DNA of 64,000 nt from an archaeon (lineage in GTDB: Archaea; Nanobdellota; Nanobdellia; Pacearchaeales; GW2011-AR1): positions 100,387-164,386 of the forward strand of contig JABHLR010000004.1 in the NCBI GenBank assembly GCA_018693315.1, given 5' to 3'. The notes beneath the pieces are model-generated. The model searched no databases. It had not been told where the DNA came from and was given only the letters and a program-made list of their open reading frames with translations. Below, in pieces: positions 1-64,000 of this stretch (its first letter is position 1; each line of letters starts with the position of its first letter). The position numbers and the translations under genes were made by a program.

Positions 1-633
1 TCCAACAAGAGCACCAACCATACAGAGACCAACAACTGCCAGCCAAGGCGAGCCGCTAACATAGGCCACAAAAGATAAGAATCCCAAAATCAAAATTCCC
101 TGCCCAGCTTCAAGCCCACCAAACCCAGCCAAAAAATTATAAGTCGTACTTACACCGGCAACAGCTAAAGGAATTATAACCAAGGGGAACCAGATGCCAA
201 AATTAATCACACCAAAAAACGGAACATTCATAGAGTGGACACCAGCATTAATCACAACCAACGGAACCGACGCAGCAAAAGCCAACAACAATCTAGCCTT
301 CATGGATAGTCCACCATGATGCCAGCCAAACAAGTCGTCAACTAACCCAGCAATACCCAAAATCAAAACCATACTTAGTAGGGCAAAAATCTCCAAAGCC
401 CTAACAGTCCCGCCGAAAACAAAAGTTTTCAAAGCGACATAAGCCAAAACTCCAAAAATAAAGGACATTACAACAACAATTCCACCAGACGAAGCAACAG
501 TCTTAGGATGCCCAAACTTATTCATATCTTCCCAAAGCAAACCGACCTTTTTACACACACTAATCCATTTAGGTATAAGAATCACAGCTAGCAAAAAACT
601 AACTAATACCGAAATCATCAAAAGATATTCCAT
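1..633 (-). CDS. Glycosyltransferase family 4 (MraY/WecA/AglH-like HexNAc-1-phosphate transferase); the 3' end runs off the window
   Basis: Not in the ORF track because it is open to the window edge. My translation from the ATG at 633..631 gives MEYLLMISVLV..., a polytopic membrane protein. GT4-type motifs: LGIAGLVDDLFGWHHGGLS (301-360) and NFLAGFGGLEAGQG (97-138). Confidence 0.65.
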   Translation of the reverse strand, partial: MEYLLMISVLVSFLLAVILIPKWISVCKKVGLLWEDMNKFGHPKTVASSGGIVVVMSFIFGVLAYVALKTFVFGGTVRALEIFALLSMVLILGIAGLVDDLFGWHHGGLSMKARLLLAFAASVPLVVINAGVHSMNVPFFGVINFGIWFPLVIIPLAVAGVSTTYNFLAGFGGLEAGQGILILGFLSFVAYVSGSPWLAVVGLCMVGALVG

Positions 634-668
634 AAAAAACCCTACAAATCACAACTTAAAAGTCTATC

Positions 669-700
669 TAAAATAACAACGGCGTAAGATATACTTCCAT
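669..700. repeat. 32-bp perfect direct repeat, copy 1 (taaaataacaacggcgtaagatatacttccat)
   Basis: Identical to 781-812, which is the last 10 codons plus stop region of the SpoIIM-like gene. On the minus strand it forms a 10-codon mini-ORF, MEVYLTPLLF. Confidence 0.9.
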
Positions 701-761
701 AGACAAAAGTTCACAGAACCTTTTGGCCCGCAAGGGCTTTGCCATTGCATAAATTAAAACC
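698..761 (-). promoter_or_regulatory. Promoter/leader-like module with a 19-nt hairpin/palindrome (730-748); paralogous to the module upstream of PCNA
   Basis: The minus strand reads ggttttaatttat-gcaatggcaaagcccttgc-N29-ATG. It aligns with 57530-57591 (ggttttagatatt-gcaatgacaaagtccttgc-N27-ATG). Both end in ttttgtctATG. Confidence 0.5.
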
Positions 762-779
762 AATTAGCCATGTTGTTTT

Positions 780-1634
780 TTAAAATAACAACGGCGTAAG
801 ATATACTTCCATTAAAGCAGCAATAACCAAAATCACAATCGCAATAATAACCATCAACAAAGAGTCCTGCAAAATCTTCCAAGTTCCCTCTCCATGCAAA
901 TCCTTCCTAATCACAGCAACAGAAATAATACCACCAGCCAAGGCACCAACAAAATAGGCCGAAATCTCAGGAACACCATGAATCATATATCTCAACAAAC
1001 CAAGTCCAAGTCCAGCAAGCTCACCCTTTGCAAAAATTCCAATAGCTGCCGCTATAACCGATGCATTCCAAACAAGAATAAAAATCGCCCCGGCCCCAAA
1101 TGCCAGCGAGAATAAAATCGTAAATATTAAAACATAAATATTATTTGCAAAAATAGCCAAAACAGCAGCAGTCCCAGTAACAGCGCCAGTCATGGGAGAA
1201 ACGCCATGTTCGCCCAAGCAATCATTGTAATGCGAAGGACTATTAATCGCACAAAAAGTTTCTATTTGAGCGTTAAAAATTTGCCCAGCATCATTTGGCA
1301 TTACAATATACCAAAAGGAAAATGCAACAACAAAACCAAGAAACAACCACATCAAAGCGCGAATCGCCTTCGAATGCTCTTTTATCAATTTGCCAGAATC
1401 ATTAATCTCAACATCCTTCCCCTCCTCCAACTTAATAATATAATACATAAATGGCAAACAGACAATCACAGTAAAAATCACAACCAATAGTCCAGCATAT
1501 TTCCCTAAAATAGAATCTTTCATGAAAACAAAATTAACCAACAAAAAAGCAACCGACGCCCAAAACAAGCCCACAAAAAACATCTCCCACGGATTCCTCT
1601 CCGCCTTCTTTGGTTTCATTAATAATTCTATCAT
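780..1634 (-). CDS. SpoIIM/DUF95-family integral membrane protein
   Basis: 284-aa ORF with multiple TM segments. Family-like motifs: FANNIYVLIF...FGAGAIFILVWNASV and YMIHGVPEISAYFVGALAGG. Confidence 0.65.
   Translation of the reverse strand: MIELLMKPKKAERNPWEMFFVGLFWASVAFLLVNFVFMKDSILGKYAGLLVVIFTVIVCLPFMYYIIKLEEGKDVEINDSGKLIKEHSKAIRALMWLFLGFVVAFSFWYIVMPNDAGQIFNAQIETFCAINSPSHYNDCLGEHGVSPMTGAVTGTAAVLAIFANNIYVLIFTILFSLAFGAGAIFILVWNASVIAAAIGIFAKGELAGLGLGLLRYMIHGVPEISAYFVGALAGGIISVAVIRKDLHGEGTWKILQDSLLMVIIAIVILVIAALMEVYLTPLLF
781..812. repeat. 32-bp perfect direct repeat, copy 2 (3' end of the SpoIIM-like CDS)
   Basis: Identical to 669-700. The two copies flank an 80-bp segment (701-780) that contains the promoter-like module. 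Confidence 0.9.
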
Positions 1635-1674
1635 AGCAGTACCTCAAATAGAATTGTTAATGAACTGATACTTC

Positions 1675-1696
1675 GGTTCTTTAATAATTCTATCAT
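1675..1696. repeat. Imperfect 22-bp duplicate of the 5' end of the SpoIIM-like CDS (compare 1612-1634)
   Basis: ggttctttaataattctatcat versus ggtttcattaataattctatcat. The upstream copy starts a 21-codon uORF (MIELLKNRS...) whose TGA overlaps the main ATG (ctATGAta). Confidence 0.7.
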
Positions 1697-1757
1697 TTTA
1701 TCACCTTAACACTCAACACACAGACATCTTTTTAAAGTTTTATCAACTTCTACCATC

Positions 1758-2588
1758 ATGAAAAAAGAGGCAATAGCGAGACGTTTCGACAAAATCCTAG
1801 CTGATATAAAATCCGTAAAAGTTCAAGGGGCAGAGAACGTAGCAAAAGCAGGAATCAAAGCATTTCTACTCTCTCCAACAAAATCTTCAGCAAAAAAAAT
1901 TCTAGCAACTCGCCCAACAGAACCACTAATGCAAAACGCAATCAAACTTTTACTTAAATCAAAAAATCCAAAAAAAACTGCAGAAAAATTCTTATCAAAT
2001 CTAAAAAAATCTCACGACACAATTTCGAAAAAAGGAGCAATGTTAATCAAAAACAACATGAACATTTTCACACATTGCCACTCATCAACAGTCATCGATA
2101 TCTTAAAATACGCAAAACGAAAACGAAAGAAAAAATTTGTAGTCTACACAACCGAGGTCGAACCACTGTTGCAAGGACGAGAAACAGCAAGGGATTTAGC
2201 AAAAGCAAAAATAAAAGTTATAATCTCTCCAGACTTAGCAGCAGAACAATCAATAAAAAAATGCGACCTACTTCTCTTCGGAGCCGACGCTTTCACAAAA
2301 TCAATAGTAGCCAACAAAATCGGAACAAGTACACTAGTCAAACTAGCAAAATCTCATAGCGTTCCAAGATACGCATGCGGCGTCTCAACAAAATTCACAA
2401 ACAAAGTAAAAATAGAAAAACGACCATCGCGAGAAGTCTGGCAAGATAATAATGAAACAATCGAAGTAATCAATCCAGCCTTCGACAAAACAAAACTCAA
2501 AAATTTATCAGGAGTAATATCAGAATTCGGAATACTTCCATACAAACAATTTGCCAAAAAAGCTAAAGCAAAATTAAAATCCCTTTAA
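1758..2588 (+). CDS. eIF-2B alpha/beta/delta family protein (candidate ribose-1,5-bisphosphate isomerase)
   Basis: 276 aa. Family-like core: IFTHCHSSTVIDILKYA...VVYTTEVEPLLQGRETARDL...LLLFGADAFTKSIVANKIGTSTLVKLAKSHSVP. Confidence 0.7.
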   Translation: MKKEAIARRFDKILADIKSVKVQGAENVAKAGIKAFLLSPTKSSAKKILATRPTEPLMQNAIKLLLKSKNPKKTAEKFLSNLKKSHDTISKKGAMLIKNNMNIFTHCHSSTVIDILKYAKRKRKKKFVVYTTEVEPLLQGRETARDLAKAKIKVIISPDLAAEQSIKKCDLLLFGADAFTKSIVANKIGTSTLVKLAKSHSVPRYACGVSTKFTNKVKIEKRPSREVWQDNNETIEVINPAFDKTKLKNLSGVISEFGILPYKQFAKKAKAKLKSL

Positions 2589-2998
2589 GCCACCTTCATA
2601 ATCTTCCTAATAATAATACTAGAAACAACACTAAATCCAATATACCACCAAATCCATCCACTTCCCATTAACGGCTCATAAATACCTCTCAACCACCAGA
2701 ACAAAAGTAAAAACGGAATTATCGTCACAAACATCGGCTTCATCGACGACTTAAACATAACACCAGTCAACTTCATTAATTCACTGTTCAGCTCTTTCAT
2801 AATCTTCCCATCCTTGCATCCCTTCAACTCTTTCTGAATCTCTTTCTGTCTCGCTTTCAAACTCTTCAAGTGCTCCTGATTCGTCAACCACTTATGCGCC
2901 AACGTAGCAATAAAAGTCACAATCACAGAAAACACAGCAATCGAAAGTTTCGGATTCGCCGTCATCACCTCAGTTAATGTCATAATAATAATCACCAA
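2585..2998 (-). CDS. DUF106/EMC3-TMCO1-like membrane protein (archaeal YidC/Oxa1-like insertase candidate)
   Basis: 137 aa. Has a TM segment, a K/E coiled segment (KSLKARQKEIQKELK), then TM segments. It occupies the conserved position next to secY. The real start is possibly the internal MTLTEV. Confidence 0.6.
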   Translation of the reverse strand: MVIIIMTLTEVMTANPKLSIAVFSVIVTFIATLAHKWLTNQEHLKSLKARQKEIQKELKGCKDGKIMKELNSELMKLTGVMFKSSMKPMFVTIIPFLLLFWWLRGIYEPLMGSGWIWWYIGFSVVSSIIIRKIMKVA

Positions 2999-3123
2999 AA
3001 TATCTTTTTAAACTTACCTTAACAATTCTGGTTATTGCGACATAATTTCTAAGTTAACATTTTCGTAGTGTATTGCAATACATGAGAAAATTTTAACAAC
3101 GAAATTATTAGCAAGAATCGGAA

Positions 3124-4491
3124 TTATGCTCCAAAGAATCCTTTTAGTGCCGGATTCATATCAACAGCGTGCTGCTGCGCAATGTTCTGGTACAACTGGT
3201 ACAAAATCATAACAGCCAAAAGAATCGCAGTTCCACCAACCAAAGCTCCAAGAAGATTCGCAACCGACGCCAAAATACCAATAGCCGCACCACCCATTAT
3301 CGTCAACGGTCCAACATACCGCTTCAAAATCTGCTCAAGAACTCTCTCGTCTTTCCTAAACCCTGGCATGCTCATTCCAGAATTAACAATCTTATTCGCC
3401 TGACTCCTCGCATCCTGCCCCGAAGTATTAACCCAAAAGATAGCAAACAAAACAGAGAACAAAACATAAAATAAAACATGCCCAACAGCCTGAGCCGCAT
3501 AAACCCACCTAAAGCTACCAGTGATAATATTTTCTAAAATAGGATTAGACCCGATCCAAAAACTCAAACCAGAAACTGCTTGACCACCACTACTAAACCC
3601 TCCCAAGAAAGTCGCAGACCCTAACCATCCCTGAATCATCGACGCAAACAACTGAACATTAGCAGCCAAAGCCGAAACAAAAATCACAGGCATAACACCA
3701 GAATAAAAGAAATTCAAAGGCCATTTCACAGAATGCCCTCTAACTCTATCAAACGCCAGAGGAATCTCAACCTTCAAACTCTGCGCAAAAATTACAGCCA
3801 AAAACAAAATCGCGGTTACAAGAATCGGGAAGAAGGCTCTCGCCACCCCAGTACCATCTCCAACAATTACCGACGCCACAATAGCCAAAACCTTACCACT
3901 CGCTTCAAAAGTTCCCTGCGGTCCCATAAACTGGAACAACTGCGCAAACAATCTCCAACCAATACCAGCAGCAATAAACAGACTAACACCAGAACCGAAA
4001 CCCCACTTCTGAATAACCTCATCCATAAATATAATTAAGAAACCACCAAGACACAACTGCAAAATCACAAGCCCCGTAAACCCAGGCTCGGCCGCAATTC
4101 CCTTCATCAAAACATAAATCAACGCCTCAAAAATCACAAACGCAAACGCCAACAACTTCTGCATTCCCTGAAAAAACTTCTTACCCTCATCGCTGTTTGT
4201 ATCAATATTCAAAATCCCAGCACCATTAAGCAACTGCAAAATAATACTCGCCATCACGATAGGACCAATACCAAGCGAAATAATCGAACCAAAAGAAGTA
4301 CCCATCAAAATAGCCAAGTATTCAAATCTAGAAAGCGAATTCGCAGCAATCCCAAACAAAGGAATATTAGCCAAAATAAAATAACCAATCAAAATAACCA
4401 GAGTCCACTTCAACTTAACATTAAAACTAACCTTCTTCTCAGTCGGAGCCCTGACCTCAGGCAAATTATGTAATAATCCTCGTAAACCCAT
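3124..4491 (-). CDS. secY: Preprotein translocase subunit SecY
   Basis: 455-aa, 10-TM protein (e.g. GIGPIVMASIILQLL). It follows L15 at the end of the ribosomal-protein cluster. Confidence 0.95.
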   Translation of the reverse strand: MGLRGLLHNLPEVRAPTEKKVSFNVKLKWTLVILIGYFILANIPLFGIAANSLSRFEYLAILMGTSFGSIISLGIGPIVMASIILQLLNGAGILNIDTNSDEGKKFFQGMQKLLAFAFVIFEALIYVLMKGIAAEPGFTGLVILQLCLGGFLIIFMDEVIQKWGFGSGVSLFIAAGIGWRLFAQLFQFMGPQGTFEASGKVLAIVASVIVGDGTGVARAFFPILVTAILFLAVIFAQSLKVEIPLAFDRVRGHSVKWPLNFFYSGVMPVIFVSALAANVQLFASMIQGWLGSATFLGGFSSGGQAVSGLSFWIGSNPILENIITGSFRWVYAAQAVGHVLFYVLFSVLFAIFWVNTSGQDARSQANKIVNSGMSMPGFRKDERVLEQILKRYVGPLTIMGGAAIGILASVANLLGALVGGTAILLAVMILYQLYQNIAQQHAVDMNPALKGFFGA

Positions 4492-4511
4492 AGAATATGA
4501 TTAGAAAATTT

Positions 4512-4521
4512 GTTTATAAAG
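4512..4521 (-). promoter_or_regulatory. TATA-box-like element (ctttataaac on the minus strand) about 21-30 nt upstream of the secY ATG
   Basis: The AT-rich TTTATAAA-type motif recurs at a similar distance before many start codons in this window, which is consistent with short-leader or leaderless archaeal promoters. Confidence 0.4.
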
Positions 4522-4547
4522 TTTTGTAGGCTTTAACGATGCTAACC

Positions 4548-4727
4548 TCAAAGAAAACCATACCCAACAACACAACCATGAGCATCAATAATCCTATTAG
4601 TAGTAATTCTACCAGACCGTGCAATATATTCATTGCCATTCAAGTGATTAGGATTCATAACCGTATCAGGATTTCCGCAAGGAGACCAATTCAACCCATC
4701 ATTAAAAGTTAATTTTTCCAGTTCCAT
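4548..4727 (-). CDS. Hypothetical 59-aa protein inserted between L15 and secY
   Basis: Internal ATG of track ORF 4548..4910, one nt after the L15 stop. Peptide: MELEKLTFNDGLNWSPCGNPDTVMNPNHLNGNEYIARSGRITTNRIIDAHGCVVGYGFL. No family recognised. Confidence 0.3.
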   Translation of the reverse strand: MELEKLTFNDGLNWSPCGNPDTVMNPNHLNGNEYIARSGRITTNRIIDAHGCVVGYGFL

Positions 4728-4728
4728 C

Positions 4729-5214
4729 TTATTTCTTATCAGAACTCTTCTTCTCAACCTTAGCTTCTTTTTCAACCTTCTTCTCAACAACCTTCTTCTC
4801 TTTAATAACCGGCAAAATAATCTTACCACCAGCTTTCTCCATCTTCTCAATAGCAAGCTTACTCGCAGCCTTAGCCGTAATCTCAGCCTTAAATCCTTCA
4901 CCAGCTCCAAGAATCTTATGCTTAGGCAAACTAATCTTCGCCCCGCTAAAATTATCCTTAATATCCCTCAAGTTAATCTGATTAGTCTTCTTCCGAGCCG
5001 AACCTCGAGATGTCAAGCCTTGCTTACCAAAATATCCTTTCTTCTTATCACTAGCAATCGCTCTCTGCTTATCATGGTCCGCTCTCTTACCAGTTCCAGC
5101 CTTACCAAAACCACCCTTGTTACCATGACCCTTATGCTTCTGCCTAAAACCCCATCCAACAGTCCTAGCTCCCCGAATCCTAGAATTCTTCTTTCTCTTG
5201 TGAACTCTCATCAC
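4729..5214 (-). CDS. rpl15: Ribosomal protein uL15
   Basis: RGARTVGWGFRQKHKGHGNKGGFGKAGTGKR, plus synteny. Has a K/E-rich C-terminal tail. Confidence 0.9.
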   Translation of the reverse strand: MMRVHKRKKNSRIRGARTVGWGFRQKHKGHGNKGGFGKAGTGKRADHDKQRAIASDKKKGYFGKQGLTSRGSARKKTNQINLRDIKDNFSGAKISLPKHKILGAGEGFKAEITAKAASKLAIEKMEKAGGKIILPVIKEKKVVEKKVEKEAKVEKKSSDKK

Positions 5215-5552
5215 AACATTCTCCCAACTAATTTAACAATATCTTCATGCTCTCCCAAAATACCTTTCGGCGTTGGCAATCTCGAACTCTTCTTAAATCC
5301 GCCTCTTGGTGGATGCAAAAAGTAAACCCCTTCCTTAGCAGGTCTCTTAGAATTCAATTCCTTAATAAAAGCCTCATCAACCTTTCCAAAAGCAACTAAT
5401 CTCTGAACAGCCCTAACCATTCCCATCTTCACAGCGTCGTTTTCATCAACCATAATCGCCGCAAACTTCTTGTTCATCTTTAATCTCTTCAAAGTCTCAT
5501 TGTCTTTCTTCTTATTCTTAACCTGACCAGCGATCCTAACTACGAATATCAT
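5211..5552 (-). CDS. rpl30: Ribosomal protein uL30
   Basis: 113 aa. IFVVRIAG...TLKRLKMNKKFAAIMV..., plus its position between S5 and L15. Confidence 0.85.
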   Translation of the reverse strand: MIFVVRIAGQVKNKKKDNETLKRLKMNKKFAAIMVDENDAVKMGMVRAVQRLVAFGKVDEAFIKELNSKRPAKEGVYFLHPPRGGFKKSSRLPTPKGILGEHEDIVKLVGRML

Positions 5553-6436
5553 AATCGAACCTCCCCAATTTTCTCAAGAGCCATCATCAAAGCCTTAGCA
5601 GTATTGAAAGTCGTATTAACCTTCCCAGCAGTCTTACTATAAACATCCTTAATCCCAACAGCCTTCAAAATCTTCTTCATCTCATCATTAATAACCAAAC
5701 CAGTTCCCTGCGGCGCCGGCATCAACTGCACCCTAACAGAACCACACTTTCCCTTAACGGTCAAAGGAATACTGTGCTCCTCCTCACAAGAACAATCAAA
5801 CGAAGCACAACCTCTCTGAATCTTAGTAATATTCAACTTAGCCTTCCTAATCGCCTTTTCTTTCGCCGGCAAAGTCTCAGCAGCTCGACCATATCCAAGT
5901 CCAACATGTCCATGCCCGTCACCAACAACAGCCATAACACCAAAAGTCAAAACGTTCCCTTCCTTAGTTTTCTTCTGAGTTTGCCTAAACGCCCTTCGCT
6001 TTCCACCACCAAACTTACCTTTAGCCTGTCCGATAAACAAAGTATCAGTCTTCAAATTCTTAACCAACAAGTCAACAATCTGCGGCTCCATAATCTTTTT
6101 ACCTTCATCCAAAACCTCATCAATATTAGCAACCTTTCCAGCTCGAACAGCTCGACCCAATTCAGTCCTCGGAATCCAAGCCTCCAATTTCTCCTTAGCC
6201 TCTCGCGCAAATCTATCTTCCCTACTCTCTCTCTTAAACTCAGGACGCCCCCTCTCTGTAGCCTTAGCAGTCTCAGCAAACTCCTTAGAAACCTTATCAT
6301 CCGCAGCCTTCTCTTTAGCTTCAACTACTTCAGTCATTTCTTTCAATTGCTTATCGTTATCTAATTCCTTTTCCATAACTTTCTCCGCTTCACCCTCAGC
6401 TTGCTTCTCTTTCTTGTCTCCACCAGTAACTGCCAT
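5549..6436 (-). CDS. rps5: Ribosomal protein uS5 with an approximately 80-aa charged N-terminal extension
   Basis: Core motif VMAVVGDGHGHVGLGYGRAAETLPAKEKAIRKAK. The N-terminus is K/E/D-rich low complexity. Confidence 0.9.
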   Translation of the reverse strand: MAVTGGDKKEKQAEGEAEKVMEKELDNDKQLKEMTEVVEAKEKAADDKVSKEFAETAKATERGRPEFKRESREDRFAREAKEKLEAWIPRTELGRAVRAGKVANIDEVLDEGKKIMEPQIVDLLVKNLKTDTLFIGQAKGKFGGGKRRAFRQTQKKTKEGNVLTFGVMAVVGDGHGHVGLGYGRAAETLPAKEKAIRKAKLNITKIQRGCASFDCSCEEEHSIPLTVKGKCGSVRVQLMPAPQGTGLVINDEMKKILKAVGIKDVYSKTAGKVNTTFNTAKALMMALEKIGEVRL

Positions 6437-6437
6437 C

Positions 6438-6926
6438 TTACTTCAAAGCCTCCTTAACTTTAGCAACCATAGCTTTAACTTCAGGCTTCAAATGCTCACC
6501 ATTCAATCTATCTTCCGACGGGAAAACCTTTTCATTCGCAGGAACATCCAAACCACCATCAACTAATCCCTTAACAACAGCGAAAACTCTCGACCCTGTA
6601 AAAGTTCGAGCCATTCCCAAATCAACAATATATTTCCCCTTCTTCAATTTCTTAGCCATCAACATACCAGTCAAGTATCCAGCAGAAATAGATTTCAAAC
6701 TTCCAGACATCTTTGCATCCCATCCATTCTTCAAAAGTTCCTTAGATGTAACAGTAGCAATAACCTTATCCTGAGCCTCATTAGATTCAACAGCCTGCAA
6801 AATATAATACTTATTCGTCCTTCGCACAACTATTCTAGGAATTCCCGACTCAAGCAATATCCTTCTCGCTTTATAATCAGTCCGATTTTCCCTTCTCCTT
6901 CGCTTCATTGTTCTTAATCCTGCCAT
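6438..6926 (-). CDS. rpl18: Ribosomal protein uL18
   Basis: KRRRRENRTDYKARRILLESGIPRIVVRRTNKYYILQ, plus synteny. Confidence 0.9.
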   Translation of the reverse strand: MAGLRTMKRRRRENRTDYKARRILLESGIPRIVVRRTNKYYILQAVESNEAQDKVIATVTSKELLKNGWDAKMSGSLKSISAGYLTGMLMAKKLKKGKYIVDLGMARTFTGSRVFAVVKGLVDGGLDVPANEKVFPSEDRLNGEHLKPEVKAMVAKVKEALK

Positions 6927-6927
6927 C

Positions 6928-7332
6928 TTACTTATCTTCCTCCAAATGCTCCTTTAAGTGTCTTTTGCTCTTAAACTTCCGAGATCGAATCTCCTTCCTC
7001 AACTGCCTATTCTGTTCCTTATCAACAGCGCCAGTCCTAACCAAACCTCGAACAAACGCCCTCAGTTTTCTAGTAATTATAACATACTCAGCCTTCCTCA
7101 CATTAACTTTCTTCTTAACCTTTCCAACTCTCCTTCGGTTCTTTCTCTTCTCGATCTTCTTCCGACCCTTAACTTCTCGAATCTTAATCGCGCCACTCTT
7201 ATGCAAATCCAAAATATCCATTCTCGTAATCGCTTCCTTAATCTCGCCCAAATGAGCTTCTACGAAAATAATCCTATTCTTACCGACCTTCAAAACCTTA
7301 GCCGCCAAGTCCTTCTTTCTAGCTAGCTGCAT
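6928..7332 (-). CDS. rpl19e: Ribosomal protein eL19
   Basis: LAAKVLKVGKNRIIFVEAHLGEIKEAITR...IREVKGRKK, plus synteny. Confidence 0.9.
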   Translation of the reverse strand: MQLARKKDLAAKVLKVGKNRIIFVEAHLGEIKEAITRMDILDLHKSGAIKIREVKGRKKIEKRKNRRRVGKVKKKVNVRKAEYVIITRKLRAFVRGLVRTGAVDKEQNRQLRKEIRSRKFKSKRHLKEHLEEDK

Positions 7333-7720
7333 TTTTCTTGTCCTCCACTTTATATCGATTCAAAATCACAATCTTCATCTCATTCGCCTTAGCAATAATT
7401 TCTTTCTGCTTCTTCTTTCCAACCTTTCCGATGATAATTCCAGTTCCCTTATTCACAGATTCCAAATCCTTAACATTCTCAACTCGAACCATTTCCATAC
7501 CTTTAACAAAATCCTTAGCACTAGCCTCAGCTCCCCATCCCACTTTCGGCCTCTGTCCTCGCCCTTTTCTTCCAAGCCTAAACTTATTCTGTCGACCCTT
7601 AGCACCGTGCCACTTCTGATTCTTCTTAACTCCACGACCAAGCCTAATCTTCTTATGCCAATCAGTCCTTAAGAACTTCGGCTTCTTCCTAGCTGCTGTT
7701 TTCTTTTCTGTTTCTGCCAT
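7319..7720 (-). CDS. rpl32e: Ribosomal protein eL32
   Basis: KPKFLRTDWHKKIRLGRGVKKNQKWHGAKGRQNK. I chose the start at MAETEKK, which overlaps the L6 stop as TAATG. The track ORF extends to 7738. Confidence 0.85.
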   Translation of the reverse strand: MAETEKKTAARKKPKFLRTDWHKKIRLGRGVKKNQKWHGAKGRQNKFRLGRKGRGQRPKVGWGAEASAKDFVKGMEMVRVENVKDLESVNKGTGIIIGKVGKKKQKEIIAKANEMKIVILNRYKVEDKKNAAS

Positions 7721-8262
7721 TAGATAGCTCTCCCGCATTTGTTAGTTATAAATATTCCATCTTGGAAAATTCTCCGGTCTCTTCCAGTCAATCTAGTTGC
7801 CTTCTCCAAATTAGCCGCAGTCTGTCCAGCAGCCTCGATATTATTAGATGTAACAGTAATTTTAGTCCCTTTAATATCAACCTTAGCGCCATCAATAATC
7901 TTAGCAACCCTCTCGGTTGTCTCACCCAAAAACGACTTGATAACAACCTTCTTATCATCAGCCTTAACATTCATAGGAAAATGCACATTACAAACCTCAA
8001 GCTCATAAACAAAATCCTCACCAAGCCCCTTAATCATATTCTTCAAATGCGCCCAAGTCGTTCCAATCATTTTCGATTCTCTACGAGTAGCTCCTTTAGC
8101 AGTCAAAATAATTTTCTTATCTTTTACAACAGCCTTAACCTTACCTAAATCGCAAGTTTTCTTCAACTCCTTACCAGAACTCTTAACAACAAAATCGTTC
8201 CCACTAACAACAACTTCAATTCCCTCAGGAATATCAATAATTCTTTCCAAATCTTTATTCAT
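7720..8262 (-). CDS. rpl6: Ribosomal protein uL6
   Basis: IPEGIEVVVSGNDFVVKSSGKEL...VHFPMNV, plus synteny. Start taken at MNKDLER; the track ORF extends to 8280. Confidence 0.9.
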   Translation of the reverse strand: MNKDLERIIDIPEGIEVVVSGNDFVVKSSGKELKKTCDLGKVKAVVKDKKIILTAKGATRRESKMIGTTWAHLKNMIKGLGEDFVYELEVCNVHFPMNVKADDKKVVIKSFLGETTERVAKIIDGAKVDIKGTKITVTSNNIEAAGQTAANLEKATRLTGRDRRIFQDGIFITNKCGRAI

Positions 8263-8263
8263 T

Positions 8264-8641
8264 TTAATAGAAATAAGCAATTACGCTTCCTCCTAATTTA
8301 TTTGCAACTGAATCCTTCTGGTCCATCAAGCCCTTATTTGTGGAAATAACCAAACTACCGAAATTTCTCGACGGTAAAAATCTCCTCAAATACTTATCAA
8401 TATCCGCAACCCCAGCATAATACCTAGGCTTCACAGCTCGACACTCATTCAATTTGATAATCTTAACAGTAACAGTTTTCTCAGCCTCATTAGTCTCATA
8501 ATCAATATGACCCTTCGACTTCATCATTTCAAATAAGTTCAGCAAAACCTTAGAGTATCGCTTAATCGTAAGCTCCACTTTTCCAACTCGCTTAGCATTC
8601 ATGATTTCGTTAAATCCATCAGCAACTATATCTTGTGACAT
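8264..8641 (-). CDS. rps8: Ribosomal protein uS8
   Basis: DIVADGFNEIMNAKRVGKVELTI...GSLVISTNKGLMD. Confidence 0.9.
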   Translation of the reverse strand: MSQDIVADGFNEIMNAKRVGKVELTIKRYSKVLLNLFEMMKSKGHIDYETNEAEKTVTVKIIKLNECRAVKPRYYAGVADIDKYLRRFLPSRNFGSLVISTNKGLMDQKDSVANKLGGSVIAYFY

Positions 8642-8653
8642 TCTTTGTTCCTC

Positions 8654-8884
8654 CTAACTATATTTTTTGAACCCAAGTTCAACAGCCAACTCTCTGAAAC
8701 AGTGTCGGCACAAATTTAGATTATAAGATGAAATGTGAGCACCATGCCTTCCACAAACCTCGCACTTCTTAGCAGCAATCCCGAACTTTCTTGGCTTAGG
8801 CTTATTGTGTTTCAAAAACTTCTTCAAAACAGCCGGCTTTCCCCGAAGCTGTCGAGTTATTTTTCTCCAATCGCTTGCAGTCAT
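8654..8884 (-). CDS. rps14: Ribosomal protein uS14 (zinc-ribbon type)
   Basis: CEVCGRHGAHISSYNLNLCRHCFRELAVELGFKKYS. Confidence 0.9.
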   Translation of the reverse strand: MTASDWRKITRQLRGKPAVLKKFLKHNKPKPRKFGIAAKKCEVCGRHGAHISSYNLNLCRHCFRELAVELGFKKYS

Positions 8885-9405
8885 TCTACAACCTTCTTCT
8901 GCTTCCGCAGAATCTCTGTCTTAAATTTAGTTATCAAATAGTTCTCAATCTCTTCTCGAGTCACAACCAACCTTCGCGATTTTCCTCGCTTAACTTTCTT
9001 CCGCTCAACAGCCTTCCCAGCTCTAGTAAAAACAACAGTAACCTCGAAACCCATAATCCCAACTTCCCTAATATATTCCATCCCCGGAATCTCAATATAC
9101 TCATGGATCCCAAACGAAAAACAATTAGGCTGAATCTGCTTTTCCTTCAAAGTATTATCAATAGCCGGCAACAATTTCTTAACCATATTCAAAGCGTCCT
9201 CGCCTCTCAAAGTAACCTTAGTTCCAACTTCCAAACCAGGCCTAACGTTCCAAGTCGGAATTCTCTTAGTTGCTTTAACCTTAACCGCTTTCTTTCCAGA
9301 AACTTTCTCCAATAAAATAACTCCCTTATCCAACTTATCAGCAACGCCACCAATATTCAAAATAACCTTATCCAACTTAATTTCCTTCATTACATTTTCT
9401 GCCAT
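8881..9405 (-). CDS. rpl5: Ribosomal protein uL5
   Basis: MKEIKLDKVILNIGG...FSFGIHEYIEIPGMEY, plus synteny. Confidence 0.9.
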   Translation of the reverse strand: MAENVMKEIKLDKVILNIGGVADKLDKGVILLEKVSGKKAVKVKATKRIPTWNVRPGLEVGTKVTLRGEDALNMVKKLLPAIDNTLKEKQIQPNCFSFGIHEYIEIPGMEYIREVGIMGFEVTVVFTRAGKAVERKKVKRGKSRRLVVTREEIENYLITKFKTEILRKQKKVVE

Positions 9406-10064
9406 TATGCAATCACCAAGATAGTCTTGTAAGGCAAACTCACAGTCTTATCTTCCAATTTAATTTGATAATTCCTACCACGAACCAATTCCTCAAACCC
9501 AACAAGTTCACCCTTCTCACCAGCATGCTTACCCAAAACAATCTCAACTTTCGCGCCTTCCTTCAACGGCAAAATCTTAACAATCTTATCTTCCTTAGTA
9601 TTCAAAAGAACAGAATCACCAACCGAAAATTTCTCAGCAGTCATAATATTCTGACCATCATCCAAATTCATCTGAATCTTCTTGGATCCCAAAATCTTCT
9701 TCCCGCGAATCTTAACAATCTTACTATCAGCTTCCTTAGCAGAAACCTCAACCAACTTAAACTTCTTATTAACAATCTCCAACTTATAATTCAACTTAGC
9801 TTTCTCAAGATTCAAAACATCAAAAACCTGAACAGGGAAATCCTCATCCTTCCGAATCTTATTATTAACCTTAACCATTCCACCCAAAGTCATTCTCCTA
9901 ACTTCCTTCCTCGTCTTAGCAATTTTCAAAACATCTCTCAGCAAAAACAACAGCGAAATTCCCTTAGAAGTCGCATGACTAGGCACGGCTACAAATCTTC
10001 TTCCTCGACCTTTTCGCGGAACCGGCCACGACTTAGGCATCTGTGTTTTCTTTATATGTGCCAT
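9405..10064 (-). CDS. rps4e: Ribosomal protein eS4
   Basis: MAHIKKTQMPKSWPVPRKGRGRRFVAVPSH...LRDVLKIAKTRKEVRRM. Confidence 0.9.
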   Translation of the reverse strand: MAHIKKTQMPKSWPVPRKGRGRRFVAVPSHATSKGISLLFLLRDVLKIAKTRKEVRRMTLGGMVKVNNKIRKDEDFPVQVFDVLNLEKAKLNYKLEIVNKKFKLVEVSAKEADSKIVKIRGKKILGSKKIQMNLDDGQNIMTAEKFSVGDSVLLNTKEDKIVKILPLKEGAKVEIVLGKHAGEKGELVGFEELVRGRNYQIKLEDKTVSLPYKTILVIA

Positions 10065-10507
10065 TATTTCTTAGCCTCCTTTGGTTTAGATTCAACTTTC
10101 TTAATTTCCTTCTTTTCTTCAACATTTTCAACAACAGCATTCTTCAACCTCTTCTTGTCATCAACATTCAAAATAATTATCTTAACATTCGAAGGATGAA
10201 ACCATGTAATCAACTTCTCTCCACCAGCCTTTCCAGCTCTCTGCAATCCATCAATCTGAATTCGCGTATTCTTAACATCAACAATCCCAACCTTGCCCTG
10301 CTTCTTCGCGAACTTTCCTCTCATAACCTTAACCTCGTCACCCTTCCGAACCTCAATACTTCTTCGCCCATACTTAGCCCTCAAAGGTTTATCCAAAGTC
10401 GCTCCCAGCAAAGTTCTCTTGATATGATTAGGCGCATTAGCCAAAAACTTCCTCTGCTTCCGAGGCTGCTTACTCGATTTCCACGATTTATTAAATTCTG
10501 CTTTCAT
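10064..10507 (-). CDS. rpl24: Ribosomal protein uL24
   Basis: RSIEVRKGDEVKVMRGKFAKKQGKVGIVD (KOW motif). Has a K/E-rich tail. Confidence 0.9.
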   Translation of the reverse strand: MKAEFNKSWKSSKQPRKQRKFLANAPNHIKRTLLGATLDKPLRAKYGRRSIEVRKGDEVKVMRGKFAKKQGKVGIVDVKNTRIQIDGLQRAGKAGGEKLITWFHPSNVKIIILNVDDKKRLKNAVVENVEEKKEIKKVESKPKEAKK

Positions 10508-10908
10508 TAGTAAACCCCGCTAGCAATTTTAGCGACCTCCTTCCATCTTTCCTGAACTTCTCTAGCAACAGTGCCCTTAATCTGTGTACCCTTCGGATTA
10601 CCCTTGTCATCTTTCAAAAGCGCAACAGCATTGTCCTCAAAACAAACTCTCTCTCCAGTATTCCTTTTCCACGGCTTCCTCTGCCTAACCAAAACCGCAT
10701 CGAAAATCTCACCCTTCATTTTAGGATCGCCCTTCCGAACAGAAACTTTAATCTGGTCCGCAATCTTAGCATAAGTCATTCTACCCTTGCTCGTCTTACA
10801 ATGCTTAACTCCAACAATCTTACAAATCCTCGCACCACTATTATCACAAGCTTCAAGCAAGCTACCAATATTCAAAGCCCGAGTCGCACGACCACTTACA
10901 GCCTTCAT
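10507..10908 (-). CDS. rpl14: Ribosomal protein uL14
   Basis: LEACDNSGARICKIVGVKH...AVLVRQRKPWKR. Confidence 0.9.
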   Translation of the reverse strand: MKAVSGRATRALNIGSLLEACDNSGARICKIVGVKHCKTSKGRMTYAKIADQIKVSVRKGDPKMKGEIFDAVLVRQRKPWKRNTGERVCFEDNAVALLKDDKGNPKGTQIKGTVAREVQERWKEVAKIASGVY

Positions 10909-11279
10909 GCCTTCACCTCCAATTTCCTAACAACTTTACTAACAACAAAATGAATCGTCTTACTAATCGGTCGAGTCTCAGCAATCTGAATCAAATCTCC
11001 AACACCAACGCCATCCTTCATACACTCAGGAAGCCTAGCGTGAATCTTCGTTCGCCTCTTCTCATATCTTTCATACTTAGCCAACCTCAACATTCTCTCA
11101 AACTGAATTGTAACCCTACCATGCAACTTCTTAATAACAGCCCCCTCAAAAGTTCGTCCCCTCATCTTCAATTTCCTATCTCCATGAACTGGACAAAGCC
11201 TATCGTTACAACTAACTTCAGCTTTCTTAATAGTCTTCTTCGCGACTTTCTTCTTTGTTGTTTTCTTTTCTGTTACCAT
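10905..11279 (-). CDS. rps17: Ribosomal protein uS17
   Basis: CNDRLCPVHGDRKLKMRGRTFEGAVIKKLHGRVTIQFE...YERYEKRRTKIHA. Confidence 0.9.
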   Translation of the reverse strand: MVTEKKTTKKKVAKKTIKKAEVSCNDRLCPVHGDRKLKMRGRTFEGAVIKKLHGRVTIQFERMLRLAKYERYEKRRTKIHARLPECMKDGVGVGDLIQIAETRPISKTIHFVVSKVVRKLEVKA

Positions 11280-11285
11280 TTTATT

Positions 11286-11585
11286 TTAATCTTCAATTTG
11301 GTCTTCGCTGAAACCCTCAGCAACCAAAACTGGTTTTATGTGTCCTTGATGATTCCCTTGCAATTCAATAACCTTGTTCTTTATCGTACCACCACAAGCT
11401 CGCTTCATTTTAAGCGTTTTTGCGACAGCCTTAATATCAACGCCGTCATCGAACCCACTGATCATTGTATTGACTTTCCCGAAACGCCTTTTCTCCGTCG
11501 TGACAGTAATCTGCTGTTGTGTCTTAGCAATTTCGCCACACACACACGCCGCCAAAGGCAATCCACATTTCGGACATATATCCAT
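11286..11585 (-). CDS. Translation initiation factor aIF1/SUI1
   Basis: 99 aa. N-terminal CPKCG...CVC knuckle, then RRFGKVNTMISGF...ACGGTIKNKVIELQGNH. Confidence 0.85.
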   Translation of the reverse strand: MDICPKCGLPLAACVCGEIAKTQQQITVTTEKRRFGKVNTMISGFDDGVDIKAVAKTLKMKRACGGTIKNKVIELQGNHQGHIKPVLVAEGFSEDQIED

Positions 11586-11753
11586 TTACTTCTTTGCTTC
11601 CTCCGGTTTAATTTGATTCTTCATAGTTAACATCCGCGCAATTTCCTTTTTAATGCTTCCTCTTTTCGTCGGGTTCTTCAACAATTCAATCTTCAAATCA
11701 ACAATCTTCTTCGCTATTTCTTTATCTGTCATTTTCTTATCTACCATAAACAT
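11586..11753 (-). CDS. rpl29: Ribosomal protein uL29 (55 aa; below the track cutoff)
   Basis: My translation: MFMVDKKMTDKEIAKKIVDLKIELLKNPTKRGSIKKEIARMLTMKNQIKPEEAKK. Its stop abuts the SUI1 ATG, and it sits in the expected slot between S3 and S17. Confidence 0.75.
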   Translation of the reverse strand: MFMVDKKMTDKEIAKKIVDLKIELLKNPTKRGSIKKEIARMLTMKNQIKPEEAKK

Positions 11754-11837
11754 AAATCTCCGATTTTTGTTTCCGCGTTTTTCATCTGGAAAAACAAGAC
11801 AATCTTTCTCTTTTGCTTTAGCAATTTATTTACCATT

Positions 11838-12524
11838 TTATTTTTTCTTAACCTTCCTTTTCTTCTTTATTTTCTTAACAGTCTCTTCAACTTCCTCAAA
11901 AGTCGCATTCTTCTTAACGGCTTCAATTAAAGCCTCATCGACAGTAATCTGATCACACATAACAACACCAGGAGCCAAAATCGCAACCTTAATCCCAACA
12001 ACACCCTGCTTCGTAGTCGCAGTAGCCTCAGCCCTGTCAACAACCTTCGCAGCATCCCCAGTTTTCTTCAAATAACCGAAAGCAAATCTCCAAGATCGCG
12101 CCCTATCACTCGGCAACTTTCCAGACACTCTCAACTCAGCACCCAAAGCACCAGAATTCTTAATCTTACCAAGAGCCCTATAACTCGAAGCCTTATATTT
12201 CATAGCTCCAAATCTCTCAAGCGTCAAAGCAATATCATCAGCAACTAACTGAGCATCAAACTCAGGATGCATAATCTCCTCAATATCAACATGCGGATTC
12301 TCCATCTTAAACCGTTTCTTCAAAACTTCAGTCAACTCATTGATCTTCTCCCCTCGCTTTCCAATAATCCAACCAGGCTTATGCGTCGAAACAACAATCT
12401 TCTCACCAACGGGAGTATATTCAATTCTTACCTTCGAAACTTTTCCCATACCAAACATTCGCTTCACAAATTGCTTAATATTGTACTCGTCTTTCCTTAC
12501 GCCAACAAATTTCTTTTCTTCCAT
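11838..12524 (-). CDS. rps3: Ribosomal protein uS3
   Basis: KH-domain region IEYTPVGEKIVVSTHKPGWIIGKRGEKINEL, plus synteny. Confidence 0.9.
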   Translation of the reverse strand: MEEKKFVGVRKDEYNIKQFVKRMFGMGKVSKVRIEYTPVGEKIVVSTHKPGWIIGKRGEKINELTEVLKKRFKMENPHVDIEEIMHPEFDAQLVADDIALTLERFGAMKYKASSYRALGKIKNSGALGAELRVSGKLPSDRARSWRFAFGYLKKTGDAAKVVDRAEATATTKQGVVGIKVAILAPGVVMCDQITVDEALIEAVKKNATFEEVEETVKKIKKKRKVKKK

Positions 12525-13063
12525 TATTTCTTTTTCCTCTTAATCAATTTAGTTTTTTCAACAACTTCAATATGAACATGACATCTCTTAGCCCTTCGAC
12601 CACCACGCCTCAAAGGTGCAGCTGCCCTATCAGCCTTAGCAACCCTAATCACAGGAGCTTCAATCCCATTAACAACAGCGTTAGCCCCAGCCTGCTTCAC
12701 AACTTCCATAATCGCAATACACGCAGTCTTTGGGAATCGACCACCAGCAAGCCCTCGACCTTTCCTATGACCAATTTCCAAACCAGCCATTGGCACAGGC
12801 CTCTTCTCATCAACAACAGCTTGCAATCTCTCAATCGCAGCCTCAGGAGTTTTACCAACAATAGTTCTACAAACAAACTTAGACTGCTTAGGCGAAATTC
12901 TCAAAGCAACACCATTAGCAATCGCAACATCCTTCTTTTTAGTTTCAACTTTCTTAACGACCTTTTTCTCTTCTTTCTTAATCTCAGCCTTTTCAGCCTT
13001 GACATCTTTCTTGATATCTTCTTTAATATCTTTTTCAACATTAGTTTTCTTTTCGTTTACCAT
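12524..13063 (-). CDS. rpl22: Ribosomal protein uL22 with a K/E-rich N-terminal extension
   Basis: Core ISPKQSKFVCRTIVGKTPEAAIERL. Start taken at MVNEKK, just after the S19 stop. The track ORF extends to 13120. Confidence 0.85.
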   Translation of the reverse strand: MVNEKKTNVEKDIKEDIKKDVKAEKAEIKKEEKKVVKKVETKKKDVAIANGVALRISPKQSKFVCRTIVGKTPEAAIERLQAVVDEKRPVPMAGLEIGHRKGRGLAGGRFPKTACIAIMEVVKQAGANAVVNGIEAPVIRVAKADRAAAPLRRGGRRAKRCHVHIEVVEKTKLIKRKKK

Positions 13064-13064
13064 T

Positions 13065-13463
13065 TTACAATAAAGTCTTCTTCTTCTTAGCACCGCCTCC
13101 AATCGATGTATGCTTTGCAATCTTTCGAGTCATGGAGAACTCACCTAATCGGTGTCCCAACATTTCCTCGACAATAACAACCTTAACAAACTCCTTCCCA
13201 TTATAAACCCCAATAGTCTTACCCAACAACTTAGGCACAATCACAATTGTTCTGTCATGCGTCTTAATCGGCTTGTTCCTAGATTCCTTAACTTCACAAA
13301 GTTTAACAAAAGCTTCAACAATATCATAGTTCCTCAAAATAGTTCTTCGAGCTCGAGACTTAACCATCTTCGCAAACTCTCGAGTATCAAGAGCTTTCAA
13401 TTCCTCAGTGTTCTTCCCTCGGAAAAACTTGTCCTTACTTTTCTTTACTAATTCGTCTGCCAT
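13065..13463 (-). CDS. rps19: Ribosomal protein uS19
   Basis: THDRTIVIVPKLLGKTIGVYNGKEFVKVVIVEEMLGHRLGEF. Confidence 0.9.
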   Translation of the reverse strand: MADELVKKSKDKFFRGKNTEELKALDTREFAKMVKSRARRTILRNYDIVEAFVKLCEVKESRNKPIKTHDRTIVIVPKLLGKTIGVYNGKEFVKVVIVEEMLGHRLGEFSMTRKIAKHTSIGGGAKKKKTLL

Positions 13464-13464
13464 C

Positions 13465-14163
13465 TTATCTTTTCTTCCTCCCTGTTCTTCTCGGTCTAAT
13501 CAAACCAACCTTCTTACCAGGCGACGCATTTCGTTTAGCAATCGCGCTCTTCATTCTCTTACCTCGACCAGATCCAAACGGATGATCAATAGCGTTCATT
13601 TTAACCGGAGAAACTCTTGGCCATAACTTAGACTTAGATTTCATTATATAAAACTTCTTACCAGCCTGCAAAATCGGCTTACTCATCCTACCGTCCCCGG
13701 CAGCTCGTCCAATAGTAACCCTACAATTAACATCAAATTTCTTAACCCTCTTCGACGGCATCATAATCTTAACAGCGTCTCCTTCCTTCGCCATAATCAC
13801 AGCAAAATTCCCAGCAGTCCTAACAAACTTCCCACCATCAGTAGGATTACGCTCAATATTAAAAACCTCAGTCCCATTCTTCAAATCCCCAATCTTAGCA
13901 ATATCCCCAAACTTATTCCCACCAACATTAATTGTCTGACCAACATACAATAAGTTCACGGCAAAATTCTCAAAGACCTTCCCTTCTTTATTTTTAAACT
14001 TAGCAATCGGAGCAGAATGACCAGGCGAAACGCTCAGCTTCACGCACTTGAAATCTCCCTTCAAGTCAAACAAATATCCAGGCCTAACCTTACTAGCCTT
14101 CTCTCGAGTCTTGTAAGTATGCCCACCCTTTCCTCTTCGCTGCTGAATAATTCTCTTACCCAT
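13465..14163 (-). CDS. rpl2: Ribosomal protein uL2
   Basis: NAIDHPFGSGRGKRMKSAIAKRNASPGKKVG. Confidence 0.95.
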   Translation of the reverse strand: MGKRIIQQRRGKGGHTYKTREKASKVRPGYLFDLKGDFKCVKLSVSPGHSAPIAKFKNKEGKVFENFAVNLLYVGQTINVGGNKFGDIAKIGDLKNGTEVFNIERNPTDGGKFVRTAGNFAVIMAKEGDAVKIMMPSKRVKKFDVNCRVTIGRAAGDGRMSKPILQAGKKFYIMKSKSKLWPRVSPVKMNAIDHPFGSGRGKRMKSAIAKRNASPGKKVGLIRPRRTGRKKR

Positions 14164-14164
14164 C

Positions 14165-14422
14165 CTACATCAACCCCAACTTAGTCGCAACATCCACAGC
14201 TGGATAATCCGATTTCAATTTAACATAAGCAACCTTCTTATTTTTCAAAGTATGCGTCCTAACCTTAGCAACCTTCACCCCAAACAACTCCTCAACTTCC
14301 TTTCGAATATCAGGCTTGTTAATCGCTCGATCAACCTCGAATACCAAAACATTATCTACCTCAATCTGCCTAACTATCTTCTCCGTCGACTTCACTTTCT
14401 CCAAAATTATTGTCTTACTCAT
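14165..14422 (-). CDS. rpl23: Ribosomal protein uL23
   Basis: 85 aa. VLVFEVDRAINKPDIRKEVEELFGVKVAKVRT. Confidence 0.9.
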   Translation of the reverse strand: MSKTIILEKVKSTEKIVRQIEVDNVLVFEVDRAINKPDIRKEVEELFGVKVAKVRTHTLKNKKVAYVKLKSDYPAVDVATKLGLM

Positions 14423-15156
14423 TTGAACCGACCTCCAATCTCAGCAATCGCTTTCTCACTGTAACAAACCAATCGTCCAACAACACCATTCAAAGTCAAA
14501 TCCTTAATCGACAATTCATCAACATGAACAACTTCAATCCCCTTTCTTTTCATATTCTCTTCATTAGCGACAACAAACAAAAGCCCAGCATTACTCTTAT
14601 ATTTCCGACCCCTCATCTTACCTCGACCAGCCCGAATAGTTTTATTTTTCCAAACCTTAGCTTCACCAAAAACAGTACTCAAAGTTTTCTTAAAATCCTT
14701 AGTCTTCAATTCCAAAACAGCACCATCAAAAACGACAACATCCTTAACGCCACTCAAAGCAGAACAATAAGCGATCGCCAATTCTTTCTTGTTAATCTTC
14801 TTGAATAAATTCTTTCCACTTCGAGGAGCATGCGGTCTTCGACCACCACGAGTAGAAGCAATAGTCGCACCAATCCAATTAAACGAAGCACCATGCCTAG
14901 ACATTACCTTTCTAGGAACCCTGGAAATACCCTTACCATAAGTCGCCTTCCAGTCATGCCTCTTCTTCTTAGAAATACCAGAAGCAGAATACTGAGCACC
15001 AGCACCTTCCATGGCACCATAAGCCTGCAGATGAATTCCTTTCTGCGCCTCAAAAACCTTCAATAAAATATCAGCTCGAACTTTCTTACTAAAACATTTA
15101 GGCAAATCAAAATCCTTCTTCACTTTTCCAGCCTTATCGAATAACTTAGTTTTCAT
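14419..15156 (-). CDS. rpl4: Ribosomal protein uL4
   Basis: GAGAQYSASGISKKKRHDWKATYGKGISRVPRK, plus synteny. Confidence 0.9.
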   Translation of the reverse strand: MKTKLFDKAGKVKKDFDLPKCFSKKVRADILLKVFEAQKGIHLQAYGAMEGAGAQYSASGISKKKRHDWKATYGKGISRVPRKVMSRHGASFNWIGATIASTRGGRRPHAPRSGKNLFKKINKKELAIAYCSALSGVKDVVVFDGAVLELKTKDFKKTLSTVFGEAKVWKNKTIRAGRGKMRGRKYKSNAGLLFVVANEENMKRKGIEVVHVDELSIKDLTLNGVVGRLVCYSEKAIAEIGGRFK

Positions 15157-16097
15157 CGCAACCCAAGCACCTCAAACTTTTTCTTAGCCATAAACTTAGT
15201 TGGTCGGATAGCCTGACTAATCATAAGACCCCTCTTCTGTGGCCCAGGAACCGAACCCTTCACAATAATATAATCGTTCTTAATAACACCATAATGCTCA
15301 AACCCACCCTTCGGATTAATATCCTTCTCGCCAATTTTTCCAACTTCCAAAATCAAACTATTATAAGAAATCCTATTATGATAACCAGTCTGCCCAGCCT
15401 GCGGAGCTCTAAACGTAACCCTCGACGGATGCCATGGAGCCAAAGAACCCGGCCTCCTCTGTCCCTTCTCGGACTTATGATCTTTCAATGCAATCCCAAA
15501 TCGCTTCACAGGACCATTGGTACCAAAGCCCTTAGTCACGCCACGAACATCAACAAGACCATCACTGAAAACTTCACTAATCAAAATATCCTTCCCAATC
15601 CTCTCCTTAATAAAAGCCAACTTCTCATCAACAGATCCAGACAATCCAATCTCAGCCATATCAGCCTTATTCTTATCAACGCAAGTATTCTTCACACCAG
15701 AAAACAAAATCACCCTAACATCATCAAACTCAATATCATCCTTAATCTCGCCAACCTTTTTAGAAAGCTTAACACTTTTTTTCAAAACCTTATCATTAGA
15801 AACCACAACATCCTTCATCACCTTCCCATTTTTATAAAATCGAACAGAATAAATTTTCATAGCCGGACACTCAATAATAGTCGCCGGAATCACAATCCTC
15901 TTGTTTTTAGCCATAGAATGTTCAGTATCATCCTTAGCCCAAACAGAAGTCATACCAACCTTATATCCAACAAAACCCATAAATCCAACACCATCCTTAG
16001 AGGTCGCTTTCCAGTTCACGCTAGGTACAACCTTCTTTGCTCTAACCCTCGGGTAGAACTGAAGACTTCCACTACGCATTCCGTTATTATCTGTCAT
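15153..16097 (-). CDS. rpl3: Ribosomal protein uL3
   Basis: FVGYKVGMTSVWA...VRGVTKGFGTNGPVKRFG...GQTGYHNR. Confidence 0.95.
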   Translation of the reverse strand: MTDNNGMRSGSLQFYPRVRAKKVVPSVNWKATSKDGVGFMGFVGYKVGMTSVWAKDDTEHSMAKNKRIVIPATIIECPAMKIYSVRFYKNGKVMKDVVVSNDKVLKKSVKLSKKVGEIKDDIEFDDVRVILFSGVKNTCVDKNKADMAEIGLSGSVDEKLAFIKERIGKDILISEVFSDGLVDVRGVTKGFGTNGPVKRFGIALKDHKSEKGQRRPGSLAPWHPSRVTFRAPQAGQTGYHNRISYNSLILEVGKIGEKDINPKGGFEHYGVIKNDYIIVKGSVPGPQKRGLMISQAIRPTKFMAKKKFEVLGLR

Positions 16098-16258
16098 TTG
16101 TTTTGTTTCCTGGATGAACGTGAACCGAAGTCCTTTTTCATCCTGCAGTAGTTTTCGCTACTTGATAATTTTTCGATAGCACTCGAATCATTATCGTGAC
16201 CAACCAATCACAAATCTCATCACCCAAACATTTAAGTTTTGGATGGAACTAAAATTAT

Positions 16259-16639
16259 TCACAGAATAGGGTATATAAAGCTTACCCCAGAACCAACAGC
16301 CCCAATCAAAACCCCAAAAATCACCCTCTTCCAATCTCGCTCCAAATAAAACAACGAAACCAACAACAGGCAATAGGCGACGCTACCAAAAACACTATAC
16401 AAAAAATCTCCATAATAAAGCGAGGTAAAAACCAAAACAATCAATCCCAATCCCGCATAAACATCCTGCTTAACAAATAAGAACAATAATCCAAAAATAA
16501 CACCAGCTATAGCGAACTGCAAAAAATAAGCCATGTTATCAAGCATCCAAACACGAACCAAAACCAAAACGAAAAACGGCAAACCACCTAAGGCAATGAG
16601 GTCTCGCGCCAACACCTTCAACCAACCATCCTCTTTCAT
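16259..16639 (-). CDS. Hypothetical 4-TM membrane protein
   Basis: Start taken at the internal MKEDGWLKV. The longer track ORF (to 16852) would overlap the divergent + strand gene. No family recognised. Confidence 0.4.
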   Translation of the reverse strand: MKEDGWLKVLARDLIALGGLPFFVLVLVRVWMLDNMAYFLQFAIAGVIFGLLFLFVKQDVYAGLGLIVLVFTSLYYGDFLYSVFGSVAYCLLLVSLFYLERDWKRVIFGVLIGAVGSGVSFIYPIL

Positions 16640-16715
16640 AAAAAACCAACGCCAACAAACTTTAAAGCATTTTCGCCCCAAGCTTTTTAAACCAATTTTC
16701 GTTTCATTTACTATG

Positions 16716-17363
16716 GCAATCAAAACTCCAAAAATTCTACCAGGCGAAAAAGGATACGTTTCAAGAAAAGAAAAGACAGCAAAGAAAAAATCAACCGAAA
16801 AAAGATCAAGGGCAACACAAAGAAAAAAAGATATGACCATCGGTAGAATCAAAACCGGGAAAAAAGGCTATAGGATAGGAAAGCTAACAATCACTCCACG
16901 AAAAGAAAGAAAATACCCAATCTGGCGATACTCAAGAAAAATCGGAGAACTTCTTGTAAAACACAAAGACACACCAGAAGAAGAAGTCACCCTAACATTC
17001 AACAGACTCGGTGGGATCGGAAACTTCAAACACTTAATTCAAGATGCAGACTTCCAGCTCCAATGGGCAATCCGAGAACAAGAACTTCTAATGACCCAAG
17101 ACAAATGCTACAACTGCGGTAAAAAATTATCAAAATCAGCAAAGCCAAATCTCTACCATCACAAAATGTTCAAGAAAAGAACAGAGCTCTTGGAAAAAGC
17201 ATCGAAGGTCCCAGAAGAAGTTATCAAGGGAAAATTAACAATCGAAAAGGGCTGGGAAAAATTCAACGATATTCTAGAAGAAGGCAACAGATACTACATG
17301 TCCCTAAAAGATACAGTTCTACTCTGTTCATCTTGCGCAAAACAAAAGAACCTCCACGAATAA
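16716..17363 (+). CDS. Basic protein with a CxxC...HH...CxxC (HNH-like) zinc-finger module; hypothetical
   Basis: Start taken at MAIKTPK within track ORF 16533..17363. C-terminal motif: CYNCGKKLSKSAKPNLYHHKMF...LLCSSCAKQK. Its stop overlaps the next gene's start (TAATG). Confidence 0.45.
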   Translation, partial: AIKTPKILPGEKGYVSRKEKTAKKKSTEKRSRATQRKKDMTIGRIKTGKKGYRIGKLTITPRKERKYPIWRYSRKIGELLVKHKDTPEEEVTLTFNRLGGIGNFKHLIQDADFQLQWAIREQELLMTQDKCYNCGKKLSKSAKPNLYHHKMFKKRTELLEKASKVPEEVIKGKLTIEKGWEKFNDILEEGNRYYMSLKDTVLLCSSCAKQKNLHE

Positions 17364-17611
17364 TGGAAAAACCCTGGTTTGTTTACATTCTCGAATGCCA
17401 AGACGGCTCTTTCTACACCGGCGTAACAAACGACCTCGACAAACGAATGAAAACCCACGCCGAAGGAAAAGGCAGCAAATACGTCCGCCATAAAAGATTC
17501 AAATGCTTACTGCGATCAAAACAATGCGAATCAAAATCCGACGCGCATAAAGAAGAATACAAAATAAAACAATTACAAAAATGGGATAAACTAGATTACT
17601 TCAAGCAGTGA
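17363..17611 (+). CDS. GIY-YIG nuclease superfamily protein (UPF0213/YhbQ-like)
   Basis: MEKPWFVYILECQDGSFYTGVTNDLDKRMKTHAEGKGSKYV... (GIY...YTG...R..H motif order). Confidence 0.8.
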   Translation: MEKPWFVYILECQDGSFYTGVTNDLDKRMKTHAEGKGSKYVRHKRFKCLLRSKQCESKSDAHKEEYKIKQLQKWDKLDYFKQ

Positions 17612-18305
17612 ACTCAGCTTCACTATTCTTCTCAATCATATCTGCAATAACCTTCCTCTTAACAACACCCTTCCTCTTCGCAAGCTCACGAACTTCAGCC
17701 GGCTTCAACTCAGCAACATTCGAAGGATAAACAATATCAGTCACCTCAATAGTATGATTAGCAGAAACTATCTGGAAATCCCCAACACCAAAAAACAAAT
17801 AATCAACAAGCTCTCTATCTTCAGTTTTCAAGGAACAAAAATCCGCAACAATACCTTCACCCTCTTTCTTGCTCTTCTTACCATCAGCAGGAGCCTTCGG
17901 CTTAATCTTCAAAACAAATCCATCACCCTTAAACGAAAGAGCAAAAAACGCCTTAGGATATTTTTCCATCAAAGCAATAATTTCATCGCACTTAATCTCA
18001 CCATTAACAACATGCTTTCGAACACCCTGAAAATTCTTAACCTTCTCAATCTCAAAGCTAATCTCATCCCTTAGATCCAAAGTCGAAACAATAACACCCT
18101 TGACCTCAACACTCTCGCCAACCTTACCCAAACATTTCCGAACCAAAATATTCGCATATTCAGCCCCAGCCTTAATCGCCCATTTCTTCGCCTGCTTTTT
18201 TCCATCAAGCAAAAACTTATTCTTATACTCACCACGACCAAACTTCAAAAAACTCGCATGAACCTCAGCATCAAAAACGCCATCAAAGATCTTTTTCATA
18301 ACCAT
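17601..18305 (-). CDS. Hypothetical protein (234 aa)
   Basis: Long ORF whose codon bias matches its neighbours. No motif recognised. Confidence 0.5.
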   Translation of the reverse strand: MVMKKIFDGVFDAEVHASFLKFGRGEYKNKFLLDGKKQAKKWAIKAGAEYANILVRKCLGKVGESVEVKGVIVSTLDLRDEISFEIEKVKNFQGVRKHVVNGEIKCDEIIALMEKYPKAFFALSFKGDGFVLKIKPKAPADGKKSKKEGEGIVADFCSLKTEDRELVDYLFFGVGDFQIVSANHTIEVTDIVYPSNVAELKPAEVRELAKRKGVVKRKVIADMIEKNSEAEFTA

Positions 18306-18364
18306 ATCACCAAATAAATTCTAAGCTTTATAAAACTTTATAAGTTCGCAAACCCTAGATTATT

Positions 18365-19381
18365 ATGGCAGATTATAAGGGAATAAAGAGAGGAATCGTC
18401 GGTGCAATTATCCTAGGAATCTTCATCCTAACATTCTTCATTCTAAAGCCCATAATAATTCCAATCATATTCGGCCTACTTTTTGCATATATCTTCAGCC
18501 CAGTTTACAGAAAAATAAGAACAGTAGTCAAAGGGAAAAATACAGCAGCATTTCTACTAATGCTGGGGCTAATGATCATAATAGCAATCCCAATAATTTA
18601 CTTCATACCGATTATAGCAAAACAAGCATTCGACACATACACACTGTCAAGGAGTTTTGACTTCGGAGGATTTGTAGGAAATTTCGTAAAAGGAGACATA
18701 TCACCATCATTAGCAGCAAATCTAAGCGACGCCGTCAGCGGAATGTTCTCAACTTTCCTAAACCAATTCACAAGCATTTTGGTAAACCTGCCGTCACTAC
18801 TTCTTCAATTCGCAGTTTTCCTTTTTACATTTTATTTCGCGATACGAGACCAAGAAGAACTAAAAGAATACATATCAACACTCTCGCCATTTTCAGAATC
18901 AACAGAGAAAAAATTCCTAAAAGAATTCAGGGGAATAACAAATGCGATCGTGTTCGGGCAGGTATTCATTGGAATCATTCAGGGGCTGGCGGTCGGTGCG
19001 GGGCTATTTTTCCTAGGAGTCCCAAAAGCATTAATCTTGACATTTATTGCGTGCATAGTTTCAATAATCCCAGTTTTGGGCTCATGGTTGGTTTGGTTGC
19101 CAGTTGGACTTGTGCTATTGGTGGCAGGACAGACGTTTGCAGGAGTATTTCTTCTGCTTTATGGAGCCCTATTCGTTTCAACAATTGACAACCTATTTAG
19201 ACCATGGATATTATCCAAACAATCAAATCTCCCAATCGCGCTAAGCGTCATCGGAACAATCGGCGGACTATACTTCTTCGGAATAACAGGTTTGGTCCTA
19301 GGCCCACTGGTCTTGGCATACGTCTTAATTATCATCGAATTCTACAGAGAAGGAAAACTAAAAGAGCTGTTCAACAAATAA
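18365..19381 (+). CDS. AI-2E family transporter (PerM/UPF0118)
   Basis: 338-aa polytopic protein. FGQVFIGIIQGLAVGAGLFFLGVP...IIPVLGSWLVWLP...STIDNLFRPWILSK. Confidence 0.85.
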   Translation: MADYKGIKRGIVGAIILGIFILTFFILKPIIIPIIFGLLFAYIFSPVYRKIRTVVKGKNTAAFLLMLGLMIIIAIPIIYFIPIIAKQAFDTYTLSRSFDFGGFVGNFVKGDISPSLAANLSDAVSGMFSTFLNQFTSILVNLPSLLLQFAVFLFTFYFAIRDQEELKEYISTLSPFSESTEKKFLKEFRGITNAIVFGQVFIGIIQGLAVGAGLFFLGVPKALILTFIACIVSIIPVLGSWLVWLPVGLVLLVAGQTFAGVFLLLYGALFVSTIDNLFRPWILSKQSNLPIALSVIGTIGGLYFFGITGLVLGPLVLAYVLIIIEFYREGKLKELFNK

Positions 19382-19391
19382 GAGGTAAAAA

Positions 19392-20870
19392 GTGAAACTA
19401 AAAATAAAAAATTTCAACTGGTTAGCTGGCCGTCCAGTGGTCGTGCTTAACGAAAAGACCGCAAAAAAATTAAACGTATTTGTCGACGACAGAGTCGCAA
19501 TTACAAACTCAAAAAAAGTATATGCAGTAGTCGACATTTTCCCAAGACTAGTCAAGGATAAAGAAATAGGCTTATCTCACGAATTAGGACAAATTCTAAA
19601 ATTAAGAAACGGAGCAAGTGTAGAAGTTAGCTCATCGGAACTTTCCGACGCGTCATTCTTAATCAAAAAGAAAATGAACGGAGAATCATTAGATCAAAAA
19701 GAGTTAGAATACCTAGTTTCAGAAATCGTCCATAATAATTTGACGGAAGCAGAAATCGCATTTTTCACAGCAGCCGAAAAACTAAATGGGATGAGCGACA
19801 AAGAAACAATCAATCTGACAAAAGCAATGGCAAAGACCGGAGCCAAATTAAAATTCAGAGAAAAATATGTAGCTGATAAACATTCCATTGGAGGAATCGC
19901 GGGAAACAGGACGACACCAATTGTCGTAGCAATCTGCGCAGCAGCAGGATTGACATTACCAAAAACATCATCGCGAGCAATAACTTCAGCATCGGGAACA
20001 GCAGACGTAATCGAAACAATTTCAAATGTCGAACTTTCATTAGAAGAAATAAAAGGAGTCGTCAAAAAAACTGGAGCCTGTTTAGCGTGGGGAGGGTCTC
20101 TTGGGTTAGCGCCATCAGACGACAAAATTATACAAGTTGAACGATTACTGAACCTAGATATCGAACCACAACTAATCGCCTCAATCTTATCCAAAAAAAT
20201 CGCAGCAGGTTCAAAATTCGTTCTAATAGATATCCCATATGGAGAAAGCGCAAAAGTTGCAACACTCTCAAAGGCAAAAAAACTCGGAAAGAAATTCGAA
20301 AGAATAGGAAGCAAATTTAAACTAAAAATAAAAATAGTCTATACCGACGGTTCACAGCCAATTGGAAACGGGTTCGGACCAGTTTTAGAAATGCTAGACG
20401 TATTATCAGTTCTTCAAAGATCTCTGGGTTTCCCAGTGGACTTAAGAACAAAATCAATCTTTCTATCGGCAGAACTCATGAAACTTTGTGGGATAAAAGA
20501 CGCCAGAAATAAAGCAAGAGAGATTTTAGATTCCGGAAAAGCCTGCGAGAAATTTCAAGAAATAATAAACGCACAAAATAAAAATAAAAATTTCGACAAG
20601 ATAATACAAAAACTTCCTCTAGCTAAAATAAACAAAGTAATCAAAGCTGGCAAAACAGGAAAAATTACAAACATAGATAACAAAAAAATAAATTCATTGT
20701 GCCGAATCCTCGGAACACCAGAAACAATCTCATCAGGAGTGTATCTTCATAAGCATATCGGCAAAGTAAAAAGAGGCGAACCAATCATGACACTTTATAC
20801 GAAATCCAAATCGAAATTAGACGACGCATTACAATTCATAAAAAAGAGCAAGCCGATTAACATCCAATAG
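19392..20870 (+). CDS. deoA: AMP phosphorylase / thymidine phosphorylase family (archaeal long form with an N-terminal domain)
   Basis: 492 aa. GTG start preceded by gaggt. ADKHSIGGIAGNRTTPIVVAICAAAGL...SRAITSASGTADV...LAWGGSLGLAPSDD. Confidence 0.85.
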   Translation: MKLKIKNFNWLAGRPVVVLNEKTAKKLNVFVDDRVAITNSKKVYAVVDIFPRLVKDKEIGLSHELGQILKLRNGASVEVSSSELSDASFLIKKKMNGESLDQKELEYLVSEIVHNNLTEAEIAFFTAAEKLNGMSDKETINLTKAMAKTGAKLKFREKYVADKHSIGGIAGNRTTPIVVAICAAAGLTLPKTSSRAITSASGTADVIETISNVELSLEEIKGVVKKTGACLAWGGSLGLAPSDDKIIQVERLLNLDIEPQLIASILSKKIAAGSKFVLIDIPYGESAKVATLSKAKKLGKKFERIGSKFKLKIKIVYTDGSQPIGNGFGPVLEMLDVLSVLQRSLGFPVDLRTKSIFLSAELMKLCGIKDARNKAREILDSGKACEKFQEIINAQNKNKNFDKIIQKLPLAKINKVIKAGKTGKITNIDNKKINSLCRILGTPETISSGVYLHKHIGKVKRGEPIMTLYTKSKSKLDDALQFIKKSKPINIQ

Positions 20871-21207
20871 GCACATCGTCCACGCAATCAAAAAGAGCGG
20901 TGATATCATGGGTTTTTTTTACACTCTCCCAAACATCATAAGGAGAAACTCTTCCAGCTTTTATTGCCTCAACTAATTCAGCTTCTTCTGCATTGTCTAA
21001 AAATTCTTGAGCGAAGGCCACTGCCGCTGCCGAATAAAAATCCTGCCCTATTTTCCTATCTGCGTGAGTAAAAGGAATTTTAGCAACATCTACATAACGT
21101 TCAGCATCTCTAATTCTAAAAGAAACATCACCCCGATCTGTACAATATATGTGCGCTACATTGTTTTCAGATTCACCAAGCAGACCCCAAATAATTCTCC
21201 CCATCAC
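20857..21207 (-). CDS. Hypothetical protein (116 aa)
   Basis: ORF only. By eye its codon composition differs from its neighbours (more A/T-ending codons). Confidence 0.4.
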   Translation of the reverse strand: MMGRIIWGLLGESENNVAHIYCTDRGDVSFRIRDAERYVDVAKIPFTHADRKIGQDFYSAAAVAFAQEFLDNAEEAELVEAIKAGRVSPYDVWESVKKTHDITALFDCVDDVPIGC

Positions 21208-21800
21208 AAAACACTCGCTTTCAAAATCTTAACTTCCTCAAGTGGCTTATCTCTACCGTCCGTCGCAACAGCACCAATCTTCTTGACAACGTCCTCACCT
21301 TCGACAACTTCACCAAAAACAGGATGCTTACTAGTCAAAGGCTGCCTATCATAATCCAAAAAACTATTATCCACAAGATTAATAAAAAACTGACTCGACC
21401 CAGTATTCGGCCCAGCATTAGCCATAGAAATCGTCATAGGCAAATTAGAATGCCCAGCAACAAACTCATCTTTAATCTTAGGAATCTTCGGATCACCCAT
21501 TCCAGTCCCAGTAGGATCCCCGCCTTGAATCATAAAATTAGGAATTATCCTATGAAAAATCACACCATCATAAGTTCCAGCTTCAACAAGCCCTTTAAAA
21601 TTTCCAGCAGTAATCGGCATATCGTCATACAAAGCTATAACAATATCCCCATGATTCGTCTCAAGTTTTACTTTAGTTTCCATATTACCTTCAATATTAT
21701 CGAACATCTTCATGACGAACAACGTAAACAAAACAACCAAAACAACTATTATAAAGATTGCGACCGATTTATTCTTAAGAATATTTTTCATAACAAACAC
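21204..21800 (-). CDS. Cyclophilin-type peptidyl-prolyl cis-trans isomerase with an N-terminal TM/signal anchor
   Basis: GNFKGLVEAGTYDGVIFHRIIPNFMIQGGDPTGTGMG...SMANAGPNTGSSQFFI. The likely true start is the ATG at 21791 (MKNILK); the track start is GTG. Confidence 0.9.
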   Translation of the reverse strand: MFVMKNILKNKSVAIFIIVVLVVLFTLFVMKMFDNIEGNMETKVKLETNHGDIVIALYDDMPITAGNFKGLVEAGTYDGVIFHRIIPNFMIQGGDPTGTGMGDPKIPKIKDEFVAGHSNLPMTISMANAGPNTGSSQFFINLVDNSFLDYDRQPLTSKHPVFGEVVEGEDVVKKIGAVATDGRDKPLEEVKILKASVL

Positions 21801-21844
21801 TAACCAACTAAATTTAAAAACCTATCTTACCCAAAAACACTATG

Positions 21845-21925
21845 CCTTCATCGCATAGTGGTATTGCACTGGACTTGAAATCCAGACCCTTCGGGGTACC
21901 CAGGTTCGATTCCTGGTGAAGGCGT
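21845..21925 (+). tRNA. tRNA-Ser (anticodon UGA, 21877-21879), class II with a long variable arm
   Basis: Hand-folded. Perfect 7-bp acceptor stem gccttca/tgaaggc. Anticodon arm ctgga-cttgaaa-tccag. Variable arm acccttcggggtac. T arm ccagg-ttcgatt-cctgg. Confidence 0.8.
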
Positions 21926-22006
21926 TCTTCGAACCGCGGGTACCGTACCTTGGTTTCGTTAGGAGCGATGGTCGCGAGTAACGAGCAAGCTTCTCTGAAG
22001 CGTCGC

Positions 22007-22024
22007 CGATTCCTGGTGAAGGCG
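22007..22024 (+). repeat. 18-nt direct repeat of the 3' end of tRNA-Ser (cgattcctggtgaaggcg; compare 21908-21925)
   Basis: Exact match seen by eye. It is separated from the original by an 81-nt, relatively GC-rich segment containing hairpins. Confidence 0.85.
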
Positions 22025-22032
22025 TATATTCT

Positions 22033-22174
22033 GCCCACATCGCATTGAGGTATTGCCGAACGATTCGCTCCGAATAAAATAATTATAATTATTTTTTTTA
22101 TGAGGTGCAAATTGTGAGATGGACTTGAAATCCAGACCCTTCGGGGTACCTCGGTTCGATTCCGAGTGTGGGCG
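22033..22174 (+). tRNA. Second tRNA-Ser(UGA)-like gene, interrupted by an approximately 62-nt AT-rich insert (intron?) between the D arm and the anticodon stem
   Basis: Perfect acceptor stem gcccaca/tgtgggc. T arm ctcgg-ttcgatt-ccgag. Positions 22120-22150 are identical to 21871-21901 (anticodon plus variable arm). The insert spans roughly 22058-22119 and contains a 20-nt perfect palindrome at 22076-22095. Confidence 0.55.
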
Positions 22175-22414
22175 TCATCTCTCTTCGTCAATTATTGTTC
22201 CAGGGGTAGTGCCATATAATGCTGCAAGTTCACACAATCCTCCAACACCAACCCCCCTATGCCCATTTTCAAACAGAGAAATATAGTTAACAGTATACCC
22301 CACTGAAGCAGAAACCTGTTCTTGAGATAATTTACTAGCTTTCCTATAATGCACAAGATTGGCGGCAATTCTTCTTCGAACATCTTCAGGGACTTTTGCT
22401 GTTTTCTTTTCCAT
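22175..22414 (-). CDS. XRE-family (Cro/C1-type) helix-turn-helix protein
   Basis: Start taken at MEKKTAK. RRRIAANLVHYRKASKLSQEQVSASVGYTVNYISLFENGHRG. Its stop codon abuts the tRNA 3' end. Confidence 0.7.
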   Translation of the reverse strand: MEKKTAKVPEDVRRRIAANLVHYRKASKLSQEQVSASVGYTVNYISLFENGHRGVGVGGLCELAALYGTTPGTIIDEER

Positions 22415-22557
22415 CTTAAATCTCATCAAGAACTCTCTTTCCCAAACTATCCTCATCATCAAGATAGTCATCCAGACAAAGCTACAAAGGCTTCATCCTC
22501 AAGAACAGCAAAGCCAACTAGACCTCACAATTCTAAAACAATTTAATTAAAAATTAT

Positions 22558-22854
22558 TTATCCGAATAATGAAGCCAAACCTTCAGCCGCCTCAGCCTTT
22601 GGTTCTTCTTTCTTCTTTTCTTCTTTTGGTGCATCACCAGCAGGTGCAGCAGCGCCACCAGCAGCCGGAGCCGCAGCAACACTAGCATTTGCAAGCTTGT
22701 CAGCAATATCTACGCCAGATAAACTAGCTACCATTACCTTAACTTTCGCTTCGTCAACCTCAGCGCCAGTCGCGGAAATAACAGCTTTCAGATTATCTTC
22801 GTTGATATCCTTTCCAACTTTGTGCAACAAAAGAGCCGCATATGTGTATTCCAT
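22558..22854 (-). CDS. rpl12: Ribosomal stalk protein P1 (aL12)
   Basis: [39 protein letters not shown]...EGLASLFG. Internal ATG of track ORF 22558..22995. Confidence 0.9.
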
Positions 22855-22870
22855 TTTGTATTTCTCAAGA

Positions 22871-23779
22871 TTAACCAAATAGGCTAGCAAGGCCCGCAGC
22901 GGACTCTTCCTTTGGTTCTTCCTTTTTAGTTTCTTGAGTTTCAGTTTTTTCTTCTTCAACAGGAGCAGCCACAACTTCCGGTTCAGGCTCTCCACTAATT
23001 ATTCTACTAACAGTACCCTCGTGAGCCTTAGCCTTCCCTAAAATCATATCCAAAGTCTCAGCATTAACAATCCCCAAATCAACAGCAACAGCAAAAGCCC
23101 TACCATAATCATATTCTAATTCAGCAACAGCACCTTCAATATCAATCTTAATATCAACGTAAACCTTTTTCTCATCACCATCAAAAGCAGCAACAGGCTC
23201 AACGCCAACCTCGAACGGAATAATATCCAACTTTGCCATAATCGAAGCATGAGCCTCACTAATCACTCCACCTTCCTTAACAATAACCTTATCCTGCATA
23301 ACCGCAATCTTCCCATTCTCAACCTTAGGCGCCAAACCAACAGCACTCAAAGCAGAAATATCAGGACCAGGTAACAATTCAGTTGGCCCAGCTTTAACTT
23401 CAATATCGCTCGGAGCAATCTGCCCAGCCTTAGCTTTAGCAGGACTCTTTTCCTTAGCCAAAATTCCAGAAATTTCAAACGCATCAGCGTCACTAAATAA
23501 CATAGCAGTCGAATCATCAACATGCGGAACCAAATCATGAAGCTCTTTAATACCAGAATGGTCGAGAGCAAACTTTACCAAACTCTTCTTTACAACCTGA
23601 ACCTTCGCCTTACTCCGGAGCTTCTTCTTAATATCCTGAAACTGCGCGCTAGGCAAACCCTTAATCGAAATAACCATAACAGTCTTCTTCTTCATCAATT
23701 CAGCTAACTCTTTTACCTTAGCTTTCTTAGCATCAGACACATGAGTAGTAGTATCATGCTCTACTTTTGCAACAGCCAT
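22871..23779 (-). CDS. rpl10: Ribosomal protein uL10 (P0)
   Basis: 302 aa. C-terminal stalk tail ...[17 protein letters not shown]1-P0-P1 synteny. Confidence 0.9.
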
Positions 23780-24408
23780 TACTTCCTAGCCTCCACAATT
23801 GTAATCGCTTTAGTCATAGTAAATTTAACCATAACATCCTTAACATTATCACGCCCCCTCGGCAAAGCTTTCTCAACACCCTTAATCACAGCCGCAACAT
23901 TCTCAGCCAAAGCATCATCACTCATACTTTCCTTCCCGATTGCGAGCTTAATCGACATCTCTTTATTCTTAACCCTAATAGACTTCTTCATCTTCTCGAT
24001 CATCATCTTCACCATAGCTTCATCTTCCTTCGGAATAATACCAGCCTGAGGCGAAGGCATCTTCCCAATCGGACCGAAAACTCGACCAAATTTAGTAGCA
24101 ATCTTTCCCATCATAGCAGCATTTGCAATAAACCCATCGTACTGCTTCGCCAACTTCTTCATAGAATTCATATCCTTATACTTCACAAAATCAGCCTCGG
24201 TAATAGTCTCAATCAAATCAGACCTCTTCGTAAAAAATGCCGCCAACTTTTTCTCCCGACCATTCGGAACTCCAACAAAAGTATTCAAAGCCTCTTTCCT
24301 AACATCAAAATTCTTCAGATTAATAATCAGGTCCACGGTCTGGTCAAACTTCCGCTTCTTTCCTTCTCTCAATTCCGCAAGTGCTTTCTTAACTTCCATG
24401 ATATGCAA
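23779..24408 (-). CDS. rpl1: Ribosomal protein uL1
   Basis: KRKFDQTVDLIINLKNFDVRKE...GKIATKFGRVFGPIGKMPSPQAGII. Confidence 0.9.
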   Translation of the reverse strand: MHIMEVKKALAELREGKKRKFDQTVDLIINLKNFDVRKEALNTFVGVPNGREKKLAAFFTKRSDLIETITEADFVKYKDMNSMKKLAKQYDGFIANAAMMGKIATKFGRVFGPIGKMPSPQAGIIPKEDEAMVKMMIEKMKKSIRVKNKEMSIKLAIGKESMSDDALAENVAAVIKGVEKALPRGRDNVKDVMVKFTMTKAITIVEARK

Positions 24409-24474
24409 ACTGTTAGATTTATGTGTCGGCTCGGGGCCTACTACTAACAGTAGTAATAACCTAGCGAAATTTCA

Positions 24475-24484
24475 GTTTATAAAA
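24475..24484 (-). promoter_or_regulatory. TATA-like box (ttttataaac on the minus strand) for the L1-P0-P1 operon, followed by a leader hairpin at 24439-24455
   Basis: The motif lies about 67-76 nt upstream of the L1 ATG. The hairpin is tactac-taaca-gtagta. The regulatory role is an inference. Confidence 0.35.
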
Positions 24485-24485
24485 C

Positions 24486-24788
24486 TTACGATACCTGAAC
24501 GCGATATGCCCGACCTTTATATTCAAATTCTATACTCCCTATATATTCAGACCTCATATCTTTCCCAACAACAACAGCATGAACCTCGGTAGCGTTGTTT
24601 GGAAGATTAACATCAACCTTATTATTTGTCAAGTTAGGATTACCAATAACAACAACAGTTCCATCTTCCCTAGTAGCTTGAAGGCAATGCGGACTTTGGA
24701 TAGTATCGGGCGGAAGCCTTCTTAGTGCCTCAACAATATCAGCCTGAACATCAGCATTCCCCCGTGCAGAAATCTTTTCAAGATCCAT
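24486..24788 (-). CDS. Hypothetical protein (100 aa)
   Basis: ORF only; no motif recognised. Confidence 0.4.
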   Translation of the reverse strand: MDLEKISARGNADVQADIVEALRRLPPDTIQSPHCLQATREDGTVVVIGNPNLTNNKVDVNLPNNATEVHAVVVGKDMRSEYIGSIEFEYKGRAYRVQVS

Positions 24789-24807
24789 AAAATCTAATGC
24801 AGGAGCT

Positions 24808-24840
24808 TATTTATATTCTTTATTGCACTCAATAACACAC
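24808..24840 (+). promoter_or_regulatory. Promoter-like element tatttata-N4-ttattgcactcaa; near-duplicate of 57638-57670
   Basis: The two loci share about 30 of 38 positions and have identical spacing between tatttata and ttattgcactcaa. Confidence 0.4.
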
Positions 24841-24967
24841 AAACACAACAATCCTTTAAATTCGCAGCAAGCGGATTTCCCGCGCAGCTCTGCCGCAAGA
24901 CTAACTAAAAACATGAAATTTATTTCATCATATAAATACTTAAATAATCAATCAATCAAATTTCTAT

Positions 24968-25321
24968 ATGGAACTAATAGCACTATTATCAACAGGCAAA
25001 GGAACATGGGGACAAGTCTCAGGCCTAATGCAAAAAGGCGAATGGGAAAAAGTCATAGTAGTCGGCCCTTCCTTCGCAAAAGAATTCATGGTCCACGGCG
25101 AACCTTTCGACTTCATCGAATTCGATCCAAACAAATCACTAGTCCAATTAAAAAAAGAATTCTCTAGCAAGTTAAAAGGAAAATTCGACGGCCTAGAAGT
25201 AGCCTTATCAATCGCATCAGGAAACGGCAAAGAACACATGGCCCTCCAATCCGCACTACTCTCCCTCCCCGTCGGAGTCAGATTCACAGCCCTGACAAAA
25301 GACGGCGTCGTATTTTTATAA
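24968..25321 (+). CDS. Hypothetical protein (117 aa)
   Basis: ORF with typical + strand codon bias. No motif recognised. Confidence 0.5.
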   Translation: MELIALLSTGKGTWGQVSGLMQKGEWEKVIVVGPSFAKEFMVHGEPFDFIEFDPNKSLVQLKKEFSSKLKGKFDGLEVALSIASGNGKEHMALQSALLSLPVGVRFTALTKDGVVFL

Positions 25322-25522
25322 AATGGAATATTATGTATATTTTCCCGGAGAGTCAAATCCAGAAACCTGGGACACAGATAGAAGCCCAATGCCAAGATTT
25401 GGTCGTGAATCCACTTTCTCAAATAGAAATGGAGTATTTGTAGTTAATGCAATTGATCGGAACTCTAGTCCCCCAAGAGTAGAATTTAGAAAGCGCTGGA
25501 CAAGAAAAGACTCGATTAATCT

Positions 25523-26572
25523 CTAAACTTTTTCTATTTTAAGTTTCGCTCCCTTCTTAGCCAACATAACAACACAACACCTCTCATCCTCAGCCGCAAC
25601 ATCATAACCATCCAAACTCTTAGCTATCTTCAAAGCATACTCCTTAACCTTATCAAACCAAACCTGATTATCATAACCCATCCGCGCCTTCGCATACCCA
25701 ACCGCCTTATACCCCTTAACATGCACAAAATCCGGCTCAGCTTTCTTAATCAATTCAACATACTCCTTCAAATTCTCCTCACTAGAATTAGTCATCTCAT
25801 TGAACTCACCTTCTTCACCAACCCCAACCAAAGTCATCCTAACAACTCTCCGCACATTTTTCAAATCTCTAATCACATCCAACGACTCATTAAATTTCTC
25901 CCAAGCATTCTCCTTAGTCGATCGATGCCAAATTTTAAACAACCTCTCATTCGGCGCATTAGTAGAAATCGTAATCTGAGTAGGAAGTTCACCTGCCCCG
26001 TTCGATCCACCCTCAATAGGATATCTAATGGGGTCATTCAAATTCCTCAAAACCTCAGGATTCAAACCATTAGTCACCAAAAACGAAACAGCACCACGCC
26101 TTCTAATCTCTTTAAACATCTCACCCAACCGAGGATAAAGCGTAGCCTCTCCAGACAAACTCATAGTAAAAAGCGTCGGCTCAAATGCCTTCTCCAACTT
26201 TTCCAAATCAATTTCCTTCCGTCCAGCAAATCCATTCAACAACTTCTGGCGAGCCTCAACAATTCCATCTAAAATCTCAATGGGATCATCAACTTTAGGC
26301 AAATCAGTCCCAAGATTCATCTCAATCGGCCTCCAACAATGCAAACACTGATTCTCGCACCACATCACAGCCGGCGTCATCTGGCAACATCCAGCAGAAC
26401 TCACACCGTAAAATTTTTCCTTCCAGCATCCACGATCACCACGAATCGCATTCTTCGTCCACCGACAAATCTGCACCGCACTAGTCTCACCAACAAGCGC
26501 ATAATTCATCTTCCTCAACCTCTCTCTGTAGTCATCACTGCTACACTTTCGCTTCGGATTCTTTCTCGCCAT
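25523..26572 (-). CDS. taw1: Radical-SAM tRNA 4-demethylwyosine synthase (Taw1/TYW1 family)
   Basis: VQICRWTKNAIRGDRGCWKEKFYGVSSAGCCQMTP...WCENQCLHCWRP (an N-terminal Cys cluster plus a radical-SAM CxxxCxxC). Confidence 0.8.
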   Translation of the reverse strand: MARKNPKRKCSSDDYRERLRKMNYALVGETSAVQICRWTKNAIRGDRGCWKEKFYGVSSAGCCQMTPAVMWCENQCLHCWRPIEMNLGTDLPKVDDPIEILDGIVEARQKLLNGFAGRKEIDLEKLEKAFEPTLFTMSLSGEATLYPRLGEMFKEIRRRGAVSFLVTNGLNPEVLRNLNDPIRYPIEGGSNGAGELPTQITISTNAPNERLFKIWHRSTKENAWEKFNESLDVIRDLKNVRRVVRMTLVGVGEEGEFNEMTNSSEENLKEYVELIKKAEPDFVHVKGYKAVGYAKARMGYDNQVWFDKVKEYALKIAKSLDGYDVAAEDERCCVVMLAKKGAKLKIEKV

Positions 26573-26634
26573 AAAAACTAACCCCTAGAACACTTTATAA
26601 TATAATCTAAAATAAAAAATAAAAATTTATTTAG

Positions 26635-26850
26635 CTACCTTCTTTTCTTCTTAGTAGCTTTTCTCTTAGCAGGCTTCTTCTTAGTTGCTTTTCTCTTTAC
26701 AACCTTCTTCTTAGCAGCTTTCCTTTTCACAGGTTTCTTCTTAGCAGCAAGAGCCTTCTTTCTTTTTTCCATTGCAGTTACTTGCTTCTTAAGAGATCGA
26801 ATCTTAATTGCACATTGCTTTGGAGTTTTTGGTAATACCATTTCACACAC
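26635..26850 (-). CDS. Small lysine-rich basic protein with (V/P)xKRKA(A/T)KKK repeats; hypothetical
   Basis: 71 aa. ...AAKKKPVKRKAAKKKVVKRKATKKKPAKRKATKKKRR. Confidence 0.45.
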   Translation of the reverse strand: MCEMVLPKTPKQCAIKIRSLKKQVTAMEKRKKALAAKKKPVKRKAAKKKVVKRKATKKKPAKRKATKKKRR

Positions 26851-26910
26851 CTCATTTAGTTAGAGCCGTAAAGCTCAATATAACAATGACAAACTCGTTT
26901 AAATAACTAC

Positions 26911-28308
26911 CTACACAATTCTGATGAACCACATAAACATCAACAACAAGAACACAAACAAAATCAAGTATCCCATAAACTTATACGCCCTCTTCGCAGC
27001 CTTCTCAGATCTTGTTATTCCCAAAATCGTCAAATAGAAAAACCTACCACCGTCGAGCATTCCAAGCGGCAACATATTAAACAAGGCCACAAGCAAATTG
27101 ATAATCATCACCCACCAGAACAAATAAAGTATAAAGTCAACAAACTCGCCATCCCACGTCGGCTTGTAATAAGTTGACGAATCCTTGAAGCTCATAAACT
27201 TCCCCAAAACTCTTCCAACAGCACCCCTCGGCACATTAACAAGATGCACAACCCCAAGATAAGGCCGACTAGAATTCAAAGGGTGCTCAGCCAAAGCAAT
27301 GTCATACTCATGAACACCATCAACATCCTCAGTCACAAACCTAACTTCATCACCAGGATTACGATCATTCATAAATTCCATAAACTTATCCACACCCTCA
27401 ATCTTCACATCATTGGCTTGGATAATTGCCCCACGCATCTGGGCCAAAACCGCCGGCGCCTCAGGATAAACCACCAAATAATCCTTATTATTATCAACCA
27501 ACTGAATAGCCAACCCATCATCCAAATAATAAGTCCCATTCTCAGTCATCACTTCAGTCATCCCAGTACTATGATTAGCAAACCCAGTAACATTAGTCAG
27601 GGGGACAGCAGCAACACCATACGAATTAAAAATATATCCAGACGCCGCAAACGAACTAAAAAAGAACGCAACATAAAGCCCATAAAATATCAAAGCAAAA
27701 ACAACATTAGCAAAAACCCCAGCACCCAAAACAGCCATCTGATCAACCTTCTTTTTATTTTCAAAACTCTTGTCATCCTGCTCAACAAACGCTCCTAAAA
27801 TCGGACCGAGGAAAACAAGTCCAGTCGACTTAATCTTAATCTTAAACAGCTTCATAAAAATCCCATGACTAAATTCATGAACAATCGCAACAATAGCCAA
27901 AGCTACAATAAAGTAAGTAAAATAAAACGGCGGGAAAAAACTCTCCATTCCAAACAGCTTCGGGAAATACGGAATCAGCGGAGCAATAGGCGGAGCCTTA
28001 ATCAACTTCGTAATCTCAGGGAACAACATATAAATCGCAACAGTCTGCCCCAGCATCCAAACCATAGCAGCCATCAAAACAAAACCAAGCCCAATAATAA
28101 TATACTTCAAAAAATGCAAAGTCCCCTTAAAATTACTACCAATATAATTAATCGCATCAATACCAAACTGCGTCCGATACATAAAAATTATCCCCTCTCG
28201 CTTAAATCCACTAGTGCCCCTTCTCTTATACAAAAACCAGGCCACGAACAAACTAAACAAAACCAAAAACGTCAGATCATAAACAACAAAACTCACCATA
28301 AATATCAA
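26911..28308 (-). CDS. Site-2 protease family (M50) membrane metalloprotease
   Basis: HEFSHGIFMKL (HExxH) and NLLVALFNMLPLGMLDGGRFF (NxxPxxxLDG). The track start is TTG; the likely ATG start is at 28299 (MVSFVV). Confidence 0.85.
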   Translation of the reverse strand: MIFMVSFVVYDLTFLVLFSLFVAWFLYKRRGTSGFKREGIIFMYRTQFGIDAINYIGSNFKGTLHFLKYIIIGLGFVLMAAMVWMLGQTVAIYMLFPEITKLIKAPPIAPLIPYFPKLFGMESFFPPFYFTYFIVALAIVAIVHEFSHGIFMKLFKIKIKSTGLVFLGPILGAFVEQDDKSFENKKKVDQMAVLGAGVFANVVFALIFYGLYVAFFFSSFAASGYIFNSYGVAAVPLTNVTGFANHSTGMTEVMTENGTYYLDDGLAIQLVDNNKDYLVVYPEAPAVLAQMRGAIIQANDVKIEGVDKFMEFMNDRNPGDEVRFVTEDVDGVHEYDIALAEHPLNSSRPYLGVVHLVNVPRGAVGRVLGKFMSFKDSSTYYKPTWDGEFVDFILYLFWWVMIINLLVALFNMLPLGMLDGGRFFYLTILGITRSEKAAKRAYKFMGYLILFVFLLLMFMWFIRIV

Positions 28309-28332
28309 AGATAAAATCCTTTTATAAAACTA

Positions 28333-28497
28333 TTACTTCTTCCTAACTGGCCGAAAATCCTTCTTCCCACATTTCCTACATCTAGCTTTACCAGTCAAAA
28401 TCTTTAAGGGCTCCAGCTTCATCTTATGCTTACACTCTTTACAAACAAACGCATTTTTGAATAGCCTGTTTTGTGCTGCTGGAATTTTAGTTGCCAT
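28333..28497 (-). CDS. rpl40e: Ribosomal protein eL40 (54 aa; below the track cutoff)
   Basis: My translation: MATKIPAAQNRLFKNAFVCKECKHKMKLEPLKILTGKARCRKCGKKDFRPVRKK (C4 zinc ribbon). Confidence 0.75.
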   Translation of the reverse strand: MATKIPAAQNRLFKNAFVCKECKHKMKLEPLKILTGKARCRKCGKKDFRPVRKK

Positions 28498-28529
28498 AAT
28501 TATAATCAAGAATTTTAGTTTTTAAACCT

Positions 28530-28919
28530 TTACAAAACCTTCTTCAAAAGCTTCTCCCCTTCAATGTCCCAATACTCAACCTCTGCGCCATCAACAACCT
28601 GCCCGCTCAACTCTTCAGGAATATCCAAATCAAAATTCTCAAAATTCTCACTATCCATTACACTAACACTCTCGCCATGAATACTCAAAACCTGCGCCGT
28701 CAATTTCGTAATCATAGGAACCTCAAACTTATCATGCCCAGGAACAACCCCAACTTTCTTCTTTCCCGTAAAAGCATTAATCGCCTCAAACCGAACCTTC
28801 GCATGCCCGTGCTTTCCAGTCTTAGAAATATCCATCTTCTTAACCTGATGCGCAACTCCGTCCAGAATCAAATAAGTATTCAACCTCATTTCCGTCGCTT
28901 CAATAACTCGTGCTACCAT
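28530..28919 (-). CDS. eif5a: Translation initiation factor 5A (aIF5A)
   Basis: Hypusination loop SKTGKHGHAKVRF. 129 aa. Confidence 0.95.
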   Translation of the reverse strand: MVARVIEATEMRLNTYLILDGVAHQVKKMDISKTGKHGHAKVRFEAINAFTGKKKVGVVPGHDKFEVPMITKLTAQVLSIHGESVSVMDSENFENFDLDIPEELSGQVVDGAEVEYWDIEGEKLLKKVL

Positions 28920-29000
28920 CTTAACACTTCAAAATAGATTCTCTTTATAAAAGTTTGCCAAAACCACCACTTTTAAAAACCCAAATTCGCTAACTCAAAC

Positions 29001-29660
29001 ATGGCAATAAAGAAAAACGATTTCGTCGAAGTCGAATTCACAGGAAATATCACTGGAACAGATGAAATTTTCGATACAAACATCGAAGCCGACGCAAAAA
29101 AAGCAGAACTCGATCTAAAAAACCTAAAACCATTCGTGCTATCAGTCGGACACGAAATGCTCCCAAAAGGTTTCGACGCAGATATCGAAGGAAAAGAGGC
29201 AGGAAAATCTTACACACTTGATCTAAAGCCAGAAGAAGCATTTGGAAAAAGAAACCCACAAATGATCCGAATGATTCCAACAAAACATTTCCACGAACAA
29301 AAAATCGATCCACAAAGAGGAATGCAACTAGCACTTGACGGGCAACTCGTAAAGGTTCTGTCATCCGATCGAGGCCGAACACTAGTCGACTTCAACAACC
29401 CACTAGCAGGAAAGCCAGTAACCTATACATATAAGATAAACAAAATGGTCACAGACCAAAAAGAAAAGATAGACGCACTCCAAGATTTCCTATTCCGAAA
29501 AGTTTTCGAATTCGACGCAAAAGAAAAAACAGTAACTTTCAAAATCGAAAAACAATTCGAACCATTCATAAAAATATTCGCACCAAAATTCGAAGAAATC
29601 CTAGGATTAAAAATAGAATCCGAAATCGTCGAAAAAAAGAAAGAAGAGAAGAAAGTGTAA
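29001..29660 (+). CDS. FKBP-type peptidyl-prolyl isomerase (long archaeal type with an insert-in-flap)
   Basis: DFVEVEFTGN...GHEMLPKGFDADIEGKEAG...DFNNPLAGKPVTYTYKI. Confidence 0.8.
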   Translation: MAIKKNDFVEVEFTGNITGTDEIFDTNIEADAKKAELDLKNLKPFVLSVGHEMLPKGFDADIEGKEAGKSYTLDLKPEEAFGKRNPQMIRMIPTKHFHEQKIDPQRGMQLALDGQLVKVLSSDRGRTLVDFNNPLAGKPVTYTYKINKMVTDQKEKIDALQDFLFRKVFEFDAKEKTVTFKIEKQFEPFIKIFAPKFEEILGLKIESEIVEKKKEEKKV

Positions 29661-29711
29661 TATTAACTCTAGCACAATATTCTTTAAAAACTCATTTCCA
29701 CAAACCTAAAC

Positions 29712-30836
29712 ATGGAAGATATCCTAACAAGCGGTGATGTGCAGAACTCTCAGCCAACGCAATCCATCCCACAACACAATCCACATTCTGAAATAGACAG
29801 AGAACTAGAAGAAATATTAAAGAAGCAAGCCGCACGAATAAAAGTAATTGGAGTCGGTGGAGCTGGCGGAAACACAACATCGCGGATGCGAACAATCGGA
29901 ATCAAAGGAGGAGAGATTATAGCGATAAACACAGACGCCCAAGACTTACTTTACGCAAACGCCGACCATAAAGTTCTAATTGGCCGAGAAATTTCAAAAG
30001 GATTAGGTGCTGGATCTAACCCGCGAATTGGAGCAGAGGCAGCAAAGGAGCAACAGCAAGACATCAAAAAGAAATTAGCAAATTCTGATTTAGTTTTCGT
30101 AACATGCGGACTTGGTGGCGGAACCGGAACAGGGGCAGCACCAGTCGTAGCCGAAATGGCAAAGAAGCAAGGAGCGCTAGTTATCGGCGTTGTAACATTA
30201 CCATTCACTGTCGAGGGAGCAAAGCGAATCGAAAACGCAATGGAAGGGCTCGAAAGAATGGAGGGAATTGTCGATACACTAATCGTAATTCCGAACGACA
30301 AACTACTAGACCTCGCGCCAGATTTACCATTGCCAACAGCATTTAAAGTTGCGGACGAAATTCTAACAAACGCAGTAAAGGGAATCACAGAATTAGTAAC
30401 ATCATCAGGATTAGTAAACTTAGATTTTGCGGACATCAAAGCAGTTATGGCAAACGGCGGCGTATCTCTAATCGGAATGGGCGAATCTGACTCAAGCGAT
30501 CGAGCAATGGAAGCCGTCGACAAAGCATTAAACAATCCACTATTAGATGTAGATATCAAAAATGCACGAGGAGCCTTAGTGAACGTAATCGGCGGAACAG
30601 ATCTGGCCTTAGACGAATACAAACAAGTCGTACAAAAAATCGGCGAGCAACTTTCCCCGGACGCGAAACTAATCTCAGGAGCACAAATATCAAAAGATCT
30701 AGAAAAATCCCTGAAAGTAATGGTTGTAATCACGGGAGTAAAATCTCCACAGATATCAGGTGAGCGATTACCCGTTGAAGTGGCCCGAAGAAAAGACATG
30801 GAAGGCGAATTGGGAATAGAGTTCTTCGATGAATAA
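29712..30836 (+). CDS. ftsZ: Cell division GTPase FtsZ
   Basis: IKVIGVGGAGGNTTSRM and GLGGGTGTGAAPVVAEMAK. Confidence 0.95.
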   Translation: MEDILTSGDVQNSQPTQSIPQHNPHSEIDRELEEILKKQAARIKVIGVGGAGGNTTSRMRTIGIKGGEIIAINTDAQDLLYANADHKVLIGREISKGLGAGSNPRIGAEAAKEQQQDIKKKLANSDLVFVTCGLGGGTGTGAAPVVAEMAKKQGALVIGVVTLPFTVEGAKRIENAMEGLERMEGIVDTLIVIPNDKLLDLAPDLPLPTAFKVADEILTNAVKGITELVTSSGLVNLDFADIKAVMANGGVSLIGMGESDSSDRAMEAVDKALNNPLLDVDIKNARGALVNVIGGTDLALDEYKQVVQKIGEQLSPDAKLISGAQISKDLEKSLKVMVVITGVKSPQISGERLPVEVARRKDMEGELGIEFFDE

Positions 30837-30873
30837 CCGCCAATCTTAAAAACCCTCAAACCATAATTCTATC

Positions 30874-31056
30874 ATGTCAAGCAAATTCACACGAAAATTA
30901 ACAACCCAGTATCACAAATACTTAAGGGTCTGGAGACTTCTAAAAAAACCAAGCATGGAAGAATTCAGAACAATCTCAAAGGTTTCAGCGATAGGGCTTC
31001 TTGTAATCGGAGCCATCGGTTTCGCGATTTCCATCGCTATTAAAATGACATTCTAA
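30874..31056 (+). CDS. secE: Protein translocase subunit SecE/Sec61-gamma
   Basis: 60 aa. YLRVWRLLKKPSMEEFRTISKVSAIGLLVIGAIGF. secE-spt5-L11 synteny. Confidence 0.8.
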   Translation: MSSKFTRKLTTQYHKYLRVWRLLKKPSMEEFRTISKVSAIGLLVIGAIGFAISIAIKMTF

Positions 31057-31136
31057 CATAGAAACTTTTTTAAACCACAATTTTCTAGCATTTATATCTA
31101 GTTCTTAGAAATCTTTGAACTGGTTTAACCAAGAAA

Positions 31137-31844
31137 ATGGCAATAGGATATGACGACGAATTTGACTACCTCGAAGAAGAGGGTGACAGCAACGCTGCTG
31201 ACGCATTCGCACCAAAGATCAAAGGAGCGAGTAAACCATCTCTAATGCCAGAAGACGCAAACGACGAACCGGCAGAAGAATTAAAAGAAGAAGAAAAAGA
31301 AGTCGAGAAAGAATTAACGGAAAGAGAAAAAGCTCTTAAGAGAGAAGAAGAGGATAGGGCGGAAAAACCAAAGAGAGAAAACGAATCCCAGATTTATATT
31401 GTAAAAGTTACAACAAACAAAGAAGACAAAGCCCTAGAGATGATCGCTGACAAAGTTAAGAAAAAGAAAATCGGAATCTACGCAATTGCACGACCTCACG
31501 GACTACGAGGATACATATTTTTAGAATCCCCAGATCATAAACACGCAGAAGATGCAGTATTCAACTTACCTTACGTAAAAGGAATCATTGGAGAGACAGT
31601 AACTTATGCAAAAGTAAAACAAATGCTTGAGCCAGTTGCAGCAGACATCAAGATCGAAAAGAACGACATCATCGAAATAATCTCAGAACCTTTCAAGAAC
31701 GAAAAGGCAAAGGTTGTCCGAGTTGATAAAGCAAAGAACGAGTGTGTTGTATCCCTATTAGGAGCAGCAGTTCCAATCCCAGTTACAGTAAAGTTAGATA
31801 ACATTAGAGTAATAAGAAGGGAGGAGCTTGAAGACGAGGAGTAA
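31137..31844 (+). CDS. spt5: Transcription elongation factor Spt5 (NusG family) with an approximately 85-aa acidic N-terminal extension
   Basis: NGN core IYIVKVTTNKEDKALEMI...LRGYIFLES and KOW motif IISEPFKNEKAKVVRVD. The N-terminus is D/E/K-rich. Confidence 0.85.
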   Translation: MAIGYDDEFDYLEEEGDSNAADAFAPKIKGASKPSLMPEDANDEPAEELKEEEKEVEKELTEREKALKREEEDRAEKPKRENESQIYIVKVTTNKEDKALEMIADKVKKKKIGIYAIARPHGLRGYIFLESPDHKHAEDAVFNLPYVKGIIGETVTYAKVKQMLEPVAADIKIEKNDIIEIISEPFKNEKAKVVRVDKAKNECVVSLLGAAVPIPVTVKLDNIRVIRREELEDEE

Positions 31845-31874
31845 GTTTTTAAACTGACTTTTCAAAAAACTACA

Positions 31875-32555
31875 ATGGCAGTAATAAAATTAATGGTTGA
31901 GGGTGGAAACATGACTCCAGGACCAGCAGTTGCTCAGCAGCTCGGACCAATGGGAATCAACATGGGGAAGGTAATCTCCGACGTGAACACGGCAACATCA
32001 GAGTTCAAGGGAGTAACAGTTCCAGTCCACTTAACAGTAAACACAGAAACAAAAGAAGTCTCGATTAAAGTTCTGTCCCCGCCAACTTCCGAATTAATCA
32101 AAAAAGAATTAGGAATCGAGAAAGCATCCGGAGCTCGACTAAAACAAAGAGTAGGAAATTTCGCAATCGAGCAAGTTATTTCAGTAGCTAAAGCAAAACA
32201 CGATCACATGCTCTCAAACGATTTCATGGCAACAGTAAAATCCGTAATCGGGACATGCCAAGCACTAGGTATACTAATTGAAAGTAAAGAAGTAAAGGAA
32301 GTTCAAGAAGAAATTGCAGAAGGAAAATACGCCGAAGAAATCTCTGCTCAGAAAACTGATGTTGACCCAGAAAAACGAAAGGAGCTAGACGCTTACTTCG
32401 CAGAGGTTGCAGCAGAACAAGAAGCAGTCCAGAAGGCAGAAGCAGCAGAAGCAGCGGCAGCAGAAGAAGCAAAAGCAGAAGCAGCAGCTACAGCCCCAGC
32501 AGAAGGTGAAGCAGAAGCAGCAGCTACAGCCCCAGCAGAAGAAGCAAAAGCTTAA
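31875..32555 (+). CDS. rpl11: Ribosomal protein uL11 with an Ala/Glu-rich C-terminal extension
   Basis: GGNMTPGPAVAQQLGPMGINMGKVISDVN. The tail contains a 31-nt perfect tandem duplication (32475-32505 and 32511-32541). Confidence 0.9.
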   Translation: MAVIKLMVEGGNMTPGPAVAQQLGPMGINMGKVISDVNTATSEFKGVTVPVHLTVNTETKEVSIKVLSPPTSELIKKELGIEKASGARLKQRVGNFAIEQVISVAKAKHDHMLSNDFMATVKSVIGTCQALGILIESKEVKEVQEEIAEGKYAEEISAQKTDVDPEKRKELDAYFAEVAAEQEAVQKAEAAEAAAAEEAKAEAAATAPAEGEAEAAATAPAEEAKA

Positions 32556-32588
32556 CTTTATTAATCAATAAAATCACCTCATAATCAT

Positions 32589-32661
32589 GGGGATATGGTC
32601 TAGCCTGGTATGATTCGAGGTTTGGGACTTCGCGACCCAGGTTCAAATCCTGGTATCCCCA
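32589..32661 (+). tRNA. tRNA-Pro (anticodon UGG)
   Basis: Hand-folded. Acceptor stem ggggata/tatcccc. Anticodon arm cgagg-tttggga-cttcg. T arm ccagg-ttcaaat-cctgg. Confidence 0.85.
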
Positions 32662-32675
32662 TATAACATTCAAAA

Positions 32676-32891
32676 ATGGCAGTAAAGAAGAAAAAAATCG
32701 GCGCAGCCGGAAGATTCGGCGCAGGGTACGGAAAGGTTAAGCAAAAGCTTATCGCAGTCGAAGCTAAGCAAAGAACAAGGCAAGAGTGCCCATTCTGTAA
32801 AGGCCGAGCAAAAAGACAAGAGCGATCAATCTGGCTATGTTCAAAATGCGGAAAGAAATTTGCTGGAGGAACCTTCCATCTAAAGGATTAA
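32676..32891 (+). CDS. rpl37ae: Ribosomal protein eL43 (L37Ae)
   Basis: GAAGRFGAGYGKV...CPFCKGRAKRQERSIWLCSKCGKKFAGG. Confidence 0.9.
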   Translation: MAVKKKKIGAAGRFGAGYGKVKQKLIAVEAKQRTRQECPFCKGRAKRQERSIWLCSKCGKKFAGGTFHLKD

Positions 32892-32915
32892 AAACCCTTA
32901 TTTGATAAATTTAAC

Positions 32916-33053
32916 ATGGCATCATACAAATGCTTCCATTGCGGAAACAAAATAAAATCAGACGACCTAAAAAAGAGATTCGTATGCCCAGAATGCGGCT
33001 CCAGAATTTTCTACAAACCACGAAATAAAATGAAAACAGTAAGCTCGGATTAA
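32916..33053 (+). CDS. rpoP: RNA polymerase subunit Rpo12/RpoP (45 aa; below the track cutoff)
   Basis: My translation: MASYKCFHCGNKIKSDDLKKRFVCPECGSRIFYKPRNKMKTVSSD (C4 zinc ribbon). It occupies the conserved slot after eL43. Confidence 0.8.
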   Translation: MASYKCFHCGNKIKSDDLKKRFVCPECGSRIFYKPRNKMKTVSSD

Positions 33054-33054
33054 C

Positions 33055-33426
33055 ATGGCAGAAAAACCAGAAGCACCAGTAAACCCATTAGCGAACCTAG
33101 ATGAAGAAACACAACAACAAATTCAACAACTACAAATGATGGAACAAACTTTCCAGCAACTTCTTATGCAAAAGAACGCATTTTCTATGGAACAAAACGA
33201 AACAGATTTCATAATCAAAGAAGTCGAAAAAACTGAAGGCGAAATTTCAAGAATCATTGGGAACCAGGTTGTAATCAAAACAACAAAAGAAGCAATTCTC
33301 GAAGATATGAAAAAGAAAAAAGAATTAATCGATACAAGAATGAAATCTATCGACGAGCAAGAGAAAGAATTCTCTGAAAAAATCGAATCAATCCGAAACG
33401 AAGTTATGAAAAAGATTCAAGGATAA
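33055..33426 (+). CDS. pfdB: Prefoldin beta subunit
   Basis: 123 aa with a coiled-coil/beta-hairpin/coiled-coil layout (QQIQQLQMMEQTFQQLLMQ...). Synteny with eL43 and rpoP. Confidence 0.8.
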   Translation: MAEKPEAPVNPLANLDEETQQQIQQLQMMEQTFQQLLMQKNAFSMEQNETDFIIKEVEKTEGEISRIIGNQVVIKTTKEAILEDMKKKKELIDTRMKSIDEQEKEFSEKIESIRNEVMKKIQG

Positions 33427-33484
33427 TCCAACTATTTCTTTCCACCACATAAATATTTAAATACTGATGCGATGAAAGTATATT

Positions 33485-33877
33485 ATGGTATTCGACAAAT
33501 TCAAAAGAATGATGGGAAGAGATGACGACATTTCTCCAGACTTCATCGAGATAGACTTAGAGCAAGAAAAATCCGACTCCAAAATCTTGATCAAAACATT
33601 CGTCCTAAAAGTTTACGAAGACATCAATCCAATTCTAAACGCACTACGAGAAGGATACACAATCGCAGTTATCGACATTAGAACACTAAAATCAAAAGAC
33701 GTGATCGAACTAAAGAGAGCAATCTCAAAAATAAAGAAAACAGTTGAAGCGCTAGACGGTAAGATAGCAGGATTCGGAGAGAACACAGTTATCGCAACAC
33801 CTTCAAAAGTTTTCGACATCCAAAAGGGCGCAGAAGCTCCAGAAGCCCCAAAGTCAGACGAGATTGAACGATTCTAA
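33485..33877 (+). CDS. sepF: Cell division protein SepF homologue (DUF552)
   Basis: 130 aa. IKTFVLKVYEDINPILNALREGYTIAVIDIRTL...KTVEALDGKIAGFGENTVIATPS. Confidence 0.7.
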   Translation: MVFDKFKRMMGRDDDISPDFIEIDLEQEKSDSKILIKTFVLKVYEDINPILNALREGYTIAVIDIRTLKSKDVIELKRAISKIKKTVEALDGKIAGFGENTVIATPSKVFDIQKGAEAPEAPKSDEIERF

Positions 33878-33878
33878 A

Positions 33879-34091
33879 ATGCCAGATAGCAATTGTAGCT
33901 TTTGCGGAGATGATAATGCATGCGAATATATCTCAAGAACAAGTGATATATCTCAATACGCTCCACTTAATACAACAGCTAGAATTCAGGCCAGAGAAGT
34001 CAAAACATGCAACCAGGACAAATATAAAAGATGCCCATTTGTTGACGAAGCAGCAAAGAGATTAAGTGATAGACTCGTCGCAGACTTCTAA
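33879..34091 (+). CDS. Hypothetical small Cys-containing protein (70 aa)
   Basis: Internal ATG two nt after the sepF stop. MPDSNCSFCGDDNACEY...CNQDKYKRCPF. Confidence 0.35.
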   Translation: MPDSNCSFCGDDNACEYISRTSDISQYAPLNTTARIQAREVKTCNQDKYKRCPFVDEAAKRLSDRLVADF

Positions 34092-34127
34092 CCCCAACTT
34101 TAAAAACCCAATTTCTTACCCTATATT

Positions 34128-34781
34128 ATGAAGACCTTGTTCATAGAAACAAAACGAAAGTTCAAAGATTCAGAGATCAAATACGAACTCCTAGACTCCC
34201 TAGAAGGCGAAACAATCGCACTAGCAGCCACTATCCAATATATAGACCTAGTCCCAAAAGTAAAATCCTACCTAGAATCAAAAGGGAAAAAAGTCATAAT
34301 CAAACAAGGCGCATTCCACAAAGCCCACATCCTAGGCTGCAACTCAACAGCTCTCGACAAATCCGCAGACACAATCCTAATGATAACAGACGGCACATTC
34401 CATGCGATGAACAACGCAATCCAACTCCAGCGAGAAATCTACATCTTCACAACAAACACACTTGACAAAATCGAACAAAAAGAAATCGACGCACACAACA
34501 AAAAAACCGAAACAAAACAAAAGAAATTTCTATTAGCTAATAATATAGGGTTAATCGTATCAACCAAGCACGGCCAACACCAAAAATCAATACACAAAAT
34601 AAAAGAAAAAATAGAGAAAAAAAATAAAAAAGTTTACGTCTTCGAGTCAAACAACATCGACACCAACGAATTCGAGAACTTTCCTCAAATTCAAATGTGG
34701 GTCAACACAGCATGTTTCGGCCTAGCAAGAGACGACATGAGAATCATCAACCTCGCAGACATCTTAAAGCTTATTGCTTAG
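34128..34781 (+). CDS. Dph2-like protein (diphthamide synthesis family), unusually short
   Basis: 217 aa. HILGCN and WVNTACFGLARDD resemble Dph1/Dph2 motifs. Confidence 0.55.
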   Translation: MKTLFIETKRKFKDSEIKYELLDSLEGETIALAATIQYIDLVPKVKSYLESKGKKVIIKQGAFHKAHILGCNSTALDKSADTILMITDGTFHAMNNAIQLQREIYIFTTNTLDKIEQKEIDAHNKKTETKQKKFLLANNIGLIVSTKHGQHQKSIHKIKEKIEKKNKKVYVFESNNIDTNEFENFPQIQMWVNTACFGLARDDMRIINLADILKLIA

Positions 34782-34941
34782 CTTTAATAAAACCGTAAAC
34801 ACCAATTATTATAACGAACACCGCTAATACCCAAGCAGTAATTCCTTCAACCAAATTTCCTAATTGAGTAACCCCCACTAAAGGAAGAATCATCAAAATT
34901 CCCAAAATCGTTATAAGCGTATAGTCAAATTTATTCAACAT
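34771..34941 (-). CDS. Hypothetical 56-aa two-TM membrane protein (below the track cutoff)
   Basis: My translation: MLNKFDYTLITILGILMILPLVGVTQLGNLVEGITAWVLAVFVIIIGVYGFIKAKQ. Preceded by the strong SD-like ggaggtaaaaa. Confidence 0.45.
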   Translation of the reverse strand: MLNKFDYTLITILGILMILPLVGVTQLGNLVEGITAWVLAVFVIIIGVYGFIKAKQ

Positions 34942-34976
34942 TTTTACCTCCTTTCAATCACCTTTTAATTTTTATA

Positions 34977-35345
34977 TCAAATCTTCGCCATCGAAAACAC
35001 AGTCTTCAACGCAACAACAATCGTCGCCGGCACAAACAACATCAGCAACGAGCCAAGTACATTCCTCAACGAAGTCACAACATAATTATTCAAAGCAACA
35101 TATTTCAAAGGCTCCATCCCCAAGGCCCCAACAATAACCAACGAAAGACTCGCCATCAAAAAAGTCTTCGAATCTTTATCCCCAACATTCATAAAACCAA
35201 CAATCAAACCAATAAGAACCAACGCAGAATAAAACATTCCATCAGCAGACGAAAGCGATTCATTAAATAAACCAAAAATTATAGCCAAAACTACACCAAC
35301 CAAGAAGGCATATGCACCCAACAAATTCTCTCTAGACTTTACCAT
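34977..35345 (-). CDS. Hypothetical 4-TM membrane protein
   Basis: 122-aa hydrophobic ORF. No family recognised. Confidence 0.5.
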   Translation of the reverse strand: MVKSRENLLGAYAFLVGVVLAIIFGLFNESLSSADGMFYSALVLIGLIVGFMNVGDKDSKTFLMASLSLVIVGALGMEPLKYVALNNYVVTSLRNVLGSLLMLFVPATIVVALKTVFSMAKI

Positions 35346-35440
35346 CTTATATCATATCGACGACTAAATAATATATAAACCTTATTATGCCATTAAACAA
35401 CAGAAATCTTTATAAACTATAGTAACTCAAGAATTACAAC

Positions 35441-37135
35441 ATGGCAAGAAACACATTCGCAACCATCGGAATCCTAGCAGTTCTACTTTTAAGCTTCACC
35501 GTCGTGAGCGCAGCAGCTACAGATAACAACTTTACAATTTCTATCAATGGAGCAGGAGAATCATCCAGCAATCCAGCGACAGGGGCAAATGGCGAGCTTG
35601 TTAATTTTACAGCACAGATTGAGAACAATAACGTAGATTATCCATTGGTTAATCTAAGCTGGTCTGGAGTAGATATTTCTAACGGAGAGGAAAACGACAC
35701 AACTGGAAATACAACATTCAGCCCAACAGTGGAAATCAGCGCAACAGGAAGCTTCCATGCATTGAAAGTTAGTGTAACAAATGAGACTGGAGAGTCGATC
35801 GCAAACCTAACAGTAAGTGTATATTATTTAGATAACACTACAGTAGTAATCCCTCCTACATCTACAAACACACTATGTGAAGCAGAAGGTTTTGATGACA
35901 AAGGAGACCTAGAGATTTCAGACTTCGACATAAACAACAACGGAGAGGGTAAGGACGACGAATGGAATTATCTAGACGAAATCGAAGTTATTGTAGAAAT
36001 TGAAAATACAAACGACGATGAGAACATAGATGACGTAGAAGTAAAAATAGTAATCTATGATAATAAAATCGAAAACGGCGGAAACGATGTAACAAACGAT
36101 TTCGATATAGAAGACGAAGTTATAACAAGCATTGGAAAGCTAAAAGACGACGACCAAGAGTCAGTAACATTCCTAATCGAAGTACCTGCAGACGCAGACG
36201 ACAGCACATATTACATGTACATAATGACATACGAGGACGGAAACGAATCAGAGCAATGTATGTCTGAGTCAAACAAATTAGATGACGATTTCTATTTCAA
36301 ATTCTCAGTTGAATCTGTAGATTACGACGAATCAGTTACAGCAAAGGGAAGCGAGCTAGACACAGTGATCAACACATATTGCGGACAGCAGAATCTAGAG
36401 ATTTCAATACCAATATATAACCTAGGTAGCGACGAGGAAGAAAAGGTTTTGGTTAACATCTACAATTCAGACCTAGGAATAAATGAATACGAAATAATTG
36501 ACGACCTAGACAATGGCGACAAGGAAACAGTTAACTTTTTTATTGATATCCCTGAAGGATTATCCAAAGAGAAATACGACCTAGACATAACAACATACTT
36601 CGATTGGGACGATGATGAAGACGAGGATTTCATAACAGCATATGACGAAGAAGTTTCAGATAGTTCAATAAGATTAAGCATCATATCATGTGGATCATCT
36701 ACATCAGCACCATCAATTAACGCTGCACTAGATTCAGAGACAATTATTGGAAAAGAAATAGTAATCAAGGCAATAGTAACAAACAACGGAGACGATAACG
36801 ACTTCGTAATTTCCGCATCAAACTTTGAATCATGGGCAAACCTAGTAAGCGTATCCCCGCAAACAGTTTCAATCAACGAAGGAGAATTCGAAGAAGTAAC
36901 AATTAAGCTAATGCCAACGAAAGAAGGAACACAATCCTTCAAGATTAACGCAATCGTTGACGGAGAATCGTACGATCAATCAGTTTCATTAAGCGTATCA
37001 GAAAAGGCAAGTGTTTTCGATGGTATCGACAATGCAGTACTATACACAATCATTATAATTGTCGCAGTACTTATCTTGATATTCCTAGCTTTAATCGTAA
37101 GGGTTTCCCGAAGATCCGCAAAGCCACAGTTTTAA
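35441..37135 (+). CDS. Secreted acidic surface protein with beta-sandwich-like repeats and a C-terminal TM helix plus basic tail (candidate sortase-type sorting signal)
   Basis: Has an N-terminal signal (IGILAVLLLSFTVVSAAA) and many N-x-T/S sequons. C-terminus: ...AVLYTIIIIVAVLILIFLALIVRVSRRSAKPQF. A TATA-like ctttataaac lies about 23 nt upstream of the ATG. Confidence 0.65.
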   Translation: MARNTFATIGILAVLLLSFTVVSAAATDNNFTISINGAGESSSNPATGANGELVNFTAQIENNNVDYPLVNLSWSGVDISNGEENDTTGNTTFSPTVEISATGSFHALKVSVTNETGESIANLTVSVYYLDNTTVVIPPTSTNTLCEAEGFDDKGDLEISDFDINNNGEGKDDEWNYLDEIEVIVEIENTNDDENIDDVEVKIVIYDNKIENGGNDVTNDFDIEDEVITSIGKLKDDDQESVTFLIEVPADADDSTYYMYIMTYEDGNESEQCMSESNKLDDDFYFKFSVESVDYDESVTAKGSELDTVINTYCGQQNLEISIPIYNLGSDEEEKVLVNIYNSDLGINEYEIIDDLDNGDKETVNFFIDIPEGLSKEKYDLDITTYFDWDDDEDEDFITAYDEEVSDSSIRLSIISCGSSTSAPSINAALDSETIIGKEIVIKAIVTNNGDDNDFVISASNFESWANLVSVSPQTVSINEGEFEEVTIKLMPTKEGTQSFKINAIVDGESYDQSVSLSVSEKASVFDGIDNAVLYTIIIIVAVLILIFLALIVRVSRRSAKPQF

Positions 37136-37175
37136 TTGTTAACAATATTTTTAAACAGACAATCCATTTAAACAC

Positions 37176-37730
37176 ATGGACAAACAATCTAAAAAAATCC
37201 TGGGATTATTCGCAAGATATATATCACTCATTCTATTGGGACTAGGAAACCTTTACATTATTTATGCAGTTCTAATACCACTTACAATTAGCACACTAAA
37301 CATAATAATATCATTCTTCACAAAACCACTAATAACAGAAAACATCATTCATGTCGGCGCGATAGGCATAGAAATAATCCCAGCATGTGTAGCAGGATCA
37401 GCATTCTACTTATTGCTAATCTTAATCTTATCAACTGCAGACACCAAGCCAGAAACACGGACAAGAGCGGTGATTACAGCGATTGTAACGCTCTTTATTT
37501 TGAACATCATAAGAATCCTGATATTGATCCCAATGGCGGGCTCAGTGCACTTCGAAACGGCTCACTGGATATTCTGGCACATCATCTCAACTATCTTCGT
37601 TGTCGTTATATGGATTGGCGTCGTTAAAATATACAAAATAAAATCAATCCCAATTTATTCAGACATTAAATACATAAAAACTCTAGTAAAGCCCGTTAAA
37701 AATACCGAACGAAATAAAAAGAACAAGTAG
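37176..37730 (+). CDS. Exosortase/archaeosortase-family protein, miniature (184 aa)
   Basis: Polytopic, with the family's Cys/Arg/His order: IIPACVAGS (C71), LNIIRILIL (N110, R113), FETAHWIFWH (H125/H130/H135). Confidence 0.6.
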   Translation: MDKQSKKILGLFARYISLILLGLGNLYIIYAVLIPLTISTLNIIISFFTKPLITENIIHVGAIGIEIIPACVAGSAFYLLLILILSTADTKPETRTRAVITAIVTLFILNIIRILILIPMAGSVHFETAHWIFWHIISTIFVVVIWIGVVKIYKIKSIPIYSDIKYIKTLVKPVKNTERNKKNK

Positions 37731-38162
37731 CCCGGCAATCACAGTTCCAGCAGCGATAGCAGCAAAACTTTTCCACCTATCTAATCCCATAACCCAAGCG
37801 GCCATCGTTCCCATCCAAACTCCAGTTCCAGGAAGCGGAATCGCAACAAAAAACATCAAAGCGAAATAACCCCATCGATCCATATCGTCCTCAAGCTTAA
37901 CCACTCTCTTCTGTATCCGATTCAAAATTCTACCCACAACAACCCTATACCACTTAATTCTCATAAGCAAATCATGCAAAAAATCGAAAAACAAAAATAT
38001 CACAAAGATCATCAAAATATTAACAACCAAAACCAACAAAAAATAAGGCCACACAGAAAGCCCATTTCTCATAACATATTCAATAACAATAGGCAACCCG
38101 GCCCTCAGTTCAAAAATAGGAGAAATTGTAAACAGCAATCCTATCAGAATCTGAATATCCAT
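37683..38162 (-). CDS. Small multidrug export-like membrane protein (COG2426 / Sm_multidrug_ex family)
   Basis: 159 aa. SPIFELRAGLPIVIEY...IPLPGTGVWMGTMAAWVMG. Confidence 0.65.
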   Translation of the reverse strand: MDIQILIGLLFTISPIFELRAGLPIVIEYVMRNGLSVWPYFLLVLVVNILMIFVIFLFFDFLHDLLMRIKWYRVVVGRILNRIQKRVVKLEDDMDRWGYFALMFFVAIPLPGTGVWMGTMAAWVMGLDRWKSFAAIAAGTVIAGLLVLFISFGIFNGLY

Positions 38163-38163
38163 A

Positions 38164-38883
38164 TTAAGCCTCGTTATTTTTTCTATCCTCGATCATCTTA
38201 GAAAAATCAGCAATGGTTCCAATTATGAACTTCTCGGTGGGACTAGCATCATCACAATCTTCAACATAAATAGTATAACAGTACGGGTTTTTCTCGTCCT
38301 GAACAATTCTCGCCTCACCCCTATCAACAATAATCAGAGTCCTATCCAAAACAGTTTCACACGTAGCAAATCTCCAGCCATGATCCAAAGCTACAACCTT
38401 ATCGGTAGATCCAGGAACCATACGCCCAACACCGATAGCAGTAGCCAAAAAACCACCCAAATCCTGCATGTTAGCAGCATCACCACGACACAAGTCAAAC
38501 TCAGGAGTAATCGAAATAATACCACCAGATTTAAACTTATCAAGAGTCCCATTAATCGGCACATCATTAGTCCGAGGATCATTTCTCAAATAAAGATTAT
38601 AAAGTATTTCCTGATTTGTAAAAACCATAAATCGACCATGATAAATATCACCAAGTGGCTCCTCGTAATTCTCTATGATCCACTCGACACCAACAAAATC
38701 AAAAGACTTTGAGCCCTCAACCATAAAATAAGGAACCAAAACAGCAGCAAAAACAATTCCAACAATTACAAAAAACCAAATCAACTGCCTATCCTCATGC
38801 TCCCGAACAGACTTCTTTGGTAACTCACCCTCCATCTTAATCTCCTCTTTCTCGTCCCCAGTCAATTTTTTCTTAGCCATCAA
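38164..38883 (-). CDS. Hypothetical N-terminally anchored extracytoplasmic protein (239 aa)
   Basis: Single TM (LIWFFVIVGIVFAAVLVPYF) and 4 Cys. No family recognised. Confidence 0.5.
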   Translation of the reverse strand: MMAKKKLTGDEKEEIKMEGELPKKSVREHEDRQLIWFFVIVGIVFAAVLVPYFMVEGSKSFDFVGVEWIIENYEEPLGDIYHGRFMVFTNQEILYNLYLRNDPRTNDVPINGTLDKFKSGGIISITPEFDLCRGDAANMQDLGGFLATAIGVGRMVPGSTDKVVALDHGWRFATCETVLDRTLIIVDRGEARIVQDEKNPYCYTIYVEDCDDASPTEKFIIGTIADFSKMIEDRKNNEA

Positions 38884-39452
38884 TTTACTCCTAAAACATT
38901 ATATAAAAATGCATCGGTCGCCCTCACAGCGTCGCCAACAATAAAAACACAACTTTCATTTTGATAAACAATATTGCTATCACCAGATTCAAAAATTATC
39001 AAATTACTATCACAACCCTTCGCCGGCAAATCACCATCACAACTAGAATTAACCAAACAAGCTTCCTGATATCTTAAAACGTAGTTCCCAAAATTATTCA
39101 AAATTTCAGACGCACCTTCATTTGGATTAACAAAATAAAGAGGCTGATTCGCATAATCGCCAAGACCAATCGATATATTCACATCAATATCTGAAACTTC
39201 CGATGGTAAATTCTGAAACCAAAAAACACCACCACCAATCTCAGCCGCCCACATATTATTTGATCTGTAAAAATCCACACCAAACTCACTAACACCGTCA
39301 GAATCTTCCTCATCGCTACTAATCAAAGAATATCCAGCAGTTGAAAGAACCAGAAGCCCAACAAGAACAATCCCAACAATAAGATTATTCCTTTTCATTT
39401 TCCTGTCAGCATCAGCTTTCGTCCGAATTTTTCTCATCACCAACAACAGCAA
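38880..39452 (-). CDS. Hypothetical N-terminally anchored extracytoplasmic protein (190 aa)
   Basis: Single TM (LIVGIVLVGLLVLSTAG), Cys-containing. Its stop overlaps the next gene's start. Confidence 0.5.
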   Translation of the reverse strand: MLLLVMRKIRTKADADRKMKRNNLIVGIVLVGLLVLSTAGYSLISSDEEDSDGVSEFGVDFYRSNNMWAAEIGGGVFWFQNLPSEVSDIDVNISIGLGDYANQPLYFVNPNEGASEILNNFGNYVLRYQEACLVNSSCDGDLPAKGCDSNLIIFESGDSNIVYQNESCVFIVGDAVRATDAFLYNVLGVN

Positions 39453-39497
39453 AACGAGTTTAAAATCATTTCGCTACAAAAGACTCTCGTCAAGAGT

Positions 39498-39547
39498 TAA
39501 AAAAAAGAAAAAAGAAAAAAAAAGAAAAAAGAAGGAAAAATTCCTTC
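39498..39547 (-). terminator. Hairpin plus long oligo-U tract downstream of the S-layer gene
   Basis: The minus strand reads gaaggaa-ttt-ttccttc (39547-39531) followed by about 33 nt of T-rich sequence (ttttttcttttttttt...). A second hairpin lies at 39482-39497. Confidence 0.55.
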
Positions 39548-39558
39548 ATAATTTGTGT

Positions 39559-41688
39559 TTAAGCAGTAACTAAATCAGTGGAGCTAACAGTTGTAGATTG
39601 TGAAACGTATTTCATACCCACAGTTGTGTCAACATCACTATTTAATAGAGCAGTAACAGCCTTCTCAGTATCTTCAGGATTGTACCCAGCAACTAATAGA
39701 GCAGTCTTTCCACTCCTATCAAAGGATTGGATCAAAAACTCACCAGCACCTACGCCTGTAGCAGTCGTAAAAGCACCTTCACTGAATGCACCATCTAATA
39801 GCTCAGCAGCAACATTGTTAATAGCAGAACCACCAACGACAATCAAGTTCTTTCCGGAAACGGAAGCAACTTCAGTATCTTTGACAGTCATAACACCAGC
39901 CTCAGCAACAGCGTCACCACCGGCAACAACTGAAACAATAGCATATACTCTATCACTTGGAACACTAAAGACAACTTCGTCGTTATCTAAGTTAGACTCA
40001 GGAGTTCGGATAATCTGACCATTTGTAGTCATAATATCGTAATCGTAAGTACCAACATTAGTTGAAGCAACTAGCATATCTCCAGCAAGACCATCTTCCT
40101 TATCTGTACCTTCAACATCTCCACCGAACCATTTCAAATCACCAGTAGTGTTTGTTATATTAACACCACCAACATCAACAGTAAATGCTTGAGCAGCACC
40201 ACCATCAGTGAAAGTTATTTGTAGATTACCAGCAGAAATAGCTGCGGACATAGCGATAGTAGTATCGCCTACGACAAGATCACCAAGATCACTAGCATTC
40301 AAATTAAACCCATCACTTGTCTCGTAAGACTGAGAGTGCCTAGTTCGAATAGCTTCTTCAACATCCTTATTCACATCCTTGAAATAAACTTCCAAAGAGG
40401 AATTAGTTGTATCTGATAGAATATCTGTAGTAGCGCTAGCCATTCGGATCATCATCAAAGAAGTTTCATTAGTACCAGTTAGTCGAATAGAATCTTTAGT
40501 TCCATCAACAGACTCGATAATTAAAACCTTAGCGTCTGTAACATTAGCGTCTCCGCTAGATGCAACAGTATAACCGTCCCATAGCTCTTCAGAATCGTCG
40601 AAGTAGACCTTAAAGTCCTCGTATGTCACATCAGTTGTGCCATCGAATCGGACTTCACCGAAGTTTTCAGGAAGCATAAAACTTCCACCTTCGAAGACTA
40701 CATCGTCTGTATCTCTAGTTTCTTTTTGGTTGTATTTCACACCAATGTAACCATTAGCTGTAGACGGATCAGAAAACGTCCATACCCAAGTTGGGTTGTC
40801 AGAATTCTCACCAATATATTCTTCTCCCGCACTGTAAGTCTTAGAAATGTCGTCACCTACTTTGATGATAACTTTACTAAGCTCTGGAGCGTTAGAATGA
40901 TAACCAACAGTATCAACTTCTACCTGAATTCCATTAATTTTTTTAGAGGAACTCTCAGTAATAATTTCGCCGTTAATTTGAGCTTTGCCATCGAAGACAT
41001 CGTCAACCGTAAAGGTCTTTCCGTCAACAGTAACACTTTCTCCAATTCCAAGTGAAACTTCCTCAGAAGTAACAACTGTAATAGAAGTAGTAGTCATAGC
41101 GCTAATCTCATATTGCTGTCCAAGAATAGTCAGATAAAGAGTATCTGCAGCATTAGTGCCAGTAGCACCAACACCAGTTACATTAAAGGCATCATCGAAT
41201 ACATATCTGTACTCAAGTTGCTTATCATTAGTTAGTGCAAGAAGCTCCGCGAAATCGTTATCGTGGAAAGTGGTATTAATTGCCATTCCCCCCAATAGAA
41301 TTTCTTCATGAACATTGTAATCGTCAGCACCAGAAGGGCCGCCGTCATCCCAATTAACTTTTGTGTCAAGTAAAGATGCAATCTTACTATCTGTCAAAGT
41401 CGAAGCAAGCTTACCGGTTCGAAGAATTCCGCCTAACGGTACCTCATCTTCAGTTTCGCCTACGGCGCCTGTTAGAGTTGCACCAGTAGTAGAAGCAGAA
41501 TCTAAATCGTCAGCAATTAAATTTGCACCGTTGATTGTATCAGACGGAGCAGCATTAGCACCAACAACAATAGCTGTATTACTTGTAAAAGGAGCCGGGT
41601 AAGAAGCAGCAGCAGCTGCGCCTACAGTAGCACCAATCAAAGCAACACTACCTAAAACTGTAATAGCTTTTCTAAATATTTTTTTCAT
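39559..41688 (-). CDS. S-layer protein (Methanococcales-type N- and C-terminal S-layer domains)
   Basis: 709 aa. Signal peptide, then YPAPFTSNTAIVVGANAAPSDTINGANLIADDL. C-terminus: GKNLIVVGGSAINNVAAELL...GKTALLVAGYNPEDTEKAVTALL. Strong SD (ggaggt) and a long leader. Confidence 0.7.
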   Translation of the reverse strand: MKKIFRKAITVLGSVALIGATVGAAAAASYPAPFTSNTAIVVGANAAPSDTINGANLIADDLDSASTTGATLTGAVGETEDEVPLGGILRTGKLASTLTDSKIASLLDTKVNWDDGGPSGADDYNVHEEILLGGMAINTTFHDNDFAELLALTNDKQLEYRYVFDDAFNVTGVGATGTNAADTLYLTILGQQYEISAMTTTSITVVTSEEVSLGIGESVTVDGKTFTVDDVFDGKAQINGEIITESSSKKINGIQVEVDTVGYHSNAPELSKVIIKVGDDISKTYSAGEEYIGENSDNPTWVWTFSDPSTANGYIGVKYNQKETRDTDDVVFEGGSFMLPENFGEVRFDGTTDVTYEDFKVYFDDSEELWDGYTVASSGDANVTDAKVLIIESVDGTKDSIRLTGTNETSLMMIRMASATTDILSDTTNSSLEVYFKDVNKDVEEAIRTRHSQSYETSDGFNLNASDLGDLVVGDTTIAMSAAISAGNLQITFTDGGAAQAFTVDVGGVNITNTTGDLKWFGGDVEGTDKEDGLAGDMLVASTNVGTYDYDIMTTNGQIIRTPESNLDNDEVVFSVPSDRVYAIVSVVAGGDAVAEAGVMTVKDTEVASVSGKNLIVVGGSAINNVAAELLDGAFSEGAFTTATGVGAGEFLIQSFDRSGKTALLVAGYNPEDTEKAVTALLNSDVDTTVGMKYVSQSTTVSSTDLVTA

Positions 41689-41893
41689 TATTTTTATAAA
41701 CCTCCTTTCAGCACCATTATCTTAGCCGCCCTCTTCAGGGCCTCGCAATCGCGAGTTCAACATTTTATAATAGTCTGGCAGGTTCTTATAACTAGGGAGC
41801 GTTATAAGTGTCATCACTAGGGGTCCCTATATGAACACTGACTAGTCAACATTATTGACAAGCAATAACGCTTAATCGTAATACTCGTTTTCC

Positions 41894-41906
41894 CTATATA
41901 AAGCTT
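41894..41906 (-). promoter_or_regulatory. TATA-like box aagctttatatag (proximal), candidate S-layer promoter
   Basis: One of two AAGCTTTATA(W) copies in the 426-bp upstream region. It implies a 5' UTR of about 180 nt. Confidence 0.4.
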
Positions 41907-41959
41907 ACTCTCAAGGAATTGCGGAAACACCCTCGAAAACACCGGTTTTCAGGGGTTTA

Positions 41960-41971
41960 CTTATAAAGCTT
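41960..41971 (-). promoter_or_regulatory. TATA-like box aagctttataag (distal), candidate S-layer promoter
   Basis: Second AAGCTTTATA copy. It implies a 5' UTR of about 250 nt. Confidence 0.4.
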
Positions 41972-42038
41972 GCGTTATTACAATAAAAACACAACAAAAA
42001 TAAGAGGCATCAAAATTTAGCAATGTTAACAAGTTTTC

Positions 42039-42065
42039 CATATGGGGTACAAAATTACCCATATG
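42039..42065. promoter_or_regulatory. Imperfect inverted repeat catatggggta-N6-tacccatatg upstream of the wHTH gene (candidate operator)
   Basis: Seen by eye. A third half-site-like cccatat lies at 42101-42107, next to the tatatataaa immediately before the ATG. Confidence 0.35.
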
Positions 42066-42114
42066 TATAAAACATAATGTTTATATATCTAAATAAACTC
42101 CCCATATATATAAA

Positions 42115-42471
42115 ATGGCACCAAAAAAGAAGACAAAAACAAGATATGTTGATGTAAATGTAAACAAAGGAAATTTCGTATCAAAGTTAATTGGAGGGAA
42201 GAAAACACACGATTTTTCAGACGTAAAATTACTGAGAAACCTATTAAGCAACGAAAAAGCAAGGATTCTTTACGCCCTGAAATCCAAGAATCCAAAGTCA
42301 ATATACGCTCTAGCAAAACTTTTAGGCAGAGATTTCAAATCAGTGAGAGACGACATAAAAGTCCTAGAAAGATTCGGATTCATCGAGTTTCACTCTGAAA
42401 AAACTGGCAAGAGAGAGGCCTTGAAACCAGTTTTGGTGATAAGCAAACTTCAGGTAATCATAAACATTTAG
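42115..42471 (+). CDS. Winged-helix (ArsR/MarR-like) transcriptional regulator
   Basis: 118 aa. LLSNEKARILYALKSKNPKSIYALAKLLGRDFKSVRDDIKVLERFGFIEF. Confidence 0.6.
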   Translation: MAPKKKTKTRYVDVNVNKGNFVSKLIGGKKTHDFSDVKLLRNLLSNEKARILYALKSKNPKSIYALAKLLGRDFKSVRDDIKVLERFGFIEFHSEKTGKREALKPVLVISKLQVIINI

Positions 42472-42965
42472 GCAAGAACACTACAAACCTTCATTCTAAT
42501 AACTAAGCTATCAGAGCCCGAAACAATGCTCCTTTGTGCTGCACTCACACTACCAGTACAATTCCCCCCAGAAATCCTCAATTTTCCCTCTTCTCCAATA
42601 TCATCCTTCACAAGGAAATCAACCTGATAATAACTCACAGCCGCCTCACTCTCCATCATAGCATCAACAACACTAAGCAAACTCTCATTCAGATACCCAC
42701 ACGCAGACTTCTCCAAATTACTACACTGATCAATCTGATGACAACTCTTAAACAACGCCTCGAAATCATCATAAGCCGGCTCATAAACAATCGCGCACTC
42801 AGTCGTATGTTTCATCAACGCATCCAGCATATTCTCAACCTCAAGGCTCTCAACCGCCTCAGGCGAATCCCTAAGCGACATAATCAGAAAAACCATCAAT
42901 CCGACCACAACAAGCACAACTATCAACACAAATCCAACAATTTCCTGCTGTCCACGCTTATTCAT
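42468..42965 (-). CDS. Class III signal peptide (prepilin-like) protein, 165 aa
   Basis: N-terminus MNKRGQQEIVGFVLIVVLVVVGLMVFLI. Cys-containing globular C-terminal part. Confidence 0.6.
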   Translation of the reverse strand: MNKRGQQEIVGFVLIVVLVVVGLMVFLIMSLRDSPEAVESLEVENMLDALMKHTTECAIVYEPAYDDFEALFKSCHQIDQCSNLEKSACGYLNESLLSVVDAMMESEAAVSYYQVDFLVKDDIGEEGKLRISGGNCTGSVSAAQRSIVSGSDSLVIRMKVCSVLA

Positions 42966-43461
42966 TTATTTTCACCCCCACAACCAACTTCCCGACTTCA
43001 CACCTATCAAAAGCCGAACCCTCTTCACGAACCCTCTTACAAATCGAAACGTAAGTCGAATAAGTTTTCACATTACTCTGCCCACTATCATAAATATCAT
43101 AAAAATTACAACCAAGCCCAGGGCACTTCTTAACCGAATCAAACGCAGGATAAATCTTATACACGCCAACCGACGCCACAGGCCAAAACACATTATAAGC
43201 CCCGCTAAAATTACTAGACATAACCACCAACTTATCTTCATCAACAGTCATCGTCTCACTAGAATCGTAATTCAACTCAGGCATATCAGCGATCACCCTC
43301 AACGACGAAATAGCCTGATCCTTCTGCAATTGCGCCGCAGTCCCACGAACATCTTTAAACTGAATCCCAATAAAAAACAAACCAACCAGAATGAAAAACA
43401 AAAACACAGCCATAATCATAAACGCCATCTGCTGAATCTTCATCTGCCCAATTTTCCTCAT
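42958..43461 (-). CDS. Class III signal peptide (prepilin-like) protein, about 167 aa
   Basis: N-terminus MRKIGQMKIQQMAFMIMAVFLFFILVGLFF. The ATG overlaps the upstream stop as ATGA. The track ORF extends to 43476. Confidence 0.55.
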   Translation of the reverse strand: MRKIGQMKIQQMAFMIMAVFLFFILVGLFFIGIQFKDVRGTAAQLQKDQAISSLRVIADMPELNYDSSETMTVDEDKLVVMSSNFSGAYNVFWPVASVGVYKIYPAFDSVKKCPGLGCNFYDIYDSGQSNVKTYSTYVSICKRVREEGSAFDRCEVGKLVVGVKINE

Positions 43462-44441
43462 CGCCACATTCCGCACAACTCCCTTTTATTTTTTTTACCA
43501 AGATTATCAGAAGTCATCCTCATGCTCATCAAATTATCAGCAGTCGAATTAAACAACATCCCGCTCCACACAATCAAATCCGATTTTATATTCGTGTCAC
43601 ACCCTCGAGAATCCATCAAATCACCCTTAGACGCAAACTCCTCAGCAATCTTACCAGCACGATACATCAACCGCTCAACATTACACTCATAAACAGCCTT
43701 GTCCGAAAAAATCGCACCATACATCAAACTCCCAACATACTTCAAATCACCACCAGAACCCTTGCTCACAACCCCCGCATCAAAAACAGAATCACAATTA
43801 CTCTGACAAGATCCATAAACCATCATATCACAACCATCACCATTCCCGAAACAAACTTTAACGGCATCAGCAACGCTACAGTTTGACAATTCCGACCCCA
43901 ATGGCATACCAGTTGGATAATCAAATTCAATATTAGGAATTCCCAAACCCAAAACTTCATCAACAACTTCCTCTGGCGCATTAATAAAACAATAATCTTC
44001 AGCCGTCAAAAATATCAAATCAGCAACTTCATACGGGAAATCAAACCCCTTCGAAAAAACATAATAATCCTCACCAGAATTCTGCTCCGACGAAAAAATA
44101 TATTTATTATGAATCGACGTCGCACCCCCAGCCAAATTCCATTCCTCGCCAACATTCGATCGAGTCGACACAGAAATATCATTCTTTCCAAATCCACTTC
44201 CCAAACAAATATTATTTATCCGAGTCTCATCATTAAACGAAATCCGTCCAAACGAACTCTCTCCAAAACCAACCTGCAAAGGATCAGTAATTATTGCAAT
44301 ACTTTTCGCAACCTCAGTATCACTCTGAAACCTCGCCGTATCCCCGGCCTGCATCGCCCCATAAATCGCCAAAAACAAAATAGCCCCACCAACAATTATT
44401 GCAAACAACCAAACAAAATTAAACTGACCCAATTTATTCAT
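43458..44441 (-). CDS. Class III signal peptide (prepilin-like) protein, 327 aa
   Basis: N-terminus MNKLGQFNFVWLFAIIVGGAILFLAIYGAMQ. Multiple Cys pairs downstream. Confidence 0.55.
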   Translation of the reverse strand: MNKLGQFNFVWLFAIIVGGAILFLAIYGAMQAGDTARFQSDTEVAKSIAIITDPLQVGFGESSFGRISFNDETRINNICLGSGFGKNDISVSTRSNVGEEWNLAGGATSIHNKYIFSSEQNSGEDYYVFSKGFDFPYEVADLIFLTAEDYCFINAPEEVVDEVLGLGIPNIEFDYPTGMPLGSELSNCSVADAVKVCFGNGDGCDMMVYGSCQSNCDSVFDAGVVSKGSGGDLKYVGSLMYGAIFSDKAVYECNVERLMYRAGKIAEEFASKGDLMDSRGCDTNIKSDLIVWSGMLFNSTADNLMSMRMTSDNLGKKNKRELCGMWR

Positions 44442-44926
44442 GCTACAATTACCAATTTATCATAAAATCCTTTCTTAATAGTAAGTCCAGCCTCGACATT
44501 AACACAATAAGGATTCTCTTCAAAAGTAATTTTCTCAACATCAATATGTTCAATCAACTTCCACTCCATTCCTTCAGCATATTCAGGCGGCACCAAAAAA
44601 GTATTAGCAGCATAAACATCATAATTTCTAATCGCTTCATAGGCAGGCCCAGGGTTAGTTATAGTATCAGACAAATTGGCAATACAAACCTGTTTAACGC
44701 CATCAGGCAAATCAATTTCAAAAACAGCCTCACTAAACTGCCCGCCCATCGACTCATCTACAGCATCCTGAAACTCAGCGTAAAACATTCCAACTCCAGA
44801 ACTCCGACCAATATCAAGAAAATACCCAACCGCGATAAAAGCAATCACCACAAAAACCACTATCAAAAATATCGCAAAAATAATACCAAACGGCATACTC
44901 ATCGTCTGTTGACCTCTTTTTTTCAT
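44438..44926 (-). CDS. Class III signal peptide (prepilin-like) protein, 162 aa
   Basis: N-terminus MKKRGQQTMSMPFGIIFAIFLIVVFVVIAFIAV. Confidence 0.6.
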   Translation of the reverse strand: MKKRGQQTMSMPFGIIFAIFLIVVFVVIAFIAVGYFLDIGRSSGVGMFYAEFQDAVDESMGGQFSEAVFEIDLPDGVKQVCIANLSDTITNPGPAYEAIRNYDVYAANTFLVPPEYAEGMEWKLIEHIDVEKITFEENPYCVNVEAGLTIKKGFYDKLVIVA

Positions 44927-44940
44927 AATCAGCTAAAGAT

Positions 44941-44956
44941 AAAGATGTTTATAAAA
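44941..44956 (-). promoter_or_regulatory. Internal promoter-like element ttttataaacatcttt, 14 nt upstream of the ATG at 44926
   Basis: The 16-mer is identical to 47106-47121 and sits at the same distance from a start codon. Confidence 0.45.
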
Positions 44957-44975
44957 CTTCCAATTTTAAAGACTA

Positions 44976-46361
44976 TCAAAACTTTATTATGGCACCATAG
45001 GTTGTTTCAATCTTTTTGTGATAACCGTCACGACTCTCTGTTAACTCATCTGTGGATCCGAAGCCAACACTAGCGCCACCAACTTTTTTTTCAATCCACA
45101 TCCTGCTAGCAGTGCCCCCAACACGATCAGGGACGGTATAAGCCTCAATAGCATCCTTTATACTAACTTTAAATTCCTTAGGAGGACCGACTTGAGAAAA
45201 AGTATGCGAATGAGCGGGTAATCCATTCCCAAGCAAATTCACGCGGCCAACTTCAAGGTTTTGACCCCCTGCTCCCCTAATAAGATCCTCCGACTCGAGA
45301 TCCAGCCATGATTTTTTATCCACAGGATCATAAGTAAATTTATAGGTACTATCCCCACTCTCGATCACGCTAATGGAATTCATATCTCTCTCAGCCCCAC
45401 TCACAGAAACACTTTCTCCAAAAGTAAAACTATCCTCACCCACTACATAATCTTGTCCAGGAAGCAGAACCCTAGTATCTTCACCCAGTAAAGAATATTG
45501 TCCCGAAACCTCTCCTGGAATAACCTTCCCATCAAAATCAAGGAAATTATCCAACTCCCCCCTCCCTCGAAGTACACTCCCAAACACTTCATCTTCAGCA
45601 ATTTCGATTCCTTCCCCCGTTGGATCAATATCAGAAACTCCTTCCACTCCTTTCTTGGTCCACTTGACACTATCCTCACCAGGGAGAACTTTCAATACCC
45701 CATTTTCATATTTAACCTGAGTACCCTTTTCTATATCAAGAGTTTCCTCTCCAATTTTAAAAGAAGTAGCCTCGCTCGCGGTTAAATCAGCCTGGACAAT
45801 ACTCCCTTTAGAATCCAATTCTACGGAAGATCCACTTTGAATACTTTCAAATTTATTGCCCTTAATGTCTAGGCTACCATCCTTATCAAAAGTCACTTTT
45901 GAACTAGAGCTACCCTTAACTTTTTCAAGAGTTACACCATTCCCAGAAATATCTTCAGCTTTCAAATCCCCTCCAATAAGGTCCCCGAATTCTTGACTTT
46001 CATCCCCAAATTGAATAGTTCCTTCCTCAAAGCCACCCTTTTCTTCAAATTGCATATTTGAAGTAATCTTGGCCCCCTTTTGCATATATCCATCTACTTT
46101 ACTATAGGTGTTTAGCACTTGGGCAAGTTCTGGAGAAGTATCAGCCAGCGCCTTCATCGCCTCCCCTTTTCCAAATTCAACAATACAAGACGTAGGATTC
46201 GTAGCGCACATCGCCTTACTAACAATCCCCGCAAGTTCTGGAGACGCCATTTGCATTCCCTGCGTCCCAAAAGACATAAGGGGATTAGCACTAACAACCC
46301 CAATTAACAAAATCAACAAAATCCCTATCGATTCAAACTTAAACCAAGGTCTCATTCCCAC
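44976..46361 (-). CDS. Secreted G/E/D/S-rich protein, 461 aa (large partner of module 3)
   Basis: Signal-like N-terminus (FESIGILLILLIGVVSANP), GTG start. No family recognised. Only 2 Cys, unlike the giant proteins. Confidence 0.55.
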   Translation of the reverse strand: MGMRPWFKFESIGILLILLIGVVSANPLMSFGTQGMQMASPELAGIVSKAMCATNPTSCIVEFGKGEAMKALADTSPELAQVLNTYSKVDGYMQKGAKITSNMQFEEKGGFEEGTIQFGDESQEFGDLIGGDLKAEDISGNGVTLEKVKGSSSSKVTFDKDGSLDIKGNKFESIQSGSSVELDSKGSIVQADLTASEATSFKIGEETLDIEKGTQVKYENGVLKVLPGEDSVKWTKKGVEGVSDIDPTGEGIEIAEDEVFGSVLRGRGELDNFLDFDGKVIPGEVSGQYSLLGEDTRVLLPGQDYVVGEDSFTFGESVSVSGAERDMNSISVIESGDSTYKFTYDPVDKKSWLDLESEDLIRGAGGQNLEVGRVNLLGNGLPAHSHTFSQVGPPKEFKVSIKDAIEAYTVPDRVGGTASRMWIEKKVGGASVGFGSTDELTESRDGYHKKIETTYGAIIKF

Positions 46362-47091
46362 CCCCTACTTGTATCGCAAATGAATAAACATATCCGATTT
46401 CTTCATTAAGCACAGATGCCCCATCTTCCAGTAAAAAGAAAAGAGAATCACCCTCTTGGCTCATCGTAACATTTAGATCCTGCTCCAATAGGTAAAAAAA
46501 ATCCACCGTCCCCCCTAACTCCTCTCTCATCCAAACAATATTATCAGCAGCCTTATAATATTTGCTAAAATTAACCGGGACAACATAGTCAATATTGTCC
46601 TCAAAAAGAATAGAATTATCCCCCTTTGTTTTTGTCAAAGAATAGTCCACAGCAAAAGAGACAGTTTCGCTAAGACTAATAGTTGGAGAAAATTTCAAGA
46701 CTTTTATTTCATAACCTTGATCACTGAAATATGAAAAATTATCAATACAAGCGTTTACATTATCCAAAAAGAAAACCTCAAAATCACTTCTAATTTCTTC
46801 TAGGGATTCGAGCTGCTTTTTATTCTCATAAAACAAATAACTAATGGCGTTGTCTCCAAGATTTATAGATTTTTTTTGTTCAATATCACCACCCCTTAGA
46901 CCCAATATCGCCAAAGATTTCAGCCCCTCTACTTCAATGCAATCTTCTAGAAGTTTCTCAGGATTTTCTAAATTGCCATCTTTTTCAGAAAGTTCACGAT
47001 TACTAGAAAATAACGTAAAAAACGCAACGACAATAACAACAATAATTATAGCAATAATAATAAAAACCGTAACTTGCCCACCTTTTTTCAT
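46339..47091 (-). CDS. Class III signal peptide (prepilin-like) protein C, 250 aa
   Basis: N-terminus MKKGGQVTVFIIIAIIIVVIVVAFF. A divergent relative of the 249-aa and 269-aa proteins upstream. Confidence 0.6.
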   Translation of the reverse strand: MKKGGQVTVFIIIAIIIVVIVVAFFTLFSSNRELSEKDGNLENPEKLLEDCIEVEGLKSLAILGLRGGDIEQKKSINLGDNAISYLFYENKKQLESLEEIRSDFEVFFLDNVNACIDNFSYFSDQGYEIKVLKFSPTISLSETVSFAVDYSLTKTKGDNSILFEDNIDYVVPVNFSKYYKAADNIVWMREELGGTVDFFYLLEQDLNVTMSQEGDSLFFLLEDGASVLNEEIGYVYSFAIQVGGGNETLV

Positions 47092-47105
47092 AGCTCATAA
47101 ACAAC

Positions 47106-47121
47106 AAAGATGTTTATAAAA
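47106..47121 (-). promoter_or_regulatory. Internal promoter-like element ttttataaacatcttt, 14 nt upstream of the ATG at 47091
   Basis: Identical 16-mer and spacing to 44941-44956. Confidence 0.45.
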
Positions 47122-50100
47122 TTATAGAAAGTTTCTCGAAGGCCTAACAATAACAGAACAATCAGCATCCTCATTCCTAAATTCATCCCTACACTTAATG
47201 TAGAAAGTCTCTTCATTATTCCACTCAGCAACATGAACACTCGTATTCGCATAAGGCATTTGTGTTCCCTCATCAAAGCTAAAATCACAATCGTCATATG
47301 TGTAAGCACACTCGCTATCACGGACAGTCACAAGCTTCAGCATATTACTCTCCTCATAAATCCTAGCAACAACCGGCGCATTCTGGTCAATATCCAACTC
47401 AAAATCAGCAGTATCTACAACCAAATTCCCACCCTCATCAACACACTTCACATAATACTCCTTATCACCCTCAGTCAAATCCAATCTCTGCGTATGAATC
47501 CCATCCTCAGTATTAGTATCAAAGAAAGCAATATAATCATTTTCATCACCAGTCTCTGAGTACGAACAAATAGCCCTACCATCATTACACCCAAACAAAG
47601 TCTCAACATACAACTCAACAGGCATCGGACTAACAGCCCCGAAAATCGTCTCATTAGGTCTCAAGTTCTTCATCTTCAAACCAGTACTTCCCCTCAGGCT
47701 AAATGCATAACTCTGCGCCATCTCATTCCGCTCGTTCTCAGCATTTCCAGCATGATCCTTACATCTAATATAGAACTTCGTATCATCCCTCGAAATCCCA
47801 GTCAATTCAGTAGCACAAGTAAACAACTGCTCAGCATTAGCCTGATACAGCTCATTATTACAGCTCATCAATCCCTGCATATTATCAAAGTCCTGATCCT
47901 GCGGACTCCACCTACATTCGGCCGGCTCATTCGTATAAAACTTGACGTTAGCAGTATCCTGATCCTCAGCAACACAACCACCATTCAAGACCGAAGTAGC
48001 CTCAACCTTAGGAGCAGTGCTATCAGGAGTAGGGTCAACACAGAACTTCACAGCATACTCAGCCTCGTTCTCATTCCCATTCTTGTCCTTACACCTCAAG
48101 AAGAAAGTCATATCCTTCCCATTCTCAAGAACCAAAGACGAATTCTGCAAATCCGCAGCGCTAGGCAAAGAGAACGTTTCGGAATGATTATAGGAGTATA
48201 AATTACTACCACCAACATAAGCTCTCATGTCATCAAAAGTCACAGTATGATTAAAGTCAATCTTACACTGCCCAGGCTCATCCAAAGCAATACCGAATTC
48301 CAAAGGAGTAAACGCCTTCAAGCAACCGTCGCTCGCATTCATATTCGTAATCGTAAACCCAGGCCCAGGCGGAGAATTCTTAACACCAGTATAATCATGA
48401 CCACGACTCAAGTCTTCGTAATTCGGTTTAATCATCGGCGGCACAACATCGTTCGGCCTAACATTCACACAAATCTCATTATCAGTCCCAACATTCTCAA
48501 GCTCACAATTCTGCCCCAAAGCCTTACATCTATATTCAGAACAAGGAAGCGTATCATCATTACATTCCTCACAAACATCCCCACCACTCGGCGCCTGCCA
48601 TGGCATACAATTAAACTCAACAACTTGCGTCTCCGTAGTCCTATACATCATAACAAAAACAATCGCAGCAACACCAATTCCAATTACAGGAGCATATGCA
48701 GCAACAGAACCAAACGCCTCATATGTGGCAACGGCCTTGTATGCAAATGCACCAGCAGCCAAAGCAGTAGACAAAGCCTGAACATTATTCTCTTCCATTC
48801 CAAGCAAATTCCCAATCAACATACCAGCACCATAAGCAATCGCAGCCCACTGCAAACCACCGATTAGAGCATCAGCAATTCCACCGCCACCAGCACCAAG
48901 CCATCCAGAAAGCGTAGATCCAGGCTCCCCTGCTTGCATCTGAGTCATTCCTTCTGCATCTGGCAATGCATCAAAAGCCTCGGTAAAAGTCTTTCCGTCC
49001 TGAGTTATCTTCGCAAGATAACCACCACTATCAGTCTTACTAAAAGCTACAGTCGCATCCTTAAGAGCAGTATTTCCAAGCTGCCCAGTTACTCCAGAAT
49101 AACTACTCCCCGCTTGAAATGTACCCTTCAGGTCATAAAGTTGATTTCCAGCCCACATGCTAGATTCGCCGCTAGGAGTTCTCGTAAACACAGGCGTCTT
49201 CGACCCAGCAAGATTTGGAGCTACAGTGGGACCACTCGCACTATTTCGTGTAACACCAAAATATTCTTCAGCACCACTTTGCGAAACAGGACCAGCTCCT
49301 TGGTTAGACGCCGCCCTCTGTAAATCAGATGGACCATTACTACCAAAAATACCCTTATCAAACAAGTCTTTCATAGGCGCAACAGCCGTAGCTGCTTGAA
49401 CAACCCCGCCAATAGAACTACCCTTACTCTTTTTAGTATCTTTAGTAGCCTCACCAGTAATCGTCCCAACAACCATCCCAGTCACAGCCGCAACCATTCC
49501 AGTAAATCCACCACTAATAATATTCACAGTATTTGGAGCAAACTTCTTATCTTCTTCATCTACAAGCCACTTGTAACCGTCGTCAGTATAAGTCCCCTTA
49601 TAATTCACATAACCACCACAATCCCCAAGCGAAGCACAAACCCTATTAGCGTCCAGTGCCCACGGCTCTTCCAAACACTCACAACCCTCAACGCAATCAC
49701 TTCCTCCAATTAAACCCTCTTCGAAAACAACAACACACTTTGCATTAGCTTGACCGCAAGTCTGCTGAGCAGTACTCTCTTCCCAGAAATTCAATCCAGG
49801 CGCAAAGTTAGGAACACAAACTCCACTAGGCCTATTAGTAACAGTCTCTTCCTCAACTTCCTCTTCCTCGTCATCCCCACCAAAAATAGCCTGACCAGTT
49901 ACAGGAGAAATGCCACCCTCAAACTCACCACTAGAAGTCGGATTACTAAACCCAGGAGTCCCGCCAGTAGGATTCGAAAACTTATCCCCCTGTTGCTCAG
50001 CGCCACCAATGACCATCCCAGTCACAGCAGGCAACCAAATACAGTCCCTCTTGTCATTATTAGTACAATCGTCCTCATCTTCCTGAGCAACACATTCCTG

Positions 50101-51285
50101 CCACCTATTCACACGACATCCAGAAGTCTGAAAATCACCAGCGTCAGTTTCAACAGAATCCTGATAACAAACCTCATTCCTAAAATCAGCACACGGCTCA
50201 ACCCTCACATCACCGTCAACACAAACTTCTCTATAATATCTCGAACCAACAGTATCCCCACCGTTTCCAGCCCCATCATCATAAACACACCACGACTCGC
50301 CATTAATCCTCGCATCCCCATTCCTATCAACACACTCAGTCCTCTGACAATAATTATCACCAGTCTCAGGCCCACCAAGATAACCCTCAAACTCAGCACA
50401 TCTCGAACCCAAGAAATAATCACAATTCCCACAGCTCATATCCGAACCATCATTAGGATCACAAACTCCATCAGCATCAAGTTTCTTCCCATTATTCCAA
50501 CTCCTAGCCTTATCCTCAGAATAAACATTCTCCCTGTTCCCACAAGAATCAGTCCAGAAAACATCACCCTGATAACAAACCGTATTAGTCTGCTTAGCAC
50601 AAGCAGTATTCAACTCCTCAGCCGAACACAAAAAGTCCTTGTAAAAAGTCCTCTGGCTAGACAAACTAACATTCGTCCCATTAACAGATTCAACCTTATC
50701 GCTAGCCCCACATTCACCACGAGTTGTAAATTGACAGACCCTATCGAAATCCTCCTCATAAACACAAGCACCAGTATCCTGAGCCTGCGCAGTCGCAATA
50801 CAATCAACCTCATTGGTTATCCCAGTCCTATAATCATTAGCAACCCCAAAAAAAGTACTCAACCTTTTACATCGAACCAACGGAACAAACGCAGCCTGAT
50901 CAGCAATAATACAACATCCCAACTGACACTGCGGAACCTGCCCAATTTCCCGATCATCCCAAGTCCCACCCTGAGCATTACAAACTCTCTGCGGCGTATT
51001 CTCCATACAAATCCCTTCCTCAGATTCATAACAAGTCCCAAGCCGACAATACGAAGTCGTCTCACACGAAGTCGGCGCACTCAAAAAACTATCACTACAA
51101 TCAGACTCATCAGCATTAACACACCACGCACCATCCTCAGTCTTCTCACAACAAGTACTCGGTTCACTCAATTCAGATTGCGCAGCAACGCTAGGAGTCA
51201 CATCAGCGACCATAAACGCAAACGCAAACATCGACAAAATCAACAATACAGTTTCAAATCCTGCAATTGCTTTTTTGTTCATCAT
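47122..51285 (-). CDS. Giant Cys-rich surface/membrane protein, 1387 aa (paralogue of 52116..55784)
   Basis: Layout: N-terminal hydrophobic segment (KKAIAGFETVLLILSMFAFAF); Cys-rich region (aa 44-560); Gly/Ala-rich TM segments (about aa 588-881); a Cys knot (CMPWQAPSGGDVCEECNDDTLPCSEYRCKALGQNCEL); four C-terminal repeats ending (F/Y)(F/Y)xxCxDxxGN. Confidence 0.7.
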   Translation of the reverse strand: MMNKKAIAGFETVLLILSMFAFAFMVADVTPSVAAQSELSEPSTCCEKTEDGAWCVNADESDCSDSFLSAPTSCETTSYCRLGTCYESEEGICMENTPQRVCNAQGGTWDDREIGQVPQCQLGCCIIADQAAFVPLVRCKRLSTFFGVANDYRTGITNEVDCIATAQAQDTGACVYEEDFDRVCQFTTRGECGASDKVESVNGTNVSLSSQRTFYKDFLCSAEELNTACAKQTNTVCYQGDVFWTDSCGNRENVYSEDKARSWNNGKKLDADGVCDPNDGSDMSCGNCDYFLGSRCAEFEGYLGGPETGDNYCQRTECVDRNGDARINGESWCVYDDGAGNGGDTVGSRYYREVCVDGDVRVEPCADFRNEVCYQDSVETDAGDFQTSGCRVNRWQECVAQEDEDDCTNNDKRDCIWLPAVTGMVIGGAEQQGDKFSNPTGGTPGFSNPTSSGEFEGGISPVTGQAIFGGDDEEEEVEEETVTNRPSGVCVPNFAPGLNFWEESTAQQTCGQANAKCVVVFEEGLIGGSDCVEGCECLEEPWALDANRVCASLGDCGGYVNYKGTYTDDGYKWLVDEEDKKFAPNTVNIISGGFTGMVAAVTGMVVGTITGEATKDTKKSKGSSIGGVVQAATAVAPMKDLFDKGIFGSNGPSDLQRAASNQGAGPVSQSGAEEYFGVTRNSASGPTVAPNLAGSKTPVFTRTPSGESSMWAGNQLYDLKGTFQAGSSYSGVTGQLGNTALKDATVAFSKTDSGGYLAKITQDGKTFTEAFDALPDAEGMTQMQAGEPGSTLSGWLGAGGGGIADALIGGLQWAAIAYGAGMLIGNLLGMEENNVQALSTALAAGAFAYKAVATYEAFGSVAAYAPVIGIGVAAIVFVMMYRTTETQVVEFNCMPWQAPSGGDVCEECNDDTLPCSEYRCKALGQNCELENVGTDNEICVNVRPNDVVPPMIKPNYEDLSRGHDYTGVKNSPPGPGFTITNMNASDGCLKAFTPLEFGIALDEPGQCKIDFNHTVTFDDMRAYVGGSNLYSYNHSETFSLPSAADLQNSSLVLENGKDMTFFLRCKDKNGNENEAEYAVKFCVDPTPDSTAPKVEATSVLNGGCVAEDQDTANVKFYTNEPAECRWSPQDQDFDNMQGLMSCNNELYQANAEQLFTCATELTGISRDDTKFYIRCKDHAGNAENERNEMAQSYAFSLRGSTGLKMKNLRPNETIFGAVSPMPVELYVETLFGCNDGRAICSYSETGDENDYIAFFDTNTEDGIHTQRLDLTEGDKEYYVKCVDEGGNLVVDTADFELDIDQNAPVVARIYEESNMLKLVTVRDSECAYTYDDCDFSFDEGTQMPYANTSVHVAEWNNEETFYIKCRDEFRNEDADCSVIVRPSRNFL

Positions 51286-52091
51286 GCGTCATACCCCGAA
51301 GGCCAAGCCAAACTTCGGCTAGCAAACTGAAATTTATTTCCAAAATCTTTGTGTTCTAAAATATAAATCGTCGTCCCATCGCTCCGCTTAATCTTATCAA
51401 TAATATAATCAGGATAAATCACCATCATAGCGCCAGTATCAGAGTCACCATATTTCGTCTCAAATTGCAAAATCGAAGTCGCAATCATAACCATATCATA
51501 AACAGGCGAATTCACATTCACATTAAACCTCGTAAACCTCGTAGCTCCAACCGTCGTCGGTGCATCAATCAAAACCCTAACAGCCCCAGGCTCAATCACA
51601 ACATCATATGTAACAGCCCCAGAAGTAACATCATAACCACGCGATTTCAAATCATTAACCGAAGCATCATAACAAGCATCAACATCACCCCGAATCAAAA
51701 GCTCCATCTGCTCATCAAAAGTAGTCTTCAAAAACGGAACCTGAACCGAACACGTCTCATAGAAAGCATTCGTGTAACAAAGATAAGTCATCTCCTCGCC
51801 GTTGTAAGCATAAGTAAATTCAGGATTAATAAAGCCGGCCCTTTTCTCCAGCTCTCCAATCGCATCTTCAACAGAATCTTCAACACAATTCTCAAAAGCC
51901 AAGCCCCTTCCGGCAGCCGAAAAATAAGTCGGTTGAAGCCACAGGAAAAAAATCAAAACAGCAGAAACTATGACTATCGCAATAATAATAAATATCGTCA
52001 CTTGCCCCTTTTTTCGAGGGCTAGCGCCCCGAGAAAAACATGAAGGGTTGTTCATCAATCCTACTTTTTTATTCATGTTTATTTCAACCAT
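51282..52091 (-). CDS. Class III signal peptide (prepilin-like) protein B, 269 aa or less
   Basis: ...RKKGQVTIFIIIAIVIVSAVLIFFLW. Homologous to protein A (shared Y-x-G-x-E-x-x-YLCY, RG(F/Y)DV, IY-x-L). The start is uncertain (52091, 52076 or 52055). Its stop overlaps the giant gene's start (ATGATGA). Confidence 0.6.
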   Translation of the reverse strand: MVEINMNKKVGLMNNPSCFSRGASPRKKGQVTIFIIIAIVIVSAVLIFFLWLQPTYFSAAGRGLAFENCVEDSVEDAIGELEKRAGFINPEFTYAYNGEEMTYLCYTNAFYETCSVQVPFLKTTFDEQMELLIRGDVDACYDASVNDLKSRGYDVTSGAVTYDVVIEPGAVRVLIDAPTTVGATRFTRFNVNVNSPVYDMVMIATSILQFETKYGDSDTGAMMVIYPDYIIDKIKRSDGTTIYILEHKDFGNKFQFASRSLAWPSGYDA

Positions 52092-52115
52092 CTTTTATTT
52101 ATAAATTCTATTATA

Positions 52116-55100
52116 TTAGAGAGCCCTAGCTTCTATGGAACATCCCGAAGGTACATTCCCAAATTCATCCTCACATTTAACATAATAAGTCTCACCACGA
52201 GTAACACCAAAGCTATGCTCCTTCCCGGTCCCAGCAGATTGCCCAGTAGTCCAATTAAATCTACAATGAGCCGTGTCATATTTACACTCAGCATTCTCAG
52301 TCGTAATAATATTAAAGCTCCCACCAGACTGCCAAATCCTAGCAATCTGCGGCGTCGAACTATCTTTTATAATTCTAAACTCAGTAGTCCCACGAGCAGT
52401 ATCCCCAGTCTCATCCTTACACTCGACATAAATCTTATGATCACCAACACGCCAATTCATAGGCCAACGATGCGGCCTCTCAGCTCCAGTCTGAAATAAA
52501 GTATCAGCCAAATTATCAAAGCTATCAAACGAATAAGAACAATGATGCCACTCTCCACCACCAGAAGTCATAATCTGAAAATCAACAGTAGCAAAATTAG
52601 TATTAACCTCAAAATCCTGACTCGGCTCAATCCAATCAACCTCAAGCTTCTTCTCCGGCTTCCTCAACCTATAAACAAAACTCTCCGCGTTCGCATTCCT
52701 CTCATCACCACGCCCAACAGCGTCGAGAAATCCCTGATCCTCACATCTCACAAAGAAATCACTAGTCACACCAGAAACAGGCATCGTCGCAACACACTTC
52801 GTAGAAGACCCATACAACCCAGCAATATTAGGGCTACAATCAAAATCATTCTCCATCAAAGAATAATCCATATCAGTCGTGTCCCACTTACAATCAACCG
52901 CATCCTCATTCACATAAACCTCAACATCCTGCGAAGTCGCATCGAAACTAACCAACCCATCATTCCCGGGAACAAATCTCTTAACAAGCGGACCAGTCAC
53001 ATCAGGACCCTGCACAACACACAAATCAATTGTATAAAACCCAGGGGTCGTATGCCCCTTCTGATCATGGCACCGAGTATAAATCTTCAAATCTCCAGTC
53101 CAATTCAAACCACGACTCTCACCATTACTCGGATCCGGCAAAGCAAACGAAACCGTGTGATTATAATCATAATAATCATCCTTGTAAATCTCAGTTTCAG
53201 AAGTCTCCCCAAACTCAGTCATCGCCAAATCAAAAGTACATATCGCCGGCTCATCAGTATTAATTCCAAACAGCAATTCAGTATGAGCAGCAATACACCC
53301 ACCATTACTACCATCGACCGAAGTAATACTAACCCCCGAAGCCGAATCCCCGCTATAAACTTCATTATCAGAAATCACACCAAACTGCGGACTAATAACC
53401 GGCGGCGTCGCATCATTAGGATTCCCGTCAATACACAATTCATTATCAGTCCCCTTATTCAACAACTCACACGCGGCCCCCAAACTCTTACAACGATATT
53501 CCGAACACGGCTTCAGCGGATCCCCATTACACAACTCACAATCAGCAGCGCCAACAGGAGGCTGCCACGGACTACACGTAAACACAACCTCAACAGGATC
53601 GCAATCACCCATCCCAAAAAACAAAGCCGCAATCATAAGCACAATACCAATAATTAACACAGGCCAGAAAAGCCCACCTAAAGAAGCAACCAAGGTAGTA
53701 TATTCACCAATTAATGCAACGCTAACCATAGAAGCACCAACACTCATCAACGCCGTCCCAACAGGACTAAGCCCTAAAGCCTTCGCAAGCAAAATCCCAA
53801 CAACAGCTCCAATCGCACCCGCTATCGCCGACGCTGCCATTCCACCATATCCAGCAAGCGCCCCGCCAGTACCAGTAATAGCACCCATACCAGGTGCCCC
53901 AAGGGTCGCAGGAGCAAACCATCCAAGTTTAAATCCAGCAAGCAAAATCCCAGCCATCCCAACATTCAAACCCAACATAATATTAGAGTGATCCGCAGGA
54001 CCCTCGGCATCTTCAGGAGCAGGACCCGGCCCACCAAATAATCCAGCAGCCGCCAAATAATCATCATAATCCTCAACCTCAGCAAACTGCCCAGGAACAG
54101 CCGTCGCCATAGCCACCAAAGTAGAAACCGAATCAGCACTCAGCATCGGCGAATTCACAACCTTATAATTCTCAGTAAACTTCCCAGCAATATTAACCTC
54201 GCCGCCACAATCCCCAAGCTTCCGACACATATCATTCATCCCAATCGCAAAACCAGATTCCTCACAAGCGCAATTCGTATCACAAACACAACTCCCAGTC
54301 ATCGTCTGCTTGTAAATCACAGTACAAGTCTGATCCGCCATCGCACAAGTCGATTTCGCAGTAGCCTGATATCTTTTATCCGTAAAACTAGAACCACCAG
54401 GATACCGCGGCGTGCAAATATCAAACTTAAATTTATCCGCAATATCAACATGCTCAATCCTACAATTCAAAGTCTCCTCGCATACCTCCTTTCCACCCTC
54501 CTCGTTGTTCAAAGCGATACACTCTCTCCAATTGTTCGCGACACAAGCAGCATTCCGGAAATCCACCTCACCAGCTCCAATATCCATCGTATTTGACTGA
54601 GTACAAATCTGATTCCGATAATCAGCACACGGCTCAACATTCACATCACCCTGATTACAAACATACTTCCAATGCCTCGACCCAACAACATCATCACCGT
54701 CGCCAATCTTCCCATCATAAACACACCAAGACTCCCCAGGCTTGTATTTCACACCATCAAACATACACGAAGTATCCCTACAAAAAGAATCCCCAGAATC
54801 TACAGTAAAACTATTCTCAGAAGCCGACGCGCAAATTCCACCAGCAAACCGATCACAATTCCCGCAACTCGCACTATTCGCACTCCCACTAGAATCCCCA
54901 CAAAGCCCATCGGTCTTCACATTCTCCCAGTAAGAATCATCATCAACCTTCGACGAATCATAAATATTAGCAGCATTCCCACACGAGTCAAGAAAATAAA
55001 CCCCATCTTTACCGTCGACACAAGTCGTCTGCTCAGTCTTAACGCAAGAAGTATTTAGACCATCAGCAGTACAAAGCACATCAGGATGAAACTCGCCACT

Positions 55101-55784
55101 CAAACTAGCACATTCCTCAGCAGTCCCAAATTTACAACTATTCCCAGCAGTAACACAAGCCCCAGTCACCTGAGTCTCCGCAGCACCAAGACATTCCAAA
55201 ACATTCATATCACTTTTCCACTCAACAATCGCGCCATTCGTCCCACGAACATCACAAGCCCCACGCGTCTCATAATAAGATTCAGTCCCAACAATACAAC
55301 AAGCTTCCTGAGCCGCAGGCATATTACAATTCGGATCCGCAACCCAATCCACATCACAATGAGATTCCTTAACATTCGGAACATAAGTCCCAGCAGCCTC
55401 ATTTATACAACAACCCTTTTTACAAAACGAAGTCGCAGCGCAATCCGCACCGTCGACAAAACCAACTCCATCCTCACAATTTCCCGCAGTCGCCGATCCA
55501 CATATTTCTCCATTCACAGCAACCTCACAGCAACCAATCCCAGTTCCAGCAGCACTAACAACAGGGATCATCGGAGCCCGAAGCCGCGCAATAATTCCAC
55601 CAACAAGTTTCCCAAAAAATCCAGCCCTCTCGTCAGCACCATCTTCATACTGTTTCATACTCGCTCCAAAAGCATCATCAGTCAAAGCAACACCATAACT
55701 AAAAGCGAAAAGCGAAACTAACATCAACGTCAACTCGAAACCCGCAATTATTTTTCTATTATCCATCTTACATTCCCGGCGCAA
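52116..55784 (-). CDS. Giant Cys-rich surface/membrane protein, 1222 aa (paralogue of 47122..51285)
   Basis: Same architecture as its paralogue. Shared motifs: DSCGN, SCGNCDRFAGG, GESWCVYD, VGSRHWKYVC..GDVNVEPCADYRNQIC, LGDCGGEVN, CSPWQPP..CELCNGDPLKPCSEYRCKSLGAACEL. Gly-rich TM block about aa 601-725. An alternative start lies at 55766 (MDNRK). Confidence 0.7.
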   Translation of the reverse strand: MRRECKMDNRKIIAGFELTLMLVSLFAFSYGVALTDDAFGASMKQYEDGADERAGFFGKLVGGIIARLRAPMIPVVSAAGTGIGCCEVAVNGEICGSATAGNCEDGVGFVDGADCAATSFCKKGCCINEAAGTYVPNVKESHCDVDWVADPNCNMPAAQEACCIVGTESYYETRGACDVRGTNGAIVEWKSDMNVLECLGAAETQVTGACVTAGNSCKFGTAEECASLSGEFHPDVLCTADGLNTSCVKTEQTTCVDGKDGVYFLDSCGNAANIYDSSKVDDDSYWENVKTDGLCGDSSGSANSASCGNCDRFAGGICASASENSFTVDSGDSFCRDTSCMFDGVKYKPGESWCVYDGKIGDGDDVVGSRHWKYVCNQGDVNVEPCADYRNQICTQSNTMDIGAGEVDFRNAACVANNWRECIALNNEEGGKEVCEETLNCRIEHVDIADKFKFDICTPRYPGGSSFTDKRYQATAKSTCAMADQTCTVIYKQTMTGSCVCDTNCACEESGFAIGMNDMCRKLGDCGGEVNIAGKFTENYKVVNSPMLSADSVSTLVAMATAVPGQFAEVEDYDDYLAAAGLFGGPGPAPEDAEGPADHSNIMLGLNVGMAGILLAGFKLGWFAPATLGAPGMGAITGTGGALAGYGGMAASAIAGAIGAVVGILLAKALGLSPVGTALMSVGASMVSVALIGEYTTLVASLGGLFWPVLIIGIVLMIAALFFGMGDCDPVEVVFTCSPWQPPVGAADCELCNGDPLKPCSEYRCKSLGAACELLNKGTDNELCIDGNPNDATPPVISPQFGVISDNEVYSGDSASGVSITSVDGSNGGCIAAHTELLFGINTDEPAICTFDLAMTEFGETSETEIYKDDYYDYNHTVSFALPDPSNGESRGLNWTGDLKIYTRCHDQKGHTTPGFYTIDLCVVQGPDVTGPLVKRFVPGNDGLVSFDATSQDVEVYVNEDAVDCKWDTTDMDYSLMENDFDCSPNIAGLYGSSTKCVATMPVSGVTSDFFVRCEDQGFLDAVGRGDERNANAESFVYRLRKPEKKLEVDWIEPSQDFEVNTNFATVDFQIMTSGGGEWHHCSYSFDSFDNLADTLFQTGAERPHRWPMNWRVGDHKIYVECKDETGDTARGTTEFRIIKDSSTPQIARIWQSGGSFNIITTENAECKYDTAHCRFNWTTGQSAGTGKEHSFGVTRGETYYVKCEDEFGNVPSGCSIEARAL

Positions 55785-56517
55785 ACGCGCAACTCCTTAC
55801 AGCAAATCTAAACTCCGCCCCACTTCGACGATCAACTAACCTATATATCTTACTATTCGAATAATCAATCCGCCGAATATCATACTTCGGATACAACAAC
55901 ATATAACCATTATACTCAAAATTACAATACTGCGACTCCGCATTCACAACATCCATCGAAATCTGAACCAACTCATAAATCGGCGTCAAAATCTCAGTAT
56001 CAAAATTCCCAAAACTCTGCGACGCGCCTTCCTTAGAAACATCAATCCTCTTCGACAAACTAATCTGAACCATCTCCGGCAACAAATTAACCGAATACTC
56101 AGTCGGCCCACCACCGACATCAAAACCACGATCCTCAAAATCAATCCTCATGGTGTTAAAACACTCCTGAACCTCATCCTGCGTATCCCGAACAATTTCA
56201 GCCTCGATCTGCATCTCCAACATCGGATGAATATTATAACATCCCTTGTAAAAATCCGCCTGATAACACAAATAATTCCACTCATCCCCATCATACGCAA
56301 TCGCATGCGACGGCACAATCTCCCCACCATTAAACAACATCTTAGCGACGGAAACCTCAACAGCGTCCTTAACACACTTATCAACAAAAGCCTGAGGCCC
56401 CAAATCCGCCGGCGACTCAACATCAAAATCCCCAACAAACATAAACAACAAAATAATCCCAACAACTATCACAATCCCAATAATAATAAAAATCGTCACC
56501 TGACCTTTCTTATTCAT
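55768..56517 (-). CDS. Class III signal peptide (prepilin-like) protein A, 249 aa
   Basis: N-terminus MNKKGQVTIFIIIGIVIVVGIILLFMF. Its start overlaps the RHH stop (ATGA). Confidence 0.6.
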   Translation of the reverse strand: MNKKGQVTIFIIIGIVIVVGIILLFMFVGDFDVESPADLGPQAFVDKCVKDAVEVSVAKMLFNGGEIVPSHAIAYDGDEWNYLCYQADFYKGCYNIHPMLEMQIEAEIVRDTQDEVQECFNTMRIDFEDRGFDVGGGPTEYSVNLLPEMVQISLSKRIDVSKEGASQSFGNFDTEILTPIYELVQISMDVVNAESQYCNFEYNGYMLLYPKYDIRRIDYSNSKIYRLVDRRSGAEFRFAVRSCAFAPGM

Positions 56518-56699
56518 TTTCCAAAACCTCCCAAATCCTTCAAAGCCTCGACAAAACCACCATTCACATCCCGCTTCAACGCCTCAATCGCCATCTCAAT
56601 CACATGCGACTTGTTCCGAAACTTCCCATTTTTCAAAATCTCCTCGATATCTCTAACCGTGCCCGCATCCACACTCGCCGAAATTCTTTCTTTTACCAC
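56514..56699 (-). CDS. Ribbon-helix-helix (CopG-like) DNA-binding protein
   Basis: 61 aa, GTG start. MVKERISASVDAGTVRDIEEILKNGKFRNKSHVIEMAIEAL fits a beta-strand/helix/helix layout. Confidence 0.6.
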   Translation of the reverse strand: MVKERISASVDAGTVRDIEEILKNGKFRNKSHVIEMAIEALKRDVNGGFVEALKDLGGFGK

Positions 56700-56707
56700 G
56701 TTTCAAA

Positions 56708-56787
56708 TCGTAATACAATATAATACAAAGTAATATACAGTAACATTTCCTATTACTAAGTATTACGATTACTATTTAAACATTTCC
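56708..56787. promoter_or_regulatory. Repeat-rich upstream region of the cluster: 9-bp inverted repeat tcgtaatac/gtattacga plus direct repeats aacatttcc and several GTAAT/ATTAC units
   Basis: Inverted-repeat arms at 56708-56716 and 56760-56768. aacatttcc occurs at 56742-56750 and 56779-56787. The region is AT-rich and TATA-like. Confidence 0.4.
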
Positions 56788-56809
56788 ACTCAAAAATCAC
56801 AAACAAAAC

Positions 56810-57532
56810 CTAATCGTTCTCAACCCTCGGCGCCAAAACAAACCCAATCCCCATTCTCTCCCCGGGAAAATCCAACCTCAAAGGATAATCATCAGAAAAA
56901 TTCACAACCACCCTCGACGAAATCTTCCCAGCCTTAATGAATTTCATCAAATATTCCAAACTATATTTCGATTTCCCAGTCCCAAAAATCTCCAAATGCT
57001 CACCAGAAAATTCAGCCTTAGCGCTATTCAAATTCCCAGAACCAGCAACAACAAATTTCCCATCAACAATACTCAAAGCACAAGAATCCGCAACAATCTT
57101 CGCGTCCTCAACAGCCTGCGCAAAACCAGCCGCATCCATCTCAATCCTCGCGCCAAAATTCAACTCAGGAATTTCCTTATCCTCACTAGAGACCTCAATC
57201 AAAGCCAAACTAAAAACCCGCTTAACCTTATCAAAAATACTAATCTGCAACTTCCCTTCAACCTCCTCAAAAACAACACTCGAATTAACACCAGCCCTCT
57301 TCAAAATTTTCTTCAAATCATCAAGATTAACACCCCAAACCTCACTCCCCGCATCATACTGACTAAAACTTTCTTTCGGCAACTTAAAAATAACCAACGC
57401 AACATTCGCAGGATCAACAGCAATAATACTCATCCCCTCAGGCTGCAACTTAATCCTAACCTCAGTCACAACCTCAGAAACAATCGCAATCGCATCCCCC
57501 AACAACTTCGGATCATCCAATTTTAATATCAT
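56810..57532 (-). CDS. pcn: DNA polymerase sliding clamp PCNA
   Basis: About 240 aa with a two-domain clamp pattern. ...GMSIIAVDPANVALVIFKL...KYSLEYLMKFIKAGKISSRVVVNFSDDYPLRLDF. Start taken at the ATG at 57532; the track start at 57538 is TTG. Confidence 0.9.
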   Translation of the reverse strand: MILKLDDPKLLGDAIAIVSEVVTEVRIKLQPEGMSIIAVDPANVALVIFKLPKESFSQYDAGSEVWGVNLDDLKKILKRAGVNSSVVFEEVEGKLQISIFDKVKRVFSLALIEVSSEDKEIPELNFGARIEMDAAGFAQAVEDAKIVADSCALSIVDGKFVVAGSGNLNSAKAEFSGEHLEIFGTGKSKYSLEYLMKFIKAGKISSRVVVNFSDDYPLRLDFPGERMGIGFVLAPRVEND

Positions 57533-57591
57533 AGACAAAAATCTATAGATTTTTTTCTCGCAAGGACTTTGTCATTGCAATATCTAAAACC
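57530..57591 (-). promoter_or_regulatory. PCNA upstream module with a 19-nt hairpin/palindrome (57560-57578); paralogue of 698-761
   Basis: gcaaggactttgtcattgc versus gcaagggctttgccattgc. The two differences fall on positions that pair with each other (G-C becomes A-T). Confidence 0.5.
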
Positions 57592-57637
57592 CATCACCTC
57601 CGGTATTTTATGTATCATAGTAATGAAAGCCCCATTC

Positions 57638-57670
57638 TATTTATAAGCATTATTGCACTCAACAATCACA
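57638..57670 (+). promoter_or_regulatory. Promoter-like element tatttata-N4-ttattgcactcaa upstream of the sigma-r4-like gene
   Basis: Near-duplicate of 24808-24840. Lies about 33-65 nt upstream of the ATG at 57703. Confidence 0.4.
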
Positions 57671-57702
57671 GCATTTATTAACATCAAATTTCATAATAAG
57701 AC

Positions 57703-57990
57703 ATGCCCACAGAAACAGCAGGAAGATTTTATCAAGGAATAGAAAAACATCTCCGAGGAGGAGAAATACCAAAACAGCCACAATCTCAAGATGGAAAAAG
57801 AAAAATGAGGGCAGCTCTTCTTACATTACCAACTCAACAAAAACAAGTACTAATGCTTCATTATGCCGAAGAGGCGACACTGAGAGAAATAGGAGAAGTC
57901 TATGGACAAACCAAAAGGTGGGCAAAACGAAAAATCAGATCTGCAAAAATGGCAGTAGCAAGAGAATACGCCGCAAGCTTACGACAATAA
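57703..57990 (+). CDS. Small HTH protein resembling sigma-70 region 4 (ECF/LuxR type)
   Basis: ALLTLPTQQKQVLMLHYAEEATLREIGEVYGQTKRWAKRKIRSAKMAV matches the region 4.2 pattern (LP..Q..vl.L.y.e..t..EIge..g.......k......A). Confidence 0.55.
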   Translation: MPTETAGRFYQGIEKHLRGGEIPKQPQSQDGKRKMRAALLTLPTQQKQVLMLHYAEEATLREIGEVYGQTKRWAKRKIRSAKMAVAREYAASLRQ

Positions 57991-58031
57991 ATCACAACAA
58001 TCCCTAAAAAGCACCTTATCTAATATATTCT

Positions 58032-59621
58032 ATGAACAACTTCCAAAAAGAACCCCTATCAAAAGCGCAAGTCACGGCCCTATCCCACTACGCCAGAAAA
58101 GAAATCCAACAAGCAATGTTCGAATTCTGCAAACACAGAGAAACCGTCGCAAACTTCAACAACAAATTCTTCGCAAAACGCCCCGACACATTCGACTATC
58201 CATCCGACATCGTCAACGCAGCACGACAAGGCGCAACATCATTCCACTGCTCCGAAGAAATCTGGAGCAACCCATTAGACATAAACACCGACATGACCCC
58301 CGAACAATACAACCAAATCCGAACAGGCTGGGATTTCCTAATAGACATCGACTCTCCATTCCTAGACTACGGCAAAATCGCAGCACAATTATTAATCAAA
58401 GAATTAGAAAGTCACGGCATCAAAAACTACGGCATCAAATTCTCCGGCTCAAAAGGCTTCCACATCATCGTCCCCTTCAAAGCATTCCCAAAAGAAATAA
58501 ACGGTGAATTAGCAAAAGACAATTTCCCAGAATGGCCTCGACAAATAGCAGGCTACATCCACAAACAAATCCGCGAACCACTAAACAAAGCAATCCTAGA
58601 TTTAACAGGCCGAGAAAAACTAAAAGAAAAAGGCGAACTAATATCCGAACACCTCTGCCCAAAATGCCACAACCCAACAATCAAACGAAAAAATTACAAA
58701 TACGTCTGCCCCGACATAAAATGCAAAACAGAACTCGAAGGCTTCACAAAAAAAAGAGTAGCAATGCTCTGCCCATCCTGCAACGCAAAAATGAACATAG
58801 CAAGCGAACGAGAAGTCGACTTCTGCGAAACATGCAAAATCAGCACAGCAAAACTCGAAGCAACATCATCATTCGGCGGCCAAGTCCGACAAAACACAAT
58901 GGAACAATTCAAAGTCGAAGACACAATAAAATCAACCGAAGATGCCGTAGACGTCGTCCTAGTTTCATCCCGACATTTATTCAGAGCCCCATATTCTCTC
59001 CACGAAAAAACAGCCTTAGCATCAATTCCAATCTCGAAAGAACAAATCGAAGACTTCACACTTTCCGACGCAGACCCTCTAAAAATCGTAGAAATAAAAT
59101 CTTTCATGCCAGACTCAATCGAAGGCGAAGCTAAAGAATTATTACAACAAGCTCTAGAATGGGGACGAGAAAACGCACCAAAACCAACCACAAAAAAATA
59201 CGACGGCGCAGCTCTCGACATGAAAGGCCTAACAATAACCGAAGACATGTTCCCGCCAGTAATAAAATTCATTCTCAAAGGAATAAAAGCCGACGGCCGA
59301 AAACGAGCCCTATCATTACTCCTCTCATTCTTCACATCACTAGAACTCCCAGCAGAATTCATCGAAGACAGAATCGAAACCTGGAACAACAAAAATTACC
59401 AACCCCTAAAACAAGGATACATCAAATCCCAAATCGCATGGTCCTTAAAAAATAAAAGACTTCCACCAAACTACGACAAACCACTCTACAAAGAATTCGG
59501 AATCCGAAACCCACCAGAACCAGGCATGAAAAACCCAATAAACTACACAATCAAAAAAGCAATGCAAGCCAAATCCAAATCAACTTATCAGAAGCCAAAA
59601 ACGAATAAATCAGAAATCTAA
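58032..59621 (+). CDS. Archaeo-eukaryotic DNA primase: PriS catalytic domain fused to a PriL-CTD-like helical domain
   Basis: WDFLIDIDS (DxD), FSGSKGFHIIVPF, SSRHLFRAPYSLHEKT. Four CxxC pairs at aa 209-268. C-terminal motif MFPPVIKFILKGIKADGRKRALSLLLSFF resembles the PriL FPPC(I/M) motif. Confidence 0.75.
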   Translation: MNNFQKEPLSKAQVTALSHYARKEIQQAMFEFCKHRETVANFNNKFFAKRPDTFDYPSDIVNAARQGATSFHCSEEIWSNPLDINTDMTPEQYNQIRTGWDFLIDIDSPFLDYGKIAAQLLIKELESHGIKNYGIKFSGSKGFHIIVPFKAFPKEINGELAKDNFPEWPRQIAGYIHKQIREPLNKAILDLTGREKLKEKGELISEHLCPKCHNPTIKRKNYKYVCPDIKCKTELEGFTKKRVAMLCPSCNAKMNIASEREVDFCETCKISTAKLEATSSFGGQVRQNTMEQFKVEDTIKSTEDAVDVVLVSSRHLFRAPYSLHEKTALASIPISKEQIEDFTLSDADPLKIVEIKSFMPDSIEGEAKELLQQALEWGRENAPKPTTKKYDGAALDMKGLTITEDMFPPVIKFILKGIKADGRKRALSLLLSFFTSLELPAEFIEDRIETWNNKNYQPLKQGYIKSQIAWSLKNKRLPPNYDKPLYKEFGIRNPPEPGMKNPINYTIKKAMQAKSKSTYQKPKTNKSEI

Positions 59622-59625
59622 ATTA

Positions 59626-60360
59626 TTAACAACTCCAGATATCTTTAATATCACTCCTATGTCCCCCATCGGTAAGCAGTGACCCTCTGTTAGAAATATA
59701 TAAAACTTTTAGGTGCTGGATATTTTTAATATATCCTTTTGAAAGAGAAATATCAAATTCATGATTCCCTTCGTCGAGAGGTGTGTTTGAAAATGTGGTT
59801 ATAAATTCTGCGCTTCCACCTTCGGTCGCTATAAAATCAATTCCCTTTACAGAATCACCACTAATTTTTAAGGAGACATGGGCAGTGTTTCCATTACAAA
59901 CCAAGTCAAGAATTTCGATATCCACTTTTTTATAATCCAATTCTATAGAAAAATCTGAAAGATCAATGAGGTCAGAATGCTTTTCAATTTCTTCGTTTAA
60001 GCAATTTTTATACGCACTTTCATCTCTTTCCACAACGAACGAGGAAAAACACCAGCTAGAAGCATTAACAATCTTTCTTTGATCTTCACTGGGAACTCCT
60101 TCGGGAGATGGGTAAAATTTGTCCTGACAATCCCACCTACACTCTTCAATAACTACAAGTTCTGCGTTTCCAGAATAATCGGTCTCATTCTCATAAGGGC
60201 ACAAAGTTTCACACTTCATATATTTAAGAAAACTAATATGAGTTGCGGAAATTTTCCTAGAAGTAGACACCTTACTCATAATCATAAAAACAGAACCAGC
60301 TAATAAAATAAGTACAATAATTAAAATCAAAACCTTCAACCACTTCTTCATCCAATTCAC
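59626..60360 (-). CDS. Hypothetical N-terminally anchored Cys-containing protein (244 aa)
   Basis: TM segment LKVLILIIVLILLAGSVFMIM. By eye its codon composition departs from the local strand bias. Confidence 0.45.
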   Translation of the reverse strand: MNWMKKWLKVLILIIVLILLAGSVFMIMSKVSTSRKISATHISFLKYMKCETLCPYENETDYSGNAELVVIEECRWDCQDKFYPSPEGVPSEDQRKIVNASSWCFSSFVVERDESAYKNCLNEEIEKHSDLIDLSDFSIELDYKKVDIEILDLVCNGNTAHVSLKISGDSVKGIDFIATEGGSAEFITTFSNTPLDEGNHEFDISLSKGYIKNIQHLKVLYISNRGSLLTDGGHRSDIKDIWSC

Positions 60361-60381
60361 AACAACCCTATATATAAAAAT

Positions 60382-60921
60382 CTAACCCATCCACTCCTTC
60401 AACAACTCAGGCATCCTCTTATACAACCAAACATTAAACTTCACAAACTCCCTCGTCTCCATCTCAATATACTCAACAATCTTATCATAATCCCCAACCT
60501 TATTCCAAACCGGCACCATCATCCCATCCCGATCCTTCCCCGTAATCTTATCCAACCCCGAACCCTTAAACTCCCCCCGATTCATCATAATCCCAATCGT
60601 ATGCAAATCAATAAACGGCTTATTCAAAATATCAATCTCAGGCAACCCATACTTCGCAGAACGAGCCTTCAAAAAATTATGCTCAAAAACCAAATTATAC
60701 CCAACCGAAATAAAACTAAAAGCATACGCGTCCGAAAAATTACTATCCCTCAAAAACCGCTCAATAATTTCCTTCTCCGAACTTTCCCACGCCTTCAAAA
60801 TAACCAACGGCCCAATCGCCTCGCCAGTGTACCGCTCCAACTCCTGATACTGAATCGTCAAAATCTCATCCACATCCGGATCCAACCCCGTCGTCTCAAT
60901 GTCCAAATAATAATTCCCCAT
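60382..60921 (-). CDS. DEDD-family 3'-5' exonuclease (DnaQ/RNase T-like fold)
   Basis: YYLDIETTGLDP (Exo I) and VGYNLVFEHNFL (Exo II-like). Confidence 0.7.
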   Translation of the reverse strand: MGNYYLDIETTGLDPDVDEILTIQYQELERYTGEAIGPLVILKAWESSEKEIIERFLRDSNFSDAYAFSFISVGYNLVFEHNFLKARSAKYGLPEIDILNKPFIDLHTIGIMMNRGEFKGSGLDKITGKDRDGMMVPVWNKVGDYDKIVEYIEMETREFVKFNVWLYKRMPELLKEWMG

Positions 60922-60981
60922 ACAAAACCAACAACATCACATTATAAATAATTTTATAAACAACTAACACCCTATCTATAC

Positions 60982-62823
60982 ATGAAAAAAGTCGGTGCAT
61001 TCCTAGTATTATTCCTATTACTATTCTCATTAGCCCCAGCATTCGCAGTCGACAACGACACAACAAACGGAACATCACCCTCCCCATCATCTTCAGGAAC
61101 ACCAAACGATGACACCGACGACCTCGAAAAAGGATTCGAATGCCTCGAAGAAAAAGCAGACGACTGCTCGGGATTATCAATTCAAGAAATCGCATTAACA
61201 ATTTTAGCAACACCAGACAATATTTTCGACGATTGCGTGGACGAGCTAGAAGACAGACAAAGATCAAATCACTGGGGAAGCGTCAGGGACACATCACTAG
61301 CAATCCTCGCATTAAGACACGCAGGCAAAGACACAGAGCCAGCAGAAAACTGGCTAATCGACCAAGAGCGAACACCAACAGATCTAGTATGGTATTTACA
61401 AGAAGATTCAAACGAAGAAACAGAATGTAACATCGACTACAAAACAGACGACTACACAATCAACATAGACACAAACAAAAAAATCGCAAACAGCAACACG
61501 GGGCCATGCCTAAAAAGAGCAGTCTCAAATTTCTGGCTAGAAGTCTCGCCATCTTGCTACAACGAAGACATCATGATCGAATGCGACAAAAATTTCATCT
61601 CAACAGTATTATACAAAAACAAAAACGCAGCAACATATTTCATCCTCGACAACACACAATCCGCACAAGCATACGACACAATCACATTAAACGTAAAATC
61701 AAAATGTTTCGGAGCAAGCTCATGCGATTACGAAGCAACAGCGTGGGCAACAACAGCGCTATTAAGAACAGGCCACAACGTAGAAGAATACATCCCATAC
61801 ATAATCGCAATGTCCGACACAAACAAAGGATACCTGCCAGACGCATTCATCTACATGCTGACAAATTACGAAGATTACGCAAGCAAATTAATCTCAGACC
61901 AAAAATTAGGAAACCACTGGGAAGCACCGAACAGCGCATACAACCAATATTACGACACTGCACTAGCTCTAGTCGCACTCGGCAGCTCATCAGCAGAACA
62001 AATCACAGAAGCAAGAAAAGATTTATTCCATTCGCAAGCACCAAGCAACGGTTGCTGGGGAAACTCAATAAGAGACACAGCAATAGTTCTGTGGGCACTA
62101 TCAGGACGATCAGGAAAGGCATCAGGCGGAAGCGGAGTCACATATTGTTCGGAAGCAAATTACTTCTGCATCCCATCATTCGATTGCCCAAGCACAGAAA
62201 ACGTAGGAAATAATTATTTCTGCGCATCACTATCAGACACATGCTGCACATCAGAAAACTTAAAATCATGCACAGAATACGGAGGCCAAGAATGCGCATC
62301 AGATAAAGTTTGCGTAGGAAACAACAGAAAGGCAGTAGATACAACAGATTGCTGTACAGGAACATGCGGAGACAGACCACAAGAATCAGAATGTGAAGCT
62401 AATTTCCACACATGCATGAATGAGTGTTCAGAATTTCAGGAGCCAATGGCAGCTTATTCTTGCGGACAAAACCAAGTATGCTGCCGAACAAAACAAGCTC
62501 CAGAAGGCGGATCAACATGGTGGATATGGGTCCTAATTATTTTAATAATAATAGTTCTTGTAGCAATAATCTACCTATACAGAGAAAAGCTAAAACTATT
62601 CTGGTTTAAAATGAGATCCAAGTTCAAAAAAGATAAGGGCAGAAGCGGAGGGGCGCGAAGAGGACCACCAAGAGGACCACGACCACCAATGCCGCCACGA
62701 CCAGGATTCCCACCAGTTAGAAGACCAAGGGCACCAGTTGCGCCAATGAGAAGAAGGAACTACGACAAAAGGGATTCTGCAATGTCCGACACTTTCAAAA
62801 AACTGAGAGAGATGTCTAGTTAG
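60982..62823 (+). CDS. Secreted alpha/alpha-toroid (prenyltransferase/terpene-cyclase-like repeat) protein with a Cys-rich stalk, a TM anchor and a Pro/Arg-rich cytoplasmic tail
   Basis: Has a signal peptide. Repeats: DTSLAILALRHAG, YEATAWATTALLRTG, YDTALALVALG, IRDTAIVLWALSG. About 24 Cys lie in aa 390-505. TM segment WWIWVLIILIIIVLVAIIYLY. Tail: RRGPPRGPRPPMPPRPGFPPVRRPRAPVAP. Confidence 0.6.
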   Translation: MKKVGAFLVLFLLLFSLAPAFAVDNDTTNGTSPSPSSSGTPNDDTDDLEKGFECLEEKADDCSGLSIQEIALTILATPDNIFDDCVDELEDRQRSNHWGSVRDTSLAILALRHAGKDTEPAENWLIDQERTPTDLVWYLQEDSNEETECNIDYKTDDYTINIDTNKKIANSNTGPCLKRAVSNFWLEVSPSCYNEDIMIECDKNFISTVLYKNKNAATYFILDNTQSAQAYDTITLNVKSKCFGASSCDYEATAWATTALLRTGHNVEEYIPYIIAMSDTNKGYLPDAFIYMLTNYEDYASKLISDQKLGNHWEAPNSAYNQYYDTALALVALGSSSAEQITEARKDLFHSQAPSNGCWGNSIRDTAIVLWALSGRSGKASGGSGVTYCSEANYFCIPSFDCPSTENVGNNYFCASLSDTCCTSENLKSCTEYGGQECASDKVCVGNNRKAVDTTDCCTGTCGDRPQESECEANFHTCMNECSEFQEPMAAYSCGQNQVCCRTKQAPEGGSTWWIWVLIILIIIVLVAIIYLYREKLKLFWFKMRSKFKKDKGRSGGARRGPPRGPRPPMPPRPGFPPVRRPRAPVAPMRRRNYDKRDSAMSDTFKKLREMSS

Positions 62824-62853
62824 ATTTATTAATACTCCAACCCTAAAAAATAC

Positions 62854-64000
62854 ATGAGGTGGACGATACTTTTCCTATTGATATTCTTAATGTCTATAGC
62901 AACAGCGGCGCCAACACTAACTTTCCAACACAACGAAACACAGCCGGGCGAAACAATAATAGCGACAATAACAACAGCCGGAGAATTTTCAGAACAAATT
63001 GAACCATCAAGTATTTCATTCTACGAAGGACGAAGGCAGGTTTCATTCGAATCAGACATCACATTTTACAAAGGAACACACCACATCTACGTCTACACAA
63101 CACGAGAGGGAAACTTCTCAATTCAAATAGAAAATATCCTATACAAAGAAGCAGACGAGCTAAAAGAAAAAACAATAAAACAAAATTTCACAATCAAAGA
63201 AAAAACAATAATCAACGAAGAGACAAACGAAACATCCACAGAAATTCTATCAATAAAACCAGGCTTCATTTTCACAACCCAAACACCAATAATAAAATTA
63301 ATCAACAAAGGAACAACACCACTAAATATAACATACAACGAAACCGAATTTCCAATTGAGTCACTAGGGACAAAAGAAATAACACTAGCACCAACAGAGG
63401 TTTTTTCGACGCTGACAATTTCATCGTACAAAGAATTTTCAATTCCAATAATTTATCCAGCTGCGAACTCAACATTCGTATCACCGTCGGAACAAATAGA
63501 TCTAAGACAAACCCCAGAATTATTACTAACAAATATTTTCACGAATACAGAATCACAGGAAACAATAGAGCTATTCAATTTTGGAGATAAAAACATAACA
63601 GACATGCAGGTGTCGCCAGATTTCGCATTTATCAACACAGAACCACTTGAGAATATGCCAGCACGAGGAGTACAAAATTTAACGCTAACTTTCAACCCAG
63701 AAAACCCAGGTCATTTCAAGGGGAATATAAATATCACATACACACAGTACGAAAAACAAAACACACTTTCAGTTCCAGTAAGTTTATTTGTACTCCCAGA
63801 AGGAAGCGAGGAATCTGGTTTCGAAGTATCGGAACAAACATGCGCAGAAATATTTGGAACAGTTTGTGGCATAAAAGAAACATGTAACGGTGAATTTTCA
63901 TTTACAAAGGGCGGAGAATATTGTTGTATGGCAGAGTGCAAGGAGGTCGAAGAAGAAGAGGCGGGAACTAGTTATGGATGGATATGGGCGATAGTAATTT
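62854..64000 (+). CDS. Secreted sequon-rich surface protein; the 3' end runs off the window
   Basis: Not in the ORF track because it is open to the window edge. My translation: MRWTILFLLIFLMSIATAAPTLTF..., with many N-x-T/S sequons. It ends ...CAEIFGTVCGIKETCNGEF...EYCCMAECKEVEEEEAGTSYGWIWAIVI (a Cys knot plus the start of a TM segment). Confidence 0.6.
   Translation, partial: MRWTILFLLIFLMSIATAAPTLTFQHNETQPGETIIATITTAGEFSEQIEPSSISFYEGRRQVSFESDITFYKGTHHIYVYTTREGNFSIQIENILYKEADELKEKTIKQNFTIKEKTIINEETNETSTEILSIKPGFIFTTQTPIIKLINKGTTPLNITYNETEFPIESLGTKEITLAPTEVFSTLTISSYKEFSIPIIYPAANSTFVSPSEQIDLRQTPELLLTNIFTNTESQETIELFNFGDKNITDMQVSPDFAFINTEPLENMPARGVQNLTLTFNPENPGHFKGNINITYTQYEKQNTLSVPVSLFVLPEGSEESGFEVSEQTCAEIFGTVCGIKETCNGEFSFTKGGEYCCMAECKEVEEEEAGTSYGWIWAIVI

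Follow-up and report, generated by a model that had tools for sequence, protein, structure and literature searches.

Organization of the Cluster

What kind of apparatus is encoded by a dense set of minus-strand genes that lies in a 64-kb stretch of archaeal DNA (hereafter, the window), and does it belong to any system already described? An earlier reading of this DNA, made without database searches (the sequence-only reading), had listed twelve ORFs here. ORF analysis of the window recovered them at the reported coordinates, on the minus strand and with the reported stop/start overlaps, but there are eleven tightly packed genes, not twelve (positions 42468-56699; Table 1). They code for a ribbon-helix-helix (RHH) protein, three pilin-like proteins A, B, and C (referred to below as adaptors), two giant proteins, a 461-aa protein, and four small pilin-like proteins. 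Since stop/start overlaps occur and the gene order is conserved in relatives, the genes probably behave as an operon. The cluster is real, is common to Pacearchaeota and Woesearchaeota, which are tiny symbiotic archaea, and has never been annotated before.

Table 1. Coordinates of the cluster genes, the putative promoter, and two conserved neighbours in the window.
Feature	Position	Strand	Basis
Putative promoter/operator region 5' of the RHH gene	56700..56809	-	Sequence reading
RHH, 61 aa, first gene of the cluster	56514..56699	-	Orthologs match RHH_1
Adaptor A (pilin-like A), 249 aa	55768..56517	-	N-terminal motif, AF2 model
Giant 1, 1222 aa, probable ATG start at 55766	52116..55784	-	Homologs, AF2 model of a homolog, hydropathy
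Adaptor B (pilin-like B), 269 aa from first ATG	51282..52091	-	Paralogy with A, orthologs
Giant 2, 1387 aa	47122..51285	-	Paralog of giant 1
Adaptor C (pilin-like C), 250 aa	46339..47091	-	N-terminal motif, divergent paralog of A and B
461-aa Cys-poor secreted protein, Sec-type signal	44976..46361	-	Partner of adaptor C
p162, 162 aa, first of four conserved small genes	44438..44926	-	Motif, conserved order
p327, 327 aa, largest small pilin-like protein	43458..44441	-	Motif, conserved order
p172, probably 167 aa from ATG at 43461	42958..43476	-	Motif, conserved order
p165, 165 aa, last gene of the cluster	42468..42965	-	Motif, invariant residues
Winged-helix protein, 118 aa, conserved neighbour, membership uncertain	42115..42471	+	Pfam PF25212
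S-layer-like protein, 709 aa, conserved neighbour, membership uncertain	39559..41688	-	Pfam S_layer_C

The RHH protein of the window is of the CopG type and matches RHH_1 with an E-value of 0.043, below the Pfam cut-off (14.2 versus 20.5 bits). Because 13 of 14 orthologs match RHH_1 (best E 3e-7), its earlier identification as an RHH regulator is confirmed. RHH orthologs occupy the same position in 16 loci, and in many relatives (e.g., L003 and L004) a small winged-helix protein (wHTH) replaces them. The putative promoter in front of the RHH gene contains a TTTAAATA box ca. 75 nt upstream of the start codon and, at positions 56706-56770, several GTAATA/TATTAC inverted repeats (15-20 nt, 80-87% complementarity).

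Prepilin-Like N-Termini

A search of the whole window, in all six frames, looked near ORF starts for the pattern [KR]x0-2[GAS]Q with 12 or more hydrophobic residues behind it. Exactly seven matches were obtained, all of them at the starts of the seven pilin-like genes; the set of proteins previously described as prepilin-like was recovered completely, with no other match in the window. A hydrophobic helix follows the motif in each protein: MNKKG-Q in adaptor A (Q6 is invariant in the family), RKKG-Q in adaptor B, KKGG-Q in adaptor C, KKRG-QQ in p162, NKLG-QFNF in p327 (which has 10 Cys), RKIG-QMKIQQM in p172, and NKRG-QQE in p165, where Q+1, E+3, and four Cys are invariant. The leader of adaptor B before G-Q is unusually long if translation starts at 52091; the leaders of its orthologs are short. 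The motif is kept in 28 of 30 p162 orthologs and in 23 of 27 p172 orthologs, the latter with A, G, or S at -1. The overall ortholog pattern is [KR][KR], then G, A, or S at -1 in descending order of frequency, an invariant Q at +1, and a hydrophobic helix of ca. 20 residues; it is conserved in six orthologous families and ca. 70 genomes, at 25-75% identity.

According to a published rule, the signal of EppA substrates ends in Gly and is followed by Gln at +1 (PMC3875500). The conserved G/A/S-Q position corresponds to the class III cleavage position, which we count in favour of a prepilin-type interpretation. The class III signal proposed in the sequence-only reading therefore stands as far as conservation and agreement with the EppA rule are concerned, but the pilin-like proteins of the cluster lack the +5 Glu that EppA substrates have. 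None of the cluster proteins produced a significant match to the Pfam profiles Pilin_N, Class_IIIsignal/DUF361, or DUF2341. Pfam matches of p165 (Pilin_N/DUF7289) were sub-threshold only, and Pilin_N matched one of 20 members tested, with an E-value of 0.036.

Giants, Adaptors, and Their Pairing

The giants are paralogs (31-32% identity across both large domains), contain 67 and 66 Cys residues, and by hydropathy have one N-terminal hydrophobic segment and three to four central ones each, which agrees with their initial description as Cys-rich polytopic proteins. That description missed a conserved N-terminus, KK-x-x-A-[G/S]-[F/L/V]-E, present in the N-terminal helix of giant 1 as KIIAG-FE. 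In giant 1, a Cys-rich N-domain (residues ca. 85-540) and an acidic/Gly-rich linker are followed by Gly-zipper-like hydrophobic segments (ca. 600-723) and, at the C-terminus, Ig-like beta-sandwich domains arranged in a chain (ca. 730-1222); the low-complexity linker of giant 2 is longer (ca. 575-800). The central regions of both giants are Gly/Ala-rich and moderately hydrophobic, and adjoin long disordered linkers. Giant 1 has at least 579 homologs, which are hypothetical proteins, one of them labelled "glycine zipper family protein" by NCBI. Giants are 30-50% identical across the clade and share invariant motifs, including ca. 60 Cys invariant in the family. In the AF2 model of a giant homolog (P0078), a Gly-rich membrane hairpin lies between a Cys-rich N-domain and a C-terminal Ig-like chain; the modelled C-terminal 480 residues form tandem beta-sandwiches, whose fold matches only generic Ig/FN3 arrays of adhesins and receptors, and Bacillus Sap is among the fold matches of the Ig-like arrays. 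In many relatives, giant 2 is split into an N-domain protein with a Sec signal and a membrane/C-domain protein (e.g., L012, L007, and L084; size classes 495-644 aa), and in L012 it is the C-domain protein that carries both the N-terminal helix and the hydrophobic segments. Paralogs lacking any central hydrophobic region also exist. Because of these split and TM-less forms, both large domains are likely to be extracellular; judged by sequence and model, the giants look like surface proteins.

Adaptor A consists of the hydrophobic N-terminal helix and a Cys-containing alpha/beta ectodomain. In its AF2 model (pLDDT 82), a disordered linker joins the membrane helix to the alpha/beta domain, and comparison with the PDB returned no fold match and no pilin-like structure (TM-score at most 0.17). 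The adaptor A family has 5876 representatives. Adaptor B is a paralog of A (30-32% identity) with orthologs in 76 loci (26-75% identity). Adaptor-giant pairs were concordant in 134 of 144 cases (71 A/giant 1 pairs and 63 B/giant 2 pairs) and discordant in 10, and an ORF of at least 450 aa directly follows 111 of the 151 adaptor genes. Adaptors and giants thus appear to co-evolve, with A the probable cognate partner of giant 1, and B that of giant 2. Extra adaptor/cargo pairs are gained as units, as in L001 and L004, which have a third giant without TM segments. The pair formed by adaptor C and the 461-aa protein is found in the window, with an analogous pair in L084. In relatives, adaptor C matches only the A and B positions (23-32% identity), and neither it nor the 461-aa protein has orthologs in related loci. 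The 461-aa protein is nearly an orphan, with only three weak partial homologs among 5.8 billion proteins; one of these, P0243, follows a C-like adaptor and adjoins PCNA in L084, where L084_4325 is the gene analogous to adaptor C. This pair is a lineage-specific accessory.

Conservation and Similarity to Known Families

The order PriS, PCNA, RHH or wHTH, A, giant 1, B, giant 2, p162, p327, p172, p165, wHTH, S-layer-like gene recurs in ca. 70 species-level Pacearchaeota/Woesearchaeota genomes, down to ca. 30% identity, with the G/A/S-Q site retained throughout. The cluster is present in every adequately covered related locus, and the order of the four small genes is the same in 28 of 28 loci. 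With synteny this strong, the "lineage-specific" label given to the cluster earlier is justified for the C/461-aa pair only; the core is a hallmark of the whole Pacearchaeota/Woesearchaeota clade within the DPANN archaea.

Of the two conserved neighbours, the winged-helix protein belongs to the HVO_A0114 family (PF25212, E 8.5e-18); its gene is convergent with p165 and keeps its position and orientation in relatives. The S-layer-like protein (S_layer_C, E 1.7e-6) carries a Sec signal but neither Cys nor a membrane anchor, and L004, L016, and L035 likewise have its gene downstream of the cluster. Given this conserved adjacency, a non-filament envelope role of the cluster is possible. The giants are conservative and lie in a housekeeping region beside the S-layer-like gene, features equally compatible with host adhesion and with a structural role in the envelope.

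None of the 10 non-RHH proteins has a significant match in Pfam or NCBIfam, and PDB profile searches revealed no match for cluster proteins. The statement that the cluster matches no named system thus holds at the sequence level, where these profiles name the RHH protein only, and no match places the giants or their partners in a characterised system. As had been noted for the window, genes for an assembly ATPase, a platform protein, and a prepilin peptidase are absent; nor are they found within 10 kb beyond either end, and neither the window nor these flanks contain an obvious major pilin. Most Woesearchaeota MAGs are reported to encode FlaI, FlaJ, and FlaK (PMC11606122; PMC8407392).

A Possible Surface Module and Its Alternatives

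Most likely, the cluster encodes a cell-surface attachment apparatus, undescribed so far, with six or seven pilin-signal proteins and two giants. A more specific proposal, to which we give an even chance, is that minor-pilin-like proteins anchor or present giant adhesin-like proteins, in a module that requires a class III signal peptidase and whose assembly machinery is encoded elsewhere. Six core proteins (A, B, p162, p327, p172, and p165) and the local adaptor C would be made with class III signals, and a FlaK/PibD/EppA-type peptidase encoded at another locus would cut after G/A/S, leaving Gln at the N-terminus of the hydrophobic helix. The four small, minor-pilin-like proteins would then build a short pilin-helix bundle, possibly via type IV filament (TFF) machinery; the bundle could serve as tip/priming complex in a type IV filament, or else form a short pseudopilus stub. 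Each ca. 250-aa adaptor would link one cognate giant to this bundle. The giants, held in the membrane by the N-terminal G-FE helix and the Gly-rich hairpin, would expose two disulfide-rich ectodomains, the Cys-rich N-domain and the Ig-like chain, and bind a partner surface, e.g., a host cell or the organism's own envelope. RHH (wHTH in other lineages) would control transcription from the repeat-rich promoter. The surface filament or adhesion apparatus suggested in the sequence-only reading is compatible with the motifs, pairing, and synteny, but no pilin Pfam family is matched and the adaptor fold is unlike pilins in the PDB. Membrane segments of their own are unusual in pilus-tip adhesins, which we count against the module. 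Archaeal clade-1 T4P loci contain at least five minor pilins and two large adhesin-like proteins, and archaeal pilus genes can be scattered over at least four loci, with the ATPase elsewhere (PMC4858521; PMC3875500). Host attachment is strong in Pacearchaeota, and pili-like appendages are seen on ultrasmall cells (PMC7906910).

The main rival, which we nonetheless consider unlikely, is a non-filament structural complex of the envelope. The giants would be membrane-anchored stalks with a SlaB-like role, organising the neighbouring anchorless S-layer protein, and the pilin-like proteins would be membrane-anchored struts, comparable to ArlF/ArlG or the bindosome. The conserved order of cluster, wHTH, and S-layer-like gene, the signal peptide and missing anchor of the S-layer-like protein, and the conservative sequences and presence in all adequately covered related loci are consistent with such a scaffold, as are the membrane segments and Ig-like arrays of the giants, which occur in many S-layer/anchor proteins and include Sap among their fold matches. 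However, there is no sequence or fold link to known S-layer anchors, the adjacency may reflect general synteny in small genomes (the neighbours PCNA and PriS are conserved to the same degree), and the variable number of adaptor/cargo pairs, with lineage-specific extra ones, resembles accessory adhesins rather than a lattice component. It is quite unlikely that the cluster encodes type II membrane proteins unrelated to type IV filament machinery, whose N-termini serve as signal anchors and stay uncleaved. An ordinary anchor needs no small residue and invariant Gln before the helix, and these are kept in six unrelated ectodomain families, in ca. 70 genomes and at 25-40% identity, while the motif is missing from all other ORFs of the window. 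On the other side stand the non-significant pilin-family matches, the adaptor fold, and the lack of TFF genes in the window and 10 kb beyond; the strict FlaFind-type pattern, which presumably would fit only some of the seven proteins, we also count for plain anchors.

We assign little probability to the idea that the Gly-zipper segments of the giants enter the host membrane as a pore or cytoplasmic bridge for symbiont feeding, with the pilin-like proteins pushing or positioning the giants. The idea could draw on the Gly/Ala-rich, moderately hydrophobic central regions beside disordered linkers, on the "glycine zipper" label, and on reports of pili-like appendages entering host cells (PMC7906910), but it is pure analogy: some giant paralogs lack the central hydrophobic region, the L012 split form is consistent with a resident membrane protein, and matches in the PDB and BFVD show no similarity to known pore formers or fusogens. 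A DNA-uptake pseudopilus, with the four small proteins as ComGD-GG minor pilins and the giants as DNA/ligand receptors, is highly improbable. Four small pilin-like genes in fixed order, the adjoining replication genes, and the frequency of competence genes in ultra-small prokaryotes (PMC9938205) would fit it; yet the cluster contains no ComEC, ComEA, or DprA-like gene, profile searches detected no DNA-binding domain in the giants, and adjacency to PCNA/PriS is probably plain synteny.

Comparison with Known Systems

The archaeal type IV pili of the Epd type (clade 1/"system 1"), as found in Methanococcus and Thermococcus, have EppA-processed pilins, at least five minor pilins, and two large DUF2341 (PilY-like) proteins (PMC4858521; PMC3875500); the system has been reported in DPANN (preprint 10.64898/2026.04.22.720090). 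The cluster shares with it the short basic leader ending in Gly, the +1 Gln and hydrophobic helix, the combination of many different pilin-like genes with two large putative adhesins in one operon, and possibly ATPase/platform genes at other loci. It differs in lacking the +5 Glu, matches to DUF361, Pilin_N, or DUF2341, and genes for EppA, ATPase, or TadC at the locus. Its large proteins form a different, unrelated family, rich in Cys and equipped with membrane hairpins, and every one is matched by its own pilin-like adaptor of 250 aa; Epd loci have no described pairing of this kind.

The fixed order of four small pilin-like genes, one much larger than the others, resembles the bacterial T4aP FimU-PilVWX-PilY1 priming (tip) complex and GspH-I-J-K of T2SS, and the T4aP set, too, is encoded next to a non-pilin protein longer than 1000 aa, presumably located at the tip and binding to surfaces. 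This likeness is an analogy without sequence or fold similarity, and the organism here is archaeal. Unlike T4aP/T2SS, the cluster pairs two or three giants with one adaptor apiece, and the giants are integral membrane proteins, with no beta-propeller or vWA domain in the model. The Sulfolobus bindosome, other non-filament PibD substrates (sugar-binding proteins with class III signals), and ArlF/ArlG likewise have prepilin-type N-termini, form a surface complex rather than a long filament, and depend on assembly genes encoded separately; the cluster lacks solute-binding domains, has different folds, and includes giant partners. As in SlaA/SlaB pairs, the gene for an S-layer protein without an anchor has, close by, one for a large membrane-anchored protein rich in beta-sandwiches, but there is no homology, a divergently oriented regulator gene lies between the cluster and the S-layer gene, and the anchors are an N-terminal helix and a central hairpin instead of a C-terminal helix.

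Organization of the cluster and its regulator

The cluster consists of eleven closely packed ORFs (twelve had been stated), arranged as claimed by the sequence-only reading, and all neighbouring ORFs are joined by stop/start overlaps or by gaps of no more than 50 nt. Its flanks mark an archaeal core-genome region; other genes of the window encode ribosomal proteins, SecY, FtsZ, Spt5, and an M50 protease. The positions of the cluster and of the features around it are listed in the table.

Features of the cluster, its surroundings, and related loci (positions in the window unless a handle precedes them; L083 and L082 reach beyond the window start and end, other L handles are loci of relatives)
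Feature	Position	Strand	Remarks
Cluster, eleven ORFs	42468-56699	-
61-aa protein		-	first gene
Adaptor A (249 aa), giant 1 (1222 aa)		-	next pair
Adaptor B (269 aa), giant 2 (1387 aa)		-	next pair
Adaptor C (250 aa), 461-aa protein		-	next pair
p162, p327, p172, p165 (named by length in aa)		-	four last genes; p172 has an internal ATG (167 aa)
N-termini of the giants	55700-55784; 51230-51285		alignment A2
Repeat-rich stretch	56706-56787		upstream of the first gene
PCNA	56810-57538		flank of cluster
Primase small subunit	58032-59621		same flank as PCNA
613-aa surface protein	60982-62823	+	no Pfam match
HVO_A0114-type winged-helix gene	42115-42471		opposite flank, convergent
S-layer-like protein, 709 aa	39559-41688	-	S_layer_C; no Cys, no membrane anchor; directly downstream of cluster
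Two small N-terminally anchored Cys-containing proteins	38880-39452; 38164-38883	-	after S-layer-like gene; function unassigned
564-aa surface protein	35441-37135	+	no Pfam match
198-aa ORF	21204-21800	-	no G-Q motif
AglB (STT3) and glycosyltransferase run	L083 11002-20855		before window start
RuBisCO large subunit	L082 20835-21842		past window end
Insertions at adaptor/giant junctions	L007 14219-14837; L026, L011, L077, L069, L031, L073		examples
Split giant 2	L012 14625-19203; L007 14834-16615 and from ~21600; L084 9150-13867

The first gene had been read as an RHH regulator. The 61-aa protein itself scores 14.2 bits against RHH_1, under the cut-off of 20.5, and 13 of its 14 orthologs match this model, with a best E-value of 3e-7; because of these orthologs, the RHH identity stands. 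The regulator slot is occupied by an RHH protein in 16 loci, and by a small winged-helix protein in others. The stretch upstream of the RHH gene contains a TTTAAATA box and dense GTAATA/TATTAC inverted repeats, with arms of up to 20 nt at 80% complementarity; it is plausibly the RHH operator.

Scans against Pfam and NCBIfam revealed no significant match for any of the ten non-regulator cluster proteins, and profiles of the giant, adaptor, and p165 families retrieved nothing from the PDB. The claim that no named system is matched is correct at the sequence level. Neither the cluster nor its protein families were found described in published full text.

Prepilin-like N-termini

The 64-kb window was scanned in six frames for [KR]x0-2[GAS]Q with no fewer than 12 hydrophobic residues after it, close to the start of an ORF. 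Exactly seven matches were obtained, and these are the seven pilin-like genes of the cluster, the same seven for which a basic leader, G-Q, and a hydrophobic helix had been reported. The motif is therefore no chance product of an AT-rich genome. A short basic leader with a small residue (G, A, or S) at -1 is present in all seven proteins, and a hydrophobic stretch of ~20 residues directly follows the predicted cleavage site, as in a class III signal. In the AF2 model of adaptor A, residues 4-26 are helical.

N-termini of orthologs from six conserved families were tabulated around the motif. At -1, G is the most frequent residue, followed by A and S; K or R usually occupies -2 and -3, and +1 is always Q within this set, whose recovery required [GAS]-Q. 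The Gln is independently invariant in protein alignments A3 and A4, the latter being that of the p165 family. A junction of a small residue and Gln in front of a helix is the cutting site of class III signal peptidases. In Methanococcus, the leaders of EppA substrates are described as 5-13 residues long, with Gly as their last residue and Gln at +1 (PMC3875500). This +1 Gln is common to the EppA substrates (DUF361 pilins) and the cluster proteins, but the +5 Glu of the former is absent here, the corresponding residues being F, F, F, S, V, Q, and V. An invariant Glu is found at +3 in p165 (alignment A4). No cluster protein matched PF04021 (Class_IIIsignal/DUF361) at E-values up to 0.1-1. Pilin_N was matched, without significance, by one of 20 p165-family members (E 0.036), and DUF7289 by two of 20, at only ~0.08. 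Thus, of the proposed class III signal of the EppA-substrate kind, the leader, the small residue, the Gln, and the helix are present, while the +5 Glu and the DUF361 match are not. The best-supported reading of these N-termini, based on their sequence pattern, is that they are predicted FlaK/PibD/EppA-type cleavage sites.

Conservation of the cluster in related archaea

One genome per GTDB species was scanned, which revealed 474 encoding stretches; 76 loci were kept, with labels almost exclusively of Pacearchaeota, Woesearchaeota, or Nanoarchaeota. Gene order was determined by tblastn of all window proteins against the kept loci. The conserved order is PriS(-), PCNA(+), small regulator, adaptor A, giant 1, adaptor B, giant 2, p162, p327, p172, p165, wHTH(-), and an S-layer-like gene. 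This order is held even at ~30% protein identity, so the gene neighbourhood that was to be sought in relatives is strongly syntenic. The p162-p327-p172-p165 order is identical in all 28 loci that have at least two of these genes, 20 of which have all four. In L004, L016, and L035, the S-layer-like gene also lies directly downstream of the cluster.

Adaptors and giants form cognate pairs

The three adaptors are paralogs of each other. An ORF of at least 450 aa directly follows the adaptor gene in 111 of the 151 cases with enough downstream sequence; at most of the remaining adaptors, one or two unrelated small genes are inserted and a long ORF starts soon after (not yet closed where the 1.5-kb scan stopped). 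A-type adaptors are followed by giant 1-type proteins in 71 pairs and B-type adaptors by giant 2-type proteins in 63, with 10 discordant pairs. The adaptor and giant types have therefore been cognate since their duplication, and this speaks for a specific partnership, be it physical or functional. Fused adaptor-giant (Rosetta-stone) proteins were absent among the best 150 representatives and the best 120 homologs.

In ~40 related loci, small accessory genes have entered between adaptor B (or A) and its giant, a junction that is thus an insertion hot spot; nothing is inserted in the window. Among the inserts are MNT/HEPN toxin-antitoxin pairs (recognised by motif in at least seven loci), small membrane proteins, GNAT acetyltransferases, and four-helix-bundle ('23S rRNA IVS'-like) proteins. 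The ORFs of ~100 aa that separate adaptor B from giant 2 in ~40 relatives were considered as a possible conserved component of the system and rejected as heterogeneous insertions.

Adaptor C has only weak paralogous matches (23-32%) in related loci, and the 461-aa protein is essentially an orphan, with three weak partial homologs among 5.8 billion proteins. One of these homologs lies behind a C-like adaptor, right after PCNA, in the more distant locus L084, which also holds a B/giant pair and the four small genes. Four loci (L001, L004, L013, and L047) contain an added A-like adaptor and a giant without central membrane segments. The lineage-bound third pair with its counterpart in L084 indicates that the system takes on extra pairs of adaptor and cargo.

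Predicted structure of the adaptors and giants

The adaptor family comprises 5,876 sequence clusters at E <=1e-3 among 1.84 billion representatives, and 503 at <=1e-30. Its best matches are nearly all ~250 aa long, and none is joined to another domain. Adaptor A was modelled by AF2 with 31 homologs (pLDDT 82, pTM 0.74). In the model, a membrane helix (4-26) is followed by a low-confidence linker and a compact alpha/beta domain with conserved cysteines. A Foldseek search of this model against the PDB returned no fold match (best E 0.01, TM-score <=0.17); at such TM-scores, the candidates XLF and SAS-6 are meaningless as fold relatives. In archaeal type IV pilins, the helix is continuous with a beta-sandwich head, whereas the helix of modelled adaptor A is set apart from the alpha/beta domain by a disordered linker. 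As modelled, the adaptor A ectodomain is not recognisably a pilin head domain.

The giants contain 67 and 66 cysteines, ~60 of which are invariant across the family, and are paralogs with 31-32% identity over their N-terminal and C-terminal regions, each of ~500 residues. The 1222-aa protein has hundreds of full-length homologs (37-63% identity among the matches listed, with one at 82%), all annotated as 'hypothetical' and none with a Pfam domain; those with a source label come from Pacearchaeota, Nanoarchaeota, or 'archaeon' MAGs, and one from 'Methanococcoides sp. SA1'. A 1174-aa ortholog of giant 1, modelled by AF2 with 40 homologs (pLDDT 77), showed an N-terminal helix, a well-predicted Cys-rich domain of mixed alpha/beta structure (38-533), an 80-residue disordered stretch, three membrane-length helices, and an all-beta C-terminal half (695-1174). 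Foldseek matches of this model in the PDB and BFVD were almost solely generic Ig/FN3-type arrays, all from the C-terminal half, and included adhesins, receptors, phage tail proteins, the GhpA grappling hook, and the Sap S-layer protein. PilY1/DUF2341 tip adhesins have DUF2341 or a C-terminal beta-propeller; the giants, in which Pfam did not detect DUF2341, are instead predicted to have a Cys-rich alpha/beta N-domain and tandem beta-sandwiches.

In relatives, giant 2 is often split into an N-domain protein with a Sec signal (~500-640 aa) and a separate membrane/C-domain protein, sometimes with unrelated genes between the halves. The window contains the fused form, with a ~230-aa low-complexity linker. 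Giant paralogs without any central hydrophobic segment also exist. Together, these paralogs and the split form of giant 2 show that the two large domains lie outside the cell, with a hairpin formed by the central segments.

The N-termini of the giants share a conserved KK-x-[IV]-[AV]-[G/S]↓[F/L/V]-E-x-x-L-M-x-x-S-x-F-A-F helix (↓, candidate cut), with G or S before [F/L/V]-E in 27 of 35 membrane-type giants. The paralogs without membrane segments have ordinary Sec signals in its place, and in the split form of L012 the helix 'KK-x-x-x-G↓[F/V]-E...S-x-F-S-F' stays with the membrane/C-domain protein. Going by this pattern, the giants may carry a divergent prepilin-like cleavage site of their own, with an acidic residue at +2, which we treat as a lead only. 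The giants were also considered as targets of a diversity-generating retroelement; this idea was dropped, as the window lacks a reverse transcriptase.

Assembly machinery is not encoded near the cluster

The window had been said to lack an assembly ATPase, a platform protein, and a prepilin peptidase. None of the three (PilB/ArlI; PilC/ArlJ/TadC; peptidase) was found by Pfam in the 20 other window ORFs scanned, or within 10 kb past either window end, which extends the claim to both sides. A Walker-A/Asp-box scan of 1458 long ORFs from the cluster regions of relatives (up to 10 kb of flank each) likewise produced no match. In M. maripaludis, pilus genes are found at no fewer than four loci, and the ATPase is separate from the pilin/EppA operon (PMC3875500); given such scattering, the absence of machinery from the locus is not unusual. 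FlaI, FlaJ, and FlaK are reported from most Woesearchaeota MAGs (PMC11606122; PMC8407392). A relaxed motif scan revealed no small (60-150 aa) pilin-like ORF with G-Q elsewhere in the window. A major filament subunit could be p162, p165, or p172.

A putative surface complex and alternative explanations

Sequence patterns and predicted structures together best support a surface complex, six to seven pilin-like parts of which would be processed by a class III signal peptidase. In this complex, p162, p327, p172, and p165 would play a minor-pilin-like role, and each 250-aa adaptor would link one adhesin-like, disulfide-rich giant membrane protein to the assembly. Among described systems, the clade-1 (Epd-type) archaeal pilus locus comes closest, in which two large PilY-like proteins accompany five or more minor pilins (PMC4858521); the resemblance to the bacterial minor-pilin/PilY1 tip complex is one of analogy. 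The defining domains of either system are, however, absent from the cluster, and the adaptor-giant pairing is new relative to both. Prepilin-like proteins combined with large adhesins are an already known theme; what is new are the components themselves, the matching of each giant to its own adaptor, the occurrence of giants in split and fused form, and the synteny across the clade. Pacearchaeota are unusually strongly host-attached, and ultrasmall cells have been seen with pili-like appendages (PMC7906910), an ecological context that fits a surface complex.

The strongest competing explanation is a role as an envelope scaffold or in anchoring the S-layer; it is favoured by the conserved location beside an S-layer-like protein that lacks an anchor, and by how conservatively the giants have evolved. 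If the N-termini were plain uncleaved anchors, the invariant site of a small residue followed by Gln would be hard to account for, and we consider this explanation less likely, as we do a device penetrating the host membrane and a DNA-uptake pseudopilus. The surface-complex reading can also be taken further, to a clade-defining host-contact machine unlike every described archaellum, pilus, bindosome, and hamus. In such a machine, the adaptor family (~5,900 clusters, no Pfam model, no PDB fold match) would dock giants, maybe cut at G↓FE, on a minor-pilin-like core, and the whole structure would fasten the symbiont to its host and possibly form a bridge to it; we hold this extended version to be improbable.

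Few uncultured archaea are as abundant and diverse as Pacearchaeota and Woesearchaeota, which have a minimal metabolism and are seemingly attached to hosts. We know of no molecular basis for this attachment. For the attachment or envelope machinery of this major group, the cluster offers a concrete candidate that occurs throughout the clade: ten core genes are always kept together at one genomic place, and they include those for the largest surface proteins of the neighbourhood and for six proteins with the hallmark of type IV filament substrates; each component is presently annotated as 'hypothetical'. It would add at least two large families to archaeal surface structures: that of the 250-aa adaptor, and that of the giant, which combines a Cys-rich N-domain with an Ig-chain C-domain. 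Should S-layer anchoring be the true function instead, the cluster would explain how the envelope of these cells is built.

Other surface proteins and features around the cluster

Two further surface proteins are encoded on the plus strand of the window. The uncharacterised 613-aa protein has a signal peptide, a large ectodomain, a Cys-rich stretch (~395-500), and a C-terminal membrane helix followed by an Arg/Pro-rich cytoplasmic tail. The 564-aa protein is highly acidic and rich in sequons; it has a signal peptide and is anchored in the membrane by its C-terminus. The 198-aa ORF begins with MKNILKNKS↓VAIFIIVVLVVLF, a basic leader and a hydrophobic helix, and may encode another protein of pilin-like or anchored type that does not belong to the cluster. 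An AglB (STT3) oligosaccharyltransferase gene and a run of glycosyltransferase genes precede the window, and a RuBisCO large-subunit gene follows it. The GC content of the cluster region (0.43-0.46) is slightly above that of its surroundings (~0.40). GC skew is -0.3 to -0.5 over most of the window, rising only to ~0 at the plus-strand genes (30-34 kb).

Follow-up and report, generated by a model that had tools for sequence, protein, structure and literature searches.

The 64-kb window analyzed here (the whole stretch of 64,000 nucleotides) encodes two giant proteins, gA (A-type) and gB (B-type), which on our best reading are ancient paralogues and the two core subunits of a cell-surface complex that extends across DPANN archaea of the Pacearchaeota/Woesearchaeota type. 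Both belong to a 10-gene operon that also encodes seven pilin-like proteins. The giant family comprises 1,581 clusters at 50% identity; its named sources are almost all Pace-, Woese-, or Nanoarchaeota, and its size matches that of the Pace-/Woesearchaeota-type lineage. In line with the original prediction, which did not recognize the topology from described archaeal surface proteins, gA and gB have no match in Pfam, NCBIfam, PHROGs, or PDB sequences, and the family is not described in the searchable literature. Source names of its members are nearly all "hypothetical protein" (NCBI calls one homologue a "glycine zipper family protein"). The prediction was to be abandoned if the family proved widespread and already annotated; although widespread, it is unannotated, and the finding therefore stands.

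Paralogy and Domain Layout of the Giants

gA (47122..51285, minus strand) is a protein of 1387 aa, present here in its fused form, and gB (52116..55784, minus strand) is a 1222-aa ORF, the likely true start of which is the ATG at 55766 (1216 aa). Pairwise alignment, which had been proposed as a check of the paralogy, bears it out: BLASTP of gA against gB gave two collinear HSPs, covering gA residues 1–572 (30% identity, E 2e-64) and 821–1381 (31% identity, E 9e-77). The two proteins were said to align along their whole length; this holds for both ends but not for the variable middle, which is the only part that cannot be aligned. All seven shared motifs that had been quoted were recovered by regular expression in both proteins where predicted, including, in gA, the VGSR...EPCAD..C block (nt 50167–50250) and the knot motif (nt 48469–48609).

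The predicted domain order also holds; in full it runs leader, Cys-rich head, stalk, glycine-zipper helices, seven-Cys knot, and four Ig-like domains. In gA (all on the minus strand), these are the leader (residues 1–35, nt 51181–51285), the head (36–575, nt 49561–51180), a Cys-free stalk (576–795, nt 48901–49560), helices A–C (796–880, nt 48646–48900), the knot (881–945, nt 48451–48645), and the Ig-like domains (946–1387, nt 47125–48450). In gB (likewise on the minus strand), the leader (residues 7–38) is followed by an optional amphipathic insert with VSA at its end (39–79) and by the Cys-rich head (80–560, nt 54105..55547), supported by the AlphaFold2 (AF2) model and conserved Cys columns. 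A Gly/Ala-rich hydrophobic region spans residues 583–728, with glycine-zipper helices A, B, and C at 650–721 (nt 53622..53837; AF2, hydropathy, and family alignment) and an additional Gly-rich hydrophobic segment at 600–624; the Cys knot (729–791, nt 53412..53600, plus C728) and four Ig-like β-sandwich domains (about residues 795–927, 931–1043, 1045–1142, and 1144–1222; nt 52119..53402) complete the protein.

Dozens of Cys residues do flank the hydrophobic center, with totals of 66 in gA and 67 in gB (1222-aa ORF). In gA, 43 lie in residues 45–556, none in 557–892, and 23 in 893–1376; gB has 44 in the head, one just past the last helix, 21 in the tail, and one at residue 5, upstream of the likely start. 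Conserved Cys number 41 in the head and 21 in the tail of A-type proteins (odd/odd), and 42 and 22 in B-type proteins (even/even). The odd/odd parity suggests that a disulfide may join head to tail in the A-type, and it fits the gene split seen in that type: 24–28 of 52 A-type giants are encoded in two genes, a head gene and a tail gene, compared with 0 of 68 for the B-type. The head gene has no transmembrane helix at its end, and the tail gene opens with a separate copy of the family leader, behind which comes a hydrophilic or Pro/Thr-rich linker of 60–300 aa. Because each half bears the same leader, export probably extends to head, stalk, and tail alike; the tail-gene leader and linker would place the linker outside the cell, with head and tail separable yet functionally tied.

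Head, Knot, and Ig-Like Tail

The head comprises about 500 aa with 42–44 Cys, and in gB 42 of its 44 Cys fall in columns conserved across B-type proteins. As modeled by AF2 (pLDDT 90.5, pTM 0.70), the gB head has a novel fold without a detectable relative: Foldseek returned no match in PDB at E ≤ 1e-3 (best 0.18, a vWC domain) and none in BFVD. The best local structural matches, vWC, TNF-receptor CRD, and uPAR/Ly6, are non-significant (E 0.18–4), with TM-scores of about 0.07 against the query. The head resembles such eukaryote-type small disulfide-rich modules in being built of disulfide-dense, β-hairpin-rich units; however, these modules offer no counterpart to the whole 500-aa head. The knot, which follows the pattern C-x11-C-x2-C-x7-C-x4-C-x6-C-x11-C in gB and thus includes CxxC and CxxxxC spacings, is conserved more strongly than any other part of the family, at a column entropy of 1.40 bits (head 1.77, linker 2.58). 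Among the structured parts, the membrane helices are conserved least.

The four repeats noted originally are four β-sandwich domains after the knot (AF2). They are homologous to one another (pairwise HHalign probability 92–97%, E 5e-7 to 3e-11), and each contains an invariant Cys pair at matching positions. Foldseek of the tail against PDB gave 315 matches at E ≤ 1e-3 (down to 1.7e-10), with tandem Ig/FN3 arrays in all 50 of the 50 best listed. The AlphaFold and Foldseek analysis that the prediction had proposed thus assigned an Ig-like tail, next to a head with no PDB or BFVD relative. A minority of giant homologues have precomputed PF19077, PF07495, or PF15418 assignments (Big_13, Y_Y_Y, DUF4625) in the tail domains; gA and gB have no Big_13/HYR-like sequence match above the Pfam gathering score.

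Ig/FN3 tandem arrays are typical of adhesins and surface layers. The tail shares tandem β-sandwiches with Ig-repeat adhesins and surface arrays (Big_13, HYR-like, and FN3; the GhpA grappling hook, the Deinococcus HPI S-layer, and titin-like proteins), but has four domains only, and these are C-terminal, straight after the membrane helix and Cys knot, whereas Ig-repeat adhesins have a long stalk and a distal head. An S-layer identity of the giants based on the Deinococcus HPI match was rejected, this being a generic Ig-array match. The stalk differs among homologues in both length and type (coiled coil, Pro/Thr-rich, or Cys-rich insert), a variability that can be likened to that of adhesin spacers.

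Operon Neighbors and Synteny

Three paralogous partner proteins are encoded with the giants, all on the minus strand: p1 (55768..56517, 249 aa; class-III-type leader MNKKG|QVTIFIIIGIV), which has 344 homologues and the stop codon of which adjoins the gB start; p2 (51282..52091, 269 aa), the stop codon of which overlaps the gA start codon; and the divergent p3 (46339..47091, 250 aa). A Cys-poor, acidic, exported protein of 461 aa (44976..46361, minus strand) with a giant-like leader, FKFESIGILLILLIGVVSA, has no counterpart in 82 related loci and is lineage-specific. Four small pilin-like genes follow on the minus strand (44438..44926, 162 aa; 43458..44441, 327 aa; 42958..43476, 172 aa; 42468..42965, 165 aa); their reading frames (42468..44926) overlap or abut, and the same order is found in 24–30 related loci. 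Beyond them lie a divergent winged-helix regulator of the HVO_A0114 family (42115..42471, plus strand; Pfam E 8.5e-18), syntenic with the cluster and found in 20 loci, and, at the end of the conserved block, an S-layer-like protein of 709 aa without Cys (39559..41688, minus strand; Pfam S_layer_C, E 1.7e-6).

Across the 82 related genomes and loci compared (species representatives at 30–50% identity), the recurrent order is primase, PCNA, p1, B-type giant, p2, A-type giant, four pilin-like genes, winged-helix regulator, and S-layer gene. A partner gene adjoins a giant in 81 of 82 loci and lies directly upstream of 94 of 107 giants; at least two giants are present in 59 of the 60 loci from related genomes with room for them.

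All seven partners and small proteins of the window have [KR]G|Q ahead of a hydrophobic stretch, and it is from these leader motifs that they are classed as putatively pilin-like. None of the seven matches a curated model (Pfam Class_IIIsignal PF04021 and Pilin_N PF07790, NCBIfam), and homologues of the small proteins score below threshold against Pilin_N (E 0.036) and Class_IIIsignal (E 0.59). The window encodes no type-IV-filament ATPase, platform protein, or prepilin peptidase.

Leaders

In the seven operon leaders, the N-terminus is short and basic, G occupies −1 and Q +1, and a hydrophobic helix some 20 residues long follows; this leader type is shared with EppA/PibD substrates such as Epd pilins, Haloferax PilA adhesins, and the sugar-binding proteins of the Sulfolobus bindosome. 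Archaea use class III leaders also for large non-filament surface proteins. The FlaFind core ([KRDE][GA][ALIFQMVED][ILMVTAS]x3) is present in 105 of 120 partner-family members. Unlike EppA/PibD substrates, the giants mostly fail it in their own leader (17 of 237 contain the core).

For the giants, cleavage at AG|FE had been suggested, with some reserve; this register found no support, and KK[G/A]| with E/Q at +5 fits better. The E/Q five residues past KK[G/A], equivalent to E5 in bacterial pilins, is 93% conserved in the giants; no more than about 58% of them have G/A/S at −1, where gB has Ile. The hydrophobic part, S-x-F-A-F-S-[YF], is conserved at 63–90%. A competing reading is a VSA-type signal-peptidase-I site 25–30 residues downstream: in 152 of 234 giants a V-S-A-like motif precedes the first CC by at most 16 residues, and in the B-type VSA occurs about 45 residues past the hydrophobic helix.

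Membrane Region and Topology

The predicted central hydrophobic region is real but weakly predicted, appearing in Kyte–Doolittle hydropathy and in gB as three AF2 helices of pLDDT 53–67 (571–591, 595–616, and 628–642 in model numbering, +79). In place of the multi-helix bundle proposed earlier, two to four glycine-zipper helices that leave hardly any mass in the cytoplasm are the more apt description. In each giant, 12–13 overlapping small-xxx-small (G/A/S-xxx-G/A/S) motifs lie in this membrane region, and the family consensus is FAGAAIGAGIGMxxGxxLA. Repeated small-xxx-small motifs are a feature in common with known glycine-zipper segments (Gly-zipper_Omp/YMGG, SlyB-type hairpins, and VacA), but the segment of the giants lies, unlike these, in the middle of an exported protein of >1200 aa in an archaeal single membrane; gA and gB have no match to Pfam Gly-zipper families at E ≤ 1. 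A further candidate helix, gA 587–611, is probably not transmembrane, since in secreted head proteins the homologous segment makes up the charged C-terminal tail.

Both Cys-rich arms, as originally proposed, are probably extracytoplasmic. The leader, the Cys pairs of the Ig-like domains, flank charges, and the leaders of split tail genes point indirectly in this direction. Both arms are strongly acidic and alike in composition. The B-type has an acidic segment (GGDDCDP), including a conserved Cys, after the last helix. In the A-type, B–C loops are Lys-rich (+1 to +4) and A–B loops acidic, and YKK stands immediately past the last helix, a flank that by the positive-inside rule would place the tail in the cytoplasm and counts against this reading.

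Proposed Role of the Giants

We tentatively favor, at somewhat below even odds, a membrane-anchored, disulfide-stabilized surface complex in which the giants would act with partners bearing class-III (pilin-like) signals in contact with a host or other cell. Each giant would be exported via its conserved N-terminal leader and anchored in the membrane by a short hairpin of glycine-zipper helices (two or four spans, next to no mass in the cytoplasm), displaying two disulfide-stabilized arms outside the cell: the head of about 500 aa, of putatively novel fold, on a stalk of variable length, and the Cys knot followed by four Ig-like domains. The giants may assemble with the co-translated partners p1/p2(/p3) and the four small proteins. 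Archaeal class-III (prepilin-type, KG|Q) leaders on these proteins would suggest a surface structure related to type IV filaments with giant subunits, a link for which the tightness of the operon, with its overlapping stop and start codons, also speaks. Encoded beside an S-layer gene, the complex would probably reach through the S-layer and would most likely serve to contact or adhere to another cell, its host, or a surface.

Host-specific adhesins usually diversify, and head and knot are well conserved group-wide; a housekeeping role in the envelope thus fits at least equally well on this point. The giants and pilin-like proteins could then form a scaffold, SlaB-like, that anchors, spaces, or assembles the S-layer or envelope without cell contact, a reading we consider unlikely overall, if plausible. 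The two giant copies in nearly every related genome, the fixed core-genome place of the cluster near the S-layer gene, a linker less conserved than head and knot, and a family as large as its lineage would all suit it. However, the S-layer gene is several genes away with the divergent regulator gene between, the giants have no similarity to known S-layer domains or anchors (S_layer_C, or a SlaB-like coiled-coil stalk with C-terminal transmembrane helix), and a variable-length stalk with Ig-like arrays is more typical of projecting adhesins. A little less probable still is that the giants are ordinary Sec-exported, membrane-anchored adhesins cleaved at VSA by signal peptidase I, their adjacency to pilin-like genes being gene order only. 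The widespread V-S-A-like motif, the rarity of the FlaFind core among giants, and the Ile at −1 in gB agree with such processing, but the hydrophobic part of the leader and its E/Q are unusually conserved for a cleaved signal peptide, split proteins keep the same leader on both halves, and the B-type VSA lies far past the helix; the stop–start overlap of partner and giant genes, with adjacency in nearly all loci, argues against mere gene order.

An odd number of spans would leave only the head outside and place in the cytoplasm both the knot, acting as a zinc-binding module, and the Ig-like domains, making the giants receptors that link an outside ligand to an inside scaffold. The three hydrophobic helices that follow an exported linker in the A-type, together with the YKK flank, fit this arrangement, as do the CxxC and CxxxxC spacings of the knot and sequon frequencies at expectation in the tail (0.98) and depleted in the head (0.42). 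Sequon counts are, however, non-discriminating here, as shown by cytoplasmic control proteins of the window and the S-layer protein; and the position-matched Cys pairs invariant in every Ig-like domain, the acidic B-type flank with its conserved Cys, the Lys-rich B–C loops, and matches of homologous tail domains to the extracellular or periplasmic families Big_13, Y_Y_Y, and DUF4625 make it improbable. The slimmest chance is given to a pore or conduit, in which zipper helices would oligomerize into a channel and ectodomains dock to the host, with metabolites or lipids moving between host and symbiont. DPANN archaea are generally regarded as host-dependent, and the abundant zipper motifs would favor oligomerization; the sole marginal PDB sequence match of the family profile is to the hydrophobic region of the type III secretion translocator AopB (E 0.072), a match that is not significant and probably reflects composition. 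Furthermore, the low conservation of the membrane helices and the lack of a cytoplasmic domain or energy source speak against a channel.

Comparison With Known Systems

The surface complex favored here can be compared, by analogy only, with bacterial minor-pilin/PilY1 complexes (fimU-pilVWXY1E) and the T2SS GspH-K tip, which likewise combine small prepilin-type proteins in one operon, one being roughly double the others in size (in the window, the 327-aa protein). PilY1-type operons, like the operon of the giants, also encode a non-enzymatic surface protein of >1000 aa. The proteins of the two systems have no sequence or fold similarity, and, unlike PilY1 operons, the cluster has two giants with three partners of about 250 aa, archaeal KG|Q leaders, and no nearby ATPase or platform gene. 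PilY1 is a β-propeller protein without a membrane hairpin; the giants have no Pfam/NCBIfam match of PilY1/PilC type (Neisseria_PilC, vWA), and their AF2 tail has four β-sandwiches and no propeller. A survey of archaeal type IV filaments mentions DPANN systems and a PilY-like adhesin, and nothing resembling the giants (bioRxiv 10.64898/2026.04.22.720090).

No SPEARE-type proteins of Nanohaloarchaeota were among the matches of the giants. SPEARE proteins are larger than the giants and carry protease and nuclease domains. They are giant surface proteins proposed for DPANN–host interaction (PMC6642349), and resemble the giants described here in being very large, exported, lineage-specific, and present in host-dependent DPANN archaea.

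Giant Paralogs and Their Operon

The two giant Cys-rich proteins are encoded on the minus strand by gA (47122..51285; 1387 aa) and gB (52116..55784; an ORF of 1222 aa), in agreement with the original prediction; the true start of gB is likely the ATG at 55766, right beside the upstream gene's stop codon. The two are paralogous, as had been proposed, with two collinear BLASTP blocks, one N-terminal (E 2e-64, 30% identity) and one C-terminal (E 9e-77, 31% identity). The further claim that they can be aligned along their whole length holds for these two blocks and fails between them, where the middle of gA and gB does not align (BLASTP); the shared motifs listed for the pair were all found in both proteins, where they had been placed. 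There are 66 Cys residues in gA (43 within residues 45–556, none in 557–892, and 23 in 893–1376) and 67 in the 1222-aa gB ORF, one of which (residue 5) lies upstream of the likely start. Cys makes up ~5% of each giant vs. 0–2% of the housekeeping proteins in the window. The coding strand throughout the window (1–64000) is strongly G-rich over C (GC skew of the plus strand −0.3 to −0.5 at minus-strand genes, and ~0 at 30–34 kb, where genes are on the plus strand), and this bias generates long spurious antisense ORFs, such as one of 526 aa within gA (49750..51330, plus strand).

The giants lie within a ten-gene minus-strand operon (42468..56517), in which most adjacent genes overlap or abut. The order is p1 (249 aa), gB, p2 (269 aa), gA, p3 (250 aa), an exported protein of 461 aa, and four small proteins (162, 327, 172, and 165 aa, in that order); the partner proteins p1–p3 are paralogs of one another. 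The 461-aa protein (44976..46361, minus strand) is Cys-poor and acidic, with a giant-like leader (FKFESIGILLILLIGVVSA), and none of 82 related loci has a counterpart of its gene at that operon position. Downstream, at the end of the cluster, a divergent gene encodes an HVO_A0114-type winged-helix protein (42115..42471, plus strand). The gene is found in synteny at 20 related loci, and its product may regulate either the operon or the S-layer gene. The S-layer-like protein encoded downstream of the operon has no Cys.

The window represents core archaeal chromosome, with a ribosomal-protein operon and genes for SecY and FtsZ (all in the core region around the cluster), as well as for SepF, Spt5, PCNA, and primase. 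An origin of the cluster from a mobile element or virus was rejected on the basis of its site in this core region, between the PCNA/primase genes and the S-layer gene, and of the same gene order in 82 related loci in other genomes. The 64-kb window encodes neither a filament ATPase nor a platform protein or prepilin peptidase.

Architecture and Predicted Structure

An AlphaFold2 model of gB residues 80–1222 (62 homologs; pLDDT 78, pTM 0.62) consists of a well-defined head, a disordered Gly/Ala-rich stretch (583–659), three helices (650–670, 674–695, and 707–721; pLDDT 53–67), a small Cys knot, and four beta-sandwich domains. The whole model has 315 PDB matches at E ≤ 1e-3 (Foldseek), the best 50 of which are all tandem Ig/FN3 arrays aligned to the tail; the head was therefore modeled and searched separately. 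The four tail domains are homologous to each other (HHalign probability 92–97%), and each has an invariant Cys pair.

Modeled alone, the head is predicted with high confidence (AlphaFold2; pLDDT 90.5, pTM 0.70), and has no Foldseek match at E ≤ 1e-3 in the PDB or BFVD; its best PDB matches are a vWC domain (E 0.18), followed by TNF-receptor-type Cys-rich modules. No internal repeats could be established in the head, for which HHalign gives at most 68% between short CC-modules. A single-sequence search of PDB sequences with a giant returned nothing, and a family-profile match to AopB in the same sequences (E 0.072), which falls in the hydrophobic region, was taken as compositional. Conservation is highest in the knot, followed by the head, and lowest in the linker and membrane helices. 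A short motif, P-[IV]-T-G-x-[AV]-[IV]-x-G-G, recurs in the low-complexity insert and linker of gA and homologs (gA residues 417–423, 462–470, and 590–610; window ~49456–50037). The linker, otherwise Cys-free, carries a Cys-rich insert of ~150 aa in one homolog (P0048) and a coiled coil of ~200 aa in two others (P0054 and P0058); these variants fit an extracellular stalk of variable design.

Gene Fission and Membrane Topology

A-type giants (counterparts of gA) have separate head and tail genes in 24–28 of 52 cases, and B-type giants (counterparts of gB) in none of 68. One such pair is L002:14653-16377 and L002:17089-19293; further split loci include L007, L009, L033, and L082, sometimes with small ORFs between the head and tail genes, and head-only proteins of 490–690 aa are numerous among the representatives. 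Split head proteins end shortly past LGDCG..VNY in a short charged tail (GGFTGR[IV]...), without a membrane helix, so gA residues 587–611, a TM helix by hydropathy, are probably not a transmembrane helix. Split tail proteins have their own family leader and a hydrophilic linker of 60–300 aa, often Pro/Thr-rich, ahead of helices A–C (the glycine-zipper hydrophobic helices) and the knot. This arrangement places the linker outside the cell, and shows that head and tail are separable modules united by fusion or adjacency.

The loop between helices A and B is net acidic, and that between B and C is Lys-rich (+1 to +4). After helix C, B-type giants have an acidic flank (GGDDCDP) whereas A-type giants have YKK; the positive-inside rule by itself was rejected as a topology test because of this conflict, and its signals are informative only together with the split genes. 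N-glycosylation sequons have observed/expected ratios of 0.42 in the head, 0.30 in the middle, and 0.98 in the tail; they too were set aside as a topology test, as the window's cytoplasmic proteins and its S-layer protein are alike near expectation. Most of these topology facts would be accounted for by an even span count, namely two, or four in B-type giants, with both arms outside the cell. Conserved Cys residues in head and tail number 42 + 22 in B-type and 41 + 21 in A-type giants, the parity of which is consistent with one head–tail disulfide in the often-split A-type.

Leader Sequences and Pilin-Like Partners

The giants share an unusually conserved leader, K-K-[G/A/S]-I-[A/S]-x-[F/L]-[E/Q]-I-x-L-L-I-x-S-x-F-A-F-S-[Y/F]. 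An AG|FE prepilin-type cleavage site had been tentatively suggested for it, a register that is not borne out: the E/Q (93% conserved) lies five residues past KK[G/A], which in bacterial type IV pilins is the E5 position. At −1, the residue is small in only ~58% of giants, the FlaFind core is present in only 17 of 237, and 152 of 234 have a VSA-like signal-peptidase-I motif ahead of the first CC. The leader may be cleaved in prepilin style, cleaved by signal peptidase I, or retained as an anchor. From its conservation, and its occurrence on both halves of split proteins, we argue that it does more than target the giants for export.

The partners p1–p3 and all four small proteins share an N-terminal pattern: a short basic stretch, [KR]G|Q, and then ~20 hydrophobic residues. 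Substrates of the archaeal prepilin peptidases EppA and PibD carry class III signals of this type, with Gln at +1. Of 120 partner homologs, 105 match the FlaFind core pattern. No curated model matches the partners or small proteins at cut-off, their homologs giving only sub-threshold matches to Pilin_N (E 0.036) and Class_IIIsignal (E 0.59). When giants, partners, and small proteins were scanned against Pfam, NCBIfam, and PHROGs, only noise below cut-off came up, and a partner profile had no match among PDB sequences.

Family Distribution and Conserved Synteny

Clustered at 90% identity, database relatives number 480 for gA and 531 for gB, most of them 1150–1450 aa long. Those with names are almost all "hypothetical protein" (one is a "glycine zipper family protein"), and are from Pacearchaeota, Woesearchaeota, Nanoarchaeota, or "archaeon." A profile of both heads, searched against 1.84 billion representatives, matches 1,581 clusters at 50% identity, 829 of them with E ≤ 1e-30, and at least 524 stretches from GTDB species representatives encode a relative. 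For the 79 loci retained, nearly all record titles name Pace-, Woese-, or Nanoarchaeota-type lineages. Some operon contigs bear stray labels (Patescibacteria, Methanosarcinales, and "Methanococcoides sp. SA1"; records L024, JBNMFJ010000010.1; L020, CAZKIP010000035.1; and P0198/P0330), which are probably binning or labeling errors in public records.

Across 82 related loci from species-representative genomes, a partner gene adjoins a giant in 81, and lies directly upstream on the same strand of 94 of 107 giants. The recurring order is primase (minus), PCNA (plus), p1, B-type giant, p2, A-type giant, sometimes p3, then four small pilin-like genes in fixed order, the winged-helix gene (minus), and the S-layer gene. 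Two or three giants are present in 59 of the 60 loci with enough room (counts that allow for the breaking up of tblastn matches by the long A-type linker), in B-then-A order in 57 loci. The gA/gB duplication is ancient, and the retention of both copies suggests that the two giants work together or divide labor.

Proposed Role

The layout of the giants is adhesin-like in its order of head, variable stalk, and anchor, in the coiled-coil or Pro/Thr-rich stalks of some homologs, and in its Ig-like arrays. We tentatively prefer a reading, to which we give somewhat less than an even chance with its partners and contact use included, in which the giants would be two paralogous subunits of a membrane-anchored, disulfide-stabilized surface complex, assembled with class-III-signal partner proteins and encoded beside the S-layer gene, that would serve to contact other cells or a surface. 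What argues most against a host-specific adhesin is how well conserved the head and knot are, which leaves room for a housekeeping role in the envelope; such a role is unlikely in our judgment, and ordinary Sec-exported adhesins that are merely syntenic with pilin-like genes seem slightly less likely still. A receptor with an odd number of spans and a cytoplasmic tail would agree, by the positive-inside rule, with the YKK flank of A-type giants and disagree with the acidic DDCDP flank of B-type giants, and is improbable; a pore formed by the glycine zippers seems marginally more so.

A more specific form of the contact complex, which we think quite unlikely as a joint reading, would be a surface machine of unrecognized type specific to Pacearchaeota/Woesearchaeota, in which a heteromeric complex of A- and B-type giants relies on a pilin-like pseudofilament to prime or carry it. 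The A-type head and tail would be disulfide-linked even when encoded by separate genes, the new-fold head would project through the S-layer and dock onto host cells, and a conduit lined by glycine zippers may open. If this is true, the host-contact apparatus long sought for these uncultured symbionts would have been found.

The operon layout can be likened, by analogy only, to that of bacterial minor-pilin/PilY1 operons and to archaeal surface proteins that carry class III leaders. Of the defining sequence and fold features of the compared families, only two are found here, namely the leader motif (in the small proteins) and a generic Ig fold (in the tail), and we rate the giants and their operon as belonging with surface assemblies related to type IV filaments and adhesins. 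We found no description of the giant family, of its head fold, of the putative internal hairpin anchor that would separate its two ectodomains, or of the operon as a unit: the family appears nowhere in the searchable literature, and it is not mentioned in a survey from 2026 of type IV filament systems in archaea (bioRxiv 10.64898/2026.04.22.720090).

Few uncultured archaea are as widespread as Pacearchaeota and Woesearchaeota, whose presumed way of life is attachment to other cells; to our knowledge, no machinery for attachment or exchange has been identified in them so far. The 14-kb operon is a concrete candidate for attachment machinery, and accounts for an appreciable part of what is a very small genome. 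The giants are defined targets for antibody work, metaproteomics, cryo-ET assignment, and binding studies with recombinant protein, and the family is a clean lineage marker. The natural head/tail split of the A-type is a guide to domain boundaries and to the parts that must interact. Even with a purely structural role, the family would represent much archaeal envelope biology that still lacks annotation.

Other Putative Surface Genes in the Window

A gene at 37176..37730 (plus strand), ~2 kb from the S-layer gene, has a weak match to Exosortase_EpsH (E 4.5e-4, under the cut-off), and possibly encodes an archaeosortase-like protein. Its neighbor (35441..37135) encodes an exported protein of 564 aa with a C-terminal TM helix and basic tail. 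A second Cys-rich exported membrane protein (60982..62823, plus strand; 613 aa, 28 Cys) has neither a Pfam match nor similarity to the giants, to which it is unrelated. It has a signal peptide and three HWG/CWG...RDTA..L.AL repeats, which by eye are terpene-cyclase/thioester-domain-like, together with a Cys-rich stalk, a single TM helix, and a tail rich in Arg and Pro.
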